From: an uncultured Planctomycetota bacterium
GTDB lineage: Bacteria; Planctomycetota; Planctomycetia; Gemmatales; Gemmataceae
Length of the DNA stretch: 64,000 bases
Direction of reading: 5' to 3'
Assembly: GCA_963784995.1 (NCBI GenBank)
Contig: CAWATZ010000006.1
Span: forward strand, 264,853-328,852
Shown here: piece after piece, positions 1-64,000 of the stretch
Numbering within the stretch: the stretch's first letter is position 1
Layout of the letters: each line of letters starts with the position of its first letter
Position numbers and translations under genes: made by a program
Notes under the pieces: model-generated
What the model was told of the DNA's origin: nothing
Seen by the model: the letters and a program-made list of their open reading frames with translations, nothing else
Database searches by the model: none

Positions 1-1494
1 ACGCTCAGCAGCAGCGGCCAGGCCAAGGTGCTGACCCTGATCGAAAAACTGGGAGCTGACGCCTTCGAGGTGCGCCAGACCGCCTCCAGGGCGTTGACCG
101 AGTTTGGCACGCTGGCCGTGCCGCTGCTGCGCGAGGCCACCCGCGGCACGGATGCGGAACGGGCCCGGCGGGCCGAAACGTGTCTGCAGGAGATTGCCGA
201 CAAGGGCAGCAAACCCTTGCCGGAACCTGTGTTGCGGCTGCTCAGCCTGCAGAAGCCGGCTGGTGCCGTGGAGGCCTTGCTGGACTATCTGCCCTTTGCC
301 GAAATCGAAGAGCGCAGCGCCGAGGTCCGCACCGCGCTGGCCTCCCTTGGGGTGCGTGCCGGCCGATTGGAGCCGGCCCTGGTGCGGGCGCTGGCAGATC
401 CAAAGCCGCTGCGCCGGCTGGCCGCGGCCGAGGCCATCCTGGCAGCGGGCGCCCTGGAGCAACGCGACAACGTGCGCAAGCTGCTGCGGGACAATGACCC
501 GCGCGTCCGGCTGCGCACCGCCCTGGCCCTGGCAATGAAGCGCGACCCCGAAGCGATCCCGGTCCTGATCGAGGCGGTGGCCGAAAAGCCCTCCCCCGAC
601 AACGGCGAAGCGGAGGAAATGCTGTACCGGCTGGCCGGCGACCGCGTTCCGAAGCTGGAGCTGGCTTCGGACGCTGCCGGCCGCCGCCAGCGCCGCGATG
701 CCTGGGCCGGCTGGTGGAAGGAGAACGCTTCCTCGGTCGATCTGGCCGTGCTCGAGGACCACACACGCCTGCTGGGGTACACGCTCCTGGTCGAGGGAAA
801 CAACCCCGGCAGGGTGATGGAACTGGGACGAGATGGGAAGCCACGCTGGGTCATTTCCGGTTTGCTCTTTCCCGTGGACGCCTACGTCCTTCCCGGCAAC
901 CGTGTGCTGATTGCCGAGTGCCAGGGCAAGCGTGTGACCGAACGCGATTTCAAGGGCAACATCCTGTGGCAAAAGGAGGGGCTGGGAAGCAAAACGTGCA
1001 ACGCCCAGCGGTTGAGCAATGGCAACACCTTCATCGCCACGGATAACGAATTGCTGGAAGTTGATCGCAGTGGCCGGACCCTCTGGAGTCGGCCTTTTCC
1101 GAACCTGCACGCGGCGTACAAATCTCCCGATGGCGTCATCACCTGTCTGGACGGTGCCGGCCAGTGCATCCGGCTCTCCTCCGACGGCAGGGAACTGAAG
1201 CGGTTTCCTTCGGGGCGCTCCCAGACCAACTGGCATTATTCCGGCATCGACGTGACGGCCAACGGCCGGATCTTGATCTCCCAGGTCGGCGTGGACAGAC
1301 TCTTGGAAGTGGATACCGAAGGCAAATCTCTCTGGCACGCTCCGGCGCCGGGAATCATCACGGCCACGCGCCTGCCCAACGGCCACGTGCTGGTTGGCAG
1401 CATCAATCAGCCGTTAACCGAACTGGACCAAGCGGGCAAGGTCGTCTGGGAATACAAGGCCGGGATGGTGGTCTGGCGGGCCCGGCGGCGCTGA
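1..1494 (+). CDS. HEAT-repeat + PQQ-like beta-propeller protein, paralog copy 1 (5' partial, continues upstream of window)
   Basis: Frame open from nt 1. C-terminal 488 aa collinear with the C-terminal 60% of copies at 1572, 4065 and 6613 (HEAT motifs ...DAERARRAETCLQEIADKG...; PQQ/BamB-like propeller ...NGNTFIA...DGRILIA...). Confidence 0.8.
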   Translation, partial: TLSSSGQAKVLTLIEKLGADAFEVRQTASRALTEFGTLAVPLLREATRGTDAERARRAETCLQEIADKGSKPLPEPVLRLLSLQKPAGAVEALLDYLPFAEIEERSAEVRTALASLGVRAGRLEPALVRALADPKPLRRLAAAEAILAAGALEQRDNVRKLLRDNDPRVRLRTALALAMKRDPEAIPVLIEAVAEKPSPDNGEAEEMLYRLAGDRVPKLELASDAAGRRQRRDAWAGWWKENASSVDLAVLEDHTRLLGYTLLVEGNNPGRVMELGRDGKPRWVISGLLFPVDAYVLPGNRVLIAECQGKRVTERDFKGNILWQKEGLGSKTCNAQRLSNGNTFIATDNELLEVDRSGRTLWSRPFPNLHAAYKSPDGVITCLDGAGQCIRLSSDGRELKRFPSGRSQTNWHYSGIDVTANGRILISQVGVDRLLEVDTEGKSLWHAPAPGIITATRLPNGHVLVGSINQPLTELDQAGKVVWEYKAGMVVWRARRR

Positions 1495-1571
1495 CCGGCC
1501 TGTCCCTTCCCCCTTGTGGGGGTTACGATGATCCCTGGGAACCCCGTCTCATCCAGGCCAGGAGAGCCTCC

Positions 1572-3987
1572 ATGCGCAGCGGATCGTGGTTGGTGTTCGC
1601 CCTCCTTCTTTCTCCTGGAGCTTCCGCGGCCCCGGTTGTCGCGGATCTCGACTCCGTCAGCCAGGACGAGCAGACGCTCCGCTCGGCCGGCCTGAGTGTC
1701 GATGGCCCGTCCCTGGTGGAGTTGTTCCGGCAACGGGCCCAGCTGGAAGCCGACCCGGAAGGGCTCAACACCTGGATCAGGCGTCTGAACGACGCGGACC
1801 CTGAAGTGCGTACTCGTGCCGCAAACCGGCTGCTGGGCCGAGGCACGGTCGCCTTGCCCCTGCTGCGTCGCGCGGCCAACGACCTGGGCGAGCCGGAACT
1901 GGCCGGCCGGGCCCAGCACTGCATCGACTTGATCGAAAGGCAATCTCCGCCGACCGTGACGCCGGTCGCCGCCGTTCGCCTGCTTTTGCATCGCAAACCG
2001 GCCGGTGCGGTGGAAGCGCTGCTGGCCTATCTGCCGGCGGCCGAGACTCCCGCCCTGGTGGAGGAAGTGGCCAGTGCCCTGACAGCACTGGCTTATGCTG
2101 ACGACAAACCGCACCCTGCCTTGCTGGCAGCGCTGACCGACAACCTGCCGCTGCGTCGCGCCGTGGCCGCAAGCGCCCTGGCCGGCAAGGAGCATCCCCA
2201 GGCCCGGCAGGCCGTCCACAAGCTGCTGCGTGATCCCAGGCCGCTGGTCCGACTCCGCGTTCGCCCTGGCCCTGACCGAGGCCAACGATCTGGACGGCGT
2301 GCCCGTGCTGATTGATCTGCTGGCTGAGGTGGCCCCCCAACAGCACAAGCCCATCGAGGACCTGCTGAGCCGGCTGGCTGGCGGCTGGACGCCCACCACG
2401 CCCCTGTGTGATGAGGAGGCGGCCCGCCGCATTCGCCGCAGTGCCTGGGCTGGCTGGTGGCAGAACAGCGACGGCCCCGCTCTGCTGGCCCAGGTGCGAC
2501 GCCACGTGCTCAGCGGCAAGGACCAGGCGAAGGCGCTGGCCCTGATCGAGAAGCTGGGGGATGACTCCTTCGAGGTGCGCCAGACCGCCTCCGCGGCGTT
2601 GACCGAGTTCGGCGCCCTGGCCGTGCCGCTGCTGCGTCAGGCCAGCCGCAGCACCGATGCGGAACGGGCCCGGCGGGCCGAGACGTGTTTGCAGGAGATT
2701 GCCGACAAGGGCGGCAAACCGTTGCCGGAACCGGTCTTCCGGCTGCTGAGCCTGCGCAAGCCGGCCGGTGCCGCGGAGGCGTTGCTGGACTATCTGCCTC
2801 ATGCCGAGATCGAACAGCGCAGCGTCGAGGTGCGGCAGGCGCTGGCGGCCCTGGCGGTGCGCGAGGGTCGGCTTGAGCCAGCCCTGGTGCGGGCGCTGGC
2901 AGATCCATTGCCCTTGCGGCGACTGGCCGCTGCCGAGGCCATCCTGGCAGCAGGTGCCCTGGAGCAACGGGACGCCGTGCGCAAGCTGCTGCGGGACGCT
3001 GATCCGCTGGTGCGGCTGCGAACCGCCGTGGCCCTGGCCGTCAAGCGTGATCGGGAAGCAATCCCGGTGCTGATCGAGTCGCTGGCCGAGGAACCTTCCG
3101 ACGCCAGCGCCGAAGCGGAGGGACTGCTGTACCGTCTGGCTGGCCAAGGCGGGCCGAAACTCGAGCAGGCTGAGGGCGCGGCTGGTCGTCGCCAGCGCCG
3201 TGACGCCTGGGCTGCCTGGTGGAAGGAGGCCGGTTCGTTGGTCGATCTGGCCGTTCTGGAGAACCACACGCGCCTGCTGGGGTTCACGCTCCTGGCAATG
3301 GGGGTAAAGGATGGTCAGGTGCTGGAACTGGGCCGGGATGGCAAGCCACGCTGGATCATTACCGGGCTGGCAGCTCCGGTAGACGCCCACGTCCTGCCCG
3401 GAGACCGCGTTCTGATTGCGGAGTACGAGGGGAGCCGTGTGACCGAACGCGATTTCAAGGGCAACATCCTCTGGCAAAAGGATGGGTTGGCAGCCAGTCC
3501 GGTCAACGTGCAGCGTCTGGCCAACGGCAATACCTTTATCGCCACGGAGAACGAGTTGCTTGAGGTCGATCGCGCCGGCAAGACCGTCTGGAGTCAGGCT
3601 TTTCCGAACCTCGATGCGGCGTGCAAATCTCGGGATGGCAGCATCACCTGCCTGGCGTACGACCAATGCATTCGCCTCAGTTCCGCCGGGAAGGAACTGA
3701 AGCGTTTTCCATTCGGCGGCAGGCCGACGTACAAGAGCGCAATCGACGTGTCGGCCGACGGCCGGATCTTGATTGCACTGCACAACCAGGTATCGGAAGT
3801 GGACGGCGAAGGCAAGGTCCTCTGGCAGGCCTCGGCACTGGGAATCGCCACGGCCACGCACTTGCCCAACGGCCACGTGCTCGTTGCCGGCGGCTTCCGG
3901 GAGGTAATCATGGAACTGGATCGGGCGGGCAAGGTCGTCTGGGAACACAAGGCGGGGATGCGGGTCTGGCGGGCCCGGCGGCGCTGA
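1572..3987 (+). CDS. HEAT-repeat + PQQ-like beta-propeller protein, paralog copy 2; +1 frameshift near 2260 (extra C in LVRLRV|ALAL region) relative to copies 3 and 4
   Basis: ATG at 1572 preceded by AGGAG. N-terminal signal peptide MRSGSWLVFALLL. Two ORF-track pieces (1164..2315 and 2230..3987) join collinearly against copy 3. Confidence 0.7.
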
Positions 3988-4064
3988 CCGGCCTGTCCGT
4001 TCCCCCTTGTGGGGGTTACGATAATCCCTGGAAACGCCGTCTCATCCAGTCCAGGAGAGCCTCC

Positions 4065-6536
4065 ATGCGCAGCGGATCGTGGCTGGTGTTCACCCTCATT
4101 CTTGTCTGCGTGACCTCCCTGGCGCTCGGCCGCCAGCCTGGCAATTCTCCCCGAGGCCCAACTGCTGGGGGAGCTTCGGCATCCGCCCCAGCTGCCAGGA
4201 AGCCTCCCACGGTCAGCGAGGACGAAGAGGAACTCCGGTTGGTAGGCCTGCAAGTCGATGGTCCGTCCCTGGTGGAGTTCTTTCGGCAACGGGCCGCGGT
4301 CCCCGCCGACCCCAAAGGGCTCCAGCCCTGGATCAGGCGTCTGAACGATGTGGACCCCGAAGTGCGGACTCGTGCCGCACACCGGCTGCTGGGCCGAGGC
4401 ACGGTCGCCTTGCCCCTGCTGCGTCGCGTCGCCAATGACCTGGGCGACCCTGAACTCGCTGACCGAGCCCAGCACTGCATCGACTTGATCGAAAGGCGCT
4501 CTCCGACGAACGTGACGCCGGTCGCCGCCGTTCGCTTGCTTCTGCATCGCAAACCGGCCGGGGCCGTGGAAGCGCTGCTGGCCTATCTACCGACGGCTGA
4601 GTCTCCCGCCCTGGTGGAGGAAGTGAGCCGTGCCTTGACGGCAATGGCTTATGCCAACGAAAAGCCGCACGCCGCCTTGCTGGCCGCGCTCACCGACAAT
4701 ATGCCGCTGCGTCGCGCCGTGGCCGCAAGCGCCCTGGCCGGAAAGGACCATCCCGAAGCACGGCCAGCCGTCCGCAAGCTGCTGCGCGATTCCAAACCGT
4801 TGGTCCGTCTCCGCGTCGCTCTGGCGTTAGCCTCGGCCAACGACCTCGACGGTGTCCCCGTTCTGATTGAGCTGCTGGCCGAGGTCGTGCCACCGCGGGA
4901 CAAGCCCATCGAGGAACTGCTGGGCCGGCTGGCGGGCGACTGGGCACCGACCACGCCTCAGGGTGACGATGCGGTCGCACGCCGCATTCGCCGCGCCGCC
5001 TGGGCCAGCTGGTGGCGGAACAGCGATAGCCCCGCCCTGCTGGCCCAGATGCGTCGCCATACGCTCAGCAGCAGCGACCAGGCCAAGGTGCTGGCGCTGA
5101 TCGACAAACTGGGCGATGACTCCTTCGAGGTGCGGCAGACCGCCTCGGGAGCGTTGACCGAGTTCGGAACCCTGGCGATACCGCTGCTGCGCCAGGCCAC
5201 GCGCAGCACCGATGCGGAACGGGCGCGGCGGGCCGAGACGTGTTTGCAGGACATTGCCGACAGGGGCGGCAAACCCTTGCCGGAGCCAGTCTTGCGGCTG
5301 CTGAGCCTGCGTCAGCCAGCAGGGGCCGTGGAAGCCTTGCTGGACTATCTGCCCCATGCCGAAATCGAACACCACCGCGTCGAGGTCCGCAAGGCGCTGG
5401 CAGCCCTGGCGGTGCGTGCCGGCCGACTGGAGCCAGCCCTGGTGCGGGCGCTGGCAGATCCATTGCCGGGCCGCCGACTGGCCGCTGCCGAGGCCATCCT
5501 GGCAGCGGGCACCCTGGAGCAACGCGCTGCCGTGCGCAAGCTGCTGCGTGACACTGATCCGTCGGTGCGACTGCGGATCGCCGCGGCCTTGGCCGGCAAG
5601 CGCGAGCGCGAAGCGATCCCGGTGCTGATCGAGTTGGTGGCTGAAGAGTCCTCCGACGCCAGCGGCGAAGCGGAGGAAATCCTGTATCGCCTGGCCGGCG
5701 AAGGTGGACCAAAGGTCGAGCCAGACAGGAGTACGGCTGGCCGGCGCCAGCGCCGCGACGCCTGGGCCGCCTGGTGGAAGCAGGTCGCTCCCTCGGTCAA
5801 TCTGGGCGTTCTGGAGAACCACGTGCCCTTGCTCGGGTATACCCTGCTGGTGAATAACAAACAGGTGCTGGAACTGGACCAGGACGGCAAGCCGCGCTGG
5901 ATCATTAACAACCTTCCTACCCCGCTGGATGCCCACGTCCTTCCCGGCGACCGCGTGCTGATCGCGGAGTTCTACAGCAAGCGTGTGACCGAGCGCGATT
6001 TCCAGGGTGCCATCCTGTGGCAAAAAGAAGGGCTGGAAGACCATCCGGTCAACGTTCAGCGTCTGGCCAACGGCAATACCTTTATCGCAACTGTTAATGG
6101 ATTGCTCGAAGTCGATCGTGCCGGCAAGACCGTCTGGAGCAAGCCGTTTCCAAACCTCACCGCGGCGTGCAAATCTCGGGATGGCAGCATCACCTGCCTG
6201 GACGGCGACGGCCAGTGCATTCGCCTCAGTTCTGTCGGCAAGGAACTGAAGCGGTTTCCTTCCGGCGGCAGGCCGACGTACAAGAGCGCAATCGACGTGT
6301 CGGCCGATGGCCGGATCTTGATTGCGCTGCACAACCAGGTATCGGAATTGGACGCCGAGGGCAAAGTCCTCTGGCAAGCCCCGGCACCGGGAATCACCAC
6401 GGCCACGCACTTGCCCAACGGCCACGTGCTCGTTGCCGGCGGCTTCCGGGGGGTAATCATGGAGCTGGATCGGTCGAGCAAGGTTGTCTGGGAATCCAAG
6501 CCCGGGCAGGGGGGCATCCGAGCGCGGCGGCGCTGA
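4065..6536 (+). CDS. HEAT-repeat + PQQ-like beta-propeller protein, paralog copy 3 (intact, 823 aa, signal peptide)
   Basis: ATG 4065 after caggagagcctcc. Uninterrupted frame. HEAT (PBS-lyase-like) repeats followed by a PQQ-like propeller. Confidence 0.85.
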   Translation: MRSGSWLVFTLILVCVTSLALGRQPGNSPRGPTAGGASASAPAARKPPTVSEDEEELRLVGLQVDGPSLVEFFRQRAAVPADPKGLQPWIRRLNDVDPEVRTRAAHRLLGRGTVALPLLRRVANDLGDPELADRAQHCIDLIERRSPTNVTPVAAVRLLLHRKPAGAVEALLAYLPTAESPALVEEVSRALTAMAYANEKPHAALLAALTDNMPLRRAVAASALAGKDHPEARPAVRKLLRDSKPLVRLRVALALASANDLDGVPVLIELLAEVVPPRDKPIEELLGRLAGDWAPTTPQGDDAVARRIRRAAWASWWRNSDSPALLAQMRRHTLSSSDQAKVLALIDKLGDDSFEVRQTASGALTEFGTLAIPLLRQATRSTDAERARRAETCLQDIADRGGKPLPEPVLRLLSLRQPAGAVEALLDYLPHAEIEHHRVEVRKALAALAVRAGRLEPALVRALADPLPGRRLAAAEAILAAGTLEQRAAVRKLLRDTDPSVRLRIAAALAGKREREAIPVLIELVAEESSDASGEAEEILYRLAGEGGPKVEPDRSTAGRRQRRDAWAAWWKQVAPSVNLGVLENHVPLLGYTLLVNNKQVLELDQDGKPRWIINNLPTPLDAHVLPGDRVLIAEFYSKRVTERDFQGAILWQKEGLEDHPVNVQRLANGNTFIATVNGLLEVDRAGKTVWSKPFPNLTAACKSRDGSITCLDGDGQCIRLSSVGKELKRFPSGGRPTYKSAIDVSADGRILIALHNQVSELDAEGKVLWQAPAPGITTATHLPNGHVLVAGGFRGVIMELDRSSKVVWESKPGQGGIRARRR

Positions 6537-6612
6537 CCGACTTGTCCATTCCGCCGGGCAGGGTTACGATCATCCTTTAGGACCACTCACATCCAGGCCA
6601 GGAGTGCCTCCC

Positions 6613-9087
6613 ATGCGCAGCGTATCGTGGCTGGTGTTCGCCCTCGTTCTTTTCTGTGTGGCTTCCGCAGGGCAGGGCCATTCTCCCAGAGCCTCAGCTG
6701 ACCCGGTGGGGTCTTCGTCAGCCGACCCGGTTGCCGGGGACCTCAGCTCCGTCCGCGAGGACGAAGAGAAACTCCGCTCGGCGGGCCTGCCTGTCGATGG
6801 TCCGGCCCTGGTGGAGTTGTTCCGACAACGGGCCGCGGTGGCGACCGATCCGGAAGGGCTCCAGCCCTGGATCAGGCGTCTGAACGACGCGGACCCGGAA
6901 GTCCGCGTTCGTGCGGCCCGCCGGCTGGTGGGCAAAGGCACGACGGCCGTGCCTTTGCTGCGTCGGGCGGCCAACGATCTGGGCGAGCCCGACCTGGCCA
7001 GCCGGGCCCGGCACTGCCTCGCATTGATCGAAAGGCAATCTCCGCCGACCGTGACGCCGGCCGCGGCCGTTCGCCTGCTGGCCCATCGCAAACCCGCCGG
7101 GGCGGTGGAAGCCCTGCTCGCCTACCTGCCGGCTGCGGAGACTCCCGCCCTGGTGGAGGAAGTGGCCAGTGCCCTGACCGCCCTGGCTTATCCGGGCGAC
7201 AAACCGCACGCTGCCTTGCTCGCGGCCCTCACCGACAACCTGCCGCTGCGTCGTGCCGTGGCCGGCTGCGCCCTGGCCGGCAAGGACCACCCCGAAGCAC
7301 GGCTGGCCGTCCGCAAGCTGCTGCGTGATCCCAAAGCGCCGGTCCGTCTCCGCGTTGCCCTGTCCCTGACCGAAGCCAACGATCTGGAAGGGGTGCCCGT
7401 CCTGATCGATCTGCTTGCCGAGGTGGTGCCCCCGCGGGACAGGCCCATCGAGGAGCTGCTCCAGCGGCTGGCGGGCGCCTGGACGCCGGCCACGCTGCCG
7501 AGTGACGATGCGGTCGCACGCCGCATTCGCCGCGACAGCTGGGCCAGTTGGTGGCAGAACAGCGATGGTCCCGCCCTGCTGGGCCAGCTGCGCCGGCACG
7601 TACTCAGCGGCAAGGACCAGGCCCGGGTGCAGGCCCTGATTGTCAAGTTGGGCGACGACACTTTTGAGGTGCGCCAGACGGCCTCCGGGGCGTTGACCGA
7701 GTTCGGAGCATTGGCCGTGCCGCTGCTGCGGGAGGCCACGCGCAGCACCGATGCGGAACGGGCGCGGCGGGCCGAAACGTGTCTGCAGGAGATTGCCGAC
7801 AAGGGCGGCAAACCGTTGCCGGAACCTGTCTTGCGGCTGCTGAGCCTGCGCAAGCCGGCCGGTGCCGTGGAGGCCTTGCTGGATTATTTGCCCCATGCCG
7901 AGGTCGAGGAGCGCAGCGACGAGGTGCGGAAGACGCTGGCCGCCCTGGCCATGCGTGAGGGCCGGTCAGAGCCGGCCCTGGTGCGGGCGCTGGAAGATCC
8001 CCAGCCGTTGCGGCGGCTGGCCGCTGCCGAGGCCATCGCGGCCGAAGGCGCCCTGGAGCAACGCGCCGCCGTGCGCAAGCTGCTGCGTGACAGTGATCCG
8101 CGCGTCCGGCTGCGCACGGCCCTGGCCCTGGCGATGAAGCGCGACCCCGAAGCGATCCCGGTCCTGATCGAGTCGGTGGCCGAGAAGCCAGCCGACGACA
8201 ACGCCGCGGCGGAGGAAATGCTGTACCGGCTGGCCGGCGACCACGTTCCGAAGCTCGAACCGGCTTCGGACGCTGCCGGCCGCCGCCAGCGCCGCGACGC
8301 CTGGGCGGCCTGGTGGAAAGAGGCCGCGGGCTCGGTCGATCTGGCCGTCCTGGAGGACCAGCCAGCCCAGCTGGGGTACACCCTGGTGGTGCTGGGGCGC
8401 GACAACGTCGTGCTGGAGCTGGGGCGCGACAACAAGCCGCGCTGGACCATCAGGGGGCTGGCGGAACCGGTGGATGCCGTCGTTCTGCCGGGCAACCGCG
8501 TGCTGATTGCCGAGCACTCCGGCGATCGGGTCACCGAACGCGATTTCCAGGGGAACGTCCTGTGGCAAAAAGATGGGCTAGGTGGTGGTCCGTTCAACGC
8601 CCAGCGGTTGGCCAACGGCAACACCTTCATCGCCGCGGAGAACGGCTTGTTCGAGGTCGATCGCAGTGGCCAGACGGTCTGGCGCCGGCCGTTTCCGAAC
8701 CTCAAGGCCGCGTACAGATCTCGGGATGGGAGCATCGCCTGCCTGGACGCCGCCGGGCAGTGCGTGCTGCTCTCCGCGGCCGGCAAGGAACTGAAACGGT
8801 TTGCCACGGGATTTGTGCCGTCGTCTCCCGGCGGCATCGAGGTGACCGCCAACGGCCGGATCCTGATCGCCCAGCAGAGCAGGAACAGGGTGATCGAAGT
8901 GGACACGGACGGGAAAATCCTCTGGCAAGCGGCGGCGCCGGGAATCTCCCGGGCCACGCGCCTGCCCAGCGGGCACACCCTGGTCGCCAGCCTGGACGGG
9001 GAACGCCTGACCGAACTGGACCCGGCAGGCAAGGTCATCTGGGAGTACAAGCCCGGCAAGGCAGTCTCGAGAGCACGGCGGCGCTGA
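6613..9087 (+). CDS. HEAT-repeat + PQQ-like beta-propeller protein, paralog copy 4 (intact, 824 aa, signal peptide)
   Basis: ATG 6613 (MRSVSWLVFALVLF) after aggagtgcctcc. Collinear with copy 3. Confidence 0.85.
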   Translation: MRSVSWLVFALVLFCVASAGQGHSPRASADPVGSSSADPVAGDLSSVREDEEKLRSAGLPVDGPALVELFRQRAAVATDPEGLQPWIRRLNDADPEVRVRAARRLVGKGTTAVPLLRRAANDLGEPDLASRARHCLALIERQSPPTVTPAAAVRLLAHRKPAGAVEALLAYLPAAETPALVEEVASALTALAYPGDKPHAALLAALTDNLPLRRAVAGCALAGKDHPEARLAVRKLLRDPKAPVRLRVALSLTEANDLEGVPVLIDLLAEVVPPRDRPIEELLQRLAGAWTPATLPSDDAVARRIRRDSWASWWQNSDGPALLGQLRRHVLSGKDQARVQALIVKLGDDTFEVRQTASGALTEFGALAVPLLREATRSTDAERARRAETCLQEIADKGGKPLPEPVLRLLSLRKPAGAVEALLDYLPHAEVEERSDEVRKTLAALAMREGRSEPALVRALEDPQPLRRLAAAEAIAAEGALEQRAAVRKLLRDSDPRVRLRTALALAMKRDPEAIPVLIESVAEKPADDNAAAEEMLYRLAGDHVPKLEPASDAAGRRQRRDAWAAWWKEAAGSVDLAVLEDQPAQLGYTLVVLGRDNVVLELGRDNKPRWTIRGLAEPVDAVVLPGNRVLIAEHSGDRVTERDFQGNVLWQKDGLGGGPFNAQRLANGNTFIAAENGLFEVDRSGQTVWRRPFPNLKAAYRSRDGSIACLDAAGQCVLLSAAGKELKRFATGFVPSSPGGIEVTANGRILIAQQSRNRVIEVDTDGKILWQAAAPGISRATRLPSGHTLVASLDGERLTELDPAGKVIWEYKPGKAVSRARRR

Positions 9088-9088
9088 A

Positions 9089-9176
9089 GTCCCCGGGTTG
9101 CGCTGCGCTCCACCCGGGGCTTTAGTCCCGAAAGCAGGAGTAAAGCCCCGGGTGGAGCGCAGCGCAACCCGGGGAC
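9089..9176. repeat. Perfect 36-bp-arm inverted repeat (16-nt loop) immediately after the stop of HEAT/PQQ copy 4; putative terminator / member of the CGCTGCGCTC palindrome family
   Basis: gtccccgggttgcgctgcgctccacccggggcttta (9089-9124) is the exact reverse complement of 9141-9176. Confidence 0.7.
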
Positions 9177-9686
9177 TCGAAGACCCTCACCGGATCACCT
9201 TGGGCTCAACCCAGCACGGGAACCCCTGCCACTCGATTTCCGCTACCCCTGCGAACCGCCTTGTCTCCGCGAGCATCGCCGCAGCGGCGAACACCTCGCG
9301 CAGGCGTTCTAAAGAGGAGGCATCCGACGCGGTAAGGATTGCTGGAGGCCCCTCCCTCGATTCGCTTCTCGTCATGGCATGCTCGTCTTGCTGTGACCGA
9401 ACACCCCCGTTCAGCCGCCGGGGCCGCCGGGAGGGGACTGAACGTCTCGGGAAGCCCCGGTTGGCTGCAACGTCTCGTTCAGCGGCGCCAGGCTTTCATT
9501 TGGGGAATTGTATCGCCAGGATCGCCGGCCCGGCAAGCACAGGCGCCGGCTCACTCTGGCAAATGCTGTTCGCAGACGATGATCTATACTTGAGTGCTCT
9601 GGCTGCGACGACCGGCCGCGAGTGAAATCGCGCCCTGGCGGAGGGCGCGGCCCAGTTCACGCGCGGGTTCGAGCTGTGGAGGCGCA

Positions 9687-10799
9687 ATGAACATCCTGCT
9701 TGTCATCCTCGTTTCCTGGTTTGCTGTCGGCGCCGGGCTCGCCAAATTCGGCTTGTGGTGTATGAAAACGCATGAAAAGGAGATGATTGAAAAGGATCCT
9801 CTATGCCAGATATTGGGCTGTATTCCGCCCCCGATCAAATGGAGCGTTGTTGCAGTGCTGGTGCTGTTCGGCCCCCTGGTGTTGCTGTGGGCTGTTTACG
9901 ATGCGATCCAGGAAAGCCGCAAGGAAAAGGATGAAACCGACGCTCCAGGTGCAACCCCGGTTGCTGCACCGGCGCCTGAGATTGACCCGCGTGTCGGGTG
10001 CATGGTGCTGTACGGCCTGTTTGGCGCCGCCTTGATCGCCTGGGTCTGGGCAAACGAGCATCCTGGGAAGTCCTTTAGCACGTTCCTGGAGAAACAAGCC
10101 CGCACGATGGGATTCTGGCTCGTCGCCTTCGTCTTGCCCGGCCTCGTGGTAAACTGGAGGAAGCCTTTGCGGAGCCTGCAATTTCCGGCGTTGCTCTTGC
10201 CACTCTACCTGGTGGGAGTGGTGGTCCCTGAGGTCGTGGCGATGACGGTGGGGTGGGAGGGTGGCTGGGCCCTCGGCATCGCCGGCGCGCTCGCAGGGGG
10301 ATTGGCGGGGGCGGCGACGGGCAGGCTCAACCCGTGGATAATGGGGGAGTCCGAAAGAGAGTATCCGAGTACACGTCAGAGGGCGGTCTTGCTGCCGATC
10401 ATGGTCGCCGTGTTGTTCGCCGTCTACGGCGCCCACAACTGGGCAAGCACGTGGCTGACGCCGGACTACGTCTGGACCCTGGGGATGTTCCCGCTCCTCT
10501 TCGCCTTCCTGGGCGGCCTGGTAGGCAGGCCTGTGCTGGGTATGCTCACGGCGTTGCCCCTGGCGCTCGTGCAACTGGTCCCGCTCGTCGCCTTGCTGAC
10601 GGTGGGCTGGGACGGCGGCTGGATCCTCGGCGTCGCCGGCGCGGCCGCGGGGGCCGTGGCGGGGGCGGTGAACGGCTTCTTGTATGACCGATGGATCATG
10701 CCGGAGTACGACAAGCGTCGTACGGGCAAGAGCGCGATCCCGCCGCCGGGCTCGACCGAGGGGCCGGGATCGAGCGGGTCGCTAGCCGAGCGCTCCTGA
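9687..10799 (+). CDS. Hypothetical polytopic membrane protein with internal duplication and glycine-zipper motifs (TVGWEGGWALGIAGALAGG / TVGWDGGWILGVAGAAAGA)
   Basis: ATG 9687 (MNILLVILVSWF). Multiple hydrophobic segments. Two repeated GxxxG-rich modules. Confidence 0.55.
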   Translation: MNILLVILVSWFAVGAGLAKFGLWCMKTHEKEMIEKDPLCQILGCIPPPIKWSVVAVLVLFGPLVLLWAVYDAIQESRKEKDETDAPGATPVAAPAPEIDPRVGCMVLYGLFGAALIAWVWANEHPGKSFSTFLEKQARTMGFWLVAFVLPGLVVNWRKPLRSLQFPALLLPLYLVGVVVPEVVAMTVGWEGGWALGIAGALAGGLAGAATGRLNPWIMGESEREYPSTRQRAVLLPIMVAVLFAVYGAHNWASTWLTPDYVWTLGMFPLLFAFLGGLVGRPVLGMLTALPLALVQLVPLVALLTVGWDGGWILGVAGAAAGAVAGAVNGFLYDRWIMPEYDKRRTGKSAIPPPGSTEGPGSSGSLAERS

Positions 10800-11186
10800 A
10801 GGCAGATGACGCTCCGGCGTCGCAGCAATTGGCAACTTCGCCTCCATCGACTGCGACGCGGCAGGTGAGTCAACTGCTCGTCGGGCGCCGACGAACGGCT
10901 ACCAGCCGGTGTCTAACCTGAACGAGATCAGCGCCCCCGGCTTCAATAGCGCCTGGCCTTTCTCGGTGAACTCGACGAGGAGCCCATCAGGTTGCCGCTC
11001 GACCCGGAACAGTGTCCTGTCCACCGGCCCCCGCGCCAGGGGATCTTCAACCAGCGCGTAGTAAGTGCCGTCCAGGCCCAGCCTATCGTCGCGTAAACCG
11101 TCCCGGACGCCAACACAGAGAGACAGCGGATCGCCCGTGCAGCCGTAGTCCGACGGGATGCCGGTCAGTCGGAACTTGACCGGTAT

Positions 11187-11602
11187 TTAACGCCGATTTC
11201 CACGGAGCGGTAATTCCTCACACGCCAACGAGAAAGCGACAAAGTAGGTCATGATTATCCGTGTACAATTCCTGGGGAAACCCCTTCTTCCGGACAGACC
11301 AGTGGTGAGATGGAGCATCCCGTGTGAGTCTTTTCACGGGAGAAACAGGGAACTTCCGGGACCCAAAATCTAGCGATCCGTTTAGTGGCTTTCTGATTCG
11401 CCTGCGCCGACGCACTGGGAATACAGCCGATTGCGGTCGTGCTACTCCAATAGCGACAATGGGGAGAGTATAAATTAACATTGCCAACTCGGCCTCCGGA
11501 TTACCGGAAATACTTCACAAGGCAATCCGTATTCCCCGAAAAACCCTGACCTCCCCCCGAAAAAGTGTGAGGAATTACCGCCCCGTGGAAATCGGCGTTC
11601 AA
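11187..11602. mobile_element. 416-bp element bounded by ~37-bp near-perfect terminal inverted repeats (TTAACGCCGATTTCCACGGAGCGGTAATTCCTCACAC ... GTGTGAGGAATTACCGCCCCGTGGAAATCGGCGTTCAA); MITE-like, lower-GC interior, no convincing ORF
   Basis: Left arm 11187-11223, right arm 11565-11602, 1-2 mismatches. Interior ORF 11218..11487 looks spurious. Confidence 0.4.
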
Positions 11603-11665
11603 GAGAAGCGGGTTGTGCCCCGCCTGCAGACGGGGCTGCCATACTCTGCTCCGGTCACAACCTGA

Positions 11666-13231
11666 TCACCACCTTGCACCCCGGCAGCGCCTCGCGCAGG
11701 CGCTGGCCCCTTCCTCGGTGATCGCCGTACCGAAGGCGTAGACAGACCGCAGTTTCTTGAGGCCGCGCAAGTGGACGAGGGCGCCGTCGCCCCGGTTCCC
11801 CACGTAGCTGAGCGTCAGGGAGCAAAGGTTCTCCAGATCCGCCAGCGCCGCCAGGCCGTCGTCTGTAACCCCGTGCAGGTTCTCCAACCGGAGTTGCTCC
11901 AGGCCGGCCAGGGCGGCGACGTGGCGGATGCCCGCGTCGGTGACGTGGTCACAGCCGTTGAGCTTCAGCTCGCGCAGCCCCTGGAGCCCGCGCAGCAAGC
12001 CCAGAGAGTCATCGGTCAGGTGGCGGCAGAACACCAGGTCGAGGGCGCGCAGGGAAGGCAGCTCTGCCAGGACAGCGAACCCGGAGGCAGAGATCCGTTC
12101 GTTGTGGCCCATCTCGAGGCGCTCCAGGACCGGGGCGGTGGTCAGGCGGGCCAGGGCAGCGTCGGAAAGGCCGCTGCACTCCGAGCAGTCGAGTTCGCGC
12201 AGGGAAGGCAGGCGTGCGATCGTCTCGAAGCCTTCAGCGCCGGGCCTGGTGCGGCGCACGTCCAGCTTGCGCAAGCTCTCCAGGCCCGCCAGGTGGGCGA
12301 CCCCAGAGTCGGATAGGCCGGTGCAGTAGGCGAGGTCCAGCACCTCGAGACGCGACATGCCGGCCACGCAGGCGAACCCTGCCGCGGTCAGGTTGGCGCA
12401 GAAGCAGAGATGGAGCTTCCGCAAATTGACCAGGGCGCGGAGGCGAGCGGCGCCGGTGTCTCCGAGGGACTTGCTGGCGCGAAGGTCGAGGTGTTGCAAG
12501 CCAGTCAGGTCGCCAACGTGAGCGAGGGCGGCGTCGGTCCGCGGGGTCTTCAGCCCCAGGGACAAGGAGCGGAGGCGGGAAAGGTCAGCCAGCGGCTCCA
12601 GACCGGCCGGGTCGAGGGCCGGGTCGTCCAGGCTCAGGTCCAGAGAGTGGAATCGGGGCAAGCGGCGCAGGTGGCGGAGCCCGGGACCGCGGACGGGCTT
12701 GAGCGAACCCAGGCTCAACTCTTGCAAGCGCTCGAGTTCACCCAGAAAGGCGAGGCCGTCGTCGCTGAGGTGGGACGAGCCCCACAACGACAGCGTCCGC
12801 ACCGCCCCGACCCGGTCTGCCGTCAAATCTCCGTTGCGGGCGGACTGGACGCTCAGGCCCTCGACCCACCCGGAGCCGAGGGCCGCTCCCGCTGCCACCG
12901 GGAAGGATTTGCCGGCCAGGGAGCGCCCCAGCAAGTTGGCGGAAAGGAGGCCGTCGCGAACGTACCAGGATCCCGAGGGCCGACCCAGCCAGGGCCCCCG
13001 GAGCGACTCGAGGATCGCGTCGGCACGGACCCGGTCGGGGCTGCGGGCATCCCAGGGAAGCCGGTCGCTGGTGGCCGAGAGGCGCACCATTTCCCCGCGT
13101 GGGTCGCCGCGTCGGTCGAGCCAGTCGGCCAGCCCCAGACGGGGTGCAAGCTCTTCGGGCGCGTCGTGGCAGGTGGCCAGCAGGGCCATTTCTTCTGCGG
13201 TGGGGACAAAGTGGGCACTGCGGCGAGCCAT
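11666..13231 (-). CDS. Leucine-rich-repeat (CC-type LRR) protein with N-terminal repeat-companion domain (TIGR02996-like, ...LADWLDRRGDPRGEMVRL...)
   Basis: Many LxxLxLxxC LRR units. N-terminus matches the ADWLEE-GDP-RAEFIRL type motif that I recall as TIGR02996 of Gemmata repeat proteins. Confidence 0.75.
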   Translation of the reverse strand: MARRSAHFVPTAEEMALLATCHDAPEELAPRLGLADWLDRRGDPRGEMVRLSATSDRLPWDARSPDRVRADAILESLRGPWLGRPSGSWYVRDGLLSANLLGRSLAGKSFPVAAGAALGSGWVEGLSVQSARNGDLTADRVGAVRTLSLWGSSHLSDDGLAFLGELERLQELSLGSLKPVRGPGLRHLRRLPRFHSLDLSLDDPALDPAGLEPLADLSRLRSLSLGLKTPRTDAALAHVGDLTGLQHLDLRASKSLGDTGAARLRALVNLRKLHLCFCANLTAAGFACVAGMSRLEVLDLAYCTGLSDSGVAHLAGLESLRKLDVRRTRPGAEGFETIARLPSLRELDCSECSGLSDAALARLTTAPVLERLEMGHNERISASGFAVLAELPSLRALDLVFCRHLTDDSLGLLRGLQGLRELKLNGCDHVTDAGIRHVAALAGLEQLRLENLHGVTDDGLAALADLENLCSLTLSYVGNRGDGALVHLRGLKKLRSVYAFGTAITEEGASACARRCRGARW

Positions 13232-13514
13232 CGTTGTGGAACCTCCAGGTCAGGCGAGCGCGGTTGGTGCGGCACGTGTTCCCCGCCACACAATGATGGC
13301 TCGTCGCGCACTCCGAGTCGCCCGAGTAAAGGATACTGTCGTGCCAGAAATGTTGCAGCACCGGGTTGGGCGATCGCACCTGGGCTGCCCTTCCCAAGGA
13401 GGCTGCGTTGTCCTGGGGCTTTCGTTCCAGGGAAGATACTGCTGGCAGAACAGCAGGTCCTGTCAACCCGCTCCGCGGATCGCAATACGGCTACATCGGC
13501 GACCTCGTGTCGCA

Positions 13515-13610
13515 CCCGAACGCCGAAATTCAGCAGCGGCGGCCGCTCCTGAGACCTGGAATTACAGGAGCCATGTTGCGGCCGCCGTCTGCTGAAATGG
13601 TTGGTTCGGC
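13515..13610 (-). other. attC-like recombination site (96 bp) of the cassette carrying the aspartic-protease gene pair
   Basis: Read on the minus strand: GCCGAAC (R'') overlapping the stop codon, imperfect inverted repeat CAGCAGACGGCGGCCGC / GCGGCCGCCGCTGCTGAA, terminal GTTCGGG (R'). Confidence 0.55.
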
Positions 13611-13984
13611 TACCTGTGCCGGAGCCGTTTGATCGTTACTTTGCCGCGGTAACGAACTTGCATCTTCAACTCGTGACCGCGCAACAGCCTCATACCGACC
13701 AGGGGATCGGTGTCTGCTTCATCGACCAGAATTTGACGTACTTTGCTGTCCCAGACCACTTTACCCACGTACACCCGGAAAACGCAGGTGCTGCCGTCGG
13801 CCAGTGTTGCCCGTTGCGTGCTTTGCCAGCGCAGGCCCAAGAGCGTAATCAGAGCCGGCGGTAAGGTGAGCGCTCCGGTATATCCCGAGTCAATGACCGC
13901 TTCAATCTCTTGCTCGCGGCCCTTGCGACCTCGAACTGTCAAGCGAATACGGGCTTCGTCGGCCTTGACCGCGCCAGTAATCAT
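13610..13984 (-). CDS. Retropepsin-like (clan AA) aspartic protease, ~124 aa (DSGYTG active-site-like motif)
   Basis: Motif ...VIDSGYTGALTLP... Overlaps the upstream partner gene by 4 bp. Confidence 0.65.
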   Translation of the reverse strand: MITGAVKADEARIRLTVRGRKGREQEIEAVIDSGYTGALTLPPALITLLGLRWQSTQRATLADGSTCVFRVYVGKVVWDSKVRQILVDEADTDPLVGMRLLRGHELKMQVRYRGKVTIKRLRHR

Positions 13985-14259
13985 GGCAAGTCCTGGCGTA
14001 GTTGTCGCCCGCCGAATCTTCGCGTCGAGCGAGAGCCGATGCGCACCATCCAGATTTGTGCCTCGGGCAGGCGACGCCGCAGTTTGTTGCCTGCCTTCAT
14101 CTCATCGGCAGCAATTTCGTACTGACCCGTTTCTATGTCGATGGCGAGAAACTTGCCTGTGTCTTGGGCCGTCAGCTTGGGAAGAATCTCCTTTTCGTAG
14201 ATGGCATCGCCACGCCTCGCGAATTCTTCTTTGCTGTAGCGCGGTTGTAAGGTTGCCAT
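13981..14259 (-). CDS. Small partner protein (92 aa, DUF5678-like?) co-transcribed with the clan AA aspartic protease
   Basis: 4-bp overlap (translational coupling). ...KFLAIDIETGQYEIAADE... No confident family assignment. Confidence 0.55.
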   Translation of the reverse strand: MATLQPRYSKEEFARRGDAIYEKEILPKLTAQDTGKFLAIDIETGQYEIAADEMKAGNKLRRRLPEAQIWMVRIGSRSTRRFGGRQLRQDLP

Positions 14260-14493
14260 GCGTTTACTCCCGGAGCCGCTCTCGTATGAGGTTGCATTGT
14301 TCCCTGTTCATTTTACTGATCGACGTCCGCAGTCGCCAGCCCTAAACCGAGGGCCCATTTGATACTCCGCTTGGAGGTAATCTACCCTGCCCCCATTTCT
14401 CTCCAACGAAAAGAAGAAAAAAACCTGCAGCATTCCGGAGTGCGCCTATTGACAAAAGAGGTCAGTGAGCGGTGCGCCCGACGTTGTTTCGCC

Positions 14494-14883
14494 CTATAGC
14501 TCGAACCACGACACGGCCTCCGACATCTGTTTAGCGCGAAAGAACTCCTTGGCGACGGAGCATGCCGTCTCGAACGGGACGATGAAATCGTTTGGCGTTT
14601 GCTCGCCGCTTGCCGGATCGCAACCTCGATACACAAGCGTCGTCCATCCGCCTTCGGGCAAGCCGTGACCGCCGAGACACCGGAAGCCGGGGTGGCCATC
14701 CCGCGGGAAATAGTGGACATCGGCCACATCCCCGCTGACGCGGAGTGCCAGGGCGGGATACTTTTCCTCGTTGGGGGTCAGCCAGAATAATCCGCCTCCG
14801 CGATCGTCGCGCCAAGCAAGAGCTGCTTCCAAGCTCTTGTCGTCCTCCGCGTGCCACGTTTGACGATACCCGTCTATTCGCAC
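14494..14883 (-). CDS. Cassette-like small protein (129 aa), possibly Imm1-family polymorphic-toxin immunity protein
   Basis: ...AWRDDRGGGLFWLTPNEEKYPALALRVSGDVADVHYFP... resembles Imm1 signatures from memory. Small, minus strand, inside the attC array. Confidence 0.5.
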   Translation of the reverse strand: MRIDGYRQTWHAEDDKSLEAALAWRDDRGGGLFWLTPNEEKYPALALRVSGDVADVHYFPRDGHPGFRCLGGHGLPEGGWTTLVYRGCDPASGEQTPNDFIVPFETACSVAKEFFRAKQMSEAVSWFEL

Positions 14884-14898
14884 TGGAATCCTCTTCGC

Positions 14899-14997
14899 TG
14901 CGAACGAAAAGGATAAGCTGCCGGGGCCGCCTGCAAGACCTCCATGCCGCGCGAAACCAGGATGGCGGCCCCGGTCAGCTTCATCCGGTGGTTCGGC
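14899..14997 (-). other. attC-like recombination site (99 bp) downstream of the lipoprotein cassette gene
   Basis: Minus strand: GCCGAAC ... inverted repeat GCTGACCGGGGCCGCC / GGCGGCCCCGGCAGC ... GTTCGCA. Same architecture as 13515-13610 and 15684-15782. Confidence 0.45.
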
Positions 14998-15040
14998 GGC
15001 CTGCCACCCTGTGTTGGCCCAAGCCGGAATTGCCCCCTGG

Positions 15041-15658
15041 CTACTTCAACCCGTCCGTGAGACCTGGCTCCTTTTCTTGCAGATGTTTCAGCAGCACTTC
15101 CGCATAGCGCTCGACGTCCGCTGTCTCCTCAAGCTTCGGCACCTCAGCGGGCAGGGCGATCTTCTTCTGCTGATAGGTAGGCGAAGCGGCTGTCAGGTCC
15201 AGCACGAAGACTCGGCCGGCGGCAGGATCAACCTCCTTACCGCCCACGGTAAGCACCTCTTTCGTGACCGCCGTGCGTTCCTTATTTAGCTCGTAATGGG
15301 CCGCCGCTTCAATGCGCTTGCCGTTGATCGTGCAGACGCTTTTGACTTCCACATCGCCCTGGCTGCGCGCGTAGCCGTCCAGGCCGAGCGAGCTTTCGTT
15401 GGATGTGGGCGGCAGCTTGAAAAGAATGATGTAGGTCAGTTGCTGGGAGGTCTTGGGCTTCGTCACCGTGCCAAACGTCACCCCAGGCTTGCCGGGGAGG
15501 ACCACGAGATGGCCGCCCGAAACCGCGAAATCGTTCGTAGCGGAGAGGAAACCGGCCGTGGTAATTTTTGGCTGAGGAGCGACACGATTGCCACAGCCGA
15601 CGGCGCCCGTCAGGGCGATAAGCAGCCCAAAACCATGCCAAGCACAACGTGTGTTCAT
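15041..15658 (-). CDS. Hypothetical lipoprotein (signal peptide + lipobox LTGAVGC), cassette-encoded
   Basis: MNTRCAWHGFGLLIALTGAVGCGN... Minus strand between two attC-like sites. Confidence 0.65.
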   Translation of the reverse strand: MNTRCAWHGFGLLIALTGAVGCGNRVAPQPKITTAGFLSATNDFAVSGGHLVVLPGKPGVTFGTVTKPKTSQQLTYIILFKLPPTSNESSLGLDGYARSQGDVEVKSVCTINGKRIEAAAHYELNKERTAVTKEVLTVGGKEVDPAAGRVFVLDLTAASPTYQQKKIALPAEVPKLEETADVERYAEVLLKHLQEKEPGLTDGLK

Positions 15659-15683
15659 CCGGAATTGTCTCCCAGTGCTGCGA

Positions 15684-15782
15684 GTCGAACGCCCCGCTCA
15701 GCAGCCGGCTCACGCGGGCCAGACAGCGAAGCTCGACAAGACTCACTCGCGTGGCCGGTCTGCTGCAGCTTTTGGTTCGGCG
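15684..15782 (-). other. attC-like recombination site (99 bp) 8 nt downstream of the stop of ORF 15791..16348
   Basis: + strand: GTCGAACGCC-ccg-CTCAGCAGCCGGCTCACGCG ... CGCGTGGCCGGTCTGCTGCAGC-TTTTGGTTCGGC. Nearly identical ends to site 13515-13610 (GAACGCC...CAGCAGC / TCTGCTG...TTGGTTCGGC). Confidence 0.55.
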
Positions 15783-15790
15783 TTCCTTTG

Positions 15791-16348
<558 letters not shown>

Positions 16349-17048
16349 CCACGCTACTCCAAGAGGGCAGACCAGACGAGAGGTCTTTGTGTCTCAGGGA
16401 CGCACCAAGGTAGCCGCATTACGCGGCCCTCGACATCTGCATTTCCCTGTGAGGTCTGTTGGCTCTTGTTTGGAGATAACGGCGGGCAGTCCATTCGCCA
16501 TCCGCTCCGTTACGTCGTTGTTGTCACCCTGGCGGACCTTCACCCTGTCTGACCCATTACAGCTCAGCGTTCGGCTACTACGCCGCCTCCGCCATCCTGC
16601 CCGCTCGCTGGCATTGTCGCGTCTGTTGGCCCGGTTGGACTCCAGGTACAGATGCAGCGGTTTAGGATTTCCCACCTTCCGTAAGCACAGACTGTAGAAC
16701 CCTTAGCTGCCTGCTCCACGCCGGGTGGCTGGGTGACAACACGTTTGGCGTTCGGAAACCAAACGTCCCTCCACCATACCTTTTGGTCCAGGTGATGCAG
16801 CCGTTGCACCTGTTATCACTTACGACGCTCACTCGCAGGTTTCTCGCGTCAGCATCGGTTCAGGGTTCGACACGCAGCCACTTTCGGCTGGCAGCCGGTG
16901 TTCTTTGTCAGCAGGCTTCCCACCTTACCCTTTGCCAAAGGGGAACGCAGGCTGCTCAACCCTTACACCGTTGTCATGGTATAGCTCCTTCAGAGCAATC
17001 TGTACATACGTTAAGTGGCGCACCCGAACTTGTGATTAGGCTGACCGG

Positions 17049-17206
17049 CCGGTCAGCATATTTCTCCCGGTCAGCATATTTCGCCTGGTCTCGCTATCAA
17101 GGCTCCGGTCAGCCTATTTCCGCTTCCCGGTCCGCCTAGCAAGGCGTCGGTCAGCCTATTTCCAGCTGCCCGGTCAGCGTATTTTTCCCCGGTCAGCCTA
17201 TCACGG
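17049..17206. repeat. Array of seven direct repeats CCGGTCAGC[A/C]TATTTC (16-18 bp, spacing 0-22 bp), preceded by perfect palindrome CTGACCGGCCGGTCAG (17041-17056), about 120 bp upstream of intI
   Basis: Units at 17049, 17067, 17105, 17127, 17147, 17170 and 17189. Non-coding. Could be IntI accessory sites in attI or regulator binding sites. Confidence 0.6.
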
Positions 17207-17242
17207 TTTGTCCCCCAGTTCAATTTTTTTCTTTTTTTCTTC

Positions 17243-17272
17243 TTGACATCGTGACAGAGAAAAGTTAATGAT
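17243..17272 (+). promoter_or_regulatory. Sigma70-like promoter (TTGACA-N18-TAATGA) for intI in an AT-rich island
   Basis: TTGACA at 17243-17248, TAATGA at 17267-17272. The only AT-rich stretch in the region. RBS AGGAGG at 17312-17317. Confidence 0.35.
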
Positions 17273-17276
17273 CTCG

Positions 17277-17291
17277 TGTTCATATTGAACA
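17277..17291. promoter_or_regulatory. Perfect 15-bp palindrome TGTTCAtatTGAACA between the -10 element and the intI RBS; candidate operator (LexA-type?)
   Basis: Perfect 6-3-6 palindrome overlapping the predicted transcription start. I recall integron integrases being commonly SOS-regulated. Confidence 0.35.
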
Positions 17292-17323
17292 AAGAGTCAC
17301 ATTCCCTGTTCAGGAGGAAAGCC

Positions 17324-18142
17324 ATGTCTGATGATCGCGGTCCGTCCCCAGAGTCGTCCGCCCAGCCATCGCCGCCGCGCTTGCTCGACCAGTTGTGTCA
17401 AGTCGCACGGAAGCGTGGCCATGCCGAATGGACTGTGGCCGACTACGTCAAGTGGGTCCGCCGCCTGGTCCGCTTCCACGGCCAGCGCCATCCCCGGGAG
17501 CTGGGTCTTGCGGAAGTGTCCCAGTTCCTGGAGTCGGTTGCCCAGACGGAGAAAAACCCAGTCCGGGCCATCGCCGCCAGCCGGGAGGCCCTCGATTTCC
17601 TGTATCGCGAGGTGCTGTGCCTGGACCTGGGAGAGCTGCCCTGGCCGAGGCCGCCCCGGCTGCTCGACCAGGTCCGCCAGGTGCTGCGCGTCCGCCACTA
17701 TGCCCGCCGTACCGAGGACTGTTACCTCGGCTGGATCCTCCGCTTCATCTTCTTTCACAAGAAACGTCACCCCCGCGACATGGGCGCTGCCGAGGTGGAG
17801 CAGTTCCTCACCGACCTGGCGGTCCGCGGCCACGTCTCGGCCAGCACGCAAAACCAGGCGCTGAACGCCCTGGTGTTCCTGTATCAGCAAGTATTGGAGA
17901 TCGACCTGGGCCGGCTGGACGCGGTGCGGGCGCGGCGGCCGAAACGGCTGCCCGTGGTGCTGGCTCCCGAGGAAGTCGCGGCGGTGCTGCAACGCATCGA
18001 GGGAGGGGACGGCGTCTTCCAGTTGATGGCCCGGCTGCTCTACGGCTGCGGTCTGCGGCTGCTGGAATGCTGTCAGCTGCGTGTCAAGGACGTCCAGCTG
18101 GCCCGTGGGCAGATCGTCGTGCGCGGCGGCAAGGGGAACAAG
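17324..18142 (+). pseudogene. intI: Integron integrase intI remnant: IntI1-like N-terminal half with a tandemly duplicated, diverged N-terminal domain, truncated after GKGNK (no catalytic R-H-R-Y domain)
   Basis: ...HYARRTEDCYLGWILRFIFFHKKRHPRDMGAAEVEQFLTDLA...VSASTQNQALNALVFLYQQVL...RRLPVVLAPEEVAAVLQRIEGGDGVFQLMARLLYGCGLRLLECCQLRVKDVQLARGQIVVRGGKGNK aligns closely with IntI1 residues ~20-175. No frame downstream encodes a tyrosine-recombinase catalytic domain. Confidence 0.8.
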
Positions 18143-18228
18143 GAAGTAGCTGCCGTTGGGCAGGGTGCAACAGGAACAAGACCCAGGGATGGTAGCCGGG
18201 CACCGTCTGCCTGCCCGACAGCTCCTGG

Positions 18229-18305
18229 TCGTTGCAGCGTTGCAGTCCTTGCACGCATTGCACTGCAATGCAGGGCGGCTGGGCTGGCTGCAACGCTGCA
18301 ACGAC
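18229..18305. repeat. Inverted repeat (17-bp perfect arms TCGTTGCAGCGTTGCAG / CTGCAACGCTGCAACGA with an internally palindromic 43-nt loop) just downstream of the intI truncation point
   Basis: Left arm 18229-18245, right arm 18289-18305. Lies between convergent intI remnant and pentapeptide gene. Confidence 0.5.
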
Positions 18306-18517
18306 GCCTGGTTGCCCCTCGGAACCAGCGCAGCAAGCACCTCGAAGTGTCAAGTGGTCGCCCGCCCCAATCGTCCCGGAGGAGACCAAGCCGGAGGGGA
18401 GCCAGCGTGCCATCTCGCTGTGTGTGTGCCGCAGCGCCATGCAATCCATCCGCGCTCTGGCTTCCCTCCTTGCTTGTGCCGTCCGGGGTGTGGAACACGG
18501 CGCACCCCGGACGGCCC

Positions 18518-19825
18518 TTACCGAATCACCTTCCGGCTGAAGGCGACGATGAACAGGCCCCAGAGCAGGGTGCCCAGCAGCGATTCCACGATCAGCGGCA
18601 CGTTCATCCAGTCCTTGGCCATGTCGCTGACGCTGCTCAATCCCGACGTGAACACCGCCACGCTCTTGAACAGCCCGATCAGGATGCGGTTGTTCAGCTG
18701 CGTCTTCTCCGGGCCAAAGGGCAGCTTGTCCGGCTCGATCGTGAAGCAATCGATGCCCACGGCATAAATCGCGGCGAACACGACAATGATCAGCACGGCC
18801 GCCCGCACCGCCCGGAAGGGGTTGGTGCAGTAGCCGCAGCCGTGGTCCAGCAGCAACCAGTCGGCGAACTGGCCCAGCTTGGTCCAGGGACGCAGCCAGG
18901 AACGCCGGCTGCCGCGGCGCTGGTTGACCTTGAAGCGATAGAACGCCCAGTCCTCCTGCTCGTAGCGGTGCAGGTTCTCGAAGACCCGCTTTAAGAATGC
19001 GTACTCGTGCATCGCCGTCTCGTAGTCGCCCTTCTCCTCGCTGGCCAGCCGGCCCTGGATTTGCTCCGGATTGATGCGCAGCCGATCGCCGATGACGTTG
19101 CTGAAGGCGAACTGCTGCTTCGGCCCCTGCTGGATCGACTCCAGGTAGGTGTAGTCGTTCAGCTTGGCCTTGCTCAGATCGAGCAAGCCCTCGAAGCGCG
19201 AGGTGGTGAAGTCCAGCTTCTTGGCCACCGCCGAGCCGCGCATCAGGAAGTGGCCGTTGAAGACGCACCCCTGCAGTACGAAGCCCTCCTCGGCGTGGAA
19301 ACTGCGGAAGTCCACGTCGATCAGGAACCGGCAATCCTTGAAGTCCACCCAGCCCTCGAAGCGCGTCTCCCACAGCCGGACCGTTCCCTCAAAGGTCGAG
19401 GCGCCAACGACGAACTTGCCCTTGCAGGTCGCGTTCTCCAGGTTGAAGCCCTCCTTGACCTTGAAGCGATAAAACTGCGCCCGGATCAGCGTCGAGCCGG
19501 ACAGGATGAGCCCCTTGCGGAACTCATTGTCCTTGTTGGACTCCGGCCGCTCGATCGTGCAGGCGGTCATCTTGACTTCGTCCTGGAAGATGACGCCGTC
19601 AAACCGAGGCCGAACCAGGATACAGTGCCGCAGGCGAACTGGGGCGGTGAACTCGCCCCGGAAGACCAGCCGCTCCACGCGAACGTTCTCCAGCGTCTCG
19701 CCCTTGCGGAGGCGTTCCAGCGCCTCCTTGGCCGACATTTCGGTCCGCGCAGCGCCCTCCGGGGCTTCCGGCTGCAGAGTCGTTGTTCCCTCGAAATCGT
19801 CGCTGTCCGATTCGGGCAAGCTCAT
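18518..19825 (-). CDS. Pentapeptide-repeat protein fused to a C-terminal two-TM ion-channel-like domain
   Basis: Tandem A(D/N)LxX-type pentapeptide repeats. C-terminal hydrophobic helices with a pore-like segment. Confidence 0.65.
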   Translation of the reverse strand: MSLPESDSDDFEGTTTLQPEAPEGAARTEMSAKEALERLRKGETLENVRVERLVFRGEFTAPVRLRHCILVRPRFDGVIFQDEVKMTACTIERPESNKDNEFRKGLILSGSTLIRAQFYRFKVKEGFNLENATCKGKFVVGASTFEGTVRLWETRFEGWVDFKDCRFLIDVDFRSFHAEEGFVLQGCVFNGHFLMRGSAVAKKLDFTTSRFEGLLDLSKAKLNDYTYLESIQQGPKQQFAFSNVIGDRLRINPEQIQGRLASEEKGDYETAMHEYAFLKRVFENLHRYEQEDWAFYRFKVNQRRGSRRSWLRPWTKLGQFADWLLLDHGCGYCTNPFRAVRAAVLIIVVFAAIYAVGIDCFTIEPDKLPFGPEKTQLNNRILIGLFKSVAVFTSGLSSVSDMAKDWMNVPLIVESLLGTLLWGLFIVAFSRKVIR

Positions 19826-19834
19826 GCTGTCTCC

Positions 19835-20837
19835 TTAAAGGATGGCGGACACCCGGGGAAAGATCGTCCGGGCTTCCTCGACAAGGTTCGGGTAACAGCC
19901 CGCATAGCGGGGGCCGAAGTGCATCAGGATCAACTTCTCCACCCGTGCTGCCTTGGCGAACTCGGCCGCGTGGGTCGCCGTCATGTGCCGATGCTGGGCG
20001 GCCTGCTTGGCCTGGGCCTGGGCATAGTAGCTGTCACAGTAGAGCCGCTGGGCCTTCTGGGCCAGGCGGAGCAGACCCGGCTTGACCGCCTCGCTCCAGG
20101 CCGTGTCGGTCACGAAGGCGGTCCGGGCCCCCTTGTGCTGCACGAAATAGTTCTCGGCCAGCACACCCAGCGGGAAGCGGCCGCCGCCGATCTCCAGGAC
20201 CGTGTCTGGCGGCGCATCCTCTCGGAGCAACCGCAGCGCCTCGCTCACCCATTTGCCCGGCCGCAGGTCGCCCTTTTCCAGCCGTTCACCGTCCGGATGC
20301 CAGCCGCCGCGCTCCACCAAAGCATACGCCAGACAGGGAACCGTGTGGTCGCTCGGGGCCGTTTCCACGGTCAGGTCGGCGCTCTCGTAGATCGTCGGAC
20401 CATTCCAGGCCATCTCGGTCACCTCGGGCACCGGGAATTTGCGGCTGCACTCCAGCAAGGCCCACCGCTGCCGATCCGGCGGCAGGACCTCGTGGATCCG
20501 GAAGACGATCTTCTGGAACGGAAAATGCTGGATCTCATAGCTCTTGATCCGCTGATAAATCCGCTCGATGGTCCCGGGAGGTCCGAAAATGTGGAGGGTC
20601 TTGTCCTTGTCAAGGTTCGCGCAGGATGCGGTCGAAGCCGACGAAGTGATCGATGTGGTGATGCGTCAGGAACAGCGCCTGGAGGTCGCCGAGGCGCTGC
20701 GGATCGAGCCGACCGTTCTCGCCGGCGTCGAACAGGAAGGCATCGTCCTTGCCGGGGTAATCGATGAACAGGACCGGATCGCCCGTGGAGCCATTGACCA
20801 GACGGATTTCGGAAATGACGTGAGCCGGGCGGGCCAT
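19835..20837 (-). CDS. MBL-fold metallo-hydrolase (RNase Z-like); 1-nt frameshift near 20605 separates the HxHxDH N-terminus from the C-terminal part
   Basis: N-term ...LFLTHHHIDHFVGFDRILREP; the +1 frame continues ...DKDKTLHIFGPPGTIERIYQRIKSYEIQHFPFQ... into ORF 19835..20458. Confidence 0.55.
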
Positions 20838-20939
20838 GAGGCGATTCTCCAGCAGCGCAGGAGGGACGAGCCTGCTTTTGATTGTAGGAAGGCGTCCCGT
20901 TGGTATCAGAGTATTCGATTGACGGCTCCTCTCCTTTGA

Positions 20940-21012
20940 AAGTAGGGTGGGCCGAGCGCAGCGAGGCCCACCGCTTGGCGTGGTGGGCCTCGCTGCGCTC
21001 GGCCCACCCTAC
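20940..21012. repeat. Perfect 32-bp-arm inverted repeat (7-nt loop) overlapping the MFS stop codon; CGCTGCGCTC palindrome family
   Basis: AGTAGGGTGGGCCGAGCGCAGCGAGGCCCACC gcttggc GTGGGCCTCGCTGCGCTCGGCCCACCCTACT. Confidence 0.65.
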
Positions 21013-22419
21013 TCCCCCTGCTCCGCGGGAAAGCGCACGGCCAGCGCCAGCAGCAGCCCCCCAATGACCAGGCTGCCCGCCCCCTGGATCACCAGCACCA
21101 CGGGCGCGCCCCACAGGTCGGCCCAGCGGCCGGCGACCAGCGAGCCCAGCTGCTGGGCGCCGCTGAGCACCATCGACCAGATGCCCATGATCACGCCGCG
21201 GTTGTGGTGCCGGGCCGACAACTGCATCAGCGACTGCCCGGTGGCGAACACCAGCACCAGGCCGCTTCCGACCAGGACGCAGCAGCTCTGGGCCTGGCTC
21301 AGCGTTCGCGACTGGCTCAGTCCCAGTTCGCCCAGCCCCGCCAGGGCCACGCCCACGACCAGAAAGCGCCAGCTCCGCGAGCGGCTCCCCGACGAGGCCA
21401 CCACCAGGGCCGACAGCAAGGCGCCGACGCCAACGGCGCTGAGCAAGAAGCCGTAGTCCGCGGCCCCTCCATCCATCGTCTTGCCGCCGCCGAGGTCCTC
21501 GTGGCTCAGGGCCGGCAGCAGTGTCAGCACCGGCCAGCCAAACAGGGCCAGGAACCCGACCAGGGTCAGCAGCAGGCTGCAAGCCGGGCCGGGAACCCAG
21601 GTAGTGAAAGCCCTCCCGCAGAGGGGCGGCGATCCGCCAGGCGAGGCTACGCGGGCCCTCCAGTCGCTTCGTATAATCCGGAACGGTAATTGATACCGCA
21701 TCAGGCCCAGGCTGGTCCTGCGGTGGCCCCGACAAGGGAGCGTTCAGCGGGGGTAACTCGGGCACCTGCCCGGGTCGGGAAAACCGGGTCCGGTCCATCA
21801 AAGCCAGGGCGATCAGGACGGCGACGTAGCTGACGGCGTTGCTGAGAAAGCACAGGCCCGCTCCCATGGTGGGCAGGGCCAGCGCTCCCAGCGCGGGACC
21901 GAGGGCCCGGGCGGAGTTGAACAGCAGCGAGTTGAGGCCCACGGCGTTGATCAGGTCCTCCGGGCCGACCATGTCATGGACGAACGCCAGCCGGGCCGGC
22001 AGGTCCAGGGCGGTCACCAGGCCGTTGCCCAGCGCCACCAGCAGCAAGTGCCAGGGTTTAACCCAGCCTCCCAGCGTCAGGACGGCCAGGATCAGGGCGA
22101 GGATCAGGAGGATGGCCTGGGAGATGAAGATCACCCACTGCCGCGGCCAGCGGTCGGCCAGGCTGCCGCCCCAGATGCCGAGCAGGAAGGTCGGCAGCAC
22201 CTGGGCCGCCAGCACAGCCCCCGCCCAGAAGGACTTTCCCGTCAGCCGGTAGGCCAGCCAGGTCATGGCCGTGGCCTGCATCCACGTCCCCAAGAGCGAG
22301 ATCAGCTGGCCCAGGAAGTAGAGCCGATAGTTGGAATGCCGCAGGGCGCGAAAGGGACGCCACCACCGGGAGGCCGGCGGACCGGGAGGGGATTCAGGGG
22401 AAGCCGGTGTGTCGGACAC
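21009..22419 (-). CDS. MFS transporter (12-TM, EntS-like); frameshift near 21640
   Basis: N-terminal half is in the 20419..22419 frame, C-terminal half in the 21009..21701 frame. Both halves are MFS-like. Confidence 0.6.
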
Positions 22420-22455
22420 AAGCGGAGGCGAGGCCTCGCTCCGGGGGCGTTTGCT

Positions 22456-23034
22456 TCACTCGCGGTTGGGCCTGACCTTATCGTAAATCAAATCGATCAG
22501 TTGCTCCAGCAATTCCAGATACTCGGTGCCGGAGATGGTGTTGATCTTGCGCACCAGCTCGCGTCGCCTCTCCAGGCGTCTGACAAAGGTTTCGACACCC
22601 ACCGCGACCAGCGGGCCATCGTCTCCCTGGCCGGCCAGCAGTTCCTCGACCTCGCTGGCACTTAGCTTGCGGGCCCGCTCCGAGTTGCGCTCCAGCCAGG
22701 CGAGCAGCTCGGGCTGGCTGGCCTGGTCGTAAAGGCGGCGAAAGGTATCGCTCTGGCTGGTCAGTTCCTGAACCTGCCGGGTCATCCGTGGCAGCAGCCG
22801 TTCCAGCGGTAGGGTGAGCAGATCGTTGACCGACAGTCCCAGGGCCCTGGCGCAGGCACTGACGGTGGCGTTGCGGAGCCGGCGCGTACCGCCCTCGACC
22901 AGGATCTGCCGGACCGTGTGCCGGTTCAGGTCGGCAATCCGGGCAAAGTCTTCCTGGTTCCAGCCGCGCTCCCGGACCAGCCGGGCGATCTTGGAAGCCA
23001 GCTCCACGCTGTCATTCAGCGTTTGTTCGTCCAT
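22456..23034 (-). CDS. XRE-family helix-turn-helix transcriptional regulator
   Basis: N-terminal HTH (...NQEDFARIADLNRHTVRQIL...). Confidence 0.65.
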   Translation of the reverse strand: MDEQTLNDSVELASKIARLVRERGWNQEDFARIADLNRHTVRQILVEGGTRRLRNATVSACARALGLSVNDLLTLPLERLLPRMTRQVQELTSQSDTFRRLYDQASQPELLAWLERNSERARKLSASEVEELLAGQGDDGPLVAVGVETFVRRLERRRELVRKINTISGTEYLELLEQLIDLIYDKVRPNRE

Positions 23035-23126
23035 GCAGCGATCCTACTCGCCGAACGTGGGTGGGAAAAGGCCTGTTGGCGTGACGCCGTTGAGGTCCCA
23101 GGGCTGCCGCCAATGCACCCAGGGCG

Positions 23127-24062
23127 TCAACCCTGCTCGGTCCCTCGCGGATGGAAGCGCTGGTGAATGGCCTTGAGCCGGTCGCGGTCCACGTGGGTGT
23201 AGCGCTGGGTGGTCTGGATGCTGCTGTGGCCGAGCAGCTCCTGGACGGTGCGCAGGTCGGCGCCGCCGGCCAGCAGGTGCGTGGCGAAGCTGTGTCGCAG
23301 CGTGTGCGGACTGACGCGGGCGTTCAGGCCGGTGCGGCGGACGTACTTCTTGACCACCACCCAGAGCATCTCGCGCGTCAGTTGCCGGCCGCCCCGGCTG
23401 ACGAAGACCCATTCCGTCTCGGGTGCGGTCTGGACCAGCGAGGGCCGTTGCTGTTCCAGGTAGGTGCGCAGGGCGTGGATGGCGGGCTTACCGATCGGCA
23501 CGATGCGCTGCTTGCTGCCCTTGCCGAAGCATTTGAGGAAGGACGAGTCCAGATGCAGGTCGGTCAGCTTGAGCCCGACCACCTCCGAGGCCCGCGCGCC
23601 GGTGGCGTACAGCGTCTCCAGGATGGCCCGGTCGCGCAGGTAAAAGCGATCCTGCGACAGGGGGGCTTCCAGCAGCCGGGTCACCGCCTCCGGGCTGAGC
23701 ACCTGCGGAATGCGGGCCCACAGGCTCGGGGAGCTGAGCAGATCGACCGTGCCGGTGGTGGTGCGCTCCTCCAGGCGCAGGAAGCGGTAGAACATCTTGA
23801 GCGAGACCAGGTGCCGGGCCTGGCTGGCCGGCGCCAGCCCTTCGGTGCGGAGGAACTCGACGTAGTCGGTCAGCTCGCGGAGGTTGGGCAGCAGGTAATT
23901 GGCAACGCCGCCGCCGGCCACCCAGTGGAGGAACCGATCCAGGTCGCGCGTGTAGGCCAGGTAGGTGTTGTTCGCCAGGCCGCGCTCGCCCTGGACGTAG
24001 TGGCGAAAGGCCTGGATGTCGTCGTTGAGAGCGGTAAAGCGGGCGGTCTCGTCGGTGGGCAT
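23127..24062 (-). CDS. xerD: Tyrosine recombinase XerC/XerD family
   Basis: Full catalytic domain ...ARASEVVGLKLTDL...GKGSKQRIVP...HTLRHSFATHLLAGGADLRTVQELLGHSSIQTTQRYTHV. Confidence 0.85.
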   Translation of the reverse strand: MPTDETARFTALNDDIQAFRHYVQGERGLANNTYLAYTRDLDRFLHWVAGGGVANYLLPNLRELTDYVEFLRTEGLAPASQARHLVSLKMFYRFLRLEERTTTGTVDLLSSPSLWARIPQVLSPEAVTRLLEAPLSQDRFYLRDRAILETLYATGARASEVVGLKLTDLHLDSSFLKCFGKGSKQRIVPIGKPAIHALRTYLEQQRPSLVQTAPETEWVFVSRGGRQLTREMLWVVVKKYVRRTGLNARVSPHTLRHSFATHLLAGGADLRTVQELLGHSSIQTTQRYTHVDRDRLKAIHQRFHPRGTEQG

Positions 24063-24080
24063 GGGGCCTCCCGCATCATG

Positions 24081-24176
24081 CTCCCCTCTCCCCTTGTGGG
24101 AGAGGGGTTGGGGGTGAGGGGCTTTTTCCGATTTATCGTTTCGCGCTCGCTAACCCAGCGCGAAACGATAAATCAA
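24081..24176. repeat. REP-like composite palindromic element copy 1: CCCCTCTCCCC-N4-GGGAGAGGGG hairpin, TTGGGGGTGAGGGG, and GATTTATCGTTTCGCGCT-loop-AGCGCGAAACGATAAATC hairpin
   Basis: Same composite element recurs at 44741-44890 and 60010-60106. Confidence 0.7.
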
Positions 24177-24302
24177 CAGCCTTTCCCTTGTTATCGGACG
24201 CCCGCCCGAAAAACAATCAGCCCGCAGCGCTCCCGGGGCGAACTCCGCGCTCCCGGACAGCGTTGCGGGCTGATTGTAGCAATCCGACGCCCTGGCCTGC
24301 GC

Positions 24303-25349
24303 TCACTTCTCCGGCTTGGCAGCCGGCAGGAAGGTCTTGTCGCTGGTCTCGACGCTGCTTTTCTGGGTCTGGGTCAGGGTGACCTTGGTGGTCTGGCCGC
24401 CGATCTCGATGTCCAGGTCGCCGGACAGGTCCAGGTCCATGTTCGACCTCTCGATCCAGCCCTTGTCGGGATTGAACAGGATCGTGCCGCTGGCCTTGCT
24501 GCTCTTGAGGTTGGCGTTCTTGATCTTGAACGGCAGGCCCCCGGTGCCGCCGCCGGCACCCTCGGCCTTGGGCTCGCTGTACTTCAGCGTGGACTCGACC
24601 GTGATCTTGGCCAGCTTGTTATCCATGCCGACGTATTTGTAGGTGTACGAGTTGTCGTACTTGCCGATGGGGCCCATGTCGAGGGTGCTTTTGCGTTCCC
24701 AGGTGTCGTCTTTCTTCACTTCCTTGTTGGGGATGGCGCCGAAGGTGGGCTCGGCCATCTCGATCAGGGCCTTCTTGCTGAGGATCTGCTCCAGCAGCGG
24801 CTTCATCTGCGGGTTGGCCTTGACCAGCTTGGCGAGGAACTCTTCCCGGCCCTCGACCTCGGTCACCTCGTAGGGCTTACCCGCCTTGGCCTTGAGGGTG
24901 ATCTTGAATTCGGAGTCCTTCAGGGCGTTGAAGAACTCGGCCAGCGGGTTGCTGCCCGCTTCTTTCTTGGTCGAATCGTAAGAGATCTTCTGCGCGCCGA
25001 TGTCGATGTCCATGGCCACGCCTTCGATCTTCTGGACGATGATCCAGGTATCGTCTGTCTGCTTGGTCGGCGTCCAGCTGAAGTAGAAGGTCTGGCTCTG
25101 GTTCTGTTTGACGTCCTGGTTCTGGACCTTCATGGACTGCTCGGTCTTGGTGACCATCTTCTGATAGAACGGCGTATTGGCTTTGAACGTCCACTTGAGG
25201 AGGACCTTCTCATCGCCCTTCTTCTCGTCCGGCTTCTTGTCTTCTTTCTTCGTGTCCGGCTTCTTGTCGTCCGGCTTCTTCTCCTGTCCGATTGTGGGCA
25301 GCACGCCCACGCCAAGGATCAGGGCCATGACCAGCAAACGACGCAACAT
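24303..25349 (-). CDS. Secreted hypothetical protein with K/E/D-rich N-terminal linker
   Basis: Signal peptide MLRRLLVMALILGVGVL. Lower-GC, coding-like. Confidence 0.6.
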   Translation of the reverse strand: MLRRLLVMALILGVGVLPTIGQEKKPDDKKPDTKKEDKKPDEKKGDEKVLLKWTFKANTPFYQKMVTKTEQSMKVQNQDVKQNQSQTFYFSWTPTKQTDDTWIIVQKIEGVAMDIDIGAQKISYDSTKKEAGSNPLAEFFNALKDSEFKITLKAKAGKPYEVTEVEGREEFLAKLVKANPQMKPLLEQILSKKALIEMAEPTFGAIPNKEVKKDDTWERKSTLDMGPIGKYDNSYTYKYVGMDNKLAKITVESTLKYSEPKAEGAGGGTGGLPFKIKNANLKSSKASGTILFNPDKGWIERSNMDLDLSGDLDIEIGGQTTKVTLTQTQKSSVETSDKTFLPAAKPEK

Positions 25350-25506
25350 GGAAATTCGAGCCTCCTGAAACGAGGGATTCTGGCAATCCTGGACCCAAAG
25401 CTGACGTAACCCTTCCTTTTTACCGATTTCGGCCAGAGAAACAAGACAGACCGGCAAAATTCAGTTGACGGGGCGCTGCCGGCCCGCCTAGACAAGCCCG
25501 GAGCAT

Positions 25507-25568
25507 CGTGGCCGCAGGCGGCTCGCCTGCGTGCCGGACGGCCAGCAGGCGAGCCGCCTGCGGCCACG
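25507..25568. promoter_or_regulatory. Perfect 24-bp-arm hairpin in the divergent promoter / 5'-leader region upstream of the nagB-like gene
   Basis: CGTGGCCGCAGGCGGCTCGCCTGC ... GCAGGCGAGCCGCCTGCGGCCACG, followed by AAGGAG and GTG at 25591. Confidence 0.4.
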
Positions 25569-25590
25569 ACAACGAACGAAGGAGACGCAC

Positions 25591-26541
25591 GTGGACCTGA
25601 TCAGCACCCTTTCCGGCTCGATGATGGAAGGTTTCCTGCCCCGGGGCTGGGACCTGAAGCGAATGGACCAGCTGGCCGAGCAAGGCCCGGAGCAGGTCAC
25701 GAAACGGCAAGGCTGGTGGCACCCCCAGTTCGAGCCGGTGCCCTGTGCCACCGTCGAGGACTTCGACACCTTCATGGGTCACGAGATCGCCCGGGAGATT
25801 CAGCTGGCCCGCCTGTCCGGCCGGACCATTGTCTTCATCCTCCCCGTCGGTCCGATGGGCATGTACCGCTGGACCGTCTTCTTCCTCAAGGAGTGGGGCG
25901 TCTCCTGCGATCACGTCCACGGCTTCAACATGGACGAATGGTCGGACGCCCAGGGCAACACCCTGCCCGGCAACGCCACCGGCTCCTTTCAGCACGCGAT
26001 GGAGCAGGCGTTCTACGGCCCACTCGGCGGGCTGACCGTCCCGGCGAAGCAGCGCCATTTCGCGGTCAAGACGGAACTGCCGGCCTACGCCCAGAAGATC
26101 GGCGAGCTGAAAAAGCAGGGAGCGAAGCTGGTGACGGTGTTCGGCATTGGCCGGGTGTGTCACATTGCCTTCTGGGAGCCGCACTTCGCCTCCGAGTTTG
26201 CCAATGAGGCGGACTGGAAGGCCCAGACACACCGGCTGGGGGCCCGGCTGCACCCGCTGACCATCGAGCAGAACGCCCTGACCAGCTTCCGCAGCCGGAC
26301 CACCCTGGTCCCGGCCTGGGCCAACACCATCGGGCCGGGCCTGTTCCTGGCCGCCGACCGGATCATCGGCGGGGCCGACGGCATCCTGGGCCGGGGCATG
26401 CAGTGGCAAGGGCTGTCGCTGCGCATGACCTTGCAGACAGAGCCGACCCCGTGGATTCCCAGCAGTTTCATGCCCACCCTGGCGGGCCGGCTGTTCTTCC
26501 TGCGCGAACTGGCGGAGCCGTTGCTGGCCGAGTGCCATTAA
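25591..26541 (+). CDS. Glucosamine-6-phosphate deaminase / 6-phosphogluconolactonase family (NagB-like) protein
   Basis: ...[15 protein letters not shown]... resembles the NagB GIGxNGHIAFNEP motif. GTG start 7 nt after AAGGAG. Confidence 0.6.
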
Positions 26542-26891
26542 CTGTTGCACTCAACCGGCCCGTTTGATTATGATGCCGCGAAATCGGTTCCTGGAAGGGC
26601 GCCGACAACTGATTACCCGCTGGCCGTTGAAAGGATTCCAATGACCAGGCCGAGGTCTGGCCTGGGAATGGGCGCTCCCCGTTCCCCGGGCTTTGTGCTT
26701 GTCCCCCAACGACCGCAAGAAGCGCCGCTCCGTCTGGGTCTTGCCTCCATTTCGGCAGGGTGTGAGTTCGTCCCCACCTGCTCCGCTGCGCCTTCTGCTT
26801 TCCGGGTCCATCCCCAATCCGGCCGCTCTCTCCGGGCTTCCTTCGGGACCGTCCGGTGTCGGCCGACGTGGGGGATTGACCGCCGTCAAGG

Positions 26892-29332
26892 TTGTTTGTT
26901 GCCGGAAATGCGCAAGATCCGAAATGGAGAAACGGTGATGGGCCCCACACTCTGCCACGACAAGCCGCGAACGCTGACCAGTGCCTGCGCCGCTGGCGGA
27001 AGAACGCCACGCCAGCGGTGTCTCCAGGGCCCGTTCCCCAATCCCGGGCCGTGCTGACCCGGTCCGTATTCGTCGGCCTGTACCTGGCCGTGCTGGCCTG
27101 GTTTGGTCTGGTGGACGTCTACCGCACCAGCTTCTCCGAGGCCAGCCCGCTCTATTACGGCTACTTCCTGGCCCGCATCCTGTACGTGACCTACCTGGGC
27201 TGGTGTCAGTTCTTCCTGGGCAAACAGCTGCTCTCGTTCTGGCAGCGGCGGCAGGCCGGCCTGAAACTGACCGTGCTGGACGAGTACCTGCTCTGTTTCT
27301 ACAGCGGGGGCGCCCTCCTGGCCGGGGTGACCTTTGTTCTGGGGTTCCTCAACCTGTACTGGTACTGGCTCTTTGTCTGCGGCAGTGTCGGGCTGGTGGT
27401 GCTGTCCTCGGCCGAGTTCGTCCGCACAGGCCGGGTCTGGTGGCAGACGGCCCGGACCGCTCTGCTGGATCGGCGGAGCTGGATCCGGCTGGGGGCCACC
27501 TGGCTGGTCTTTGGCTGCATCCTGATCCTGATGGGGGCCCTGGTCGCTTTCAAGGGACTGTACCCGGGAGGGGGCGGCGATTACTACACGCACTACTTCC
27601 CCTACTTCCGTCACGTGCTGCTTTCTCATGGGTTGTGGCCCAACGACGTCTGGTATCATTTTTTCGTCTCCAAGGGGGCCACGATCACCATCACCAGCAT
27701 GCTGCTGACCGACCCCCTCGCTCCCGAGATGGTCACCTACCTCTACTTCCTGGTCGGCACCATGGCCGTCTGGTCGCTGCTGCGCCGCTGGGCCAACAAC
27801 CGCATCATTCCCGGTCTGGGCATGGCGGCTTGCCTGGGGGCCTTGCTCTGGACGCCGAACCGGATGTTTGGTGAATGGGGTCTGTTCCAGAAACATCACG
27901 AGTTCACGGCCAGCTTGCTGCTGTCGCTGGTGTGGCTGGTGGTGGTCTGCCCGGATGCCCGGGGCCCGCGCGGAAGGCGTGGGCGTGCTTCCTGGCCCTG
28001 TTCGTGCTGCACTGTGTGCTGCTGGCGCCGACCGTGTTTCCCCTGGTCTTTGCCCTGCTCGGGCTGGCCGCGCTGCTGGCCGTCCGCAAGCGGATCTGGG
28101 GCCTCTTCGCGGCCTCGGCGGCCGGGCTGGCCTGCGCCACGGCGGTCTGCGCCGGGCTGCTGACGCTCAATTACTGCTGCACCGGGCTGGCCGAGGTCAC
28201 GCCCATGCGCCTGTTCTGGAAATACGCCGACCAGGAACGCTTCAGCAAGTGGGTGAGCCCCTACTTGATGGTGCTGCTCCTGGAAGGTTCCTCGCCCAAC
28301 ATGGGAGACATTCAGCTTGTCGAGCACGAGACGCTGTCGCGGTGGGACTATCTGCGGATGCTGACCCGGATGCACGTGATTCACTCCGTGTTCCCGGACG
28401 CCGCCGAGGAGGTCCCCTGGTGTCTCTTGCTGGTGCTGGGCCTGGTCGCCTTGCAGTTCTGGTCCGGAAAAACAGTCGCCCTCGATCTGGATCGGCCGGG
28501 CGTTCCCATCGTCGGCCTGTTTGCCGCGGCCATCCTCCTCAGTCAGCTGGTGACCCAGCCGGTCTCGGTCTTCCGGTACTTCTCCTTCATGGTCTTCCTG
28601 GTTGTGCTGCTGGGCCTTGGAGTGTGGCTCGTGTTCTTCCATCTCCTCCCCAGCCGGAAACTGGTCTGGCTCACCTCGTACGTGATGCCGGCCCTGCTGA
28701 CCTGCCTGGTCGCCTACCAGAGCATTGTGGCGGTGCCCAACAGGGACCGGCGCGACATGCTGCGCCTGGTCGCGGGGCAGGAGAGCCTGGAGGAGGCCTA
28801 CCGGAAACACGATGTCACCAGCGCTGCTCCCGTCGCGATCCGGGAGGTCGTGGGACGGCAGGCGCGCGTCTACTCGTTCAACGTCAACAATTACTGCATG
28901 ACGCCGGACTGCGAACTGGAGTCGTTTGTGTCGTTCGCTCTGCATCAGGACTGGCACACGGTCCTGTTTGAGCCGGCCGAGCAGGCCCGAGCCGCTCTGC
29001 AGAAGCAGGGACTCAACTATTTCCTGATCGATCTGAACAAGGACGTGATCGACGTTTTGCAGTATTCGCCTTTGTTCCAGCCCGAGAACGTCGGCAAGTA
29101 CCTGGAGGTCCGCTGGCACAGGGGCAGCACCTACCTGCTGACCTGGCCCGGACCTGACACCCAGCCTCTTTCCGAAGAGTTCCTGACGATTTGGGCGCAC
29201 GTGGAGTTCTGGAACCCTTGTGATCTTGGCCCCCTCTATGAGGTGGTTCGCACGATCTACGAGCAGAACAAGGGCAAACCGTTCCCGATTGTCCGTGATC
29301 CCTCCTTGCCGCACCCGATTGGCTGGCAGTGA
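26892..29332 (+). CDS. Large polytopic membrane protein (paralog 1 of 2, ~800 aa; many N-terminal TM helices, GGGGDYYTHYFPYF motif, soluble C-terminal domain); frameshift near 27965, start uncertain
   Basis: Collinear with 31371..33770 across two ORF-track frames (26892..28163 and 27875..29332). Possible GT-C / YfhO-like fold (inference). Confidence 0.5.
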
Positions 29333-29409
29333 GAGGCTGTCCCGGAGGGGGAGGGCCGCACGGCCGGAATGGGTGAATCATCCCTGGCCGCACTCTGCCC
29401 CGCTCTTCC

Positions 29410-31297
29410 ATGCGAGGTGAGCCGATGGTGACAGTGTTACTGGAACGTGAAGGGAAAAGCGGAGCCGGGCAGCAGCAGCCCCCAGGTCCGCTGGGCCAGT
29501 TGCTGCGGCGGTGGCGTCTGCGGACGCTGCTCCAGAGCGGCTTCCGCGCCTTGCTGCCGTTCCTGGACCACTTGACGGCGCTGCTGCTGGCTCTGGTGCA
29601 TCTGGGGATCTGCCTGTGGTATGCTCCGTACGGCTTCAACGACTTCGGTGCCGATGGGGGGCAGTTCAAGACCGCCCTGGACATCGCCGAGGGCGGTGTC
29701 ATCTTCCGCGACACCTGGAGCCAGTACGGTGTGTTCACTCATCACCTGCATGCCCTGGCCCTGCTGCTTCTGGGCAAGACCTTGCTCAGCATCAAATACT
29801 GCACCTGTCTGACCTATCTGCTCGTCAGTTATGCCCAGTACTTCGTGCTGCGCCGGTTTCTGCCCCGAGGGCTGGCGGTGCTGACGGCGCTGGCCTGGCT
29901 GGGAGTGGCGCCGCACTACGAACACGGCATCATCCCCTGGCCGCACGTGGATGCCATGCTCTTCCAGTTGCTGAGTCTGCTGTGCCTGTTCCGCTTTGTG
30001 GACCGCAACCAGGGCCGCTACCTGGTGCTGGCTGGCGTTCTGACCGGACTGAGCTGGGCTGCCAAGCAGTCGGTGGGTGCCTTTCACTTTGTGGCCCTGC
30101 TCGGTTTTGTGTCGCTGGCCTACCTGCTGCCCGCCCGACCGGGCGACCTGCTGGGCCTGGCGTACTGGCGTAAGCTGCCGGGGACGTTCTTGACCAGGGT
30201 GGTGCCTCTGGTGCTGGGTTTCGCGGTCGTGCTGGGACTGATTCTGCTGGGGCTCAAATGCGCGGGGGCCTTGAGGCACTGGCACAAGCAGACCATTTTC
30301 TTCCCAAGGGTCTATTACCTCGACTACTATCTGAGGAACATGCCTTCGAGTGGGCCGATCATCCAATGGCTTGGCGACCCGGAAGACCATGGCGTGGTGA
30401 AGCAGGTGCTGGTGCTGCTGCTGACGTGGTATCGGGAGTCGGTGAACGCGACGCTGCCGGCGGCCTGCGGCCGGCAGTGGATCGTGCTGTGGCTGGCGGC
30501 CATCGTGGTCGGCTGGCGTGGTCTGGGTCGGGCCGACAACGACAGCCGGCTGGGCGTGCTGATGGGACTGGTGGCGGCCACGTCCTGGCTGGGGACGGTC
30601 CCCTCGATGCTCCCCATGCACCAGTGGTGGACCCTCACTCCCGTCTTCGGCATGCTCAGTTACTTGCTCTGGACTTTCCTCAAGGACTCCGCCGGGGTCG
30701 TCCGCTGGGCTGGCACCGTCACGGTGCTGGCCTTTCTGTTCGCCTATCCGATTTGTTCCAACCTGAGTTCCACAGCGCATGCCGAGCGGACGCGGACCAT
30801 CACCCAGATCCCGGCCCTGAAAGGGATGAAGACGACTCCGGCGACGGCGGAGACCTTGGAGACGCTTTACCAGGCCATCACCCTCTATCGCCAGCGGTAT
30901 CCCTCCTGCAAGCTGACCACCGTGGACGATCAACCGCAAACACTCTTGTTCCTGACCTTTGTCGAGAACAACCGCAATTTCCACCCGATCTACTGGTCCT
31001 GCCCGATCCTGACCTGGGAGAAGGTGTACCCCGAGTACTATCTACCGAACCATCACGTATCTCTGCCAGCAGCAACCACTGGTCGTGGCCTACCGTCGGC
31101 CCCTGTGGGCGAGGCAAGTCCCCGAAATGGGCGACGTCGGCTACCGGTGCGTCTTCGAGGTCCAGGAGGAGCCGGGCGTCTCCGGGATGTGCCTGTACGC
31201 CCCGGCGTCCGCGACGGTCCCGGAGGAATGGGCGCGGGGGCCTCACGCTCCCTGTTTGAACGTGACTCGGTTGGAGCGAGATGCGGCGCCGAGGTGA
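29410..31297 (+). CDS. GT-C family (GT39 / ArnT-PMT-like) membrane glycosyltransferase; apparent frameshift near 31040 (C-terminus continues in the 31085..31297 frame)
   Basis: ...WYAPYGFNDFGADGGQFKTALDIAEGGVIFRDTWSQYGVFTHHLHALALLLLG... is typical of the ArnT/PMT N-terminal loop. Tail of the 29410..31404 ORF is R/G/P junk, whereas the +1 frame reads protein-like. Confidence 0.45.
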
Positions 31298-31370
31298 CTG
31301 GTGTCCGGCCCGGTCGTTCCGGACCTCGGGTTCCCTTCCCGAGAACCGAGCAAGCGCAAGAGGTGAGCCA

Positions 31371-33770
31371 ATGGTGGCATTGTTTCTGGGACATCAGGGG
31401 ATGACGCCGGCCGGCCAGCGGCTGGGGAGCTGGCGGCAGTCCCTGACCCGGTGGATCGGAACGAAGGAACCCCGGACCGTAACAACCACGCTGCTGCAAT
31501 GCGGCTTTGTCCTGCTCTACCTGGGGGTCCTCCTCTGGTTCGCCAGGGTCGATGTCTATCACATGCACTTCTTCGGCACCGGCTACCGCAACCTTGGCTA
31601 TGCCCTGGCGCGCGTCCTGTTCGTGGCCTACGTGGGTTGGTGTCAGTTCTACCTCGGCAAACAGCTGCTGTCCTTCTGGCAGCGCCGCCAGGCCGGCCTG
31701 AAACTGAGCGTCCTGGACGAATACCTGGTCTGTTTCTACGTGGGCGGGGCCATCCTCGCGGGGATCACCTTTGTTCTGGGCATGCTCCACCTGTACTACT
31801 ACCGGCCGCTTGCCGTTGCCAGTGTGATCCTGGTGGCCCTGTCCTCGGCGGAGTTCGTCCGCACCGGCGGCGTCTGGTGGCGGACGGCCCGCAAGGTCCT
31901 GCTGGACCGTCGCGACCTGGTGCGGCTGGGCTCTACCTGGCTGGCGCTGGGCTGTGTCCTGTTCCTGGTCGTGGTCCTGGCGGAATTCAAGGGCATGTAT
32001 CCGGGGGGCGGCGGCGATTACTACACGCACTACTTCCCTTATTTTCGGCACGTCTTGCAGTCGCGCGGCCTCTGGCCCAACGACGTCTGGTATCATTTTT
32101 TCGTCTCCAAGGGCGCCACGATCACCATCACCAGCATGCTGCTGACCGACCCCCTCGCTCCCGAGATGGTCACCTACCTCTACTTCCTGGTCGGGACGCT
32201 GTGCGTCTGGTCGCTGCTGCGCCGCTGTGCCAACAACCGCATCGTTCCCTGTCTGGGCATGGCCGTCTGTCTGGGTGCCTTTCTCTGGACGCCCAACAAG
32301 CAGCTCGGCGACTGGGGCATGTTCCAGAAGCATCACGAGTTCACGGCCAGTTTGCTGCTCTCGGTGGTGTGGATGACGGTCGTCATGCCCAACGCGGGCG
32401 GCGTGGCCCGGAAGGCGTGGATGAGCTTCCTGGCCCTGGCCGTGATGCATTGCATCCTGCTGTCGCCCACCGTGTTTCCCCTGGTGTTCGCCCTGCTCGG
32501 ACTGGTCCTGCTGGCGGCCTTGCTCAAGCGGGCCTGGGGAGTGTTCGCCAGCACGGCTGTGGCCATGACCTGTGCCGGTCTCGTGTTCGGCGGGCTGCTG
32601 ACGCTCAACTACCTCTGGACCGGCCTGGCCGAGGTCACGCCCATGCGTTTGTTCTGGAAGCACGCCAACCAGGAGCGCTTCAGCCGCTGGGTCAGCCCCT
32701 ATCTGATGGTCCTGCTGCTGGAGGGCTCGTCGCCGGACATGGGTGACGTTCGGCTGGTCGAGCACAAGGAGGGATCGCGTGCTGAATACCTCCGCACGCT
32801 GGTCCGGACGCAGACGGTGCGGTGCTTCTTTCCCGACATCGATGAGGACGTGCCGGCCAGCGTGCTGCTGGTGCTGCTGGGAGTCACGGTCCCGCTGGCC
32901 TTCGGGAAGAAAGTCCGTTTTGAGCTGTGGCGGCTTGCCGTTCCCGTGGCCGGGCTGTTCGTCCTGGCCCTGGTCCTCAGCCAGCTGGTGACCCAGCCGG
33001 TCTCCGTTTATCGGTACTTTTCCTTCATGGTTTTCCTGATCGTGCTGCTGGCCCTGGGATTGTGGGTGCTGCTCTTCCGGCTCCATCCCAACCGCAAGCT
33101 GGTTCGGCTCACTTCCTGCGTGGTGCCGGCCCTGCTGACCTGCCTGGTCACCTATCAGTCCGTCCTGGCCATCCCGGAACAGGAACGGGAGGACCTGTGG
33201 CGCTTCGCCACCGGCAAGGAAAGTTTGGGGGAAGCGTTCCTCAAGCGCGGCATCACCAGCTGGGTGCCGCTCACCATCCGCGACCTGACCGGGCCTGGGA
33301 AGCGCGTTTACTCGTTCAACATCAACAATTACTGCATGGCGCCGGACTGCGAACTGGAGTCGTTTGTCTCGTTCGCCCTGCATCAGGACTGGCATGAGGT
33401 CCTCTTTGAAGAGCCCGAGCAGGCCCGAGCCGCTCTGCAGAAGCAGGGTCTCAACTATTTCCTGATCGATCTGAACCGGGACATGGTCGATGTTTTGCAG
33501 TATTCGCCTTTGTTCCGGCCCGAGAACGTCGGCAAGTACCTGGAAGTCCGCTGGCACAGGGGCAGCACCTACCTGCTGACCTGGCCAGGCCCAGATACCG
33601 AGCCTCTTCCCGAGGAGTTCCTGACGATCTGGTCGCTCATGGAGTTCTGGAACCCCTGTGATCTTGGCCCCCTCTACGAGGTGGTTCGCACGATCTACAA
33701 GCAGAACAAGGGCAAACCGTTCCCGATTGTCCGTGATCCCTCCTTGCCTCACCCTCCGGGCTGGCAGTGA
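31371..33770 (+). CDS. Large polytopic membrane protein (paralog 2 of 2, intact, 800 aa)
   Basis: ATG 31371 after gcaagaggtgagcca. Uninterrupted frame. 60-70% identical to the 26892..29332 product. Confidence 0.75.
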   Translation: MVALFLGHQGMTPAGQRLGSWRQSLTRWIGTKEPRTVTTTLLQCGFVLLYLGVLLWFARVDVYHMHFFGTGYRNLGYALARVLFVAYVGWCQFYLGKQLLSFWQRRQAGLKLSVLDEYLVCFYVGGAILAGITFVLGMLHLYYYRPLAVASVILVALSSAEFVRTGGVWWRTARKVLLDRRDLVRLGSTWLALGCVLFLVVVLAEFKGMYPGGGGDYYTHYFPYFRHVLQSRGLWPNDVWYHFFVSKGATITITSMLLTDPLAPEMVTYLYFLVGTLCVWSLLRRCANNRIVPCLGMAVCLGAFLWTPNKQLGDWGMFQKHHEFTASLLLSVVWMTVVMPNAGGVARKAWMSFLALAVMHCILLSPTVFPLVFALLGLVLLAALLKRAWGVFASTAVAMTCAGLVFGGLLTLNYLWTGLAEVTPMRLFWKHANQERFSRWVSPYLMVLLLEGSSPDMGDVRLVEHKEGSRAEYLRTLVRTQTVRCFFPDIDEDVPASVLLVLLGVTVPLAFGKKVRFELWRLAVPVAGLFVLALVLSQLVTQPVSVYRYFSFMVFLIVLLALGLWVLLFRLHPNRKLVRLTSCVVPALLTCLVTYQSVLAIPEQEREDLWRFATGKESLGEAFLKRGITSWVPLTIRDLTGPGKRVYSFNINNYCMAPDCELESFVSFALHQDWHEVLFEEPEQARAALQKQGLNYFLIDLNRDMVDVLQYSPLFRPENVGKYLEVRWHRGSTYLLTWPGPDTEPLPEEFLTIWSLMEFWNPCDLGPLYEVVRTIYKQNKGKPFPIVRDPSLPHPPGWQ

Positions 33771-33849
33771 GCCGTTCGCGCCGTTACTTGCTGCTGGGCT
33801 TCCCTTTTGGCTTCGAGTCGCGCATGATGCTGTTAAGGGAGGTCGCATC

Positions 33850-36174
33850 ATGCCTGTGTCCGCCAGCCCAACGATCGATCAGCTGCGTCAGGTCGTTGCC
33901 CAGCACTGGGGCTACGGCGAGCTGCGCCCCTTGCAGCAAGAAGCAATGCAGGCCGTGCTGGATCGTCAGGACTCGCTGGTCGTGCTCCCGACCGGCGGCG
34001 GCAAGTCGCTCTGCTACCAGGCCCCGGCCGTGCTGCTGGGCGGCACCACCGTGGTCATCTCGCCGCTGATCGCCCTGATGAAGGACCAGGTGGACAGCCT
34101 GCTCGCTTGCGGCATCCCCGCCGTGGCCCTCAACAGCACCCTTTCCGCCGTCGAGCGCAGCGCCTATGAGGCTGACCTGCTCCAGGGAGCGGTCCGGTTG
34201 CTGTTTGTCTCGCCCGAACGGCTGATCCAGTCCGACCTGTACCGCATCCTGCAACAAATCCCGGTCCACGCCTTCGCCATCGACGAGGCCCACTGCATCA
34301 GCCACTGGGGCCACGATTTCCGCAAGGAATATCGGATGCTGGATCGGCTGCGCGACTACTTCCCCAACGTCTCGGTCCACGCCTACACGGCCACCGCCAC
34401 CGAGCAGGTCCGGCGCGACATCTGCACCAACCTCGGCCTGCGCGACCCGGTCGTTCTGGTCGGCGACTTCGATCGCGCCAACCTGACCTATCGCGTCCTG
34501 CCCCGCCACGATCGCCTGAAGCAGGTCCTGGAGGTGCTGGACCGCCACTCCGGCGAGGCCGGCATCATTTACTGTCTGCGGCAGAAGGACGTCGATGAGC
34601 TGGCCGAGGCCCTGAAAACGCGGGGCTTCCGCGCTCTGCCGTACCACGCGGGCAAGGAGAAGGACGAACGGCACCGGGTCCAGGAAGAGTTCATCGCCGA
34701 GCGCTGCGACATCGTGGTGGCCACGGTCGCCTTTGGCATGGGCATCGATCGCTCCAACGTGCGTTTTGTGCTGCACGTGGCCATGCCCAAGTCGCAGGAG
34801 CATTACCAGCAGGAGGCAGGCCGGGCCGGCCGGGACGGGCTGCCCGCCGAGTGCGTCCTGCTCTATTCCGGCGCCGACGTCTTCACCATGAAGTCGATCC
34901 TCGAGAAGTCCGCCGAGGAGAACCAGGTCGAACCGGACGCGCTGGCCGCCAGCTTGCGGCACCTCGATGAGATCGATCGCTATTGCCGCGGTGCCTGCTG
35001 CCGGCACAAGGCCCTGGTCGAGCACTTCGGCCAGCAGTACGCCAGGCCCTCCTGTGATGCCTGCGACATCTGCCTGGGCGACACCGTCGAGGTGGCCGGC
35101 AGCACCGTCATCGCCCAGAAGATCCTGTCGTGCGTGGCCCGGGTCAAGGAGTGCTTCGGCATCAACCACGTCGTCGGCATCCTCCGCGGCGAGACCTCCG
35201 AGGGCATCCTCAAACGCGGCCACGACAAGCTCACCACCTATCGTTTGCTCGAGCAGCACAGCAAGCCCGACCTGCGCGACTGGATTTACCAGCTGATCGG
35301 CCAGGGCGTGCTGATCCAGACGGCGGACGAGTATCCGAAACTGCGGCTCAACGAGGGCTCGTGGGAAGTGATGCGCGGCCAGAGACAGGTCCGGCTGATC
35401 CAGATGGTGCGCCGCAAGAAGGGCGAGAAGGTCCGGCGCTCCGTGGTCGAAGAGGTGTCGTGGGAGGGCGTGGACCGGCAGCTGTTCGAGGTGCTGAAGG
35501 GGGTGCGGCGCGTCCTGGCCGGCGAGCGGCAGGTGGCAGCCGCGTACCTGATCTTCAGCGACAACGTGCTGCGCGACCTGGCCCGGGTTCGGCCCTCGAC
35601 GCCGGCCCGGATGCGGCAAATCTCCGGCGTCGGCGACGTCAAGCTGCGCGAGTTCGGCCAGCGCTTCCTCGACGCCATCAAGGAGTATTGCCAGAAACAG
35701 GGCCTGACAATGGACGTGTCCGGGCCGGCGGCCCGGACGCTGTTCCCCGCACCCGCTCTGCCTCCACTGACACCGCCCGTTGCAAAGGCTCCCGTTGCGC
35801 CGGCACCACCTCCCGCCCCGGCGAAAGTCGCTCCTCCGTCACCGCTGGCACCGCCTCCCGCGCCGGCGAAACCGCCGACGCTGGCTCAGGAGTTCGAGCT
35901 GTTCCGGCAGGAGGTGTCGATTCCGGACGCGATGCGGCACCTGGGCAAGGTGCGCGGCCTGGTGGTCGAGTCGCTCTGCGAGTACATCCGGCGCGAAAAG
36001 CCGGCGTCCATCGCGGCCTGGATCCCGGACCTGACCTACCGGCGGATCGTCAACGCGGTCCGCACCGTGGGAGTGGAGAAGCCGACACCGATCTTGCTGG
36101 CGCTGGGCGGGTCGGTGAGCGCCGAGGAGGTCCGGCTGGTGCTGGCGCACCTGGGGGCGAAGAAAGGGCTGTGA
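33850..36174 (+). CDS. recQ: ATP-dependent DNA helicase RecQ (with proline-rich linker and extra C-terminal domain)
   Basis: DEAH box (FAIDEAHCISHWGHDFR), RecQ zinc-binding CxxC motifs, HRDC-like region. RBS AAGGGAGG before ATG 33850. Confidence 0.9.
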   Translation: MPVSASPTIDQLRQVVAQHWGYGELRPLQQEAMQAVLDRQDSLVVLPTGGGKSLCYQAPAVLLGGTTVVISPLIALMKDQVDSLLACGIPAVALNSTLSAVERSAYEADLLQGAVRLLFVSPERLIQSDLYRILQQIPVHAFAIDEAHCISHWGHDFRKEYRMLDRLRDYFPNVSVHAYTATATEQVRRDICTNLGLRDPVVLVGDFDRANLTYRVLPRHDRLKQVLEVLDRHSGEAGIIYCLRQKDVDELAEALKTRGFRALPYHAGKEKDERHRVQEEFIAERCDIVVATVAFGMGIDRSNVRFVLHVAMPKSQEHYQQEAGRAGRDGLPAECVLLYSGADVFTMKSILEKSAEENQVEPDALAASLRHLDEIDRYCRGACCRHKALVEHFGQQYARPSCDACDICLGDTVEVAGSTVIAQKILSCVARVKECFGINHVVGILRGETSEGILKRGHDKLTTYRLLEQHSKPDLRDWIYQLIGQGVLIQTADEYPKLRLNEGSWEVMRGQRQVRLIQMVRRKKGEKVRRSVVEEVSWEGVDRQLFEVLKGVRRVLAGERQVAAAYLIFSDNVLRDLARVRPSTPARMRQISGVGDVKLREFGQRFLDAIKEYCQKQGLTMDVSGPAARTLFPAPALPPLTPPVAKAPVAPAPPPAPAKVAPPSPLAPPPAPAKPPTLAQEFELFRQEVSIPDAMRHLGKVRGLVVESLCEYIRREKPASIAAWIPDLTYRRIVNAVRTVGVEKPTPILLALGGSVSAEEVRLVLAHLGAKKGL

Positions 36175-36238
36175 GAGTCCGTTCTTCAAGCCGCAAGCGG
36201 CTTCGGCGGTTGGAGGGAAAAGGTTGGTCCGCCCTCCT

Positions 36239-36370
36239 GTCCCGTGGGTGCGCTGCGCGACCCACGGCTGGGCTAGGCAACCCCTTCGGGGTTGGTGGAC
36301 AACGCTCGCCCTGTCTTCAACCGCGAAGCGGTTGCATAACTCAGCCGTGGGTCGCGCAGCGCACCCACGA
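36239..36370. repeat. Nested palindromic element downstream of recQ (30-bp arms GTCCCGTGGGTGCGCTGCGCGACCCACGGCTG / reverse complement, central CAACCCCTTCGGGGTTG hairpin)
   Basis: Arms at 36239-36270 and 36343-36370. Contains the GCGCTGCGCG core shared with the other long palindromes. Confidence 0.55.
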
Positions 36371-36420
36371 GGCGGGAGAGTGGACAAACGTTTTCCCTCA
36401 AACTGCCGCCTCAACAATGC

Positions 36421-37815
36421 TCATTCGGCGAACCCCGTCACGGAGCTGGCGCCCTTGATCTCGCTGCTGGTCGGCGGACTCTGTGTCGGAGCGTTCCCTT
36501 TGGCCAGAGGCTCCTTTTCCACGTCGGGGACAGTGGCCTTCTTCGGTGGGTAGAAGAACACCGCCAAGATCAGGGCCGCCAGCACGCCCATCCCCGCGGG
36601 GACCAGGAACACGGAGCGATAGTCCGTCACGCCAGCCGTGGTGAAGTGGTCCTTCAGGAACGGTGCCAGGAAGCCACCCGCGGCCACACCCAATCCCAAA
36701 ATCTGCAAGTTGAACAGGCCCTGGGCGCTGGAGCGTGCATCCTTGGGGAAGAACTCATCGACGAAGATGTAGACCGTGGCAAAGTAGAAGGCGTAGCAGA
36801 TCCCGTGCAGCACGTTGACGCTGATCACCAGCCAGGGCATCGGCGCCAGGGCAAAGATGGCGAAGCGCAGGACGTGGCCAAGCACACCGATGATCATGGT
36901 CGTCTTCCAGCCAAGCCGTTTCAGGACATTCCCCAGAAAGGCCAAGGTCACGATCTCGGCGAACTGGCCAATGCTCATGACTGGCATGGTCCAGTTGGCC
37001 GGGATACCCACTTTCGGACTTTGCAGGAACTCGTCGGTCAGCACAAAGTAGCACTGGTGAATGGTTGAGTCCAGGAAGGTCACAAGCCACAGGACCAGCA
37101 GGAAGGGGAGCGCGAGCAACTTCATGGCTTCCAGCCAGGCCAGCGATTCCCGGTGTTCCGTCGCGCTGGCCGGTTTCGGAGGCGTGTGTGGTAAGGTTAG
37201 GCTGAACAATGCCAGCACCAGAGAGGCGATGCCGGCTGTCGCGAAGGTATAAGCGGTTCCCTGGCGCAAGGCCTCGCCCTCCAGCGGGGAGCCCAAGGCT
37301 TTGCCAAGCCAGTCTCGGAACGGCACCGAGCCAAAGGCCGGCACCTTGGCCCAGTCGGTCAAGAGGAAGATGAACGGCCAGCTGGCCGCGATCCAACCAA
37401 TGGTGCCCCACAAACGCACCCGGCCGAAGTCTTTCTGAGCGTCCTTGAGATGCGTGAAGGCAATCGAGTTGGTGATCGAGATCGTGGGCACGTAGAACAG
37501 CGAGTGCAGCAGCAGCAGCAGGAAGAAGGGCCAGAAGGTATCGACCCAGACCAGTCCCAGCAGGGCCAGGCCGCCAACCAGGTGGCTGAAGGCCACGAAG
37601 CGCTCGGCCGAGAAGTTGCGGTCCGCGAACTGGACGCTGAAGAACATCGCGGTGAGTGACGCGATGGGGAAGGCGTTGAGGATCAGTGCCTTTTCCCAGG
37701 AGCCGAAATGGTGCATGCCCAGGTAGGCGAAGATCTTGATGAACCAGGCCCCCCAGATGAAGAATTCCAGGAACATCATCACGGAGAGGCGGGTGCGCAG
37801 CAGGGGGGTGGTCAT
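36421..37815 (-). CDS. MFS transporter, nucleoside:H+ symporter (NHS / NupG-XapB-like) family
   Basis: 12 TM. ...TLPHTPP... motif and overall similarity to the NHS family. Confidence 0.7.
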   Translation of the reverse strand: MTTPLLRTRLSVMMFLEFFIWGAWFIKIFAYLGMHHFGSWEKALILNAFPIASLTAMFFSVQFADRNFSAERFVAFSHLVGGLALLGLVWVDTFWPFFLLLLLHSLFYVPTISITNSIAFTHLKDAQKDFGRVRLWGTIGWIAASWPFIFLLTDWAKVPAFGSVPFRDWLGKALGSPLEGEALRQGTAYTFATAGIASLVLALFSLTLPHTPPKPASATEHRESLAWLEAMKLLALPFLLVLWLVTFLDSTIHQCYFVLTDEFLQSPKVGIPANWTMPVMSIGQFAEIVTLAFLGNVLKRLGWKTTMIIGVLGHVLRFAIFALAPMPWLVISVNVLHGICYAFYFATVYIFVDEFFPKDARSSAQGLFNLQILGLGVAAGGFLAPFLKDHFTTAGVTDYRSVFLVPAGMGVLAALILAVFFYPPKKATVPDVEKEPLAKGNAPTQSPPTSSEIKGASSVTGFAE

Positions 37816-38004
37816 GAGTCAGGTCCACGTTCAGGAAAGCTCGGATTACCTGACTCCCTTTGTACCATGCCGCCGATTCGTGTCAATCGTCTGGCCGCAA
37901 CCCCGTCAGAATCGCTTCTCCCGGCACAATCGGCAAAGTTTCTCCGCTCTGCCAGCCGATGATTGATCCTGTCGAGAAGTTTCCTGAACGGGGAGGAAGG
38001 CACC

Positions 38005-39645
38005 ATGCCTGGCGGCGGCTGGCACACCGAAAGCGGCTGGACAGCCACGAAGTGGCTCCGGACTCGCTGGCTCCGCTGGGGCCTGTGGGCGGTGGGCGGC
38101 CCCTTGCTCAGCCTGGGCTGCCAGACCACGCCGACCGCCCAGATCGCCCCGGCCACGCCGCCTGTCACGGTCCCGGTCCTGGGCCGGTCGCTCCAGCCGG
38201 CTTCCCAGCCCGCCGCGGCCGTGCCGCCTGCCACGGTCCCGGTCCTGAACCAATCGCTGGGGTCGCGGCCTCAGACTACCCCGTCACCGGAAGTGCAGCA
38301 GACCGCCTATCATCCGGATGGACCGGTCCAATTGCCTCCGCCTGCTACGGCGCCAGCGCCCCTGGTGGAACCGGGGAAGCCTTTGCCGATTGACCTCGAC
38401 ACGGTGATGCACCTGGCGGAGGACCAGAACCCGAAGATCGGCCTGGCCCGCGCCAAGCTCCACGAGAGCCAGATGCAGGGGGCGGCCGGAATGGCCGGGT
38501 GGATGCCGCGCATGACCGCCGGCATGGCCTACTATCGCCACGAGGGCGGCATCCAGAACCCCAATGGCACTTTTGTCAATTCCAGCACCGGGGCCTTCTA
38601 TCCCGGCATGGACCTGCGCTCCGAGCTGGACGTCAAGGACAAGATCTATCAGCGCATCAACGCCGAGCGCAACCAGTGGCAGCAGAAGGGCGAGCTGAGC
38701 AAGATCACCAGCGACATCCTGCTGAAGGCGGCCACGACTTACATCGACCTGCTGACGGCCCGGCGTGCCGAGGCCATCTCCCGCGAGATGGAGAAGCTGT
38801 CCGAGCCAATGCTCAAGCGGGCCGAGGACCTCATGAAAACCGACTCCAGCACGCGGGTGCTGTACGAGAGCATCCGCACGGGAGTCACCCTGCGCAAGCA
38901 AGCGATCGTCAAGCTGAAGCAGCAAGGCGACGCGGCCGCGATCCAGCTGGCGAACCTCCTGAACCTGCCTTGCGACGTGCCGCTGGTGCCGGTCGATCTG
39001 GAGCCGGCGCCGATCAGCCTGGTGGACGTGGCGGTGCCGACGTGCCAGCTGGTGTCCCAGGCGCTGGCCACCGGCCCGGGAGTCCAGGAACTGCAAGGGA
39101 TGCTGGCCACCATCCAGGCGGGCCAGGCCAAGCTGGAGAGCCCGATCAGCCTGCTGCCGATCCTCCAGATGAACATGTTCGAGGGGGCGTTCGGCGCCGG
39201 CCCCGGCGACCAGATGACCTGGGCCAATCGCTTTGACCTCGGCATCCAGGCCCGCTGGGACATCACCGCCCTGCTGGGTGCCAGCCAGCAGCGGGCCCTG
39301 GCCAAGAACCGGCAAACTCAGCTGCAGCTGAACCAGCAGGAGCTGGCCAACGACCTGACCGCCGGCGTGCAGGAAGCCGTCACCACCATTGCCGGCAGCC
39401 GGGAACAGATGACCCTGGGACAGGGCGCGATTGAGCAGGCCAGCAAGACGTACCGGCTCCAGGACCTGCGCGTCAAGGAGAACGTGGAAGGGGCGAAACC
39501 GACCGACGTGATCGGGGCCATCCGCTCCCTGGAGCAGGCCCACCAGGAGTTCCTGTCGGCCCTCAGCTCCCACAACAAGGCGCAGATCCGACTGCTGCTG
39601 CTGCTGGGACCGCAGGGCAAGGGACCGCCGCCACCGGCGCACTGA
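38005..39645 (+). CDS. TolC-like outer-membrane efflux protein (OEP family)
   Basis: RBS GGGAGGAAGG before ATG 38005. Signal peptide, then two OEP repeats. Confidence 0.75.
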   Translation: MPGGGWHTESGWTATKWLRTRWLRWGLWAVGGPLLSLGCQTTPTAQIAPATPPVTVPVLGRSLQPASQPAAAVPPATVPVLNQSLGSRPQTTPSPEVQQTAYHPDGPVQLPPPATAPAPLVEPGKPLPIDLDTVMHLAEDQNPKIGLARAKLHESQMQGAAGMAGWMPRMTAGMAYYRHEGGIQNPNGTFVNSSTGAFYPGMDLRSELDVKDKIYQRINAERNQWQQKGELSKITSDILLKAATTYIDLLTARRAEAISREMEKLSEPMLKRAEDLMKTDSSTRVLYESIRTGVTLRKQAIVKLKQQGDAAAIQLANLLNLPCDVPLVPVDLEPAPISLVDVAVPTCQLVSQALATGPGVQELQGMLATIQAGQAKLESPISLLPILQMNMFEGAFGAGPGDQMTWANRFDLGIQARWDITALLGASQQRALAKNRQTQLQLNQQELANDLTAGVQEAVTTIAGSREQMTLGQGAIEQASKTYRLQDLRVKENVEGAKPTDVIGAIRSLEQAHQEFLSALSSHNKAQIRLLLLLGPQGKGPPPPAH

Positions 39646-39795
39646 GCAGGGCAATCCCGAAATCTCACCAGAAACTGCTTGCATCCGCGCCGCGCATTTG
39701 CAAAGATAGTCCTTGACCCGAAATCCTGCCCGCCCACCCACCCAGGAGCCGCCAGGCTCCTGACTCGCTCTCTTCAGCCGACGAGGTTTTGCTTC

Positions 39796-41268
39796 ATGCG
39801 TCCGCTGCTTCTGCTGCTCGCTGTTCTTGGCCTGACTCTCCCCGGCCTCGTTTGCGCTGCCGAGCCGGCCGAGAAACCGGTCCCCGAGACGGTCAGCTAT
39901 TACCGCGACGTTCGACCGATCTTTCAGCAGCACTGCCAGGGCTGCCATCAGCCGGCCAAGCCGCAGGGCGGCTACGTCATGACCAGTCACGCCGACCTGC
40001 TCAAGAACACCGAACGCGACACCCCCGGCATCGTCCCCGGCAAGGCCGCGAAAAGCTCGGTCATCGAGGTCATGCTCCCCGGCAAGGACGGCAAGGCGAG
40101 AATGCCCAAGGGCAAAGATCCCCTGGCCAGGCGCGACATCGAGGTGATCCGCAAGTGGATCGCCCAGGGGGCCAAGGACGACACGCCGGTCAGCGCCCTG
40201 GACCTGGTCGATGCCGAGCATCCGCCGATCTATCATCTGCCGCCGGTGATCAGCTCGCTGGCGTGGTCGCCCGACGGCAGCCTGCTGGCCATCACCGGCT
40301 ATCACGAGGTGCTGCTGCACAAGGGCGACGGCAGCGGCCTGGTCGGCCGGCTGGTCGGCCTGGCGGAGCGCATCCAGTCGGTGGCTTTCTCCCCCGACGG
40401 CAAGCTCCTGGCGGCCGCCGGCGGCTCCCCCGGCCGCTTTGGCGAAGTGCAGATCTGGGACGTGGAAAGACGCAAGCTCAAGCTCTCGGTGTCGGTGACC
40501 TACGATACCCTGTACGGTGTCAGCTGGTCGCACGACAGCACCAAGGTCGCTTTTGGCTGTGCCGACAACACCCTGCGGGCCATCGACGCCAGTACAGGCA
40601 AACAAGTCCTGTTCGGAGGGGCGCACAACGACTGGGTGCTGGGCACGGTCTTCTCGCGCGATTCGCGCTTCCTGATCTCGATCAGCCGGGATCGCTCGGT
40701 CAAGCTGACCGAGGTGGAAACGCAGCGCTTCATCGACAACATCACCAGCATCACGCCCGGGGCCCTCAAGGGCGGCCTGATGGCCGTGGCCCGCAACCCC
40801 AACAAGAAGGACGTCAAGGTCGTCAACACGGCCAAGGGCACCGACCAGACCGAGAAGCTCTACGACGAGATTGTCATTGCCGGCTCCGACGGCACGCCCC
40901 GGCTGTACAAGGTCCATCGCACCCAGAAACGGGTCATCGGCGACGATTTCAACAAGGTCCGCGAGTACCAGGCGCTGGCTGGCCGGATTCATTCGCTGAA
41001 CTTCAACCCGGACGGCACTCTCTTCGCCGCGGGCAGCAGCCTCGACGGCACCGGCGAGGTGCGCGTTTACCAAACTGCCGACGCCAAGGTGGTGTCGCAG
41101 CTGGCGACGCCGACCAGCGGCGTTTTCTCCCTGGCCTTCGATCCCCAGGGCAAGGTGATCGCCTCGGGCGGCTCCGATGGCAGCATCCGCCTGAGCGATC
41201 CGATGACCGGCAAGATCATCAAGGAATTTGTTCCCGTGCCGTTGACCACGACCACGGCGGGCAAGTAA
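39796..41268 (+). CDS. Planctomycete cytochrome c (PSCyt1, CxxCH) domain + WD40 beta-propeller protein
   Basis: Signal peptide MRPLLLLLAVLG. ...FQQHCQGCHQP... then WD40-like repeats. Confidence 0.75.
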   Translation: MRPLLLLLAVLGLTLPGLVCAAEPAEKPVPETVSYYRDVRPIFQQHCQGCHQPAKPQGGYVMTSHADLLKNTERDTPGIVPGKAAKSSVIEVMLPGKDGKARMPKGKDPLARRDIEVIRKWIAQGAKDDTPVSALDLVDAEHPPIYHLPPVISSLAWSPDGSLLAITGYHEVLLHKGDGSGLVGRLVGLAERIQSVAFSPDGKLLAAAGGSPGRFGEVQIWDVERRKLKLSVSVTYDTLYGVSWSHDSTKVAFGCADNTLRAIDASTGKQVLFGGAHNDWVLGTVFSRDSRFLISISRDRSVKLTEVETQRFIDNITSITPGALKGGLMAVARNPNKKDVKVVNTAKGTDQTEKLYDEIVIAGSDGTPRLYKVHRTQKRVIGDDFNKVREYQALAGRIHSLNFNPDGTLFAAGSSLDGTGEVRVYQTADAKVVSQLATPTSGVFSLAFDPQGKVIASGGSDGSIRLSDPMTGKIIKEFVPVPLTTTTAGK

Positions 41269-41385
41269 GTTTTTATCCCCTCGCCCCGAACGAGCCGCCA
41301 GGTTTATCCCGGCGGTCCTGTCCGCCGGGATAAACCCGGCGGCTCGTCAGGCGTAAGGAAAAGTACCCTCAACGAGACAGCTACC

Positions 41386-44300
41386 ATGCCGACCGCATCC
41401 CTCCTTCGCAGCCACCGTTTTCCGCTCGCCCTGCTGCTGGTCGTCCTGACCACTGCGATTCCCGCCGCTGCCCAGGAGAAACTGCCGCCGAACGTCCGGG
41501 TGATTCGCCTGGAAGTGCAGCCGACCACGATCACTCTCACCACGCCGTTCCAGTACAGCCAGCTGCTGGTGACCGGCGTGCTGCCATCCGGTGAGCGCAT
41601 CGACCTGACGCGGCTGGCGAAGATCCAGCCGCCCGCGAAGGTGGCCAGGGTCACTCCCACCGGCCAGGTCCGGCCCATCGCCGACGGCAAGGGCGCCCTC
41701 AGCGTCACCTGGGAGGACAAGATTGCCATCGTGGACGTCAAGGTGGAGGGACTGAAGCAGAAGCCGGAGGTCAGCTTTGTCCGGGACGTGATGCCGGCCC
41801 TGTCGCGCATGGGCTGCAATGCCGGCACCTGCCACGGGGCGGCCGAGGGCAAGAACGGCTTCAAGCTGTCGCTGCGCGGCTACGATCCGCTGGGCGATCA
41901 CCGCAGCCTGACCGACGACCTGGAAGGCCGGCGCTTCAACCGCGTCGCTCCGGAAAAGAGCCTGATGCTGCTCAAGACCTCCGGTGCCATTCCCCACGTC
42001 GGCGGCGTCGTCACCCAGCCGGGCGAGCCTTACTACGAGCTGCTCCAGCTCTGGATCGCCCAGGGCGTCAAGCTGGACGTGAACAGCACCCGCGTCAGCA
42101 AGATCGACAATCCAGCCGCGCTCGGTCAGCATCCCGCTGCCGGGGATGAAGCAGCAGATGGCCGTGGTCGCCACCTTCGCCAACGGCAGCGTCCGCGACG
42201 TGACCTCCGAGGCCTTCATCGACAGCAGCAACACCGAGGTGGCCACGGTGGACCGCAGCGGCACCGTGACGGCCGTCCGCCGCGGCGAGGCCACCATCAT
42301 GGTCCGCTACGAGGGGAACTACGCGGCCAGCACCCTCTTTGTGATGGGCGACCGCAGCGGCTTTGTCTGGAAGCCGGTCGAGGGCCAAGGCGTCATCGAC
42401 TCGCTGGTCTACGACAAGCTGAAACAGGTCAAGGTGCTGCCCAGCGACCTCTGCACCGACGCCGAGTTCGTCCGCCGGGTCTATCTCGACCTGACCGGTC
42501 TGCCGCCGCAGCCCGAACAGGTCCGGGCCTTCCTGCACGACACCCGCCCGAGCCGGTTCAAGCGCGACGAACTGATCGACAAGCTGATCGGCAGCCCCGA
42601 TTTCATCGAGCACTGGACCAACAAGTGGGCCGACCTGCTTCAGGTGAATCGCAAGTTCCTGGGCGACAAGGGCGCGACCGCTTTTCGCGGCTGGATTCGC
42701 AAGTCCGTCGCCGAGAACATGCCCTACGACAAGTTCGCCCGCGCCATCCTGACGGCCAGCGGCTCCAACGTGGACAATCCACCGGCCAGCTATTTCAAGG
42801 TGCTGCGCGAGCCCGACGCGGTCATGGAGAACACCACCCAGCTGTTCCTGGCGGTGCGCTTCAACTGCAACAAGTGCCACGATCATCCCTTCGAGCGCTG
42901 GACCCAGGACCAGTATTACCACCTGGCCGCCTTCTTCGCCCAGGTCGGCCGGGCCGAGGACCCGCGCTACAAGGGCCAGAAGCTCGGCGGCACCGCGGTC
43001 GAGGGGGCCAAGCCGCTGGTGGAGGTGATTTCCGACCTCAAGGGCGGCGACGTGAAGCACGCCCGCACCGGGGCCGTCTCGGCACCGGTCTTCCCCTACA
43101 AGCACAACGACCTGGCCCCCGCCACCGCGACCCGGCGCGAGCAGGTCGCCCACTGGATCACCAGCACGGAGAACGTCTACTTCGCTCGCAGTTACGTCAA
43201 CCGCCTCTGGAGCTACCTGCTGGGCGTCGGCCTGATCGAGCCGGTCGATGACATCCGGGCGGGCAACCCGCCGAGCAACCCGAAACTGCTCGACTTCCTC
43301 ACCGACGAGTTCGTCAAGAACGGCTTCAACACCCGGCACGTGATCCAGATGATCTGCAAGTCGCGCGTCTACCAGCATTCGGTGGTGGCCAACGACTGGA
43401 ACAAGGACGACGACATCAACTACGCCCGCGCCCTGCCGCGCCGGCTGTCGGCCGAGGTGCTTTTCGATTCGATCCACAGCGTCACCGGCTCGGTAAGCCG
43501 GCTTCCTGGCCTGCCGGCCGGCAGCCGGGCCGCCCAGATGCTCGACTCCACTGTCGATGCCCCCGGCGGCTTCTTCAACCTGTTCGGCAAGCCGCCGCGC
43601 GAGAGCGCCTGTGAATGCGAACGCAGCACCAGCCTGATGCTGGGGCCGGTGCTGAACCTGGTCAATGGCCCCATCCTGGCCGATGCGGTCCGCGATCCGA
43701 GCAACCGCATTGCCAGGGTGCTGGCCGCCGAGAAGAACGACACCAGGGTGGTCGAGGAACTGTACCTGGCCGCCCTGTGCCGGCCGCCGACCCCCGGCGA
43801 GCTGAAAGCCGCCCTGGAGACGCTGAAGGCGGGTGAGGCCGACTTCGATGAGATGCTGGCGGAAGGCAAACGGCGTCAGGAGGCGCTGAATGCCTACGAG
43901 AAGCAGCTCAACGAACGGCAGGCCAAGTGGGAGACCGCCATGAAGCAGGCACCGGTGTGGGTCCCGGTTGGGATTACCAAGGCCGTTGCCAAGGGGGCTG
44001 GCGTGACCCTGAAAACGCAGCCGGACGGCTCCGTGCTGGCCAGCGGCGCCAACCCCGCTAACGACACCTATACCGTGACGGCGACCACTCCGCTGAAGGG
44101 AATCACCGCCATTCGCCTGGAGGCGCTGCCCGACCCGAGCCTGCCCGCCAAGGGCCCAGGCCGGTCCGGCGGCGGTAACTTCGTGCTGAATTATTTCAAG
44201 GTGGACGCCAGGGAGGCAGGGGCGGCGGGAGCGGGCCGGCCGCTGGCCCTGTTCAACGCCTCGGCGACCTTTGCCCAGGACAAATTCCCGGCCGCCAACG

Positions 44301-44731
44301 CTCTGCTCAACCAGCCCACGACCGGCTGGGCCATCTTCCCGCAGGTCGGCAAGGCCCACTCGATCTTTTTCCAGCTGCGCGAGCCGCTGACCACGACCAA
44401 GGACGCGGAATTGACCTTCACCCTGCAATCGCGCTTCGGCACGCAGCACGTCCTCGGCAAGTTCAGGCTGTACGTGACCACCACCAGGCCGCCGCTGGCC
44501 CTGCCGCCGCTGCCGGAGAACGTGGCCCGCATCCTGAACACCGAGCCGGCCAAGCGGACGGCCCAGCAGAAGGCGGAGCTGACCCGGGTGTTCCGGGGCC
44601 AGGATCAGGAACTGACCCGGCTGCAGCGGGCGGTGGCGGAACACGGCATGCCGGTGGACCGCCGCCAGCCGGGGGCGCAGGACCTGATGTGGGCGCTGCT
44701 GAACTCCAAGGCGTTCCTGTTCAATCGGTGA
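41386..44731 (+). CDS. DUF1549/DUF1553 (PSCyt2/PSD1) protein with Big_2 domain; frameshift near 42130
   Basis: ...MGCNAGTCHGAAEGKNGFKLSLRGYDP...; Big_2 ...MKQQMAVVATFANGSVRDVTSEAF...; ...CNKCHDHPFERWTQDQYY...; DUF1553 ...SYVNRLWSYLLGVGLIEPVDD... Confidence 0.7.
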
Positions 44732-44740
44732 CCCGACTCT

Positions 44741-44890
44741 TCCTCCCCTCTCCCCGCTGGGGAGAGGGGTTGGGGGTGAGGGGTGGATTGTGTCGATTTA
44801 TCGTTTCGCGCTGGGCCGAGTGAGCGCGAAACGATAAATCAAATGCAACCCCTCACCCCCAACCCCTCTCCCCAGCGGGGAGAGGGGAGG
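44741..44890. repeat. REP-like composite palindromic element copy 2 (complete 150-bp nested palindrome)
   Basis: Both halves present: CCTCCCCTCTCCCCGCTGGGGAGAGGGGTTGGGGGTGAGGGG ... GATTTATCGTTTCGCGCT...AGCGCGAAACGATAAATC ... CCCCTCACCCCCAACCCCTCTCCCCAGCGGGGAGAGGGGAGG. Confidence 0.75.
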
Positions 44891-44904
44891 AAAATGCACC
44901 ACGG

Positions 44905-47156
44905 ATGGTGTCTCCCGTGATCTGTCTCGTTGCCAACGACCTGGCCCATCTGATCCGCAACGGCGGCGTTGGCACGTACTTCTGGCTGCTGGCGCATCTC
45001 CTGGCCCGCAAGGGCCTTCCCGTCTTCCTCCTCTACGCCAACGACCCCATCGAGAACCCCTCGGCCCTTCCGGACGTCCGCCGGCGACTGGAGAAAGCGG
45101 GCATCGGCTTCGCCACCCTGGCGGACTTTCCCGTTCCGCCGCACTGGCATCTTCCCACCCACGGCAGCAACCCGCTCCTGCAGCGCAGTGAGCGGGTCCG
45201 CTTCGTGCTGGAGCATCTGCAGCAGCGTCATCGCTTTGACCTGATCGAGTTTGCCGACTGGGGCGCGTGTGGTTTTCGCTCCGTCCAGGCCCGGCGGACC
45301 GGGCTGGCGTTCGCGGACGCTGCGCATCCTGGTCCGGCTGCACGGCTCCAGCCAGTGGGGACGGGCCGGCAACCTCCAGGGACTCACCAGCAAGGAGGAC
45401 CTGCGCCTCGATTTCGCCGAGCAGCACGCCTTCGATCACGCCGACGTTCAGCGCAGCCCCACCCGCTACGTGCTTGAGCAGGCCCGCGCCAGTGGCTGGG
45501 TGGTCCGAGCCGACGCCCAGGTGGATGGCTATCCCTTTCCCGACCGGCCTGACAGGCCGGGCGACTCCTCGGGAGAAGTCCGGGAGATCGTGTTCTTCGG
45601 CCGGCTGGAAGTGCGCAAGGGACTGCTGCTGTTCCTGGAGGCGTGCCGGCACCTGACACCGCTGCCGCTCGCTTTTGTCGGCAAGGACACCGTGTTGCCG
45701 GACGGCCGACGTGCTTCGGCCGTGATCCGGCAAGCGCTGCCGGGCCGGCGCGTTTCCCTTCACACCAATCTCGACCACGCGCAGGCCCTGGCCTATCTGC
45801 GGCAGCCCGGCCGGCTGGCCGTGCTGCCCTCGCTGGCCGACAACCTCCCCTTCGCCTTGATCGAGTGCGGCACCCAGGGCATCCCGTTCCTCGCATCTCA
45901 CGTTGGCGGCATTCCCGAACTGCTGGCCGATCCGGACTTGCAGCGGCAGTTGCTTTTCCAGCCGACTGCACCGGACCTGCTGCGCTGTCTGCGCTCCTAC
46001 CTCGACACCAGCGCGAGCCAGCGCCGATGCGGGACGGAGGAACTGTACCAGCGCCTTGACCCGGGATGGAACAACGACCGGCTGGTTGAGGGATACGCGA
46101 TGGTTAGCCGCGACGCGGAGCGCAGCGCAGCGGAGCGCGGAGAGGCCCCACCGAACGGAGCCTCTCCGCGCTCCGCTGCGCTGCGCTCCGCGTCGCGGCT
46201 AACGAACGGTGTTCCCGAACGGATTGGGCGAACCCACACACTGGTGAGCGTCGTCGTCCCCCACTTCAACCTGCCTGATTACCTCCCGGAGGCGTTGGCG
46301 TCGCTGGCCTGCCAGTCTTACCCTCATCTGGAGATCCTCGTCGTCGATGACGGCTCCACCTGTCCGCGGGCCTTGCAAGTCGTGGCCGAGCAGGAACGCC
46401 TTTATCCGCACTTCCGCTTTCTGCGAACCGGCAACGCCGGTCCGGGAGCCGCCCGCAACGCCGGCCTGGCCGAGGCCCGGGGCGATTTTGTGCTGATGTT
46501 CGACGCGGACAACGTCGCCCTGCCACACTTGGTCGAAACCCTGGTGCGCGGGCTGGAGCGTCTGCCCGAGGTGGCGGCCCTGACCTGTCCGGTCCTGGGC
46601 GTCTCCGATTCTCCCAACCCGGCCGGCCGGCGACCGGTCCTGGTCAATGCCTTCGCGGGCGGCCCGGTCTTGCTCGCCTGCCTGGAGAACGTCTTCGGCG
46701 ACAGCACCGCCCTGTTCCGGGCCGATGCCCTGCGTGCCGTCGGCGGCTTTGACACGGATCGCTCCACTCCCTGGGAGGACTGGCTGACCTACCTCCGACT
46801 TGATCCAGGCCGGTTTCCAGATCGAAACGGTCCCGACCTTCCTGTTCCATTACCGCGTTCGCCGGGGTAGCTACACGGCCGGGCTGATCCAGGGACCGGC
46901 GGACCGAGATCGGCTCCTGCAAATCCTGCTGCAACGCGGCTTCTCCGGCCCGGACTTGCCGCCGGGGGTCCGCCCGGCCAGCCTCTGGGCCATCGCGGTC
47001 CAGTTCGGGCTGCTCAGCGACCGCCAGAACACACTCCGCCATCGCCTGCTGGAGCAGATCAACAAACGACTGCGGCGAATGCCCCGGTTGCACGCCGGAC
47101 TTAAACGGTTGCTCCAGCTGCTGCTCGGGCTGGTGCGCTGGTCGGTGCGCGGATAA
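44905..47156 (+). CDS. Bifunctional glycosyltransferase (N-terminal GT4 / GT1-fold, C-terminal GT2); two apparent frameshifts (~45305, ~46795) and an in-frame 99-bp palindrome in the interdomain linker
   Basis: GT4 N-domain GGVGTYFWLLAHLLARKG and C-domain EIVFFGRLEVRKG. GT2 ...VSVVVPHFNLPDYLPEALASLACQSYPHLEILVVDDGS... Confidence 0.55.
46104..46202. repeat. 99-bp perfect palindrome (43-bp arms, 13-nt loop CCCACCGAACGGA) inside the GT4-GT2 coding sequence, translated in-frame as 33 aa (...SRDAERSAAERGEAPPNGASPRSAALRSASRLT...)
   Basis: TTAGCCGCGACGCGGAGCGCAGCGCAGCGGAGCGCGGAGAGGC (46104-46146) is the exact reverse complement of 46160-46202. Length is divisible by 3. Confidence 0.7.
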
Positions 47157-47166
47157 CGAGGACTCC

Positions 47167-48615
47167 GTGGAGAATTGCTCCGGGACGTGGTATAGTGAAT
47201 CCTTGCACGCGCTTCCCGTGAGACAGGTGACACCCGTGGAACCCTCCGCATCTCTGGAAAAACGCCTGCTGGGACAGACCCTGGCCGGCAAGTACGAGCT
47301 GGTCGAGGTCCAGGCCAGCGGCGCCTTCGGCACCGTGTTCCGGGCCAGGCAGTATTTCTGCAAGCAGCTGATGCGTCCGGTGGCCGTCAAGGTGTCCCGC
47401 CAGAGCGGCCTGACCGAGGAGACCGCTCCCTATCTCTTCAGCGACGCCCTCGTCCTGGCCCAGCTGCTGGCCAGCAGCGATCATCACGAGGGCAGCCGGC
47501 ACCTGGTGCAGATTTACGACATGGGTCTGCTGCCCGAGCACGAGGACCGCGCTTACCTGGCGATGGAGTACGTCAACGGCCTGCCGCTGCTGTCGCACAT
47601 GCGGGCGGCGGGTCGGTTCAGCGTGATGACGGGGCTGCGCTTCATCAAGCAGATCTGCCGGGCCCTGGCCCTGGTCCACAAGCAAGGGGCGGTCCACCGC
47701 GACCTGAAGTCCGACAACATCCTGATCGACCGCAAGGGCGTGGTGCGCGTGGTCGATTTCGGCATCGCCGCGTATACCGACAGTCGGCTGGGCTTCGTCC
47801 CCGGAGCGATGGGCACCTTCACCTACATGGCCCCCGAAACCGTGCTGGGCCGATCGACGCCGGCCTCCGACATTTACAGTCTCGGCCTGCTGACGTACGA
47901 GCTGTTCACCGGCGGCGGGCCGCACCTGCACGCTCCCTGGAAGACCGACGAGGGCGACCACCGCGACGAGCATTACCGGATCAAGAAGGAGTTCGCGTTT
48001 CCGCCGCCGTCGCAGGTCCAGAACGAGATCCGCAACGACTATCGCTGGCTGGACGAGCTGGTGCGCCGCTGCCTGGATGTCGAGCCGGAACGGCGCTTTG
48101 CCGATGCCGGCCAGCTGCTCGCCGCCATCGAAACCTGCGAGGCCGGCGGCGAGCTGCCGCCGGTGCAGGCGCCGCCTCGGGAGGGCGAGGCTCCTGCCGA
48201 GCCGGGAAGGCCTTGGGCTCGGCAGCACGCTGAACCTGGCGCTAAAGCCACTCCCAGTTCCGAGATCGACGCGGAAACGGAGAAGCTGTTCCGCGAGGTG
48301 CGCCGGCTGCTGGCCAGCAAGGCGTTCGATCAGGCCATTGACCGGCTTGACGTTCACCGCCCGCCGGAATGGGCCGTGGCCAACCTGATGGGAGCGCGGA
48401 CCCTGCGGTTGCTGGCCCAGGCGTACCTGGGCCGCGGCGACCTGCCGGCGGCGCGGGAGTGCCTGGAGCAGCTGCAGACCATCCAGAAGGAGCAGCAACT
48501 GCTGCCGCGAGCCGACTATGCGGCCGCGCTCTCGGACCTGTTCCGGTGCTACCGGAGCATGGGGTTGACGGAGCTGGCCCAGGCGTGCCAGGAAGAGGCG
48601 CGGAAATTGATGTGA
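47167..48615 (+). CDS. Serine/threonine protein kinase with C-terminal TPR-like helical region
   Basis: Hanks motifs GxGxxG-like, VAVK, HRDLKSDNIL, DFG, APE. Confidence 0.8.
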   Translation: MENCSGTWYSESLHALPVRQVTPVEPSASLEKRLLGQTLAGKYELVEVQASGAFGTVFRARQYFCKQLMRPVAVKVSRQSGLTEETAPYLFSDALVLAQLLASSDHHEGSRHLVQIYDMGLLPEHEDRAYLAMEYVNGLPLLSHMRAAGRFSVMTGLRFIKQICRALALVHKQGAVHRDLKSDNILIDRKGVVRVVDFGIAAYTDSRLGFVPGAMGTFTYMAPETVLGRSTPASDIYSLGLLTYELFTGGGPHLHAPWKTDEGDHRDEHYRIKKEFAFPPPSQVQNEIRNDYRWLDELVRRCLDVEPERRFADAGQLLAAIETCEAGGELPPVQAPPREGEAPAEPGRPWARQHAEPGAKATPSSEIDAETEKLFREVRRLLASKAFDQAIDRLDVHRPPEWAVANLMGARTLRLLAQAYLGRGDLPAARECLEQLQTIQKEQQLLPRADYAAALSDLFRCYRSMGLTELAQACQEEARKLM

Positions 48616-48660
48616 GCCCAAGCCTGGCCTTCGGCGGCCGAGAGCGCACTGATTCAGGGA

Positions 48661-49212
48661 GTGACCATGCCGTTGCGACTGCCCCACGGACGACAGATCC
48701 CTGTGCCCGCCCCGACGTTCGGCGCGAAGATGCTGAACGTGCCCTGGATCAAACAGGAGCAGTCCAACTGGTGCTGGGCAGCCTGCCAGCAGATGGCCTT
48801 CCGGTACTACGGCAATCTGACGGCCCGACAGTGCGATTTCGCCAGCTATTTGTTCGGCGTGCCAGGCAACGGGTGCTGTTCTGCTCCTTCGAGCGCCCTT
48901 TGTAACAAGGGTGCCAACGCCAACCAGATCGTCCAGGGTTACAATGTTTTTGGCTTGCGCTGCACCGCTTCTGCCGGCGCCCTGCCGTTCGGGGCCGTTC
49001 AAGTTGAGATCGACATGGGCAACCTGGTGGAGTGCGGCATCAAGTGGATCGGCCCGGGAGGGCACGTGGTTCTCATCGTCGGCTGGTATGACCAGCAGAA
49101 GGTCCATGTCAATGACCCTTTCTCCGGCCACGGTGTCGTTGCCTACAATGACGTTGTGACCGGTTACGGGCAAGGGAGCTGGATCGTTTCCTTCACCGGA
49201 ATTCGGAGGTAA
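48661..49212 (+). CDS. Peptidase C39-like papain-fold cysteine peptidase domain protein (start may be M at 48730)
   Basis: ...QEQSNWCWAACQQMAFRYYG... (Q..C..A.L.M....G catalytic-Cys motif) and ...GGHVVLIVGW (His motif). Confidence 0.6.
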   Translation: MTMPLRLPHGRQIPVPAPTFGAKMLNVPWIKQEQSNWCWAACQQMAFRYYGNLTARQCDFASYLFGVPGNGCCSAPSSALCNKGANANQIVQGYNVFGLRCTASAGALPFGAVQVEIDMGNLVECGIKWIGPGGHVVLIVGWYDQQKVHVNDPFSGHGVVAYNDVVTGYGQGSWIVSFTGIRR

Positions 49213-49214
49213 GC

Positions 49215-49781
49215 ATGGCTCACGCGGATGTCTTGCCGGACGCTGTCCTCGATGCCCTGGCCGCCAAGGTCGGAGTTCCGCTGGCGGAGTTCGGCTCCTA
49301 TGCTCAGCAACCGCAACCGGCGGCTGAATTGAGCGAGACGTTTGCCGTCTGGTCCCTGAATCCGACGGCCGTCTTGACACCCGACGTGGACTTCGCGAAA
49401 CTCGTCACCCAGACCGGCCGATGGCACCACCAGATCAAGGTTGGCGGCCAGGCGACTGCTTTCGCTCGCTCGATGCCCCTCGGAACGGACGCCGCGAGTT
49501 GGGAGGTCACTCAGCTCTTCCAGTCCGACATCCCGCCGAAGATCGACCGGGCAATCGATTGGGTGGACAGCAACGTCAAAGGCGATCCGGTGGTTCGCCT
49601 CTTGATTGTGCCGTCGTACTACCTCACTGCCTTCTGGCTGTCGGACGGCAACAACAATCAAGTTTACGTCATTGACGCGCCTTCCAGCTTGACGCAGGTC
49701 CATGCCGGGACGCTGTACTCTGCCAGGGAGTTTCTCCAGAAACTGGCGCAAGAACAACCTGCTTCTGGCTTCCTGGCCTGA
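49215..49781 (+). CDS. Hypothetical protein, operonic partner of the C39-like peptidase (starts 3 nt after its stop)
   Basis: Coding-like. No homology recognised. Confidence 0.5.
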   Translation: MAHADVLPDAVLDALAAKVGVPLAEFGSYAQQPQPAAELSETFAVWSLNPTAVLTPDVDFAKLVTQTGRWHHQIKVGGQATAFARSMPLGTDAASWEVTQLFQSDIPPKIDRAIDWVDSNVKGDPVVRLLIVPSYYLTAFWLSDGNNNQVYVIDAPSSLTQVHAGTLYSAREFLQKLAQEQPASGFLA

Positions 49782-49852
49782 CAGAGGAGAAAAGCGTCAG
49801 GCCCGCGTGAGCCAGCTGCTGAACCTGGTCGATTCCAAACCTCCTGATTGCC

Positions 49853-52800
49853 ATGTTTCAAACCAACTTCGAGATGCGAATGGCCGGCCGGGTGCGTGAG
49901 CTGCTGACCGCACACACGCCGGAAGAAGCGGCCCGGCTAGCTTTGGGCCGGGTGCGCAAGGCGTTGACCGACTGGAAGCCGGGGCTGGTCTTCGACCCGG
50001 CCCGGCTGCGCACCGTGCTGGCCACGCCGCTGAATGGTCCTGTCCTGGAGATTGAGCGCGCATTTCTCCCTGGGCTGGCTGGCCTGGCTGGCCGACGATC
50101 TGTCCGAGGCCGCGACCCTGCTCACCGAGGCGTTCAACCGCTGTCCCAGGGACAGCAACAATGATTGGTTGCCGCTGACCGCCTACTGGCGTGCCCGGGT
50201 CCGCCTGCTGCTGCAACAGCCCGAAGCGCTCGCCGACTACGAGGCGGTGCTGCGCACGCTCAAGGGGTCGCCGCAGGGCACGGCCTGGTTTGTCGATCTG
50301 CTCTGGCGGGCGGGCCGGGTCGATCGGGCCGAGCAGGTCTGGAAGTCGGTGCGGACCAACAAGAAGGTGACCGCCTGCGAAGAGGGACCGCTGCTGGAGG
50401 CTCGCTCCATGCTGCGCCGCGGCGAGCTGGGACCGGCCGAGAAGGCGCTGACCGAGGCCGCTCCGACCAGCGGCGTCCTTCAGGTGGAGCGGTGCCTGCT
50501 CCTGGCCTGGATCAGTACAGCCCAGAAACAGCCGCAGAAGGTCGCCGAGTGGCTGGAACAGGCCGGCCAGGGCCCTTACCCGGTCCGGGCCCGGGAACGC
50601 TGGGCCCGACTGCTCCAGTGGCGCGGCCAGGCGACGGGAGTCGCCGACCTTGCCGAGCTGCAATCTCCGCTGCTGCGCGACCTGACCCGGGGACAGCAGC
50701 TGCGCCTGGAAGGTAAGCCGGACGAGGCGGTCGCCGCCCTGCAGCAGGCCCGGGGCAATCCGCTGATCGAGCCGTTCGCGCGCTATGCCCTGACCTGCCT
50801 GGGCAAGGACGATCCGGCCGCGGTCCTGGCCAGCCAGCCGGGGCTGTTCCTGGCCCAGCGCTGCCGGGCTCGGCAGACGCTGGAGCGCTTCCGGACCCGG
50901 CAAGCCAGTCCGACTGAGCTGCTCGATACGCTGCACAGCGCCAGCGCCAGCAAGTTCAGCGACAGCGGCGTCGAGCATTTCCGCCAGCTGGCCCTGCTGC
51001 TCCAGCGCCGCGAACCGCCCGTGGACGAACTCCACAGCATCCGGGAGTCTGCCGCCGAGGATCCGGTCCGGCGACGCAACCTGTTCCGGGCCGCCCTGGA
51101 GACGGCCGTGCGCCGATTGCCGGCACCGGCCCTGCGGCAATTGCTTCAGGAATGGGCCCGGTTGCCCTGGCTGGAAGGCGAGCCCGAGCTGCGCGCCCTG
51201 CTGGCGCGTCCCTTGCTCCGGCTGATCTTGCAGCAGGGATCGGCCGAGGAATCGGAACGAGCCCTCCTGGAACGATTGCATCCGGAGGAACCGTTGCTCG
51301 CCCTGCTCCCGGACACAAGCCCGGAGCGCAAGCGACGGGACAGCCCCGAACGTCCCAGCGCCGGCGCTTTGGGCTTGTTGCAGGCCGCTCACTCCCTGGC
51401 CGCAAAGCCCGATCTCGATGGGGTGGAAGCGGAAGCCTGGCGCGAGCAGGTGCGTCAGCTCCGCGAATCCGGTCGCTGGAAGGGATTGGGCCAGGCCCTG
51501 CTCTTGCAGGAGGCCGCCCGCCGTGGCGACGTGCCGGCCGTGGCCGGCCTGCTGGAAGAGGTCGATCCCTGGCGTGCGTTCCGTCAGGGGCCGCCCCGGT
51601 TCGTGCTGCGCTCCCTGGTCGCGCTCGTTTCCCGCCAGCCGGGGCAGGGGGCCTGGAAGCGATCCCTGCCGCAGTGGCTGCAATTGTGGAACCTGGCCGC
51701 CCTCGGAGCGGAGGGACAGACCCTGGCGGCCCAGGCGGGCCTGTCCTCCGCGGCGACCGCTTCCTCGGAGCCGCCCGCCGGAGTGCCGGCCGTGCCCTGG
51801 TTCCTCCATCTGGCCGCTCGCGCCCTGGCACCGAAGAGCGATAACCCCACCGAGGCCCTCGCCTTTGTCCGCCGCGCCCTGGCTGCCGATCCGGAACTGG
51901 CCAGCGTGTCCGATGCGACCGTCGTCCGGGAAGCTCTGCCGGAGCTGGAACGTCGTGCGCTGGCTCGGTCCCTGACAGCGCTGACCCAACCCGAGGGGCA
52001 ATCAGCTCTCCCGGCCGGTCTGCTGGTCGATGCCGTCGATCTGCTGCGCTCCCTCTCCGAGGGACAGACCCTGCTGGACGCCCTCCAGCAAGGGAACCCC
52101 GAACAAGCTCGCGCGCTGCTGCAAGGCTTGCTCCAGAAGCCGGAGCTTCCGACCCGGCTGCTGCATCACCTGGCATTGCTGGAACTGCGTGCTGCCCAGG
52201 CACTGGAAGAGAAAGACCAGACCGACCAGGCCGATCCGCACTGGCGGCTGTCGTGGCAGGGCTGGTTGCGTTTCCTGGGCGAGCCCGGCCCGGAGGAAGA
52301 TCGCTCCGGGCTGCTGGACTTCTTGCTGGGTCTGCACCGCAGCCGGGTCAACGCCCTGCTGGCTCGCGGCGAGGTGGACCGCGCCCGCCGGCACTGGAAC
52401 ATTGTGCAGGAATTGCCGGGACTGCGCCGCCGCGATCAGCGAGGCCCTCGGTGCCGACCTGGGTCAGCGTCTGGCCCGCTTCCGGGACGACCTGGCCGGC
52501 GAGTACCTGGTCACCACGCGGGAGGCGATGCGCTATGGCAACGTCGCCGAGGGGATGCACGCCGACTACGACAAGGGCCTGTCCTACCTGCGCCGGCTGC
52601 TGAGCCTGGACAAGGACAACGTCCGGCTGCTGACCGCCCTGATGGAGGTGTGCGGCGAGTATTTCCTCGACCTGTACCACGCCGGCAGTCCGCCCGCGCT
52701 GATCGAGCAGGTGGAGCGCTTCTTACCCTTTGCCCTGCAGCTGGCCCGGCTGATTGAGGACCAGCCCAGCGCTCTGGCGGCCCGCGCCGCCCTGGCCGAG

Positions 52801-52941
52801 TATTGCAAGTTCCGCGGCTTCATCACCCGCGATCGGGAGCAGAAGAAGGCCCTGTACCGCGATGCCCTGCGCTTCAACCCGGCCAACGAGAACGTGCGTG
52901 ACCTGCTGGCCGCCCTGGAAGCCCCCGCCGAGGAGGAGTGA
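49853..52941 (+). CDS. Large (~1000 aa) alpha-helical TPR-like / hypothetical protein; two apparent frameshifts (~50060, ~52430)
   Basis: Three ORF-track pieces (49853..50164, 50034..52757, 52030..52941) read collinearly. Leu/Ala/Arg-rich helical repeats. Confidence 0.45.
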
Positions 52942-53396
52942 CCATGACCGCACCCAATCCCTACGAGGTGCTGCGCCTCGACCCCACCGCCAGCGAGGAA
53001 GAGATCGTCCGCCATGCCGGCCGGCTGCGGCAGCGCGTCACCGACGAGGAGACCCTGACCGCGATCCGCCAGGCCGTACAGGCCCTCACGGCGCGTCCCG
53101 AGGACCGTCGCCGGCTGGCCCTGCTGACGCATCCGCGACCCGAATACGCGCATCCGGCCCTGGACCGGCTGGCCGGCGCCTTTCGCCGGCCTCCCGCCGC
53201 CACCGAATCGGCCGGCCCCTTCCCCGAGCTGGACGAGCAGGAGTTCCGGACTCTGCTGATGGGTCAGGCACTGGAGGAGCTGGACCTGCCGCCGATGGTG
53301 TTCGAGCCCGTCGCCTCGGCCGAGGACGCCGCCGAGATTCAGCGGCAACTGGCCGAGGCGCTGTGGCAGAGCTTGCTGGCGGACCTACGGGCCTGA
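52938..53396 (+). CDS. J-domain-like hypothetical protein (NPYEVLRLDPTASEEEI...; no canonical HPD)
   Basis: Start overlaps the upstream stop (ATGA), implying translational coupling. Confidence 0.45.
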   Translation: MTMTAPNPYEVLRLDPTASEEEIVRHAGRLRQRVTDEETLTAIRQAVQALTARPEDRRRLALLTHPRPEYAHPALDRLAGAFRRPPAATESAGPFPELDEQEFRTLLMGQALEELDLPPMVFEPVASAEDAAEIQRQLAEALWQSLLADLRA

Positions 53397-53642
53397 GGGA
53401 GGCCGAGCCGGTTCGTTGAGCGCTTCCAGGGTACTTTCAATGCGCTGCCGGGCCCGGGCCAGGATCACGCGCGCAGACTCCACGGCCGCCAGCGCATCCT
53501 GGACCGCGTTCAGGTACGCCCGCCGCTCCAGGTACAGCAGCGGATCGTCGGCCTGCGCGCAGAGCAACACTTCTTTCGCCAATCCTCGCGTCAGTTCGTC
53601 CAGACGCTGAATCCGTGCGATCACGTCTGTCAGGGTGAGCAC
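53385..53642 (-). CDS. Small hypothetical protein (85 aa)
   Basis: ORF only. Helical, Leu/Ala-rich. Confidence 0.3.
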   Translation of the reverse strand: MLTLTDVIARIQRLDELTRGLAKEVLLCAQADDPLLYLERRAYLNAVQDALAAVESARVILARARQRIESTLEALNEPARPPSGP

Positions 53643-53768
53643 GTTTGCCGTCCTCCGACGGCTGGGACATAAACAAGTGTATACTTCAACCGGCGAGGAA
53701 GGGAAGGGCTTCTTTGGGATCGTCCGGTCCCGTCGCTAGCGCCTCCGGGCTTGTGTGCCATCGCCTTC

Positions 53769-55160
53769 TCAGGCGTAAACCTCAATCGCCCTGATGATCT
53801 CGTCCAGATCGTTGGGCACCTGCACGGCCCGGTTGGCGAAGCTGGCCCGCTTCACGCCCCGATGGCCCAGCACCTCCTCGAACACCTTCGGATCGGTGCT
53901 GTGGTACGCCACCGTCGCGGTCGGGTCCTTGAGCTGATGGCCGGTCAGGATGCACACCACGCGCTCGCCCGGCTCGATGATCCCCTCCTGCCGCAGTTTG
54001 CGTGCCCCGGCCACGCTGGCCGCAGAGGCCGGCTCGCAGCCCAGACCGCCGGCGCCGACCTTGGCCTTGGCGTCCAGGATCTCCTGATCGGTCGCCTCGC
54101 GCACCACGCCGCCGCAGCGCTCCAGGGCACGCAGCGCCTTGGGAAGGTTCACCGGCCGATTGATCTCGATGGCGCTGGCAATGGTCGAGGCCCGAATCCC
54201 TTCCGCGTCCAGGCCGACGTAGTAGCTCTCGACCATCCCTGTCTCCGGCCGGCCCGCATTCCAGACCAGGCGAAAGCGCTCACAGAGCTGGTAGAACGTG
54301 TTGGCCCCGGTGGCGTTGATCACCGCCAACCTGGGGATGCGCTGGATCAGTCCCAGCTGGTGCAGCTCGACAAACGCCTTGCCGAAGGCGCTGCAATTGC
54401 CCAGGTTGCCGCCGGGCACCACGATCCAGTCGGGCGTCTCCCAGCGCAGCGCCTCCAGCACCCGGTACATGATGGTTTTCTGGCCTTCCAGCCGGAAGGG
54501 GTTGACGCTGTTGACCAGGTAGATGCCCAGTTTGCGCGACACCTGCTGCACGCGCTGCATGGCGTCGTCGAAGTCGCCAGCGATCTGCACGGTCAGGGCG
54601 CCGTGATCCAGGGCCTGGGCCAGCTTGCCGTAGGAGATCTTGCCGCTGCCGATGAAGATGACCGCACGCATCAGCCCGGTGGCGGAGCAGAAGACGGCCA
54701 GCGAGGCGCTGGTGTTGCCGGTGCTGGCGCAGGCGGCCCGGCGGGCCCCGGTCATGCGGGCGTGCGTGAACGCCGCTGTCATGCCGTTGTCCTTGAACGA
54801 GCCCGACGGGTTCAGCCCCTCGTATTGCAGAAACAGCTTGCCCGGCTGCATGCCGACGTAGCCGGCCACGCCGTCGGCCTGCTGCAGGATCGTCTGGCCC
54901 TCGCCGATGGTCATGACCTTCTCGGGCGGAGCAAAGGGCAGCAGCTCGCGGAAACGCCAGACGCCGCTGAAGCTGAGCGGGTTGCTGCGCTCCGACCAGC
55001 GGGCCTCGAACTCGCGCAGGGAGCGGGGCGGCCGGAGACGGTCCCAGTCGTAGGAAACGTCGAGCAGGCCGCCGCAGCGGGGACAGACAAACGAGGTTTC
55101 TTCCACGCCGCAGGTGGTGCCGCAGTCGGGGTTGATACAGCGCTGGCAGACAGCGTCCAT
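53769..55160 (-). CDS. thrC: Threonine synthase (archaeal-type N-terminal zinc-ribbon)
   Basis: PLP-lysine motif ...GSFKDNG... N-terminal CQRC...CPRCGG. Overall ThrC collinearity. Confidence 0.85.
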
Positions 55161-55174
55161 GAAATAGTCCGTGG

Positions 55175-56754
55175 TCAGTAGTCCTGTGCGGAGAAGCGCC
55201 AGCAGGCGAGACCCAGGAAGAGGAGGATGTACAGCGAGGTGACCAGACAACTTTCGGCCCAGTTGAACATGCTGTACCGCTTCTCCAGCCCACTCCGCTC
55301 CGCGTCCGGCAGCGTTCGCTCCTGCAGGGCCCTGTCGCCCAGCCAGTCCAGGTCCAGGTAGTGCGGCAAGGCGGCGTGGGCGACAGTGGCCGTGTTGTAG
55401 ATCCATTCGGGAGCGAGTTTCCCCTTGGCCTCCGAGGTGCTGCTGGCGAAGTAGTAGCCCCAGCCCATGCCAAACAGCAGACCCCACATCAGCACACAGC
55501 CGACGATGCAAACGATCGGGCTGCGCGTCAGCACTGCCAGGAGGGTGGACAGGGCGTAGAACAGGGCAAACTCGAACGTCAAGATCGGCAGCGCATACAG
55601 GAAGGCCGGTTCCCAGACGCTTGTCCGCAACCCCAGGACCACCCACAGGCCCACAACCAGCACAGCCGTGTTGAGGAACATGAAGGTCAGACCACCGACG
55701 TATTTGTAGATGAGCAGGCCCGGCCGAGTCAGTGGCTTGGACAGCAGCAGGTCGATGGTCCCCTTGCGGAGCATGTTCGGTACGTAGAAGGCGGTGATGA
55801 TGCAGCCGAGCAACATGATCGCGGGCGCCCCAAGCCTGGAGATGATCCATCTGCTGATGTTCGTGACCATGTCGCCCGGCAAGACCGAACTGCCCAGCGG
55901 AATCCCGCCAAAGAGAAGGCTCGCCTTGTGAGGCCAGGCCAGGTAGGTGGCCCCCCGAGGAGTAACCTTGACCAGGAATTTGTGAACCTCGCCTTCAACT
56001 TCCTTGGTAGTGATCCGGACATCCTGGCCTTCCTTGACCGGCACCCGGGTCGTGATCTTGATGGTGCGCTCGTTGGGCGGCAGATCAAGCATTCGCACCT
56101 CCGTGACGCGCCAGTTGCCCTGGCTTTCCAGCTGTTGCTTGATGAATCGCTCCTGGTCGTCCTTGCTGAGCGATTGCGTCTCCTGGGCCAATCGCTTGAC
56201 CAGGTAGGCCTGGAACTCCTCCAGGAGCTGATTCTGCTGCGCCACCGCAGGGTATTTCTGTTTGAGACGCTGGATTTCCTGTTCCAGGTCTCCCTGGAGC
56301 TGGCGGTGCGCGTCTTCCGGCCAGTCTTGCTGCGCTTTTCCCGCTCTTCCTCGTCCTTGAAGTCCTGCATCAGGACGACGATCCAGCTGCCCTGGGGCAC
56401 CAGGTCGCGCGACTCGATGACGAACTGATACTCGGCCGACCAGGGCCGAGACTGGTCTTCTGGCTCCTTGACGTCCTCGACGGTGTAATGGGTGAACGAG
56501 GGGGTGGCCTTGGTCCGGCCAACGATTGGCAAATCGATGGTCTCCGAGCCGTCGAAAAAGCGGGTGGTGATGTTCTGGAAGCCCTCGTCCGACGGGTTGG
56601 GCGTCAACGTCACGGTCGCCATGAGCAAGATGGCCAGCAAGGAAATGCCGGCGACGACAAAGAAGACCATGTTGTCGATGGTCTCGCGCAGCGAATCTCG
56701 AAGGATGGCCAGGAACTTCATGAGCAGATGCCCTTTTGCACTGGGGAGCCTCAC
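55175..56754 (-). CDS. ABC-2-type transporter permease; frameshift near 56340
   Basis: N-terminal TM in the 55729..56754 frame, large extracytoplasmic loop and C-terminal TMs in the 55175..56791 frame. ATGA overlap with the upstream ATPase gene. Confidence 0.6.
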
Positions 56755-57734
56755 TCGACCGGTTCGACGTTCGCGATGTCCTCGCTGGCATCCCGGCGGC
56801 GCTTGCGGCGGGGCTTGCGGTCCACGCCTGGCTCGACTGCCTCCACCGTCGCGATGAACAGGTCTTCCAGCGATTGCCGTTTCTCGACCAGATGGCGCAA
56901 GTGCAAGCCCTGCTGCAGGATCAACTGCACCACCGGATCGATCGACTGACCGTCCAGCAAGGTGATTTCCCAGTTATCCCCGTCCCGGCTTACCTGGTGT
57001 CCCAGGGCCTTGACCGCGTTCACCGGCAGCAGTTCCTCCTTGGCCAAACCGATCTCGTACAGCCCGGACTGGCGCGTCAGCGTGTTGACGTCGCCCTGGC
57101 GGATCAGTTCGCCCTGCTGGAGGATCGCGACCTGATCGCAGATCAGCTCGACCTCGCCCAGCAGGTGGGAATTGATGAAGACCGTCTTGTTCTCCTGCTT
57201 GAGCGTTTCCAGCAGGTCGCGGATCTCGCGCCGGCCGACCGGATCGACGCCATCGGTCGGCTCATCGAGGAAGATCACCTCCGGCTCGTGCATCAGCGCC
57301 TGGGCAATGCCCAGCCGCTGCTTCATCCCCTTGGAGTAAGTACGGATCTTGGAGTGCATCCGCTTCTTCAGCCCCACCAGCTCCAGAATGGGCGGAATGC
57401 GCTTGAGCCGTTCCCGGCGCGGCACCTCCAGCAAGGTGCCGTAAAAGTCGAGCAGGCTGGCCCCGCTGTGGTAGTCGGGAAAGCGATGGTCCTCGGGCAA
57501 GTAGCCCACCCGCTTGCGGACGCTGCTGGTGCCGGCGGGGTGGCCGAGCAGCTCGGCGCTGCCCTGGGTCAGCCGGGTGATGCCCAGCAGGATCTTGATG
57601 AGCGTGGTCTTGCCGGCGCCGTTCTGGCCCAGCAAGCCGAAGACCTGGCCGCGCTCGACCGTCAGGGACAGGCCCTTGAGGGCCTCGATCCGGCCATAGT
57701 GCTTGACCAGGTTGTTGGTGACGACAACGGACAC
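56751..57734 (-). CDS. ABC transporter ATP-binding protein
   Basis: Walker A GQNGAGKTT, signature SKGMKQRLGIA, Walker B IFLDEPT. Confidence 0.85.
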   Translation of the reverse strand: MSVVVTNNLVKHYGRIEALKGLSLTVERGQVFGLLGQNGAGKTTLIKILLGITRLTQGSAELLGHPAGTSSVRKRVGYLPEDHRFPDYHSGASLLDFYGTLLEVPRRERLKRIPPILELVGLKKRMHSKIRTYSKGMKQRLGIAQALMHEPEVIFLDEPTDGVDPVGRREIRDLLETLKQENKTVFINSHLLGEVELICDQVAILQQGELIRQGDVNTLTRQSGLYEIGLAKEELLPVNAVKALGHQVSRDGDNWEITLLDGQSIDPVVQLILQQGLHLRHLVEKRQSLEDLFIATVEAVEPGVDRKPRRKRRRDASEDIANVEPVE

Positions 57735-57930
57735 GATGCTTCTCCCCGGTACGGAACCTGCAAGACGGAGTTAGAGTAGCGAGAAGGAGGCCCAAAGGAT
57801 AGGGGAGCCGTCTCCTGCACTGACCTGGCATCGCTTCCCGCCAACCAGGCGGACATTGATTCCCTCAGCTGCTAAAACGAATGGTGTGTCCACCCAGGCT
57901 GTTGCACGGGCTGAGGGAGGATGGTAAGCC

Positions 57931-60000
57931 ATGTTCGTCGGCAAACGGCACGTCTGCATCTCCGGGCTGTTCGGGACATTCCTTTGGGTTTCCGCGGGGT
58001 TGCTTGCCGCGGATGAGCCGGTCCCCAAAACAGAAGTGACCGGCAAGGAACGCATCGACCGTTACGGCGATCCATTGCCGGCCGGGGCGCTGATGCGCCT
58101 GGGGACAGTCCGCTACCGCTTCAGCGAGCACGCGGTCGCCTTCCTGCCGGACAGCAGGTCCGTCGTCTCCATCGGCGCTGGTCGGGCCATCGCCTTCTGG
58201 GACGCGCGGACCGGCCGGCTGCTTCGTGAGATCAACACTACCCAGTTCTCTCCGGGCCAGGCCGTCGCTTTTTCGCCCGATGCCAAATACGTTGCCGTCA
58301 GCGGCACGGTCCCCGACAAGGAGACCGGCTGGCGGAGTCTTGTCCGCGTTTACGACACGGGCTCGGGCAGGATCGTTCGGACCTTCGAGGAGAAGCCCCG
58401 CGATGGCGCTCATGCCCTGGCCCTGAGCCCCAACGGGGACCTGCTGTTCTCCATCGGTCGTGAAGGTATCGTCCGCATCGAGGAGGTGGCGACGGGCGCC
58501 GAGCTGCTGCGGCAGAAATTCCCGGGCGACGTTCTGGCCTCCCTCGCCCTGTCTCCGGATGGCACAATGCTGGCGCTGTCGTCGGGGCCGAACACGCGCA
58601 AGCTCTTTGTCTGGAGATGGCAGGCAGCGGAAGGGCCGCGCGAGCTGAAGGACCCAAACTACCGCGGCCGGGCTTTGACGTTCTCCCCGGATGGCCGGTT
58701 CCTGGCGGCTTGCAGCGATGACAGCCCAACCGTGTTCCTCTGGGACGTCCTCGTGGGCCGATTGCAGCGCAAGCTGGAACTGCCCGACCATGAGACCTAC
58801 TACCACTACCACGCGGCCTTTTCCCCGGACGGCAAGGTCCTGGCCGCATCCGCCATCCACAACGAGCGGCAGGCGGTCCACCTGTGGGACCCGGCGACGG
58901 GGAAGTTTCTCCGGCGGCTGGACCTGGGCAGCGGGCCCCTGGCGTTTTCACCGGACGGCAAGCTGCTTGCTGCCGGCAACCGCATCTGGGACTTCACCGC
59001 CGGCAAGGAGCTGTCGGCCAACGACAAGGCTCATCGGGGCACCGTGGAGGAGGTCGTGACCGGCCCGAACAACCTGGTGGTGACGGTCGGCTCCGACAAC
59101 ACCATCCGCATCTGGCAGGCGATCACCGGACAGCAGCAGCACTGCCTGGTTCACGGCGGCTGGGTTCGCGACATTGCCCTGTCGCCCGATGGCAGCCGGC
59201 TCGTTTCCAACAGCCTGGACAATACCGTGTGCCTCTGGGACGTCGGCACCGGCCGGAAGATTTACCGGCTTCCTGGACATGGCCGGCTGGGCGGCCGACG
59301 GGCCGTCGCCTTCACGGCGGACGGCAAGTCGTTCCTGGCCTGGGGCGACGATGCGTACCTGCGCCGGTGGGACGTTCGCAACGGCAAGGCCATCGCTGAA
59401 CACGCCATTCGCCCCACCGGGATCAAGGTACTTGGCGAGGATGCGGAGCCGTTCGAGCGCGACTTCATGGACTTTGGCAAGGGCCGGCTCACACCGGATG
59501 GGAAGCACCTGATCCAGCAGGCGGCGGACAGCTTTTTCCTGTTCGATTCGGCCACGGGAAAAGAAGTGCGGAAGTTCCCCATCGACAGTGGCCTCGTCCT
59601 CAATCTGGCCCTCTCGCCCGACAGCAAGCTGCTGCTGGCCAGTGCCTGGGGCAAGCCGGTGAAGACGAAGTTGCCCGACGGCAGGACCCGGATCTCTTCC
59701 GCGAAGAACCATACGGTGACCTGGTGGGACCTGGCGACAGGCAAGCGTCTTGGGCAGATCGTCCTCCCCGAAGGCGGGGTCGGACCGGTCGCCTTTGCGC
59801 CCGATGGCAAGTCCTTTGCCCTGGCGTCCACGGAGCTGGCCGGGGCCATCCGCGTGGTGGAACTGGCCACCGGTCGAGAGGTCCGGAAGATCGAGCGCAT
59901 TGGGGGCGTGGTGCGGTCGCTGGCGTTCCTGCCTGACGGCAAGCGGTTGGTCTCGGGCATGGCGGATAGCACCGCCCTGATCTGGGACCTGACGCGCTAA
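57931..60000 (+). CDS. Secreted WD40-repeat (two propellers) protein
   Basis: Signal peptide. Many ...FSPDGK...LWD... WD40 units. Confidence 0.8.
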   Translation: MFVGKRHVCISGLFGTFLWVSAGLLAADEPVPKTEVTGKERIDRYGDPLPAGALMRLGTVRYRFSEHAVAFLPDSRSVVSIGAGRAIAFWDARTGRLLREINTTQFSPGQAVAFSPDAKYVAVSGTVPDKETGWRSLVRVYDTGSGRIVRTFEEKPRDGAHALALSPNGDLLFSIGREGIVRIEEVATGAELLRQKFPGDVLASLALSPDGTMLALSSGPNTRKLFVWRWQAAEGPRELKDPNYRGRALTFSPDGRFLAACSDDSPTVFLWDVLVGRLQRKLELPDHETYYHYHAAFSPDGKVLAASAIHNERQAVHLWDPATGKFLRRLDLGSGPLAFSPDGKLLAAGNRIWDFTAGKELSANDKAHRGTVEEVVTGPNNLVVTVGSDNTIRIWQAITGQQQHCLVHGGWVRDIALSPDGSRLVSNSLDNTVCLWDVGTGRKIYRLPGHGRLGGRRAVAFTADGKSFLAWGDDAYLRRWDVRNGKAIAEHAIRPTGIKVLGEDAEPFERDFMDFGKGRLTPDGKHLIQQAADSFFLFDSATGKEVRKFPIDSGLVLNLALSPDSKLLLASAWGKPVKTKLPDGRTRISSAKNHTVTWWDLATGKRLGQIVLPEGGVGPVAFAPDGKSFALASTELAGAIRVVELATGREVRKIERIGGVVRSLAFLPDGKRLVSGMADSTALIWDLTR

Positions 60001-60009
60001 TGAGCATTC

Positions 60010-60106
60010 TCCCCTCTCCCCAGTGGGGAGAGGGGTTGGGGGTAAGGGGTTTTGTCTTGATTTATCGTTTCGCGCTCGGTCGGCCCAGCGCGAAACGATA
60101 AATCAA
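60010..60106. repeat. REP-like composite palindromic element copy 3
   Basis: CCCCTCTCCCCAGTGGGGAGAGGGGTTGGGGGTAAGGGG ... GATTTATCGTTTCGCGCTCGGTCGGCCCAGCGCGAAACGATAAATC. Confidence 0.7.
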
Positions 60107-60136
60107 TTAGCCCGTACCCCTCTGAGAGGAATTGCC

Positions 60137-61309
60137 ATGATCCGAAAAGCTCGGTCCACTCCGCTCGGTGCTGTTGTGGCGACGTTGCTGCTGTCGGCCA
60201 TGCCGGCTGCTGCCGAGGAACTGCCGGTCGTGCGCGGCATCGCCTTCGCGCCGGATGGCAAACACCTGGCGGTCAGCACCGGCAATGCCAAGGACCCGGG
60301 CACGGTCTCACTCTGGGACGTTGCCACCCGGCAGCGCCTCTGGGTGTACGAGGAAAAGGCCGGCGTCCCGGCGGTCACGTTCTCCCCCGACGGCAAGACC
60401 CTGGCCATCGCCGCCTATGGGAAGGCGGCCCGGCTGCTCGACCCCGCCACCGGCAAGGTCAAGGCGACGCTGGAACATCCCAAGGAAGTACGGACGGTCG
60501 CTTTCTCGCCGGACGGCAAGCGGCTGGCGACCGCGTGCTGGGACAAGGTGGTGCGCGTCTGGGACCTGGCCACGGCGACCGAGGTCGTCCGCTGCGTCGG
60601 CCATCGGGATTCGATCTTCGTCACGGAGTTCTCGCCGGACGGCAAGCTCCTCCTTTCCGTGGGCGGCGACGATGGCGCCAGGCTCTGGGACGTGGCGACC
60701 GGCAAAGAGAAACACACTCTGAAACACTATTACATGCCTTGCGGCGGCTTCTCCGCGGACGGCCGCTGGGTCATCACCGGCAGCTACGACGGCACCACCC
60801 GCATCTGGAACAGCGCAACCGGCGCGGTGCGGGCCCGCCTCGACGGCACGGGCGGCGTGCATCAGCTGGCCGTTTCCGGGCCGGCGCGAATGGTAGCGGT
60901 CTGCGGTTACGGCCGGGACATCAGCCTGTATGAGCTGAACCTGAGCGAGCCGACCGACAAGGAGCGAGAACGCATCCGCGAACTGCTGGTCCAGCTCGAC
61001 GATGATTCCTATGACGTGCGGGAGGCGACCGGGCAGAAGCTCCTGGAGTTGGGCTTTGTCGCCGAGCCGGAGCTGCTCCGGGCGTCGCGGGAGGCATCGT
61101 CGGTGGAGGTGCGCATCCGGGCCCGCCGGCTGCGGCAAGAGATGCTCTCCCGGCCCCGTGCAACCCTGCGAGGGCACACCGATGAGATCCAGGCAGTGGC
61201 TTTTTCGCCGGATGGCAAACTGCTGGCGAGCGGAGGCAAGGATGGCACGCTGCGGCTGTGGGACGTGGCATCCCGGAAGGAGACCGCCCGTCTCGTGCCG
61301 GGGCGATAA
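60137..61309 (+). CDS. Secreted WD40-repeat protein with C-terminal HEAT-like segment
   Basis: ATG 60137 (MIRKARSTPLGAVVATLLLSAMPAAA). WD40 units, then ...DDSYDVREATGQKLLELG... Confidence 0.75.
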   Translation: MIRKARSTPLGAVVATLLLSAMPAAAEELPVVRGIAFAPDGKHLAVSTGNAKDPGTVSLWDVATRQRLWVYEEKAGVPAVTFSPDGKTLAIAAYGKAARLLDPATGKVKATLEHPKEVRTVAFSPDGKRLATACWDKVVRVWDLATATEVVRCVGHRDSIFVTEFSPDGKLLLSVGGDDGARLWDVATGKEKHTLKHYYMPCGGFSADGRWVITGSYDGTTRIWNSATGAVRARLDGTGGVHQLAVSGPARMVAVCGYGRDISLYELNLSEPTDKERERIRELLVQLDDDSYDVREATGQKLLELGFVAEPELLRASREASSVEVRIRARRLRQEMLSRPRATLRGHTDEIQAVAFSPDGKLLASGGKDGTLRLWDVASRKETARLVPGR

Positions 61310-61598
61310 TACGGATTCTGGGGAAGTGCCCCAAGAGGACCAGACGAGAAGGCGTGTGCTGCTGGCGTGGTGGCGGTGTCGCTTTTTTGTCATCCGTGGG
61401 GCAAGCACAGTCACGCAGCGGCATTTCCTGGGACACCGCCAGGCAAAAAGCGCCGTTGGCGGTGTGGCATCCTCAGCGGTGGTGTCTCGGCGGCCCCTCC
61501 CTCCCCAAAATCCGTGACCGTCAGCTTTCTTGCAATGTGCTGCAGCCCAGGCTGCAACAGATCGCCGAGCAACTGGCCCATTTGTCCAGCGGGTGCGG

Positions 61599-64000
61599 TC
61601 ACGGCAGCGGGACGTCGTGCAGCTCGAACGGCACTTCGACCCGCACGCGCTCGAACCGATAGAGGCGGAGCTGGACCGGTCCCTCCAAAGGGGTCGGGAG
61701 CGACAACGGCAAGATGCCGCGCCACTCCAATCGTTCCGAAGCGGGGCGCAGCCGGGCGAGGGCCGGCCAGGGCACCTGGAGCAGCGAGGTCGCCTGGGGA
61801 GTCGTTGCCAGCCAGGCCAGATCCTCCGGCAGTGGCTCACTCAGCAGCGATGCTACTGGGGGAGGGAGGACGTAGTACTGCGAGTGACCTCGGCTGTCAA
61901 TGACTTCCACGCCCTCCTGGTTTCCGGGACGCCAGCCCGGCGGGCCGCTCAACCGGTACTGCACCACCGGCCGCCCAGCGCGAGGCGTTGACATGGCTAC
62001 CACGGTCAGCCGATGCCCTTGCGGGCCGTGGAAGGTCTGTCCGCGGGCAGCGGTGAGGTCCGGCACCGTCACCAGGTCCTGCCGCCAGGCCATCACTTCC
62101 ACCGGCAAGACACCCTTGAGGACCTTGATCCGATCGTTACGCCGGTTGGGTCCATTTAACTGGAGATTGGTCCATCCCATCAGGGAGATCCCGCTCGTCC
62201 CGGGATAGAACACAGGAGGAACGGCACGATGGAGCGACACTCCGTCCAGGCCGCGCACGTCCAGCACCTGCCCCACGGTGGAGGTGGAAAGGATCCCCCG
62301 GTGGGGTTCCAGGAGCAAACCCAGGCCCAGTTGCAGGTTCTCGACAGTCCGCGGCGTCCGCTCGGTGAGGGTGAGGAACCGATTGAGGTTGGCCATCTCC
62401 AGGTGGACACCAAAGGGGCCCGCATAATAACGGATGCTTGCGAGGCCGGGGCCCCTGGTGGCCCACCCGCAGGAGGGGCGTCTGCCGCTCGGGGCGGGTA
62501 GCTCAGGTCGCCGGCCTCGCAGATGCGGTCCAGGGCCTCCCACACCGAGACGTCCTCCAGCTCCAGGCTGATGCGCTTCGGCACCATGCCAGCCACCGGG
62601 GGCACGTAGGTCATGGGAATCCGCGACTGCTCGGCCAGGGCCCGGATGGCGTCGGCGGGGAAAGCCTCCTTCAGTTGCAGGCGGACTCGCGTCGGGACGA
62701 GCAGCTCCTGGGCCGTGATCCGGTCCAGCACGGTTTCGGCCTGGGAGCGTCCTTTCCCCTGTGCCTCGCCACCGCCGTCCTCAGGGCCGGGACCGCCGGG
62801 GGGCCCACCGCCACCAGGGCGTCGGCGGCCGCTTTGCGCACCCTGGCGTCGGTCACGCTCAGCTGCCGGACCCAGCCGGCGATTTCCGCGGCGGTCGCGG
62901 TGCGGCGCTTCGGGGCCGGCGAGAGCTTGATGACCGGGGGAGTCGCAGGGCCCGGTCGAACCGGGGAGGGCTCGACCGGCATCGGCTTGCGCGGCGCCTG
63001 GACGATGGTCACGGGCGCGGGCGGCCGGCTATCGAGCAGCGTGCTGGCAAGGAGGTCGGCCTTCGGCAAGGTTGCGTCCCAATCCAGGCCGATCGCTGCC
63101 AGCTCGCGGTGGACCAGATCCAGGTCCCAGAGCGTGATCAGATGTTCGCTGCCGGCGATGGAAAGGTGCCGGCCGGACGGGTCGAAGGCCAGACTGTGGA
63201 CGTCGGTGTTTTGCGGCAGGGTGGCCAGCGGTTGGAGCGTGCCGCTGTCCCAGAGAACGACCCGGCGGTCCCGGCCTCCGGAAGCCAGCAGCCGGCCATC
63301 CGGACTGAACGCCACCGTCGTGACCGTATTGGTGTGGGCCTTCTCCCGCACGTGCCTGGTTTCCAGTTCCGGCAGGGTCAGGATGCTCAGCGCTCCGTTC
63401 CGCCCTCCCACCGCCAGGCTGCTCTCTCCTGGAGCGACGGCCAGGGAGCCGACGCCACCCGGGACCACGGCCTCCTGGACGGTCTGGCTAGAAGCCAGGT
63501 TGCGGAGGAGGATTCGGCCTCCCCGGCTCAAACCTAATTCGATTCCCACAAGCAGCTGCTCGCCCTCGCCCAGGAAGGCAAGGCCCTCAACCGGGGCGGG
63601 CTCCTTCCACTGCTGCACGGGTTGCCCGGTGCTGGTGTTCCACAGGAAGGTGGAACCGTTACCGGTTGCCGCGGCCAGCAGCTTGCCCTTCTTGTCAAAG
63701 GCCAGCGCGCTCACCTGGTTTTGCGGACCAACCAGCTGGCGGCTGCCGGCCAGCGTGACCGCCTGGTTGGCGGCGGTCTTCACTTCGCGCAACTCGACGG
63801 CATAATCGCGACCGGAGGAGTTCGTAAAGGAGCCCACTCCCACGGCCAGCAGATCGCCGGTCGGAGCAAACGCCACCCGGGTGATGGGATTGTTCCGCGC
63901 TCCGTCCCAGCGAAACAGGGATCGGCCGGTCTGGAGGTCCCACAGCAGGACGCTCCTGTCTGAGGACCCGGAAGCCAGCAGGGGCCGGGACGGATGGGAG
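61599..64000 (-). CDS. Large WD40 + HEAT-like multidomain protein (5' end beyond the window); two apparent frameshifts (~62440, ~62750)
   Basis: Pieces 62671..63876, 62180..62731 and 61599..62543 are collinear. WD40 repeats continue to the window edge. Confidence 0.5.

Follow-up and report, generated by a model that had tools for sequence, protein, structure and literature searches.

A head-to-tail array of HEAT-propeller paralogs in an uncultured planctomycete belongs to a clustered, mostly Gemmataceae family of predicted binding or scaffold proteins

Introduction

Why would a bacterium carry four versions of one large gene side by side, and is the one whose reading frame is broken a switch, a pseudogene, or an error? 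Such a row of genes occupies positions 1-9087 of a 64,000-nucleotide stretch of DNA from an uncultured Planctomycetota bacterium (GCA_963784995.1, CAWATZ010000006.1:264853-328852), which was analysed as a whole and is called the window here. The original prediction, made from the sequence alone, described four secreted proteins with HEAT repeats and a PQQ-like propeller, and proposed either antigenic variation or a broadened substrate range as the reason for the amplification. We favour, with a probability of roughly 0.6, the reading that the array arose by tandem expansion, within one lineage, of the "long" form of its family, that its products are exported and serve as non-catalytic binders or scaffolds, and that the frame break in the second copy is a consensus indel.

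Four paralogs lie head to tail on one strand

A repeat search of the window recovered four paralogs, in register and on the same (+) strand, with start-to-start distances of 2505, 2555, and 2539 nt, in line with the predicted head-to-tail units of ~2.5 kb. Copy 1 (c1, 1-1494) is partial and runs off the left edge, so that the window holds its C-terminal 497 codons (HEAT module B and the propeller) and the stop; a database protein of 636 aa (P0007), whose C-terminal part is identical to c1, reaches 138 aa further upstream. Copy 2 (c2, 1572-3987) is broken by an extra C at 2262 into ORFs at 1572-2315 and 2230-3987. Copy 3 (c3, 4065-6536), identical to database protein P0002, and copy 4 (c4, 6613-9087) are intact and encode 823 and 824 aa. 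A fifth paralog (P0063) is located on the same contig. An ORF 3' of the array (9594-10799), considered as a degenerate family member, proved unrelated (hhalign probability 0.2%).

The pairwise amino acid identity of the four copies is 71-79%, which replaces the first estimate of ~60-75%. Assemblies often go wrong at repeats, and a repeat that is chimeric or mis-expanded was weighed as an explanation for the array. However, the copies differ at 13-30% of their nucleotides, which makes the collapse or expansion of a repeat unlikely, and they also carry indels and have an identity profile distinct to each. Moreover, all are listed as separate proteins of a single 1.44-Mb contig, and comparable arrays are found in dozens of assemblies made independently from short or long reads, those of other Gemmataceae among them, so that we regard an assembly artefact as extremely improbable.

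Conserved spacers and probable co-transcription

The copies are separated by three spacers on the + strand, of 77 nt (spacer 1, 1495-1571), 77 nt (spacer 2, 3988-4064), and 76 nt (spacer 3, 6537-6612). Spacers 1 and 2 are nearly identical and lie within a repeat pair (D15; 1420-1610 versus 3913-4103) of 92% identity. Each spacer contains a Shine-Dalgarno-like AGGAG (1560-1564, 4053-4057, and 6600-6604) 7-8 nt 5' of the following ATG, as expected from the predicted 76-77-bp conserved spacers bearing the next ribosome binding site. The hairpin that was predicted for every spacer, with a 5-bp stem (CCCCC-TTGT-GGGGG), is intact in two of the three (at 1509-1522 and 4002-4015), whereas spacer 3 has only a degraded form of it (CCGCCGGGCAGGG). 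Its stability does not exceed that of shuffled sequence: compared with their dinucleotide shuffles, spacers 1, 2, and 3 have fold z-scores of -0.86, -0.4, and +1.37, so that no spacer is a better folder than chance and spacer 3 is a weaker one. An Rfam search of the spacers returned no match, and scanning them for sigma-70-like promoters and intrinsic terminators revealed no consensus. Given the shuffle-like folds, the loss of the hairpin in spacer 3, and the lack of Rfam, promoter, or terminator matches, we rejected the idea that the spacer forms a structured RNA or acts in regulation.

A spacer had been expected after every copy, but c4 is instead followed, directly after its stop, by an unrelated, GC-rich perfect palindrome (9088-9177, unstranded) with 41-nt arms and an 8-nt loop. 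Its RNA fold reaches -95 kcal/mol (z = -15.5), and although the window contains about ten intergenic palindromes of this kind, this exact sequence occurs in it only once. The palindrome is probably the 3' end of the transcription unit. Because the spacers have no promoter or terminator signal and the large palindrome comes after the last copy, we infer that the four copies are probably co-transcribed.

A duplicated HEAT solenoid precedes a predicted six-bladed propeller

The AlphaFold2 model of c4 (pLDDT 91.5, pTM 0.79) comprises an all-helical solenoid (residues 44-582) and a propeller (residues 590-823). On the + strand, c4 divides into a putative signal peptide (~6613-6672), a disordered linker, the HEAT modules A (6742-7602) and B (7603-8367), and the propeller (8368-9084). 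The N-terminal HEAT repeats of the original prediction are well supported, with HEAT_2 (PF13646) matching in four to five stretches at 90.7 and 93.3 bits (cut-off 27.7). The PQQ-like propeller is supported too, as PQQ_2 (PF13360) scores 49.3 bits in c4 and 29.0 bits in c3 (cut-off 27.6), and the predicted six to eight blades are narrowed by the model, whose 24 strands over ~235 aa form exactly six. An NCBIfam search yielded HEAT matches only, all far below threshold.

The two HEAT modules are homologous (~250 aa each, 45% identical over 237 aa, E = 2e-38), and each ends in a conserved RR-x-RRD-x-W-x-x-WW helix. The blades share the motif x-A-x-R-L-x-N-G ... E-x-D-x-x-G-K-x-x-W, and the invariant residues (the NG turn, the D-x-x-G-K turn, the W, and an Arg in strand d) recur in every blade; they thus look structural, unlike the residues of a single active site. 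The predicted RARRR tail is indeed the C-terminal end of all four copies. We rejected it as a C-terminal sorting signal, since it forms a confidently modelled last beta-strand that lines up with the A-x-R-L strands of the remaining blades; in the model, it is the strand of the last blade with the conserved Arg of the repeat.

The N-termini of c2, c3, and c4 resemble signal peptides on reading, whereas that of c1 lies outside the window, so the signal peptide predicted for each copy is seen in the three that can be read. Together with the helix-plus-disordered-linker pattern of the AlphaFold2 model, these N-termini, judged by eye, suggest that the paralogs are exported by a Sec-type signal peptide. 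A lipobox (L-[AS]-[GA]-C) is absent from the array N-termini by reading.

Comparison with known proteins places both halves in familiar folds. A PDB profile search matched the solenoid to alphaRep/PBS-HEAT proteins (1e-46; alphaRep matches range from 1e-46 to 1e-13) and the propeller to the NHL domain of TRIM2 (6e-13). The N-terminal 540 residues resemble PBS-lyase-type HEAT proteins (HEAT_2, the natural family behind the designed alphaRep), from which the array proteins differ by their two duplicated modules, predicted export, and propeller fusion, and the match implies no bilin-lyase context or function. Structurally, the propeller is highly similar to the six-bladed NHL/YWTD fold, with Foldseek matches to 3no2 (TM 0.72) and NHL domains (TM 0.6-0.64). 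Yet its sequence identity to NHL, YWTD, and PQQ_2 propellers (TRIM2/Brat NHL, LRP4/LRP6/LDLR YWTD, 3no2 BACCAC_01654, and BamB-like proteins) is only 10-20%, and it has a blade motif of its own. It is not BamB proper, an outer-membrane lipoprotein with eight blades and a lipobox Cys, nor is it a PQQ-dependent dehydrogenase, which has eight blades, ~550-600 aa, tryptophan-docking motifs, and a PQQ/Ca site; the Pfam and NCBIfam profile searches returned no match to a dehydrogenase family.

Could the propeller nonetheless be an enzyme, akin to aryl-sulfotransferases, lactonases, or lyases, that acts on an extracellular substrate, with the paralogs widening the substrate range? There are matches to arylsulfate sulfotransferase (ASST) profiles, but the best of them fall below the curated Pfam cut-offs (PF14269 at 25.7 bits, cut-off 27; PF05935 at 12-13 bits, cut-off 24.2) and span one to three blades only. 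The array propeller is also about half the size of that of ASST, which carries a catalytic His (~235 versus ~400 aa, or >400 aa), the highest-ranking structural matches are YWTD/NHL propellers that are not catalytic, and the conserved residues follow the blade repeat and mark no unique site. We thus consider a catalytic propeller unlikely.

The copies diverge under purifying selection and exchange sequence

All pairs among c1-c4 have a dN/dS of 0.33-0.42, and c2 is not elevated relative to the others (0.33-0.39). Nucleotide identity is mosaic: c2 and c3 are 90-93% identical over the last ~130 codons, and over codons 475-550, c1 and c4 are 92% identical versus 78% for c1 and c2. In a tree of the propeller, c1 falls not with its neighbours but with a paralog of a different genome (P0005); some of the duplication, at least, is therefore older than the split of the genomes. 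In the tree of HEAT module B, by contrast, c1-c4 cluster together. The mosaic identity and the latter grouping point to gene conversion. The proposal of an old amplification maintained by selection therefore stands on the dN/dS values and the placement of the c1 propeller. These sequence comparisons show that the copies are not evolving independently, and they reveal duplication and gene conversion under purifying selection: the whole gene-plus-spacer unit was duplicated, conversion made the copies more alike in part, and purifying selection keeps them.

No 30-codon window across the copies has a pN/pS above 1; the maximum (0.81) falls in the disordered linker after the signal peptide. Differences among the copies are densest in two loops of the blade, a-b and c-d (25% and 52% identity versus 68-83% in other loops), and dN/dS in these variable loops is 0.69 versus 0.26-0.30 elsewhere. 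Going by strand order, the a-b and c-d loops should share one face of the propeller. An expansion of the substrate or partner range of the copies is plausible but tentative.

A consensus indel probably explains the frame break in copy 2

The predicted single-nucleotide insertion in c2 is present as an extra C at 2262 (GTT-C-GCC), and its removal restores an ORF of 804 aa, which can be aligned with c3 and c4 over its full length. Including c2, the 64 kb contain at least three single-base frame breaks; the others lie in G/C runs of an MFS_3 gene (~21590) and a membrane-protein paralog (~27970). These breaks were detected by homology-based checks, as a GC3 phase scan is too noisy in Ala-, Arg-, and Leu-rich genes. 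Among related loci, genes of the family have frame breaks in 7 of 16 from "MFD" MAGs, which are Nanopore assemblies (PMC12313526), versus 2 of 107 elsewhere (Fisher p = 5e-6), and the window, judging from the 1.44-Mb length of its contig, appears to derive from a Nanopore MAG as well. Because frame breaks track Nanopore MAGs, the insertion is probably a consensus error, and the extra C is most likely a long-read consensus or assembly indel, not the mark of a pseudogene or a switch. Truncated gene calls affect three of the five paralogs of the source contig (P0007, P0013, and P0063), a share higher than expected from the rate of breaks across the window, and part of the decay of the paralogs may thus be real.

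An alternative reading takes the array for a system of variation or phase switching, in which the c2 frameshift and the truncated calls represent on/off states and recombination diversifies the surface. The mosaic identity does show recombination among the copies, the variable positions fall on one set of propeller loops, and the proportion of truncated calls would also fit. However, there is no homopolymer or simple-sequence tract at 2262, two unrelated genes in the window have the same kind of single-base break, and such breaks follow the sequencing platform. We found no silent cassettes linked to the array and no recombinase adjoining it (the nearest integrase, at 23130-24149, is 14 kb away), and diversifying selection is not seen in any window or in the variable loops. 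The family's hosts are, moreover, free-living soil and peat bacteria. Hence, the antigenic-variation idea of the original prediction is not supported, and we judge a switch very improbable.

Same-strand clusters are common across Gemmataceae

We scored 553 homologs, which are mostly from Gemmataceae and are named only "HEAT repeat protein"; GTDB representatives account for 316 relatives, and those recovered in genome and metagenome scans are all ≤51% identical. Family proteins carry one or two PBS-HEAT modules and a six-bladed propeller. At least two copies occur in 51 of 116 related loci, on the same strand in every case; same-strand clustering is thus a property of the whole family and no peculiarity of the window genome. 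Many genomes have a long-long-short-short cluster with an orthologous clade specific to each position (g1-g4). The window copies are of the long form and, like those of two related loci (L003 and L039), group by genome, and copy number in this subclade varies among genomes (2, 4+, and 6). The four-gene cluster is ancient, and the window subclade expands or homogenises lineage by lineage. Clustering of the non-family ORFs of 80 loci revealed no conserved functional neighbour; the recurrent neighbours, whose positions vary, belong to families that are ubiquitous in planctomycetes (Ser/Thr kinase-TPR, DUF1501, and DUF1549/1553).

These clusters raise the possibility that the paralogs are not alternative binders but together make up a single exported, hetero-oligomeric complex, a machine whose subunits co-assemble through their solenoids. 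The fixed order in many Gemmataceae, with one clade per position, is typical of non-redundant subunits that function together, and the tight, operon-like spacing would suit such a complex. Against this, the window copies share one architecture, and the genome-wise grouping and varying copy number of their subclade fit an expansion of dosage or specificity better. We consider such a complex rather unlikely.

Planctomycetes are unusually rich in alpha-solenoid and propeller proteins (PMC3837014, PMC2799638), among them the membrane-coat-like (MC) proteins of the PVC superphylum, in which the propeller is N-terminal and the solenoid C-terminal (Santarella-Mellwig et al. 2010, PMC2799638). The array proteins resemble these in combining a propeller and an alpha-solenoid in a multi-paralog planctomycete family enriched in Gemmata relatives. 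In contrast to MC proteins, the order is reversed (solenoid at 44-582, propeller at 590-823), the solenoid is of the PBS-HEAT type, and the length is ~820 aa versus 1000-1300 aa. As a long shot, the solenoid-propeller paralogs restricted to Gemmataceae, in the four-gene clusters and the expansions alike, might assemble in the periplasm into a scaffold or a coat-like structure. Such an assembly would be analogous to the membrane-coat architecture, with the domains in reverse order, and would be linked to the unusually elaborate membrane invaginations of Gemmata-type cells or to macromolecule uptake.

Discussion

If the array encodes exported, non-catalytic binding or scaffold proteins, as we favour, the HEAT solenoid would serve as the interaction platform, the variable face of the propeller would set the specificity for a partner or ligand, and the array would supply a set of related specificities. 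For long-read MAGs in general, the lesson of c2 is that single-base indels that seem to create pseudogenes need read support before they are read biologically. Taken alone, the array is an ordinary expansion of paralogs. What it has led to is the definition of a family of HEAT-propeller proteins, predicted to be exported, almost confined to Gemmataceae, and nearly always found in same-strand clusters. Two evolutionary modes meet in this family: an ancient cluster keeps its four genes in a fixed order, whereas certain subclades amplify their copies and homogenise them. Those who work with culturable Gemmataceae gain a defined and abundant set of targets together with a testable idea of specificity set by the propeller face.

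Four head-to-tail paralogs

The window is GC-rich (0.60–0.71), and a repeat search of its first 9.1 kb recovered four in-register direct repeats with start-to-start distances of 2505, 2555, and 2539 nt, in agreement with the four head-to-tail copies of the original prediction. Translation assigned these to plus-strand genes: copy 1 (c1, ..1–1494), truncated by the window edge; c2 (1572–3987), read as two overlapping ORFs; c3 (4065–6536), 823 aa; and c4 (6613–9087), 824 aa. Pairwise amino acid identity is 71–79%, shifted upwards from the predicted ~60–75%.

The spacers measure 77, 77, and 76 nt, and each carries AGGAG 7–8 nt upstream of the ATG. The first two are nearly identical and contain the predicted CCCCC-TTGT-GGGGG hairpin, the stem of which is degraded in the third; none of the three folds more stably than dinucleotide shuffles. 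The conserved spacer follows c1, c2, and c3, and its place after c4 is taken by a perfect palindrome (9088–9177; 41-nt arms, −95 kcal/mol, z = −15.5). We found no sigma-70-like promoter or intrinsic terminator in the three spacers, which also had no Rfam family match. The four genes are probably co-transcribed.

Long GC-rich intergenic palindromes are frequent in the window (10 in 64 kb, arms of 31–91 nt). In addition to the one after c4, they include 20941–21013, 25506–25569, 36204–36408, 41279–41358, 44740–44892, and 46098–46208, and several have a common GCGCTGCGC / GAGCGCAGCG-like core, suggesting a REP-like or terminator element class of the source genome. Rfam also identified a group II intron signature on the minus strand (16264–16338, 16870–16983, and 13337–13457), with an Intron_gpII (domain V/VI) match of 70 bits (E = 4e-12) and two weaker group-II-D1D4-7 matches under the gathering score; GC content is lower (0.60) across the surrounding 14–18 kb. 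A minus-strand tyrosine recombinase/integrase gene (23130–24149) lies between a Cro/C1-type HTH gene (22459–23043, minus) and a DUF6263 gene (24306–25460, minus), and this region (22459–25460) may be a mobile-element remnant. A tRNA search across the 64-kb window returned none.

A HEAT solenoid followed by a six-bladed propeller

The array protein is a true HEAT_2 protein with a PQQ_2/NHL-like domain, and has Pfam matches above cut-off to HEAT_2 (91–93 bits) and PQQ_2 (29–49 bits). An AlphaFold2 model of c4, built from 113 homologs, was confident (pLDDT 91.5, pTM 0.79). Its N-terminal helix (residues 2–18) and disordered linker (19–41) fit a signal peptide that is cleaved off. The helical region covers residues 44–582 and consists of two homologous modules (45% identity over 237 aa, E = 2e-38), each closed by an RR-x-RRD-x-W-x-x-WW helix. 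The propeller, for which six to eight blades had been proposed, is modeled with six four-stranded blades (24 strands, residues 590–823) in a regular a-b-c-d repeat. Its terminal strand, VSRARR(R), corresponds in alignment to strand d of the other blades (NAQRL, AAYRS, and SRATRL); the RARRR tail is therefore a truncated blade motif, which rules it out as a sorting tag. Blade 4 has a conserved Cys pair, and together with the signal-peptide-like N-terminus this points to proteins that are probably exported.

The PVC membrane-coat architecture requires a propeller N-terminal to the solenoid (PMC2799638), which is not the order found here, and BamB, PQQ dehydrogenase, and ASST were rejected as identities. 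Arylsulfotransferase Pfam models matched only below cut-off, an NCBIfam search gave nothing meaningful, and we consider it unlikely that the propeller is an enzyme.

Purifying selection, gene conversion, and variable loops

All pairs of copies, those involving c2 included, have dN/dS values of 0.33–0.42, which upholds the proposed old amplification maintained by (purifying) selection. Nucleotide identity among the copies is a mosaic: c2 and c3 are 90–93% identical over the final ~130 codons, c1 is 92% identical to c4 and 78% identical to c2 in codons 475–550, and the c1-to-c2 and c2-to-c3 junctions, spacers included, are 92% identical to each other. In a propeller tree c1 pairs with P0005, a homolog from another genome, whereas in a tree of the second HEAT module c1–c4 form one cluster. 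The mosaic identity and the two trees indicate that at least some of the duplications predate the c1/P0005 species split and were followed by gene conversion.

Divergence within the propeller is loop-specific. Identity among c1–c4 is 25% in a-b loops, 52% in c-d loops, 68% in b-c loops, 75% in strands, and 83% in d-a loops. Within a blade of four strands, consecutive loops lie alternately on one propeller face and the other, so the variable a-b and c-d loops should share one face. The dN/dS of 0.69 in these loops, compared with 0.26–0.30 elsewhere, indicates relaxed or mildly diversifying selection, positive selection not being proven. The antigen-variation-like reading fared poorly, as pN/pS exceeds 1 in no 30-codon window, and a variation or phase-switch system is very improbable.

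The c2 frameshift as a likely consensus error

The 1-nt insertion noted earlier in c2 is an extra C at 2262 that splits the gene into its two overlapping ORFs; without that base, the gene encodes an 804-aa protein that is collinear with c3 and c4. Two unrelated genes of the window are also interrupted by single-base frame breaks, both of them in G/C runs. An MFS_3 transporter gene (21009–22419, minus strand) is broken near 21585–21600 (~21590), in GGTTCCCGGCCCGGC, which places its N-terminal (profile positions 3–192) and C-terminal (232–396) halves in different frames. A gene for an ~800-aa membrane protein (26880–29332, plus strand) has a 1-nt deletion at ~27966–27975, in GCCCGGGGC-CCGCG, and both halves match an intact paralog at 31266–33770 (plus strand; 69–71% identical). 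The two membrane proteins, both of ~800 aa, are a second set of paralogs in the window; they have no Pfam match, and their genes enclose a PMT_2 glycosyltransferase-like gene (29377–31404) and lie in a region of strong negative AT skew.

Among related loci, genes of the array family contain frame switches in 7 of the 16 that come from Microflora Danica (MFD) MAGs (L005, L014, L022, L026, L027, L031, and L048), compared with 2 of 107 from other assemblies (Fisher p = 5e-6). These MAGs come from deep Nanopore sequencing (PMC12313526), and the 1.44-Mb contig of the window is plausibly of the same type. Given the other frame breaks, the MFD enrichment, and the plausible Nanopore source, the c2 insertion is most likely a consensus error. 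The source contig (1,441,126 bp) also encodes a fifth paralog, P0063, and gene calls are truncated in three of its five paralogs, c1 (P0007) and c2 (P0013) among them. This is above the window-wide rate prediction and reflects either poorer polishing of paralogous repeats or a degree of genuine decay. The frame-switch enrichment calls for caution with pseudogene calls in Microflora Danica long-read MAGs.

A clustered family of Gemmataceae

A homolog search gave 553 significant matches among 8000 candidates scored, nearly all of ~800–830 aa, with "HEAT repeat protein" as the sole name and Gemmataceae as the organism wherever one was stated. A Gemmataceae origin fits the planctomycete-specific domains elsewhere in the window, in typical planctomycete genes for a PSCyt1 and WD40 propeller protein (39646–41265, plus strand) and a Big_2, PSCyt2 (DUF1549), and PSD1 (DUF1553) protein (42083–44728, plus strand).

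Scanning GTDB species representatives identified at least 316 relatives, from which 80 loci were taken, and metagenomes from soils and peat added 43. A propeller match was obtained in 116 loci, 51 of which have two to six copies; these share one strand in all 51, and copy-to-copy spacing has two main modes (1.5–1.9 kb and 2.3–2.8 kb). An assembly artefact is an extremely remote explanation for the array. No conserved non-family neighbor was found across the loci. One database relative, P0014 (1428 aa; 140-kb contig), is an apparent fusion of a long (two-module) and a short (one-module) paralog whose second part retains a signal-peptide-like start, and probably results from a stop or frameshift that was missed between neighboring array genes.

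ORF inspection revealed a recurrent four-gene cluster of two long genes, the first ~810 aa with two HEAT modules, and two short genes, the first ~550 aa with one module and the tail RVTRAFRR and the second ~560 aa. Each position forms its own clade across genomes, which identifies an ancient paralog set of conserved order. Such conservation favors a hetero-oligomeric complex of the paralogs, which we regard as possible but rather doubtful. By comparison, c1–c4, six genes of locus L003, and two of locus L039 form a separate clade and group by genome.

The array is a real but ordinary paralog array of a family that is already in databases and uncharacterized. Enrichment of alpha-solenoids in Planctomycetes, PBS-HEAT types included, was noted earlier without functional assignment (PMC3837014). 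We favor a non-catalytic binding or scaffold role, in which the variable propeller face would set specificity. For the array itself, the most useful new results are the loop-specific propeller divergence and the rereading of the c2 insertion as a probable sequencing error; for the family, they are its restriction to Gemmataceae, its same-strand clustering, and its two evolutionary modes.

Follow-up and report, generated by a model that had tools for sequence, protein, structure and literature searches.

Single-base frame breaks in ten genes of a planctomycete contig as probable consensus errors in the deposited assembly

Genes and frame breaks in the window

The window, a stretch of 64,000 nt, has a high coding density and carries ten protein genes whose reading frame switches once or twice on the same strand (Table 1). 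The families named for these genes in the initial annotation (MFS, RNase Z-like, ABC-2 permease, glycosyltransferases, DUF1553 and WD40) were correct. Genuine decay is also present, as remnants of group II introns and a truncated intI. The latter, which lies outside the set of ten genes, has a structural truncation, as had been stated. The window has no tRNA or rRNA genes, hence there were no RNA genes to check for indels.

A codon log-odds HMM, self-trained on the window, detected a same-strand frame switch at all 13 positions that the initial annotation had listed. Three coordinates were refined, from 21640 to about 21575-21597, from 42130 to 42109/42110, and from 56340 to about 56290-56305. 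The switches fall in ten genes and not in at least 12 as counted earlier, since three of the genes (GT4-GT2 glycosyltransferase, TPR protein, and WD40 protein) have two apiece. Roughly one in four genes of the region is affected. Nine of the 13 shifts are +1 (extra base) and four are -1 (missing base), and DNA alignments show a single gap column at six of the breaks. Collinear homology spanning the break, from in-window paralogs, full-length homologs, or full-length family models, verified ten switches; codon statistics support the other three (about 31050, 62490, and 62775).

We compared this density with contigs of relatives (L066 and L068 from Logan, and JGI contigs), which were taken to be short-read assemblies. 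These contigs contain 0-1 same-strand switches per about 12 kb, each an ordinary gene boundary, so the switch density in the window exceeds chance. Three additional candidate lesions were rejected. At 52941, a TGA is followed by GGAG..ATG, and at 48615, a stop is followed by GGGAG..ATG at 48667. At 60000, a TAA precedes the next start (GTG, 60023), with a permitted window of just 8 nt. Each of the three is an ordinary gene boundary.

Table 1. Positions of the 13 frame breaks and the genes that contain them
Site	Position	Strand	Change	Gene (extent)	Placement
J1	2260..2262	+	1-nt insertion, CGCGTT[C]GCCC	HEAT+PQQ paralog B (1572-3987)	DNA alignment
J2	about 20612..20621	-	+1 shift; context GAACCTTGAC	RNase Z-like MBL (19835-20837)	permitted window 20610-20665
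J3	about 21575..21597	-	+1 shift	MFS transporter (21009-22419)	change-point analysis
J4	27959..27968	+	-1 shift, base missing in CCCGGGGCCCGCG	g4, ~780-800-aa membrane protein, function not assigned (26892/27018-29332)	DNA alignment
J5	about 31040..31065	+	+1 shift near 3' end	PMT_2-like glycosyltransferase (29410-31297)	three-frame translation
J6	42109..42110	+	1-nt insertion, GAC[A]ATCC (A to AA)	Big_2/PSCyt2/PSD1 (DUF1549/DUF1553) (41386-44731)	three-way DNA alignment
J7	45321	+	1-nt insertion, GACGC[T]GCGC	GT4-GT2 fusion glycosyltransferase (44905-47156)	DNA alignment
J8	46800..46801	+	second 1-nt insertion, GAC[T]TGATCC (T to TT)	GT4-GT2, as J7	DNA alignment
J9	about 50056..50062	+	+1 shift, extra base in GAGCGCGCAT	TPR-containing, ~1030 aa (49853-52941)	DNA alignment
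J10	about 52418..52438	+	second +1 shift	TPR-containing, as J9	exact placement ambiguous in DNA alignment
J11	about 56290..56305	-	-1 shift, base missing in ACGCGCACCGCC	ABC-2 permease (55175-56721)	reverse tblastn
J12	about 62475..62500	-	-1 shift	WD40 protein (61599 to beyond 64000); shift in the C-terminal half	sliding codon-score profile
J13	about 62767..62784	-	-1 shift	WD40 protein, as J12	codon-score profile

Homology and codon evidence at the breaks

Paralogs within the window bridge two of the breaks. Against HEAT+PQQ paralog B, its paralogs C and D each split into two collinear tblastn matches that meet at 2260/2261, and B has one extra base relative to both. After repair, residues 1-804 of B align in one frame to C (4065-6533) and residues 1-795 to D (6613-9057). 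For g4, the in-window paralog P0121 (31371-33770) aligns in two collinear frames that meet at the break, and nine full-length homologs do likewise.

Family models join the pieces of two other genes. The RNase Z-like pieces match Lactamase_B positions 10-65 and Lactamase_B_2 positions 128-200. After repair, one stretch of the protein (residues 10-329) matches profile positions 6-335 of 345 in NCBIfam NF002558 (ribonuclease Z) at 235.7 bits, and the Lactamase_B_2 score of the protein rises to 55.4 bits. The MFS pieces match MFS_3 positions 3-192 and 232-396; when repaired, they form one MFS_1 stretch over positions 2-342 of 347 with 99.2 bits.

Orthologs from relatives cover the next six breaks. 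The intact PSD1 ortholog in L066 aligns over residues 1-241 in frame 1 and 239-1119 in frame 2, and the window gene carries a single extra A. The GT4-GT2 ortholog in the same contig aligns over residues 1-139 and 140-614 in different frames and over residues 603-702 in a third. Many full-length homologs cover the repaired GT4-GT2 query over 97-100%. Homologs of the TPR protein, 1018-1046 aa long, align collinearly across three frames; an intact ortholog in L068 served for the DNA alignment at the first TPR break, and at the second the C-terminal ~170 residues align in the third frame (52399-52902) in 9/9 homologs tested. The ABC-2 permease gene lies directly downstream of an ABC ATPase gene (56751-57734). 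Residues 12-526 of the repaired permease match, in a single frame, the ORF downstream of the orthologous ATPase in >20 JGI loci, with identities of 54% in L117 and 51% in L077.

The remaining breaks, J5, J12, and J13, are without homolog support because the metagenome scan and the NCBIfam and Pfam searches gave nothing: the C-terminal half of the WD40 gene had no relative in the scan, and g5, g11, and g12 had no NCBIfam or Pfam match across their junctions. At J12, the sliding codon-score profile passes cleanly from phase 2 into phase 1, in which the next ~300 codons are free of stops. At J13, it changes from phase 0 to phase 2; the middle segment of 94 codons matches the true-frame mean, with 0.55 per codon. 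At J5, a protein-like tail ending at 31297 appears in frame +1 only; its codon score of -0.01 lies between the true-frame (0.54) and off-frame (-0.83) values. J5 is the weakest of the 13 sites, since no homolog was obtained.

Relatives, sequence context, and gene integrity

The initial annotation had proposed comparison with orthologs, and in L066, L068, and the JGI loci the genes are intact. L066 encodes an uninterrupted 1119-aa PSD1 protein and a 719-aa GT4-GT2 protein, and L068 encodes an uninterrupted 1046-aa TPR protein. Across these contigs and the JGI loci, which carry the permease as one ORF, six of the ten genes or families are represented by intact single ORFs. For g4, about 10 full-length homologs were found. 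For P0123, a g4 homolog, no DNA was recovered and no PMT_2 neighbor was seen. The relatives compared share 43-85% amino acid identity and are not the same species; in the protein database, the closest non-self relative is 73% identical. In a RecQ-based scan of genome contigs, no relative exceeded 55% amino acid identity, and the scan gave no synteny that could help with the frameshifted genes.

A second long-contig assembly of relatives, ERZ25039590 (ENA), contains frame breaks of its own. Its contigs contig_76922 and contig_51119 carry two breaks in PSD1, two in GT4-GT2, and one in a g4 homolog. All five are single-base insertions outside mononucleotide runs, at other positions than in the window. 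One ERZ25039590 locus has 18 same-strand frame switches in 21.7 kb, denser than the window. The source of the window and ERZ25039590 may share a pipeline. In the public record, the gene calls are the fragments. P0002 (45269-46867), exactly the middle GT4-GT2 fragment, and P0121 are exact products of the window from one 1,441,126-bp NCBI/ENA contig, and the breaks therefore stand in that record. A 1.44-Mb contig is of the kind that long reads produce.

The sequence context differs between the two types of break. No mononucleotide run holds any of the five base-placed insertions (J1, J6, J7, J8, and J9), and the support intervals of all nine insertion-type sites are free of runs of ≥4 nt. For the deletion-type sites, the support intervals of J4 and J12 hold a G4 or C4 run, and those of J11 and J13 hold G/C runs of 2-3 nt only. 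The earlier statement that several shifts lie in G/C runs thus holds for the four deletion-type sites, in or near short runs, and fails for the nine insertion-type sites. The breaks in the window are not concentrated in homopolymers, the classical Nanopore signature. This pattern lowers the case for classical Nanopore homopolymer error but leaves that for consensus error as it was, since low coverage is also known to give random indels. A link to CCWGG or GATC motifs, as in methylation-linked basecalling errors, was considered, but a count of three of four sites is not convincing: CCWGG occurs every 112 nt, and 14% of random positions fall no more than 6 nt from one. Spontaneous indels in bacteria are associated with runs and biased toward deletions. 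The excess of nine insertions over four deletions, outside runs, therefore does not look mutational.

The affected genes are otherwise well preserved. None of the ten repaired ORFs contains an internal stop, and none of the genes carries a truncation or IS insertion, though three have been hit twice. With 2.95% of substitutions giving a stop and an indel:substitution ratio of 0.05-0.2, 13 disabling lesions would include no nonsense change with a probability of 0.001-0.14. The mixed lesion spectrum expected of genuine pseudogenes is thus not what we see. Identity to orthologs or paralogs is equal on both sides of the breaks (79.3/79.1%, 77/72/75%, 70/64/74%, and 69.6/71.1%), and in-frame codon bias is kept in most downstream segments; two segments fall well below the true-frame mean of 0.54, the C-terminal one of g12 (0.11) and the tail at J5. 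We found no relaxed constraint downstream of the lesions, a result that a very recent event would also give. The pieces of each gene are collinear and have no independent start signals.

Origin of the breaks

Based on these results, we consider the 13 frame breaks to be consensus indel errors in the deposited assembly, in genes that are themselves intact, with a probability of roughly 0.85. Each break involves a single base, and the pieces on either side belong collinearly to one conserved gene (by homology at 10 of 13). The initial annotation had likewise favored assembly indel errors over pseudogenes, and that preference is supported by the intact orthologs, the one-base-only lesions, the kept downstream identity, and the breaks in ERZ25039590. 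Long reads with insufficient coverage or polishing most likely underlie the source assembly, and the extra and missing bases would be absent from the real DNA. The consensus step would have added one base at nine sites and dropped one at four, and gene callers would then have split each intact gene into two or three fragments. Most probably, all ten are intact, functional genes in the organism. Consensus indels of long-read assemblies are known to fragment gene calls, above all at coverage under about 40x (PMC9262707; PMC8103633), and many annotated bacterial pseudogenes are assembly artefacts (PMC11017572).

A mixture, in which most breaks are consensus errors and one or a few are genuine frameshifts or collapsed-population indel polymorphisms, is unlikely. 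The natural candidates would be the redundant genes, paralog B and g4, which adjoin intact paralogs, or the deletion-type sites, which lie in or close to short G/C runs that allow real slippage. The merging of strains in metagenome consensus sequences also counts for this explanation. Against it, no site stands apart, as downstream coding signal and identity are kept at all of them.

It is very unlikely that all the frameshifts are real and record recent, widespread pseudogenisation in which single-base indels inactivated about a quarter of the region's genes. The breaks do stand in the deposited sequence, real degraded elements (the truncated intI and the intron fragments) occur in the region, inactivation of paralog B and g4 would be tolerable next to their intact paralogs, and a very recent event would leave downstream conservation unchanged. 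These points are outweighed by ten genes, three of them hit twice, without any nonsense change, truncation, or IS insertion, by an insertion excess outside runs that is unlike spontaneous mutation, and by the high coding density. Breaks also occur in operonic genes present in single copy, the ABC-2 permease among them, and the ERZ25039590 relative has independent breaks in the same genes while L066, L068, and the JGI loci have none.

Highly unlikely as well is that this planctomycete lineage and its relatives genuinely carry the one-base insertions in their DNA, for example through an insertion-prone replication or repair defect or as tolerated frameshifts rescued by recoding; a quarter of the genes would then be truly interrupted yet look selectively maintained. 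Programmed recoding, by which ribosomal frameshifting or transcriptional slippage would yield full-length proteins from the sequence as written, is extremely improbable: nothing specific favors it beyond collinear pieces without independent starts, inspection found no shared slippery motif in the unrelated contexts, both +1 and -1 directions occur, and orthologs and paralogs lack a shift at matching positions, so the sites are not conserved.

We therefore regard the consensus errors as a data-quality issue rather than biology, with nothing pointing to a new biological mechanism. Their consequences are practical. About a quarter of the genes in the stretch are deposited as fragments; the public call P0002, for example, has 533 aa in place of an expected ~750-aa GT4-GT2 enzyme. 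The record distorts pseudogene counts, completeness estimates, pan-genome comparisons, and protein-family clustering, and the related ERZ25039590 contigs do the same. Findings in the window that rely on ORF boundaries need frame-corrected genes.

Among known systems, genomes under reductive evolution (Mycobacterium leprae and recent host-restricted symbionts) show mixed lesions, lower coding density, and lost constraint. The window resembles them in its large fraction of interrupted genes but differs in having one-base indels only and a preserved coding signal. Programmed sites, as in prfB, dnaX, and IS3-family transposases, have conserved slippery motifs at positions conserved in orthologs; there too, two overlapping frames encode one protein, whereas the window has neither a slippery motif nor a conserved position. 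Spurious pseudogenes in public bacterial assemblies (Cooley and Wright 2024, PMC11017572) share a frameshift count raised by assembler, platform, and coverage rather than by evolution, although that study also found artefactual internal stops, of which the window has none. The explanation preferred here corresponds to the consensus indels of long-read (Nanopore or PacBio) assemblies, known from IDEEL-type protein truncation (Sereika et al. 2022, PMC9262707) and from frameshift-aware correction of Nanopore MAGs (Cusco et al. 2021, PMC8103633). Unlike the textbook signature of deletions in long homopolymers, 9 of the 13 breaks in the window are insertion-type, the base-placed ones outside runs. 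Shared with such artefacts are the collinear splitting of conserved genes, a density of roughly one break per 5 kb, a very long contig, intact genes in accurate assemblies of relatives, and another long-contig assembly with the same defect at other sites.

Frame breaks and their gene context

The window has a GC content of 60–71%. Its gene content is typical for Planctomycetota, with PSCyt1, PSCyt2 and PSD1 domains, numerous WD40, HEAT and TPR proteins, and a Ser/Thr kinase. A scan of 185,579 species genomes found the closest RecQ relatives in Planctomycetota and Phycisphaerae MAGs at only 54–55% amino acid identity, which left no close genome for comparison. Positions 45269–46867 and 31371–33767 translate exactly to the public protein records P0002 and P0121, respectively, both encoded on one 1,441,126-bp NCBI/ENA contig. 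The window thus belongs to a deposited assembly, whose public gene calls are the split open reading frames (ORFs) seen here.

Fifteen of the window's long ORFs served to train a codon log-odds model, whose six-frame scores were smoothed by a Viterbi pass. At each coordinate listed in the initial annotation, which had proposed probable indel errors in at least 12 genes, this codon HMM recovered a frame switch on the same strand. The sites exist, but a few were displaced by 20–55 nt, and all 13 fall in only ten genes. Because the stop-to-stop ORFs flanking each break overlap, one ±1 shift suffices to join them (+1 at nine sites, –1 at four). Homology spans the breaks except at J5, J12 and J13. 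Positions 52941, 60000 and 48615 were rejected as further lesions, being ordinary gene boundaries.

Frame breaks and other features of the window
Feature	Position	Strand	Detail
HEAT-repeat + PQQ-like beta-propeller paralog A (tandem)	<1-1494	+
Paralog B	1572-3987	+
J1, paralog B	2260-2262	+	paralogs C, D match B in two frames joining at 2260/2261
Paralog C	4065-6536	+
Paralog D	6613-9087	+
Second group II intron D1-D4 fragment, isolated	13337-13457	-
Group II intron domain V/VI	16264-16338	-	Rfam RF00029, 70.1 bits, above gathering score
Group II intron D1-D4	16870-16983	-	RF02012, 29.6 bits, sub-threshold; collinear, ~530 nt upstream of domain V/VI match
Integron-type integrase	17276-18150	+	N-terminal SAM-like domain duplicated; catalytic domain to Pfam 68/172
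J2, RNase Z-like MBL	~20612-20621	-	pieces match N- and C-terminal parts of MBL models
J3, MFS transporter	~21575-21597	-	MFS_3 positions 3-192 and 232-396 in separate frames
J4, membrane protein g4	27959-27968	+	sits in CCCGGGGCCCGCG
J6, PSD1 gene	42109/10	+	one extra base, A to AA (three-way DNA alignment)
J7, GT4-GT2 gene	45321	+	one extra base (three-way DNA alignment)
J8, GT4-GT2 gene	46800/1	+	one extra base, T to TT (three-way DNA alignment)
J9, TPR gene	~50056-50062	+	placed by intact Logan ortholog (L068)
J10, TPR gene	~52418-52438	+	placed by intact Logan ortholog (L068)
J11, ABC-2 permease	~56290-56305	-	placed by reverse comparison

DNA alignment of paralog B with C and D resolved J1 as a single extra base, CGCGTT[C]GCCC, and repaired B aligned end to end with C and with D in one frame each. 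Paralogs A–D (1–9087) share 73–79% protein identity and locally ~90% DNA identity, with a duplication unit that takes in the 78-nt spacers. After repair, residues 10–329 of the J2 product matched the NCBIfam ribonuclease Z model NF002558 in one stretch (235.7 bits), and the J3 product gave one MFS_1 stretch (2–342 of 347). At J4, an in-window paralog (31371–33770, 70% identical) and nine homologs of 709–827 aa align in two frames joining at the break. These two ~800-aa polytopic membrane paralogs bracket a PMT_2-like glycosyltransferase (26892–33770, + strand). Their family has no Pfam model, and its homologs found elsewhere lie in polysaccharide-biosynthesis-like clusters.

A 12-kb Logan contig of a relative (L066, SRR21361998) has the window's WD40–PSD1–GT4-GT2 order, with uninterrupted PSD1 and GT4-GT2 ORFs of 1119 and 719 aa that match two and three frames of the window, respectively. 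Exhaustive searching with the middle TPR fragment recovered homologs of ~1000–1046 aa, whose first ~70 and last ~170 residues fall outside that fragment; tblastn mapped these outer ends to the window's two other frames. A C39-like peptidase gene (start 48667) and a small ORF (start 52944), which are unrelated, have a common start context, GGAG..GTGACCATG (48650–48669 and 52927–52946). For the permease, the adjacent ABC ATPase retrieved 80 loci in a metagenome scan, and at more than 20 of these repaired residues 12–526 matched one unbroken ORF just downstream. J5 (~31050, in the glycosyltransferase) and J12 and J13 (~62490 and ~62775, both in a WD40 gene) were identified by three-frame translation, by sliding codon scores that change phase cleanly and by the lack of stops. 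J5 is the weakest-supported of the 13 sites.

Consensus error or gene decay

In Logan and JGI contigs, which are presumably de Bruijn assemblies of short reads, all homologs and orthologs that were retrieved are intact. Two contigs of relatives in ENA assembly ERZ25039590 (contig_76922 and contig_51119, names in Flye assembler style) carried their own breaks at other positions in the same genes as the window: PSD1 and GT4-GT2 hold two each, and the g4 homolog one. All five that were base-resolved are single-base insertions outside mononucleotide runs. An ERZ25039590 alcohol dehydrogenase is also split, into ADH_N and ADH_zinc_N calls. The same HMM found 18 same-strand switches in 21.7 kb of the contig_76922 locus (L067), none in the Logan contigs L066 and L068, and 0–1 per ~12 kb in JGI loci, each at the ATPase–permease boundary. 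This assembly is frameshifted far more heavily than the window. In L067 (1–21680), the gene calls across 11.7–15.5 kb are a series of 59–266-aa fragments. In the second ERZ25039590 locus, L069 (823–1856 and 10001–12392), breaks divide both an ADH gene and the homolog of g4.

In bacteria, indels that arise spontaneously are associated with runs and biased towards deletion. The window has nine insertions and four deletions, and the base-placed insertions lie outside mononucleotide runs, making or lengthening at most a dinucleotide. No nonsense codon or larger lesion was found in the ten affected genes, though three hold two breaks each. The probability of no nonsense among 13 disabling lesions was 0.001–0.14, with 2.95% of substitutions creating a stop and plausible indel:substitution ratios. 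Identity to orthologs was equal on either side of the breaks, and in-frame codon bias was mostly kept downstream of them.

The 13 breaks are real in the sequence, but from these comparisons we judge them, at a probability of about 0.85, to be consensus errors and hence a technical artefact. The intact Logan/JGI orthologs, independent ERZ25039590 breaks, lesion spectrum, insertion excess and kept constraint all indirectly favor the consensus-error reading of the initial annotation. A mixture in which a few breaks are genuine, particularly in paralog B and g4, where intact copies lie alongside, is improbable. Mass pseudogenization is more doubtful still, with a lesion spectrum unlike decay, preserved constraint and separately arisen breaks in the long-contig assembly of a relative. 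Programmed recoding can practically be dismissed, as inspection showed no common slippery motif and shift positions are not conserved. Long-read consensus indels are known to fragment gene calls, notably below ~40x coverage (PMC9262707; PMC8103633), and many of the pseudogenes annotated in bacteria are artefacts of assembly (PMC11017572). Frame-corrected genes are needed for any other inference from this contig. The biological interest of the breaks is low.

Integrase remnant and group II intron traces

The intI truncation, singled out initially as structural, is genuine: the catalytic domain stops at ~nt 18150, and its remainder was not found in any frame downstream. Upstream of the integrase, the 13.2–17.3 kb stretch has lower GC (~60%), is weakly coding and contains small minus-strand ORFs; on these features, it could represent a decayed cassette array. 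ORFs near the group II intron matches showed no RT/maturase domain. Together with the domain V/VI and D1–D4 matches, this suggests that a group II intron that is degraded or lacks an ORF adjoins the integrase remnant.

Signature of the probable errors

Four of the ten base-resolved insertions in the window and relatives come directly after CGAC or GCGA (window 42103–42110 and 46794–46801; L067 ~6920 and ~7170). This post hoc pattern in a small sample could hint at context-dependent basecalling error or reflect chance. The initial annotation had placed several shifts in G/C runs. This rationale holds for the deletion-type sites (J4 in CCCGGGGCCC, J12 near C4 runs, J13 in CCCGGCCC and J11 in CGCACCGCC), but not for the base-placed insertions. 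The error signature in the window thus differs from classical Nanopore homopolymer deletion and more closely resembles insertions arising at random in a low-depth consensus.

Follow-up and report, generated by a model that had tools for sequence, protein, structure and literature searches.

A 407 bp inverted-repeat element beside an integron remnant in a Planctomycetota genome is very probably a miniature derivative of an IS4/IS1380-like insertion sequence family

Bacterial MITEs, such as those derived from IS630, IS5 and IS4 elements, are a few hundred base pairs long, encode no transposase and carry terminal inverted repeats (TIRs) that match those of an autonomous insertion sequence (IS). 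The element described here, which lies in a 64 kb stretch of DNA from an uncultured Planctomycetota bacterium (the window, meaning the whole stretch that was analysed), resembles them in each of these respects, and also in occupying an AT-richer intergenic target, in having a short target-site duplication (TSD) and in being expected to form a long hairpin if transcribed. Unlike typical bacterial MITEs, however, its TSD is imperfect, and unlike the catalogued MITEs it has a parent family of which no MITEs were found in the literature that we searched.

Among described ISs, the parent family comes closest to IS1380, the members of which have 4-5 bp target duplications in ISfinder. IS1380 is the best model match of the parent, and the resemblance extends to a TSD of 5 bp, a length of approximately 1.9 kb and a Tn5/piggyBat-like fold. 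The parent nevertheless differs from IS1380 in falling below the curated cut-off and in having an added IS481-like N-terminal HTH module, as well as in its 33 nt TIRs, its near-palindromic TTNAA target and, in one subfamily, an overlapping two-ORF layout. With piggyBac and piggyBat the family has in common an AT-rich palindromic target (TTNAA here, TTAA for piggyBac) and a structural similarity to piggyBat, but the present element is prokaryotic, its TSD is 5 bp rather than 4 bp long, the sequence identity is approximately 12% and structurally the match to Tn5 is better. The remaining comparison is with attC sites and the elements that target them, since the element adjoins an integron remnant and contains a 7-8 nt string common to two local attC-like sites. 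In contrast with the IS1111-attC group and the group IIC-attC introns, it occupies no attC, and the transposase of its family is a DDE enzyme; that of IS1111 is of the DEDD type.

The inverted repeat reported in the first-pass annotation is real, with an arm length, when the TSD is included, of 38 nt rather than the 37 nt given there. A repeat search placed the two 38 nt arms at 11186-11223 and 11565-11602, 95% complementary and with 341 nt between them, and a 35 nt pattern derived from the arms was found at only two sites in the 64 kb window and at none in 100 shuffles. The repeat had been placed rightly, but the outermost 5 nt on each side proved to be host TSD and not TIR, so that the element proper comprises 407 bp (11191-11597), with 33 nt TIRs that agree at 32 of 33 positions. 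The features of the element and of its immediate surroundings are the following.

10899-11186, minus strand: small cassette-type gene of 95 codons plus stop, starting with ATA (GC3 0.78; end-to-end homologues).
11186-11190, no strand: left TSD copy, TTTAA, according to the family-wide 5 bp TSD model; its centre base differs from that of the right copy.
11191-11223, plus strand: left TIR, 33 nt, CGCCGATTTCCACGGAGCGGTAATTCCTCACAC, which fits the family TIR consensus from stacked element ends.
11224-11564, no strand: non-coding interior of the probable MITE, 341 nt, with small hairpins and no coding-type GC3, Rfam or transposase match.
11565-11597, plus strand: right TIR, 33 nt, GTGTGAGGAATTACCGCCCCGTGGAAATCGGCG, from the repeat search and the stacked-end consensus.
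11598-11602, no strand: right TSD copy, TTCAA, according to the family-wide TSD model.
11603-11665, minus strand: spacer of 63 nt from the stop of the LRR gene to the insertion, with a weak hairpin, not attC-like (DNA fold z = -1.7) and with no terminator-like site.
11666-13231, minus strand: LRR-repeat protein gene (Pfam LRR_4, LRR_14 and LRR_8), upstream of the insertion in the minus sense.

The interior has a GC content of 51.6% (52.8% for the element proper), compared with 65.5% for the whole window, and its ORFs are at most 89 aa long, with GC3 values of 0.44-0.55 as against 0.78-0.85 for the adjoining genes; the longest ORF of the element, of 89 aa, has a GC3 of 0.48. The description of a low-GC interior without a credible ORF therefore stands. 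A blastn search with the element against the window returned a single copy in 64 kb. Using tblastn with eight family transposases, we could find no match in the interior, and the window itself encodes no family transposase. Rfam, applied to the window at the gathering threshold, gave no family for the interior, and even at E values up to 10 on 11000-11800 there was a chance lncRNA match alone (E 4.6), i.e. no known ncRNA was found. Scanning of 10700-11900 for promoters and terminators gave none. In addition, the PLSDB plasmids yielded no match to the element by blastn or to the transposase by tblastn, and a full-text literature search with the terminal sequences found no paper.

Sequences with the same termini do occur elsewhere. 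A one-genome-per-species scan with the terminal 22 nt returned two contigs from an uncultured Planctomycetaceae MAG; in L002 the terminus is followed by approximately 270 nt and then by an HTH ORF (HTH_28/HTH_23) that runs into a transposase-like frame, and in L001 the same terminus stands at the start of the contig. A metagenome scan with 20 specified bases returned 30 contigs, approximately 25 of which show the match in the context of a terminus of approximately 33 nt, the common consensus of which, derived from the stacked element ends, is TGTnAGGTnATTTCGCyCCGTGGAAATCGGCG. The matches in L004, L005, L015, L019, L020 and L023 had no TIR context and were treated as chance or coding matches. 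Inverted pairs of ends, 1,908-1,937 bp apart, were present in L007, L022, L024, L026, L027 and L031, and also in L036/L037, which were reached via the transposase protein. These pairs, approximately 1.9 kb apart, show that full-length elements with TIRs of the window type exist. The terminal 22-33 nt of the window element thus bound 1.9 kb OrfA/OrfB elements in one MAG and in metagenomes, none of them from the window's own genome, and the TIRs of the autonomous members are 33 nt long, ending ...CCGTGGAAATCGGCG. In L026, a third, solitary family terminus (685-731) lies approximately 580 nt before the complete copy, where a truncated element or a nested insertion is possible.

Reading outward from ...GGCG, the next bases at most family ends are TTNAA. 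As our search patterns contained the terminal TT, the apparent conservation of TT is inflated, and among ends that were not selected by pattern TT was no commoner than the outer AA. Where the dinucleotide at one end is unusual, it recurs at the far flank, as in L009 (TTGAT/TTGAT), L036 (TTCAG/TTCAG) and L013 (ATGAA/ATAAA), and this co-variation indicates a direct repeat of five target bases. Perfect pentamer pairs were found in four of ten cases, including L008 (TTAAA) and L026 (TTGAA) (permutation P=0.004), and flank positions agreed in 42 of 50 comparisons, as against a mean of 35.2 with shuffled partners (P=0.0008). The target duplication of the family is therefore 5 bp long and of the form (T/C)TNA(A/G), and the pentamer is the feature that the insertion sites have in common. 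Duplications of 3 bp (TNA), 4 bp or 1 bp, or none at all, were considered and rejected, as they predict nothing past the centre base and only the 5 bp model gives the co-variation in L009, L013 and L036. In the window itself, the flanks TTTAA and TTCAA match at four of five positions, with a different centre base; because both pentamers fit the preferred target, this match is weak when taken on its own. An old insertion, or recombination between copies, could account for the mismatch at the centre base. With the ends and the target of the family now given, IS and MITE annotation tools could pick it up.

Gene calls in three independent contig sets gave an OrfA of 90-99 aa, with a weak HTH_28 match, which overlaps an OrfB of 427-441 aa, and in other members OrfA and OrfB are fused into a single ORF of approximately 580 aa. 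Within the two-ORF subfamily, the frames overlap by 22-52 nt in L036 (1229-2802) and L033 (1241-2814) and are adjacent, with a 14 nt gap, in L038 (296-1866); in L036, OrfB lies in the -1 frame relative to OrfA. This arrangement makes programmed frameshifting possible in the subfamily, but as the OrfA/OrfB overlap of L036 contains no obvious slippery heptamer we do not claim it. More than 4,440 proteins are close homologues of OrfB. Among the 120 of these that were listed, the proteins are unnamed or called 'hypothetical protein', have no precomputed Pfam domain and come mostly from contigs of approximately 2 kb, a size typical of a repeated element that assembles alone. With E values up to 1e-3 allowed, an exhaustive search gave 3,135 clusters at 50% identity, and a large number of them are single proteins of 575-590 aa that combine the HTH and DDE parts. 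An abundant transposase family that lies below the recognition thresholds of Pfam and NCBIfam is brought to light by these searches.

Alignment of 29 of these proteins, which are 22-39% identical to the first of them, shows a DDE triad of invariant residues (D299, D377 and E488) together with the IS4-type Y-x2-R-x3-E motif, in which Y481 and R484 are conserved to at least 90%. The NCBIfam IS1380 model matches 28 of the 29 diverse members, with a best E value of 2e-21, and the N-terminal part of the IS481 model matches 26 of them. Measured against the cut-off of 180 bits for NCBIfam NF033539 (IS1380), the ORF of L024 scored 22 bits and P0124 scored 35 bits, and no member reaches the curated cut-off; the best E value of 2e-21 likewise corresponds to far fewer than 180 bits. 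Pfam DDE_Tnp_1 and DDE_Tnp_1_4 also match the transposase, and a sequence profile search of solved structures returned weak HTH matches only. An AlphaFold (AF2) model of the transposase had a pLDDT of 87.6, and in a Foldseek comparison with the PDB its best match was the Tn5 transposase (E 1.5e-8), followed by piggyBat (E 2.4e-5). IS1380 transposases serve as the prokaryotic outgroup of piggyBac (PMC10813416). The motif, the model matches and the fold together indicate that the parent is a DDE IS of the IS4/IS1380 kind, which by the curated model lies outside IS1380.

Members with family termini and no genes were also found, of 375 bp (L008), 401 bp (L009) and 407 bp (L013); they encode no transposase and align to one another along their length. 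Compared with L029, a degraded full-length copy in which OrfA and pieces of OrfB are left, they match approximately 200 nt of the left end at 69-79% and 37-67 nt of the right end, and judged from these alignments this is the classical relation of a MITE to its parent. An apparent other IS, on the opposite strand, is nested in the family copy of L029 (870-2000), and part of OrfB has been lost there. The window element is less close to the full-length elements: beyond or overlapping the TIR, its similarity is weak, extending over 73 alignment columns against the left ends of L029 (72.6%) and L007 (67%), and the stretch from approximately 11528 to 11564, beside the right TIR, is a continuation of that to L029. 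Given that the TIRs are common to all of these elements and little else is, the window element belongs to a different lineage, and its own parent is not among the elements found.

We consider it very probable that 11191-11597 is a non-autonomous miniature deletion derivative (MITE) of this family of approximately 1.9 kb ISs. The first-pass annotation had called the element 'MITE-like', and the description is borne out by the existence both of transposase-encoding elements with matching termini and of sister MITEs that are deletion derivatives. Counting against this reading are the presence of one copy in 64 kb, the imperfect TSD, the weak similarity beyond the TIRs and the fact that no empty site was found. 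Some of the same observations would suit a different history, which we regard as unlikely, namely that a full-length copy lost its transposase genes by internal deletion in place and never moved in its short form, leaving a one-off relic. The single copy in the window would agree with this, as would the lack of any close relative of the element (inner TIR GTGTGAGGAATTACC...) in the genome or metagenome scans, and both length and layout fit a deletion in a full-length copy between its 5' leader of approximately 270 nt and its short 3' end. However, elements of 375-407 bp recur independently in other metagenomes, from which it follows that this size class has been mobilized or repeatedly formed, and the interior shows no resemblance to the coding sequence of a transposase.

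If the element is a MITE of this family, a family transposase encoded elsewhere in the genome would have mobilized it in trans, or could still do so. Such a transposase would bind both 33 nt TIRs, cut at ...GGCG and insert the element with a 5 bp stagger at (T/C)TNA(A/G), and the cognate 1.9 kb parent would carry the TIR GTGTGAGGAATTACCGC.... The target in the window would have been a TTNAA pentamer, the last A of which would form the first base of the initiation codon of the small gene, and the site before insertion, with one pentamer, would read ...CCGCTTCTC-TTNAA-T(G/A)CCGGTC.... Insertion would place 407 bp of foreign DNA, together with an in-frame TAA, between the small gene and its former upstream sequence. 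Structurally, the one property predicted for the element is that its transcript, if there is one, would have a long terminal stem.

The minus-strand reading frame without a start that had been noted beside the element is also real, with sense codons at 10902-11186, a stop at 10899-10901 and a GC3 of 0.78. Among 5.8 billion proteins it has two homologues, both of which are 94 aa long and match it from end to end. The N-terminus of the homologue P0121 is MPVVFRLSG, compared with IPVKFRLTG in the window, and the first codon is ATG in P0121 and ATA in the window. At the DNA level, the start region reads ATGCCGGTC in L035 and ATACCGGTC in the window, and it is a G-to-A difference two bases outside the TSD that leaves the small gene without a start. 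The element is inserted immediately 5' of this gene, so that the start codon takes its first base from the last A of the duplicated pentamer, and the codon preceding the ATA is an in-frame TAA formed at the TSD/TIR junction. The frame had been taken for a possible gene fragment disrupted by the element, but it is complete by comparison with the 94 aa homologues and the element sits directly 5' to its first codon. For annotation purposes the small gene is thereby settled as complete but start-less, and not truncated. We also considered whether excision, removing 11189-11599 (411 nt), might fuse the small ORF to an ATG at 11642, and rejected it, as the homologues start where the window ORF starts; the idea fails because 407 nt plus the 5 nt TSD make 412 nt, which is not a multiple of three. 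The small gene is probably silent or decaying. We infer that the insertion separated it from the signals upstream and that loss of the start codon came later. On the other side, the element lies downstream of the stop of the LRR gene (11666-11668), as had been seen, at a distance of 63 nt rather than 60 nt.

The homologues of the small gene lie in cassette-like metagenome contexts (L034 2081-4600; L035). In L034, the homologue is part of an array of small ORFs beside a group II intron RT (RVT_N, RVT_1, GIIM and HNH), and an attC-like site of the same type as those in the window comes after it. In both L034 and L035, an R''-like CCGCCGAA(C/T) follows directly after the gene, and the same type of attC is thus present in other organisms.

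An attC family does lie near the element in the window, as had been claimed, in the form of an intI remnant and three attC-like sites. The ORF at 17276-18994 (plus strand) matches the integron integrase model TIGR02249 with an E value of 7e-75 and 252 bits, compared with a cut-off of 265, and also Phage_int_SAM_4 (E 1e-47). We call it an intI remnant because its main match to TIGR02249, in two stretches, covers only model positions 1-160 of 315, with the catalytic half apparently absent or duplicated away. The accompanying features are listed below.

13516-13609, minus strand: attC-like site, with a fold of an outer stem, an unpaired bubble, a long bulged inner stem and a variable loop.
14900-14999, minus strand: attC-like site, same fold.
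15685-15787, minus strand: attC-like site, same fold.
16264-16338, minus strand: group II intron domain V/VI, the 3' end of an intron (Rfam RF00029, 70 bits), with the intI remnant on one side and the cassettes on the other.

The attC-like sites sit between small low-GC ORFs, which include gag-asp_proteas-like and Imm1-like products, and together these form a short array of cassettes that diverges from the intI remnant. Among the ORFs scanned at 15041-16393 there was no reverse-transcriptase match in Pfam or NCBIfam.

The termini of the element had been thought to resemble the cores of these sites, from which it was suggested that the element might be derived from an attC or might target attC sites. 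It would then be an oversized attC for the LRR cassette, or an element with a specific preference for the attC sites of the neighbouring integron. We find this highly improbable. The setting itself speaks for it, with the intI fragment (TIGR02249, E 7e-75) and the three attC-like sites nearby and with a cassette-strand gene 63 nt before the element, and there is a shared string of 7-8 nt (GGCGTTC, AACGCCGA) in two of the three local sites: GGCGTTC stands at the junction of spacer and R' in both of these and AACGCCGA at the other end of one. In GGCGTTC, however, the TT(C) belongs to the host TSD, and the cores of the three local sites are GCCGAAC for R'' and GTTCG(G/A/C) for R', not AACGCC/GGCGTT. 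Nor does the element have the architecture of an attC, which is approximately 57-141 nt long, with paired R''/R' and L''/L' boxes on either side of an unpaired spacer and with extrahelical bases; it measures 407 bp, and its continuous 33 bp stem with one mismatch contrasts with the local arrangement of an R''/R' stem, a bubble and a bulged L''/L' stem. The insertion lies outside any attC, the closest recognizable one being 1.9 kb away. The 63 nt spacer as it was before insertion is not attC-like (fold z -1.7), and reconstructed empty sites from ten family members had no common structure, with z values from -2.6 to +2.1. Above all, DDE transposase genes lie between these same ends in numerous unrelated contigs, and this settles the origin of the element as a transposon.

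That the element is a structured non-coding RNA or a regulatory hairpin that merely looks like a transposon is scarcely credible, as the very stable predicted fold of its transcript (MFE -182.9 kcal/mol, z = -8.35) owes its stability to the TIR stem, it has no Rfam family and no promoter- or terminator-like site, and its interior is not conserved with the sister elements past the sub-terminal region. The inverted repeat is accordingly settled as a transposon relic and not an integron site or an RNA gene, with its boundaries and target duplication defined. A MITE is an ordinary kind of object, and this one tells us nothing new about how MITEs or integrons work.

Tentatively, the parent elements could represent an undescribed IS clade between IS1380, IS4 and piggyBac, of which the window element, L008, L009 and L013 would be the first recognized MITEs, although we hold this to be somewhat doubtful. 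The traits of the proposed clade may be its 33 nt TIRs, the near-palindromic TTNAA target with a 5 bp duplication, the IS481-like HTH and the two-ORF subfamily with OrfB in the -1 frame. Its members are very abundant in soil and sediment metagenomes (more than 3,000 clusters at 50% identity) and are labelled there only as 'hypothetical protein' or 'transposase'.

The window contains several other repeats. Near-perfect palindromes, with arms of 31-52 nt that are 84-100% complementary, are found at 9088-9177, 20941-21013, 46098-46208, 25506-25569 and 41279-41358; they are not attC-like, having no bubble and no bulges. The first three of these contain a motif of the GCGCAGCG type and may be a REP-like intergenic repeat family. 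A dispersed repeat at 44740-44892, with related copies at 24073-24151 and 60009-60104, has GGGGAGAGGGGTTGGGGGTGAGGGG in inverted pairs and is a second candidate small repeat family. A further inverted repeat at 36204-36408, with 91 nt arms that are 85% complementary and 23 nt apart, lies at the 3' end of the ORF at 33658-36174 and just downstream of the minus-strand ORF at 36421-37815. At the start of the window, 1-9087 consists of four tandem units of approximately 2.5 kb in long plus-strand ORFs, with 77-87% identity to the reference copy over 300 nt stretches, and is a recently amplified repeat-protein gene array. Finally, a segment of approximately 2 kb occurs twice (27000-29300 and 31500-33600), with the copies 4,438 nt apart and 74-91% identical, and represents tandemly duplicated genes.

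Follow-up and report, generated by a model that had tools for sequence, protein, structure and literature searches.

The locus raises two questions: whether a truncated integrase gene, a row of small genes on the opposite strand and the palindromes between them are the remains of an integron, as the first-pass annotation proposed, and what fills the ~1-kb gap beside the integrase gene, which it had taken to be non-coding. In the stretch analyzed here (64 kb, referred to as the window), the described elements are all present, exceed chance and follow the canonical divergent integron layout, and the small minus-strand ORFs exist where they had been placed. The array consists of at least three cassettes opposite intI, each ending in an attC site of a family shared by planctomycete integrons. 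The integron itself is ordinary; what is unusual is a pair of group II intron insertions. We consider it highly probable that a Gemmataceae-like planctomycete here carries a sedentary chromosomal integron with a deletion in intI, in which ORF-less introns sit 3' of GTTCGG, presumably guided there by RNA and served by a reverse transcriptase (RT) in trans.

A truncated integrase gene

17324..18145, plus strand: 5' half of the integron integrase gene, amino acids 1-274 (TIGR02249, PF13495, PF00589)
18146..18517, no strand: sequence past the deletion breakpoint, with a perfect 18-nt inverted repeat (18228-18245 / 18288-18305)

The plus-strand ORF at 17324-18148 encodes 275 amino acids and matched TIGR02249 ("integron integrase") in a profile search with 255.3 bits, which falls under the cut-off of 265 and covers only positions 1-160 of the 315 in the profile. 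PF13495 matched it twice, as two tandem SAM-like N-terminal domains, and PF00589 matched at positions 3-66 of 172, the first part of the catalytic domain. The protein comprises the two SAM-like domains followed by the first ~60 catalytic-domain residues, up to and including GKGNK, where a deletion cuts it short. The first-pass annotation had aligned its first ~270 residues with the N-terminal half of IntI1. The assignment to the integron integrases holds, but only residues ~105-274 correspond to that half, residues 1-100 being an extra, duplicated SAM-like domain.

Two relatives, P0002 (90% identity) and P0007 (78% identity), are full length and match TIGR02249 over positions 1-315 with 470 and 462 bits, respectively. 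DNA homology to all intI relatives ends at 18144/18145, a tblastn search of the 64-kb window found no C-terminal IntI remnant, and the sequence at 18146..18517 is homologous neither to intI nor to the SEC-C gene found behind intI in relatives. Because homology to every relative stops at 18144, the catalytic half is deleted, in agreement with the earlier description of an intI without its catalytic domain, and this copy cannot make an active recombinase.

attC sites and cassettes

13515..13612, minus strand: attC-A (model R1 91.2 bits; fold z-scores -5.2 and -6.5)
14899..14999, minus strand: attC-B (model R1 103 bits)
15684..15783, minus strand: attC-C (model R1 84.4 bits; pattern; fold)
9396..9485, minus strand: fourth, more divergent attC (GCTGAAC…GTTCGGT; R1 44.5 bits, E 8e-10)
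15791..16246, minus strand: cassette 1 ORF, 151 aa from GTG 16246, no family match
15041..15658, minus strand: cassette 2 ORF, 205 aa, N terminus lipoprotein-signal-like (…LTGAVGC)
13610..14883, minus strand: cassette 3, three ORFs (14494-14883, 129 aa; 13981-14259, 92 aa; 13610-13984, 124 aa)
11666..13231, minus strand: LRR protein gene with a TIGR02996 N-terminal domain

The pattern GCCGAAC-N60-90-GTTCG occurs three times in the window, always on the minus strand, against 0.47 expected. The three main sites (94-97 nt; 13517-13610, 14901-14997 and 15686-15781) all fold into an imperfect hairpin. Each has, in its plus (bottom) strand, a T bulging from the 3' arm, two of the three have another bulge 6 bp away, and five compensatory pairs are found among four attC sites. 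The palindromes have the anatomy R''/spacer/L''-bulge/loop/L'/R'; in attC-A, R'' is overlapped by the stop codon of a protease gene, and R' is GTTCGG at 13521-13516. The window also contains unrelated REP-like palindromes.

We built a covariance model (R1) from the window attC sites, which gave 84-103 bits for the three main sites and 44.5 bits for the fourth. The model found 117 matches in 80 IntI loci, mostly upstream of intI and on the other strand; it detected cassette-strand arrays adjoining intI in dozens of unrelated integrons and also cross-detected attC arrays in other phyla. We concluded that the window repeats are genuine attC sites. MAGs of Gemmataceae, Planctomycetaceae and Pirellulaceae have arrays filled with sites of this family (GCCGAACCA..CAGCWGAC..CWGCTGAGC..CGTTCGG), and neither it nor the attI architecture, both of which recur in other planctomycete MAGs, is new. 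The suggestion of a novel attC family was thus not borne out, nor was the view that integrons of Planctomycetes are poorly described: intI has been listed there since 2007-2008 (PMC2426708), and hundreds of close homologues are already named "integron integrase" in sources.

The ORF first called at 15791-16348 is too long, since domains V/VI of a group II intron cover its first ~34 codons; cassette 1 more likely starts at GTG 16246, 7 nt after an AGGAGG at 16254-16259. The cassette 2 ORF has no match in Pfam, NCBIfam or PADLOC. In cassette 3, the ORF at 13610-13984 encodes a clan-AA aspartic protease (TIGR03698 52.8 bits; cut-off 57.35) and overlaps the 92-aa ORF by 4 nt. The R1 search found no internal attC in this cassette, including between 14494-14883 and 13981-14259, so that of the attC-like structures claimed between the genes, only those after the three ORF groups stand. 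The arms of attC-B are nearly identical to those of an attC in the related locus L006 (8424-8525), where the site follows an unrelated ORF. The LRR gene is probably the gene of a fourth cassette (a homologous LRR ORF in L006 has attC sites on both flanks), and the array probably extends left of 13515 to the fourth attC, which is unoccupied and lies 2.2 kb beyond the LRR gene. The G+C content is 0.59-0.62 in the array versus about 0.65-0.70 in the flanks.

The array need not be a relic if an intact intI paralogue elsewhere in the genome works on it in trans, only the window intI being dead. The window attCs are well formed, with scores equal to those of attCs beside intact intI genes, the window attI is intact and conserved (see below), and L006 and L007 come from one MAG, whose genome has two integrons. 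These points are opposed by the content of the 64-kb window, in which no further IntI is encoded besides the truncated copy and the only other tyrosine recombinase (23166-23714, 32% identical) is Xer-like, and by signs of the kind that decay would leave: the array is short, cassettes are fused or rearranged, and one intron is truncated. Decay of intI is also recurrent in the clade (P0001, P0013 and P0067). We regard a working paralogue as possible but rather unlikely and retain the reading of a sedentary integron with a deleted intI.

The attI region

17024..17039, minus strand: attI core, CTAATCACAAGTTCGG, conserved with L006 and L084
17040..17197, minus strand: attI accessory repeat array, six GCTGACCGG motifs (TATGCTGACCGG units)
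17100-17073, minus strand: candidate Pc promoter, TTGATA-16-TATGCT, inside the repeat array (consensus scan)
17243..17272, plus strand: candidate PintI promoter, TTGACA-18-AATGAT (consensus scan)

The repeat array reported earlier is present, with five or six copies of CCGGTCAGCNTATTTC at 17049-17197. The motif GCTGACCGG occurs 10 times in the window versus 1.7 expected, six of the 10 at 17040-17197, and the innermost two of the array form a palindrome (17040-17057). The relative L084 has eight copies of TTATGCTGACCGGCGCGGTC at the matching place, and these repeats may be protein binding sites. Counterparts of the attI core, in which crossover is expected at G|TTCGG, are TTAATCACCAGTTCGG in L006 and GCTAAACAGCTGGTTCGG in L084, both unoccupied. 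The window attI, with its direct repeats, palindrome and core ending in AGTTCGG, is conserved, its core and repeats recurring in L006 and L084. A T-rich tract that precedes the candidate PintI is conserved in L006, TTTTTTTCTTGACA being common to the two. The promoter and operator of the first-pass annotation are consensus matches only, and we accordingly treat Pc, PintI and the function of the repeats as candidate assignments.

A complete ORF-less group II intron at attI

16264..17023, minus strand: complete ORF-less group II intron, 760 nt (RF00029, RF02012)
16750..16755, minus strand: EBS1 (CCGAAC), loop of a covarying hairpin, complementary to 5'-exon GUUCGG (IBS1)
13232..13515, minus strand: 5' fragment of a second, different group II intron, about 180-284 nt (RF02012 and junction)

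Most of the ~1-kb gap beside intI is a 760-nt group II intron. It separates the attI core from cassette 1, has the same sense as the cassettes and begins directly after the GTTCGG of the core. It matched RF00029 with 70.1 bits at 16264-16338 (gathering score 40) and RF02012 with 29.6 bits at 16870-16983. Its termini are 5' GUGCG and 3' ...CCCUAC, the branch A is 7 nt from the 3' end, and the basal helix of domain VI covaries (AGGG/CCCU in the window versus AGUG/CACU elsewhere). Domain I resembles Rfam group-II-D1D4-7, as in an En-plus IIB/CL-type intron of related loci. In the intron alignment, 98.4% of cells are paired, and 14 pairs show compensatory changes, compared with 5.8±1.5 in shuffles (0 of 500 reach 14) and 1-2 in slid controls. 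The loop that holds EBS1 does not vary, whereas its stem covaries (CG/UA 4:4, GC/AU 5:3; alignment A6). The 760-nt intron has no RT or maturase (IEP) remnant, and no RT/maturase gene is present in the window or in any contig with this intron family, so that an unseen partner would be needed for both mobility and splicing.

The second intron starts with GUGCGAC directly after the GTTCGG of attC-A, the same junction as that of the 760-nt intron, and is cut off before the LRR gene. It matched RF02012 with 31.3 bits (E 6.8e-4; gathering score 34) at 13337-13457, 58 nt from its 5' end (about 60 nt in the L006-type intron), and no domain V follows the fragment. Its identity comes from this sub-threshold Rfam match and the junction only. 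Neither insertion had been noticed by the first-pass annotation. [quoted passage not shown]

The intron family at other recombination sites

Copies of the 760-nt family, 85-90% identical to the window intron, occupy at least four further sites in other contigs, each right after (G/A)TTCGG and each in cassette sense. Three of these sites are model-verified attCs (the L084 group, L087 and L093, with 59, 60 and 89 bits), each ending at the first base of the intron; the site in L090 is a weak attC (11 bits), and that in L088 is an attI-like repeat region, while the window intron sits at the attI core. In L084, attI is empty and the adjoining attC is occupied. Both 5' and 3' flanks differ among the copies, which must therefore have moved independently of both, and EBS1 is complementary to every 5' exon. 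Because GTTCGG occurs 55 times in the window and there is no conserved IBS2, pairing alone cannot explain the site specificity. In the intron-only contig L092, intron G1 directly follows the branch-point position (read as T), and the period is 745 nt, the size expected of a lariat circle. The arms of this chimeric contig differ by about 8%; on the assumption of an RNA-derived assembly, it possibly reflects splicing in vivo.

Could the introns be inert debris that neither splices nor homes, spread passively by cassette or homologous recombination or by vertical descent, with the GTTCGG position a historical accident? No IEP is found anywhere nearby, one window copy is truncated, and the general view of ORF-less bacterial introns is that they have lost mobility (PMC4424553). 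However, since the flanks differ, neither cassette transfer nor descent explains the distribution, compensatory substitutions maintain the structure at 85-90% identity, the EBS1 loop is invariant and matches each 5' exon, and the L092 junction is lariat-like. We consider such passive spread improbable and favor RNA-guided insertion.

Proposed mechanism of insertion

That there is no integron here, but a generic Xer/phage tyrosine recombinase fragment beside REP-like palindromes between small genes, can be dismissed as extremely improbable: the IntI-specific insertion and the catalytic residues are absent from the window copy, its TIGR02249 score of 255 is just under the cut-off and unrelated REP-like palindromes do occur, but on the same residues TIGR02249 scores about 190 bits more than the profiles for XerC and XerD, relatives 78-90% identical pass the IntI model at full length, and palindromes with attC anatomy give a model that retrieves attC arrays beside intI in many phyla.

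For the integron with RNA-guided introns, we propose that the intron RNA would locate its site through pairing of the EBS1 loop CCGAAC, which is also the sequence of the attC R'' box, with GUUCGG and would reverse-splice into the top strand with an RT/maturase supplied in trans. The recombination site should survive the insertion, which leaves six of the seven R' positions in place, and IntI would carry the intron along with the downstream cassette because the intron lies within the boundary of that cassette. Owing to its sense orientation, the intron could be spliced from the Pc transcript, restoring the 5' UTR ...AAGUUCGG|CCGCAGGAGG just upstream of the cassette 1 start codon. It may have inserted into attI directly or have come in with a cassette that already carried it.

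Comparison with known systems

Sedentary chromosomal integrons with an inactivated intI (e.g., in Xanthomonas) and the Planctomycetes integrons of genome surveys share with the window the divergent intI/attI/cassette array, attC sites homogeneous within a lineage and a decayed intI (PMC2426708), and their cassettes are likewise mostly ORFans, plus a toxin-antitoxin-like pair. Unlike them, the window clade has an IntI with a tandem duplication of the N-terminal SAM-like domain and an attI with six to eight direct TATGCTGACCGG repeats, and the window array is very short.

The group IIC-attC introns (S.ma.I2 and relatives) insert preferentially at integron recombination sites, just 3' of a folded hairpin, and, like the window introns, are found between cassettes (PMC3001079). 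They lie in the bottom strand, antisense to the cassettes, and block Pc transcription, whereas the window introns lie in the top strand, in sense. IIC-attC introns occupy the gene-proximal end of attC and encode a class C, En-minus IEP; the window introns follow R' or attI, 5 nt past the crossover, and the 760-nt intron is ORF-less, with a domain I like Rfam group-II-D1D4-7 (En-plus IIB/CL-type), unlike that of IIC-attC introns. Closer in orientation are the group IIB1/CL1 intron UHB.I2, from an integron of a soda lake (Sonbol & Siam 2021), and the one top-strand IIC intron reported, in Enterobacter cloacae, both of which are, like the window introns, in sense, directly downstream of attC and outside the IIC-attC lineage (PMC7923331). 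Each of these was observed once, encodes an IEP and has no conserved target, whereas the window family is ORF-less, occupies several independent attC/attI sites and has a defined 6-nt EBS1-IBS1 match to the core.

ORF-less group II introns mobilized or spliced in trans are known from Thermosynechococcus elongatus and the survey of Simon et al. 2008 and, like those of the window, are compact ribozyme-only derivatives beside IEP-encoding relatives that may act in trans (PMC4424553). Their target is a gene or another intron, whereas that of the window family is the recombination site of a mobile element. For the IEP of the related L006 intron, the closest match is PDB 6ME0, a chain that we take to be the T. 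elongatus T.el4h RT. The association of the window introns with integron sites is thus related to that of the known IIC-attC introns, from which it differs in strand.

A group II intron between the attI core and the first cassette

The first-pass annotation described this region as an integron, and that interpretation was largely right: the elements that it had observed were confirmed, and the window contains a dead intI gene, a conserved and probable attI site, at least three cassettes with attC sites and introns inserted on the expressed strand at +5 from the expected crossover point. The integron itself is an ordinary new member of the known integrons. On its own it adds little, being one more decayed chromosomal integron in a phylum whose integrons have already been catalogued; integrons of Planctomycetes have been listed since 2007-2008 (PMC2426708), and the statement that they are poorly described is not supported.

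Features of the integron region in the window
17324-18145, plus strand: truncated intI; ORF of 275 aa, ATG at 17324, RBS GGAGGA
17243-17272: candidate intI-facing -35/-10 (consensus match), behind a T-tract common to L006, a related integron
17100-17073: candidate cassette-facing -35/-10 (weaker consensus match)
17040-17197: attI repeats
17023-16264, minus strand: intron 1
13515-13232, minus strand: putative 5' fragment of a second intron
9396-9485: fourth attC

The only Rfam family above its curated threshold in the window was Intron_gpII, which matched domains V and VI at 16264-16338 on the minus strand (RF00029, 70.1 bits against a gathering score of 40). The intron is 760 nt long, starts GUGCGCC... 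directly after the attI core and ends ...CCUAUCCCUAC at 16264, and it has the marks of a group II intron, namely, GUGCG...CUAC termini, domains V and VI and, within a covarying helix, a branch A located 7 nt before the end. A tblastn search with a group II intron-encoded protein (IEP) gave no match in the window and the internal ORFs of the intron had no Pfam match; because no intron-encoded RT/maturase, expected in domain IV, was found, we regard intron 1 as an ORF-less derivative. A match to RF02012 (group-II-D1D4-7) at a permissive threshold lies inside it (16870-16983, 29.6 bits), and this single sub-threshold match suggests a IIB-like class. The called ORF 15791-16348 overlaps domains V and VI, and the true start of the cassette 1 ORF is probably the GTG at 16246, 7 nt after AGGAGG, which gives a protein of 151 aa. 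Annotation pipelines that treat the intI-proximal gap as attI or promoter will mis-call ORFs in the way seen here.

A second intron region starts GUGCGAC at 13515, directly after the GTTCGG of attC-A, so that the junction is the same as that of intron 1. Its RF02012 match, found at a permissive threshold (13337-13457, minus strand, 31.3 bits, E 6.8e-4, gathering score 34), begins 58 nt from the 5' end, compared with ~60 nt in the full-length L006-type intron. No domain V follows the match, and an LRR gene begins at 13231; we read 13232-13515 as the 5' fragment of a different intron. When intron 1 was aligned, globally and locally, with this fragment and with the intron of L006, no resemblance outside domain V was found, and the idea that the window and L006 introns are recent copies of one another was rejected in favor of different lineages.

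The integrase gene lacks its catalytic half

The ORF at 17324 matched the IntI profile TIGR02249 with 255.3 bits over profile positions 1-160 of 315 only, and the same residues scored 61.6 bits with XerC and 60.2 bits with XerD, which upholds its identification as IntI rather than as a Xer or phage integrase N terminus. The score falls just short of the whole-protein cut-off of 265 bits because no other profile positions are present; full-length relatives with 90% and 78% identity scored 470 and 462 bits over positions 1-315. A protein search returned thousands of homologues, the best of them 450-467 aa long and the closest, P0001, 92% identical, and several sources label homologues as integron integrase or Gemmataceae integron integrase. 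Pfam recognized two tandem Phage_int_SAM_4 domains in the window protein, followed by the first 66 of the 172 positions of the catalytic domain, and the SAM-domain duplication is also seen as a DNA repeat (17371/17650). Tandem duplication of the N-terminal SAM-like (core-binding) domain is seen across the IntI proteins of the planctomycete clade, 450-467 aa long (window 17324-17900; alignment A2); the matches to intI of other phyla in the same scan were only ~500 bp long. We found no description of such a duplication in IntI.

Aligned with its relatives, the window protein tracks them to ...VRGGKGNK (aa 274) and then ends, while in the relatives there follow DRVVMLP, the LPxALERKYPRA segment typical of IntI and the catalytic residues HxxR/H/Y. 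Neither the IntI-specific segment (ALERKYP...) nor the catalytic H-R-H-Y is present in the window protein, in keeping with the earlier description of an intI without its catalytic domain. A frameshift was considered as the cause and rejected for a deletion, since tblastn with full-length relatives found no C-terminal intI remnant in any frame of the window. DNA homology to all related loci stops at 18144; the relatives carry a SEC-C-domain gene after intI, and the window carries 372 bp of unrelated sequence and then a convergent pentapeptide-repeat gene. We take the window gene to be a true intI with its 3' half deleted, an IntI pseudogene and not an active IntI, because the additional segment and the catalytic residues are absent without remnant yet present in the full-length relatives. 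Other members of the clade have also decayed (P0001, P0013 and P0067).

Three further observations concern recombinase-like sequences and the deleted end. A perfect 18-nt inverted repeat with a 42-nt loop (GTCGTTGCAGCGTTGCAG / CTGCAACGCTGCAACGAC, 18228-18305) lies ~85 bp past the deletion breakpoint. In L004, a Gemmataceae MAG locus, a second intI-like fragment (1492-2020), 74-80% identical to window positions 17582-17989, is located within the cassette array, 8 kb upstream of the main intI. A second, Xer-like tyrosine recombinase is encoded on the minus strand of the window at 23166-23714, with 32% identity to IntI relatives over the catalytic domain.

attC sites and cassettes

The attC motif occurs three times in the window, always on the minus strand, against 0.47 occurrences expected. 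The sites are 94-97 nt long with the ends GCCGAAC...GTTCG(G/C/A), and they start 0-44 nt past the stop codons of minus-strand ORFs, on the opposite strand to intI. An attC site was defined by a length of ~55-140 nt, R'' (RYYYAAC)...R' (GTTRRRY), an imperfect L''/L' palindrome, unpaired spacers and a variable loop; the window sites agree with this, although their cores differ from the textbook consensus in the fourth position, where R'' has G and R' has C. The consensus fold of the three window sites and one site from a related locus has a 5-bp R''/R' helix (CGAAC/GTTCG), unpaired spacers of 9-10 nt, a 16-bp L''/L' helix broken by a bulge and a variable loop, with five compensatory pairs. Each site forms an imperfect hairpin; a T is bulged on the plus-strand 3' arm of every one of them, and in two another bulge lies 6 bp from it. 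Because the ORFs are on the minus strand, the plus strand is the recombinogenic bottom strand under the standard attC model, and the bulges agree with the extrahelical bases that attC sites have on the R''/L'' arm of that strand.

A covariance model built from the same four sequences, standing in for the IntegronFinder model, scored the window sites at 103, 91 and 84 bits and revealed the fourth attC (44.5 bits). We ran it on 80 loci picked solely for encoding an IntI relative and obtained 117 matches, most of them in arrays upstream of intI and on the opposite strand, with arrays beside intI in ~40 unrelated loci. Besides Planctomycetota, the loci with matches represent Verrucomicrobiota, Bacteroidota, Proteobacteria, Desulfobacterota and others. 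The proposal that the repeats are attC sites is thus borne out; the accompanying proposal of a novel attC family is not, as the most similar sites, which come from MAGs of Gemmataceae, Planctomycetaceae and Pirellulaceae, belong to the same sequence family. That the ORFs are separated by attC sites holds after three ORF groups and fails between ORF 14494-14883 and ORF 13981-14259, where the covariance model found no site. A model match at 41289-41350 was set aside as a plain REP-like hairpin; this weakly scoring sequence and 9081-9181 are long, near-perfect REP-like palindromes unrelated to attC.

The cassette proteins had no significant PADLOC, Pfam or NCBIfam match beyond a sub-threshold clan-AA protease (TIGR03698, 52.8 bits, under the cut-off of 57.35), and an Imm1 match with an E value of 0.005 was disregarded. 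Overlapping genes at 13610-14259 encode a 92-aa protein and this 124-aa clan-AA aspartic protease, a layout like that of toxin-antitoxin cassettes, with an A-rich 234-bp spacer upstream. The arms of an L006 attC are near-identical to those of attC-B, but the upstream ORFs encode unrelated proteins, and a cassette shared between L006 and window cassette 2 was ruled out on that ground. Cassette proteins lacked homologues in other arrays, with the exception of the LRR gene, which has a counterpart in L006 that is a bona fide cassette. At its left end the array is disturbed: the truncated intron is followed by the LRR gene, a membrane-protein ORF on the plus strand and, beyond it, the fourth attC. 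Beside the fourth attC are tandem paralogous plus-strand ORFs of 870-970 aa with near-identical repeat architecture (3621-6536 and 6484-9087). G+C content is lower across 14-18 kb of the window, which fits acquired DNA.

A conserved, probable attI region

Six GCTGACCGG motifs lie at 17040-17197, between intI and the first cassette, and the whole window has 10 such motifs against 1.7 expected. The innermost two form a palindrome, after which comes CTAATCACAAGTTCGG. The attI of L084, a locus with a related integrase, has eight TTATGCTGACCGGCGCGGTC repeats (3240-3400), the same palindrome and then ...CTGGTTCGG, and in L006 TTAATCACCAGTTCGG is preceded by three 45-bp repeats (9720-9850). The core ...AGTTCGG and its upstream array of three to eight direct repeats are thus conserved in both loci; L001 and L083, two other loci, had too little upstream DNA to show attI. 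The repeat unit contains GCTGACCGG in the window and in L084 and a GTTCGG-like box in L006, and the motif recurs in the L'' arm of attC-B. The repeats, written TATGCTGACCGG, are plausibly accessory IntI-binding sites.

The intron family occupies different sites

L084, whose IntI is 75% identical to that of the window and is itself decayed, carries a 753-nt ORF-less intron with ~85-90% identity to intron 1. An attC (59 bits) ending ...CGTTCGG immediately precedes this intron, and the attI of that locus is empty. A metagenome-contig scan with an exact 26-mer from the intron returned 8 contigs. The attC sites of L087 (60 bits) and L093 (89 bits) each end at the first base of the intron, and L090 has a weak attC (11 bits) ending ...CATTCGG. 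Comparison of copies with different flanks fixed the intron boundaries (after GTTCGG and after CUAC). Because the flanks on both sides, 5' and 3', change from one insertion site to the next, this sequence comparison shows that the intron moved alone, not as part of a cassette and not by descent, and it places the family at multiple independent sites. In all four complete copies, the start codon of the next ORF is within ~15-35 nt of the intron 3' end.

Introns in other loci
L006 5395-7860 and L007 2350-4815 (two integrons in one MAG): 2.4-kb introns >99% identical to each other, each encoding a 572-aa RT-maturase-HNH protein
L088 1-1238 (JGI contig Ga0058887_1506601): a tandem pair of distinct ORF-less group II introns with 21 nt between them
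L092 1-1010 (JGI contig Ga0134029_1223124): intron sequence only

The tandem introns of L088 lie behind attI-like (C/T)GACCGG repeats; the 3' end of the first is ...CCCUAC, with a domain V/VI match at 626-726 (60.5 bits), and the second belongs to the family of intron 1. In L092, ...GAGGUCCUACCU is followed by U and then GUGCGCC..., so that the branch-A position, read as T, directly adjoins base 1 of the intron. The sequence repeats with a period of 745 nt, equal to the expected size of a lariat circle, and the contig is chimeric, its two arms being ~8% different. The junction is a possible product of reverse transcription across a 2'-5' branch, a lariat trace, on the presumption that the contig is of metatranscriptome origin; if this reading is true, the family splices by branching in nature.

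Judged against unsplit attC sites, the L006 and L007 introns are sense-strand insertions that separate the 9-nt spacer from the L'' box (GCCGAAC + 9 nt ^ CAGCAGAC), and by this position they split the attC. They seem to begin with AUGCG and not with GUGYG. A 3' end at ...CUAC was dropped for ...CUACCCGGC on the basis of the unsplit attC comparison and the end of the Rfam match (5395). We class the encoded IEP as not class C, because it carries an HNH domain and its nearest match is PDB 6ME0 (573 bits), which we take to be the T. elongatus T.el4h IIB intron RT.

The window introns and all of their relatives are on the cassette-sense strand. A search of 84 sources (1.03 Mb) with a model of domain V found introns only in the window, L084, L006, L007 and L010 (the last a degenerate intron), all cassette-sense, and in L005, outside an array; no antisense insertion was seen in this set.

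Structure, target recognition and proposed mechanism

The intron structure was derived with RNAalifold from an eight-sequence alignment. The proportion paired, 98.4%, is flattering, since the structure comes from the same alignment, and the informative part of the test is the compensatory counts: 14 compensatory pairs, against 5.8±1.5 after column shuffling (0 of 500 shuffles reached 14) and 1-2 with slid partners. These counts argue for conservation of the structure. At intron positions ~255-290 is a hairpin whose stem covaries and whose loop, UUUCCGAACG, is invariant in the eight sequences. The CCGAAC of the loop is complementary over 6 bp to the 5'-exon GUUCGG, as expected of an exon-binding/intron-binding pair (EBS1/IBS1); one insertion site has AUUCGG instead. 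This CCGAAC is at the usual place of EBS1 and is identical in sequence to the R'' box of attC. There was no conserved second exon-binding match, and positions -7 to -12 differ among the six 5' exons. As GTTCGG occurs 55 times in the window, a further target determinant must exist, which might be a top-strand hairpin or a single-stranded state of the site.

On the expressed strand, insertion is at +5 relative to the G|TT position where crossover is expected. We envisage that EBS1 copies R'', that the intron RNA competes with R'' for R' (GTTCGG) and that it inserts 5 nt inside the next cassette by retrohoming through reverse splicing, with an RT/maturase acting in trans. Insertion at that point would leave the site usable, so that attC or attI function would be kept (6 of the 7 R' positions remain), IntI could carry the intron along with the downstream cassette, and the intron would be spliced out of the transcript from the cassette promoter (Pc). 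The spliced RNA would read AAGUUCGG|CCGCAGGAGG at the exon joint, and the branch junction would read ...CCUACCU(A)-GUGCGCC.

Our overall proposal is a tentative one, to which we give rather less than even chances: that the integrons of planctomycetes harbor non-autonomous group II introns, a guild lacking ORFs that is specialized on the expressed-strand core site through an EBS1 copied from R'', leaves the site usable, is carried by IntI and is spliced from cassette mRNA, a mirror of the antisense group IIC-attC introns and a better fit to the cassette-genesis model. How genes and attC sites are joined is an open question, and introns of the same polarity make an intron-based model directly testable. 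If the proposal is true, the shared polarity of gene, intron and attC fits intron-mediated cassette genesis better than the antisense lineage does.

Comparison with known integron-associated introns

ORF-less bacterial introns have been described as rare and as usually depending on related IEPs in trans (PMC4424553), and we found nothing further in the literature on planctomycete or ORF-less introns at attC or attI. For sense-oriented introns there are only isolated reports (PMC7923331): one of UHB.I2, a IIB1/CL1 intron that lies just downstream of an attC, and one of a IIC intron of E. cloacae. The established integron-specific introns, group IIC-attC, lie on the bottom strand, antisense to the cassettes, and block transcription from Pc (PMC3001079; we took their insertion point from this source only as "bottom strand, antisense"). 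That lineage is further characterized by a class C (En-minus) IEP from a monophyletic attC subclade. The window introns, by contrast, are cassette-sense and so fail the orientation test that defines group IIC-attC. We file them as a different form of integron-targeting group II intron. The window family has several independent insertions, a maintained structure and possibly a lariat trace. It shows that integron recombination sites have been colonized independently by another intron lineage with the opposite effect on expression: whereas group IIC-attC introns are antisense and block cassette expression, the window family is sense, core-site-specific and protein-less.
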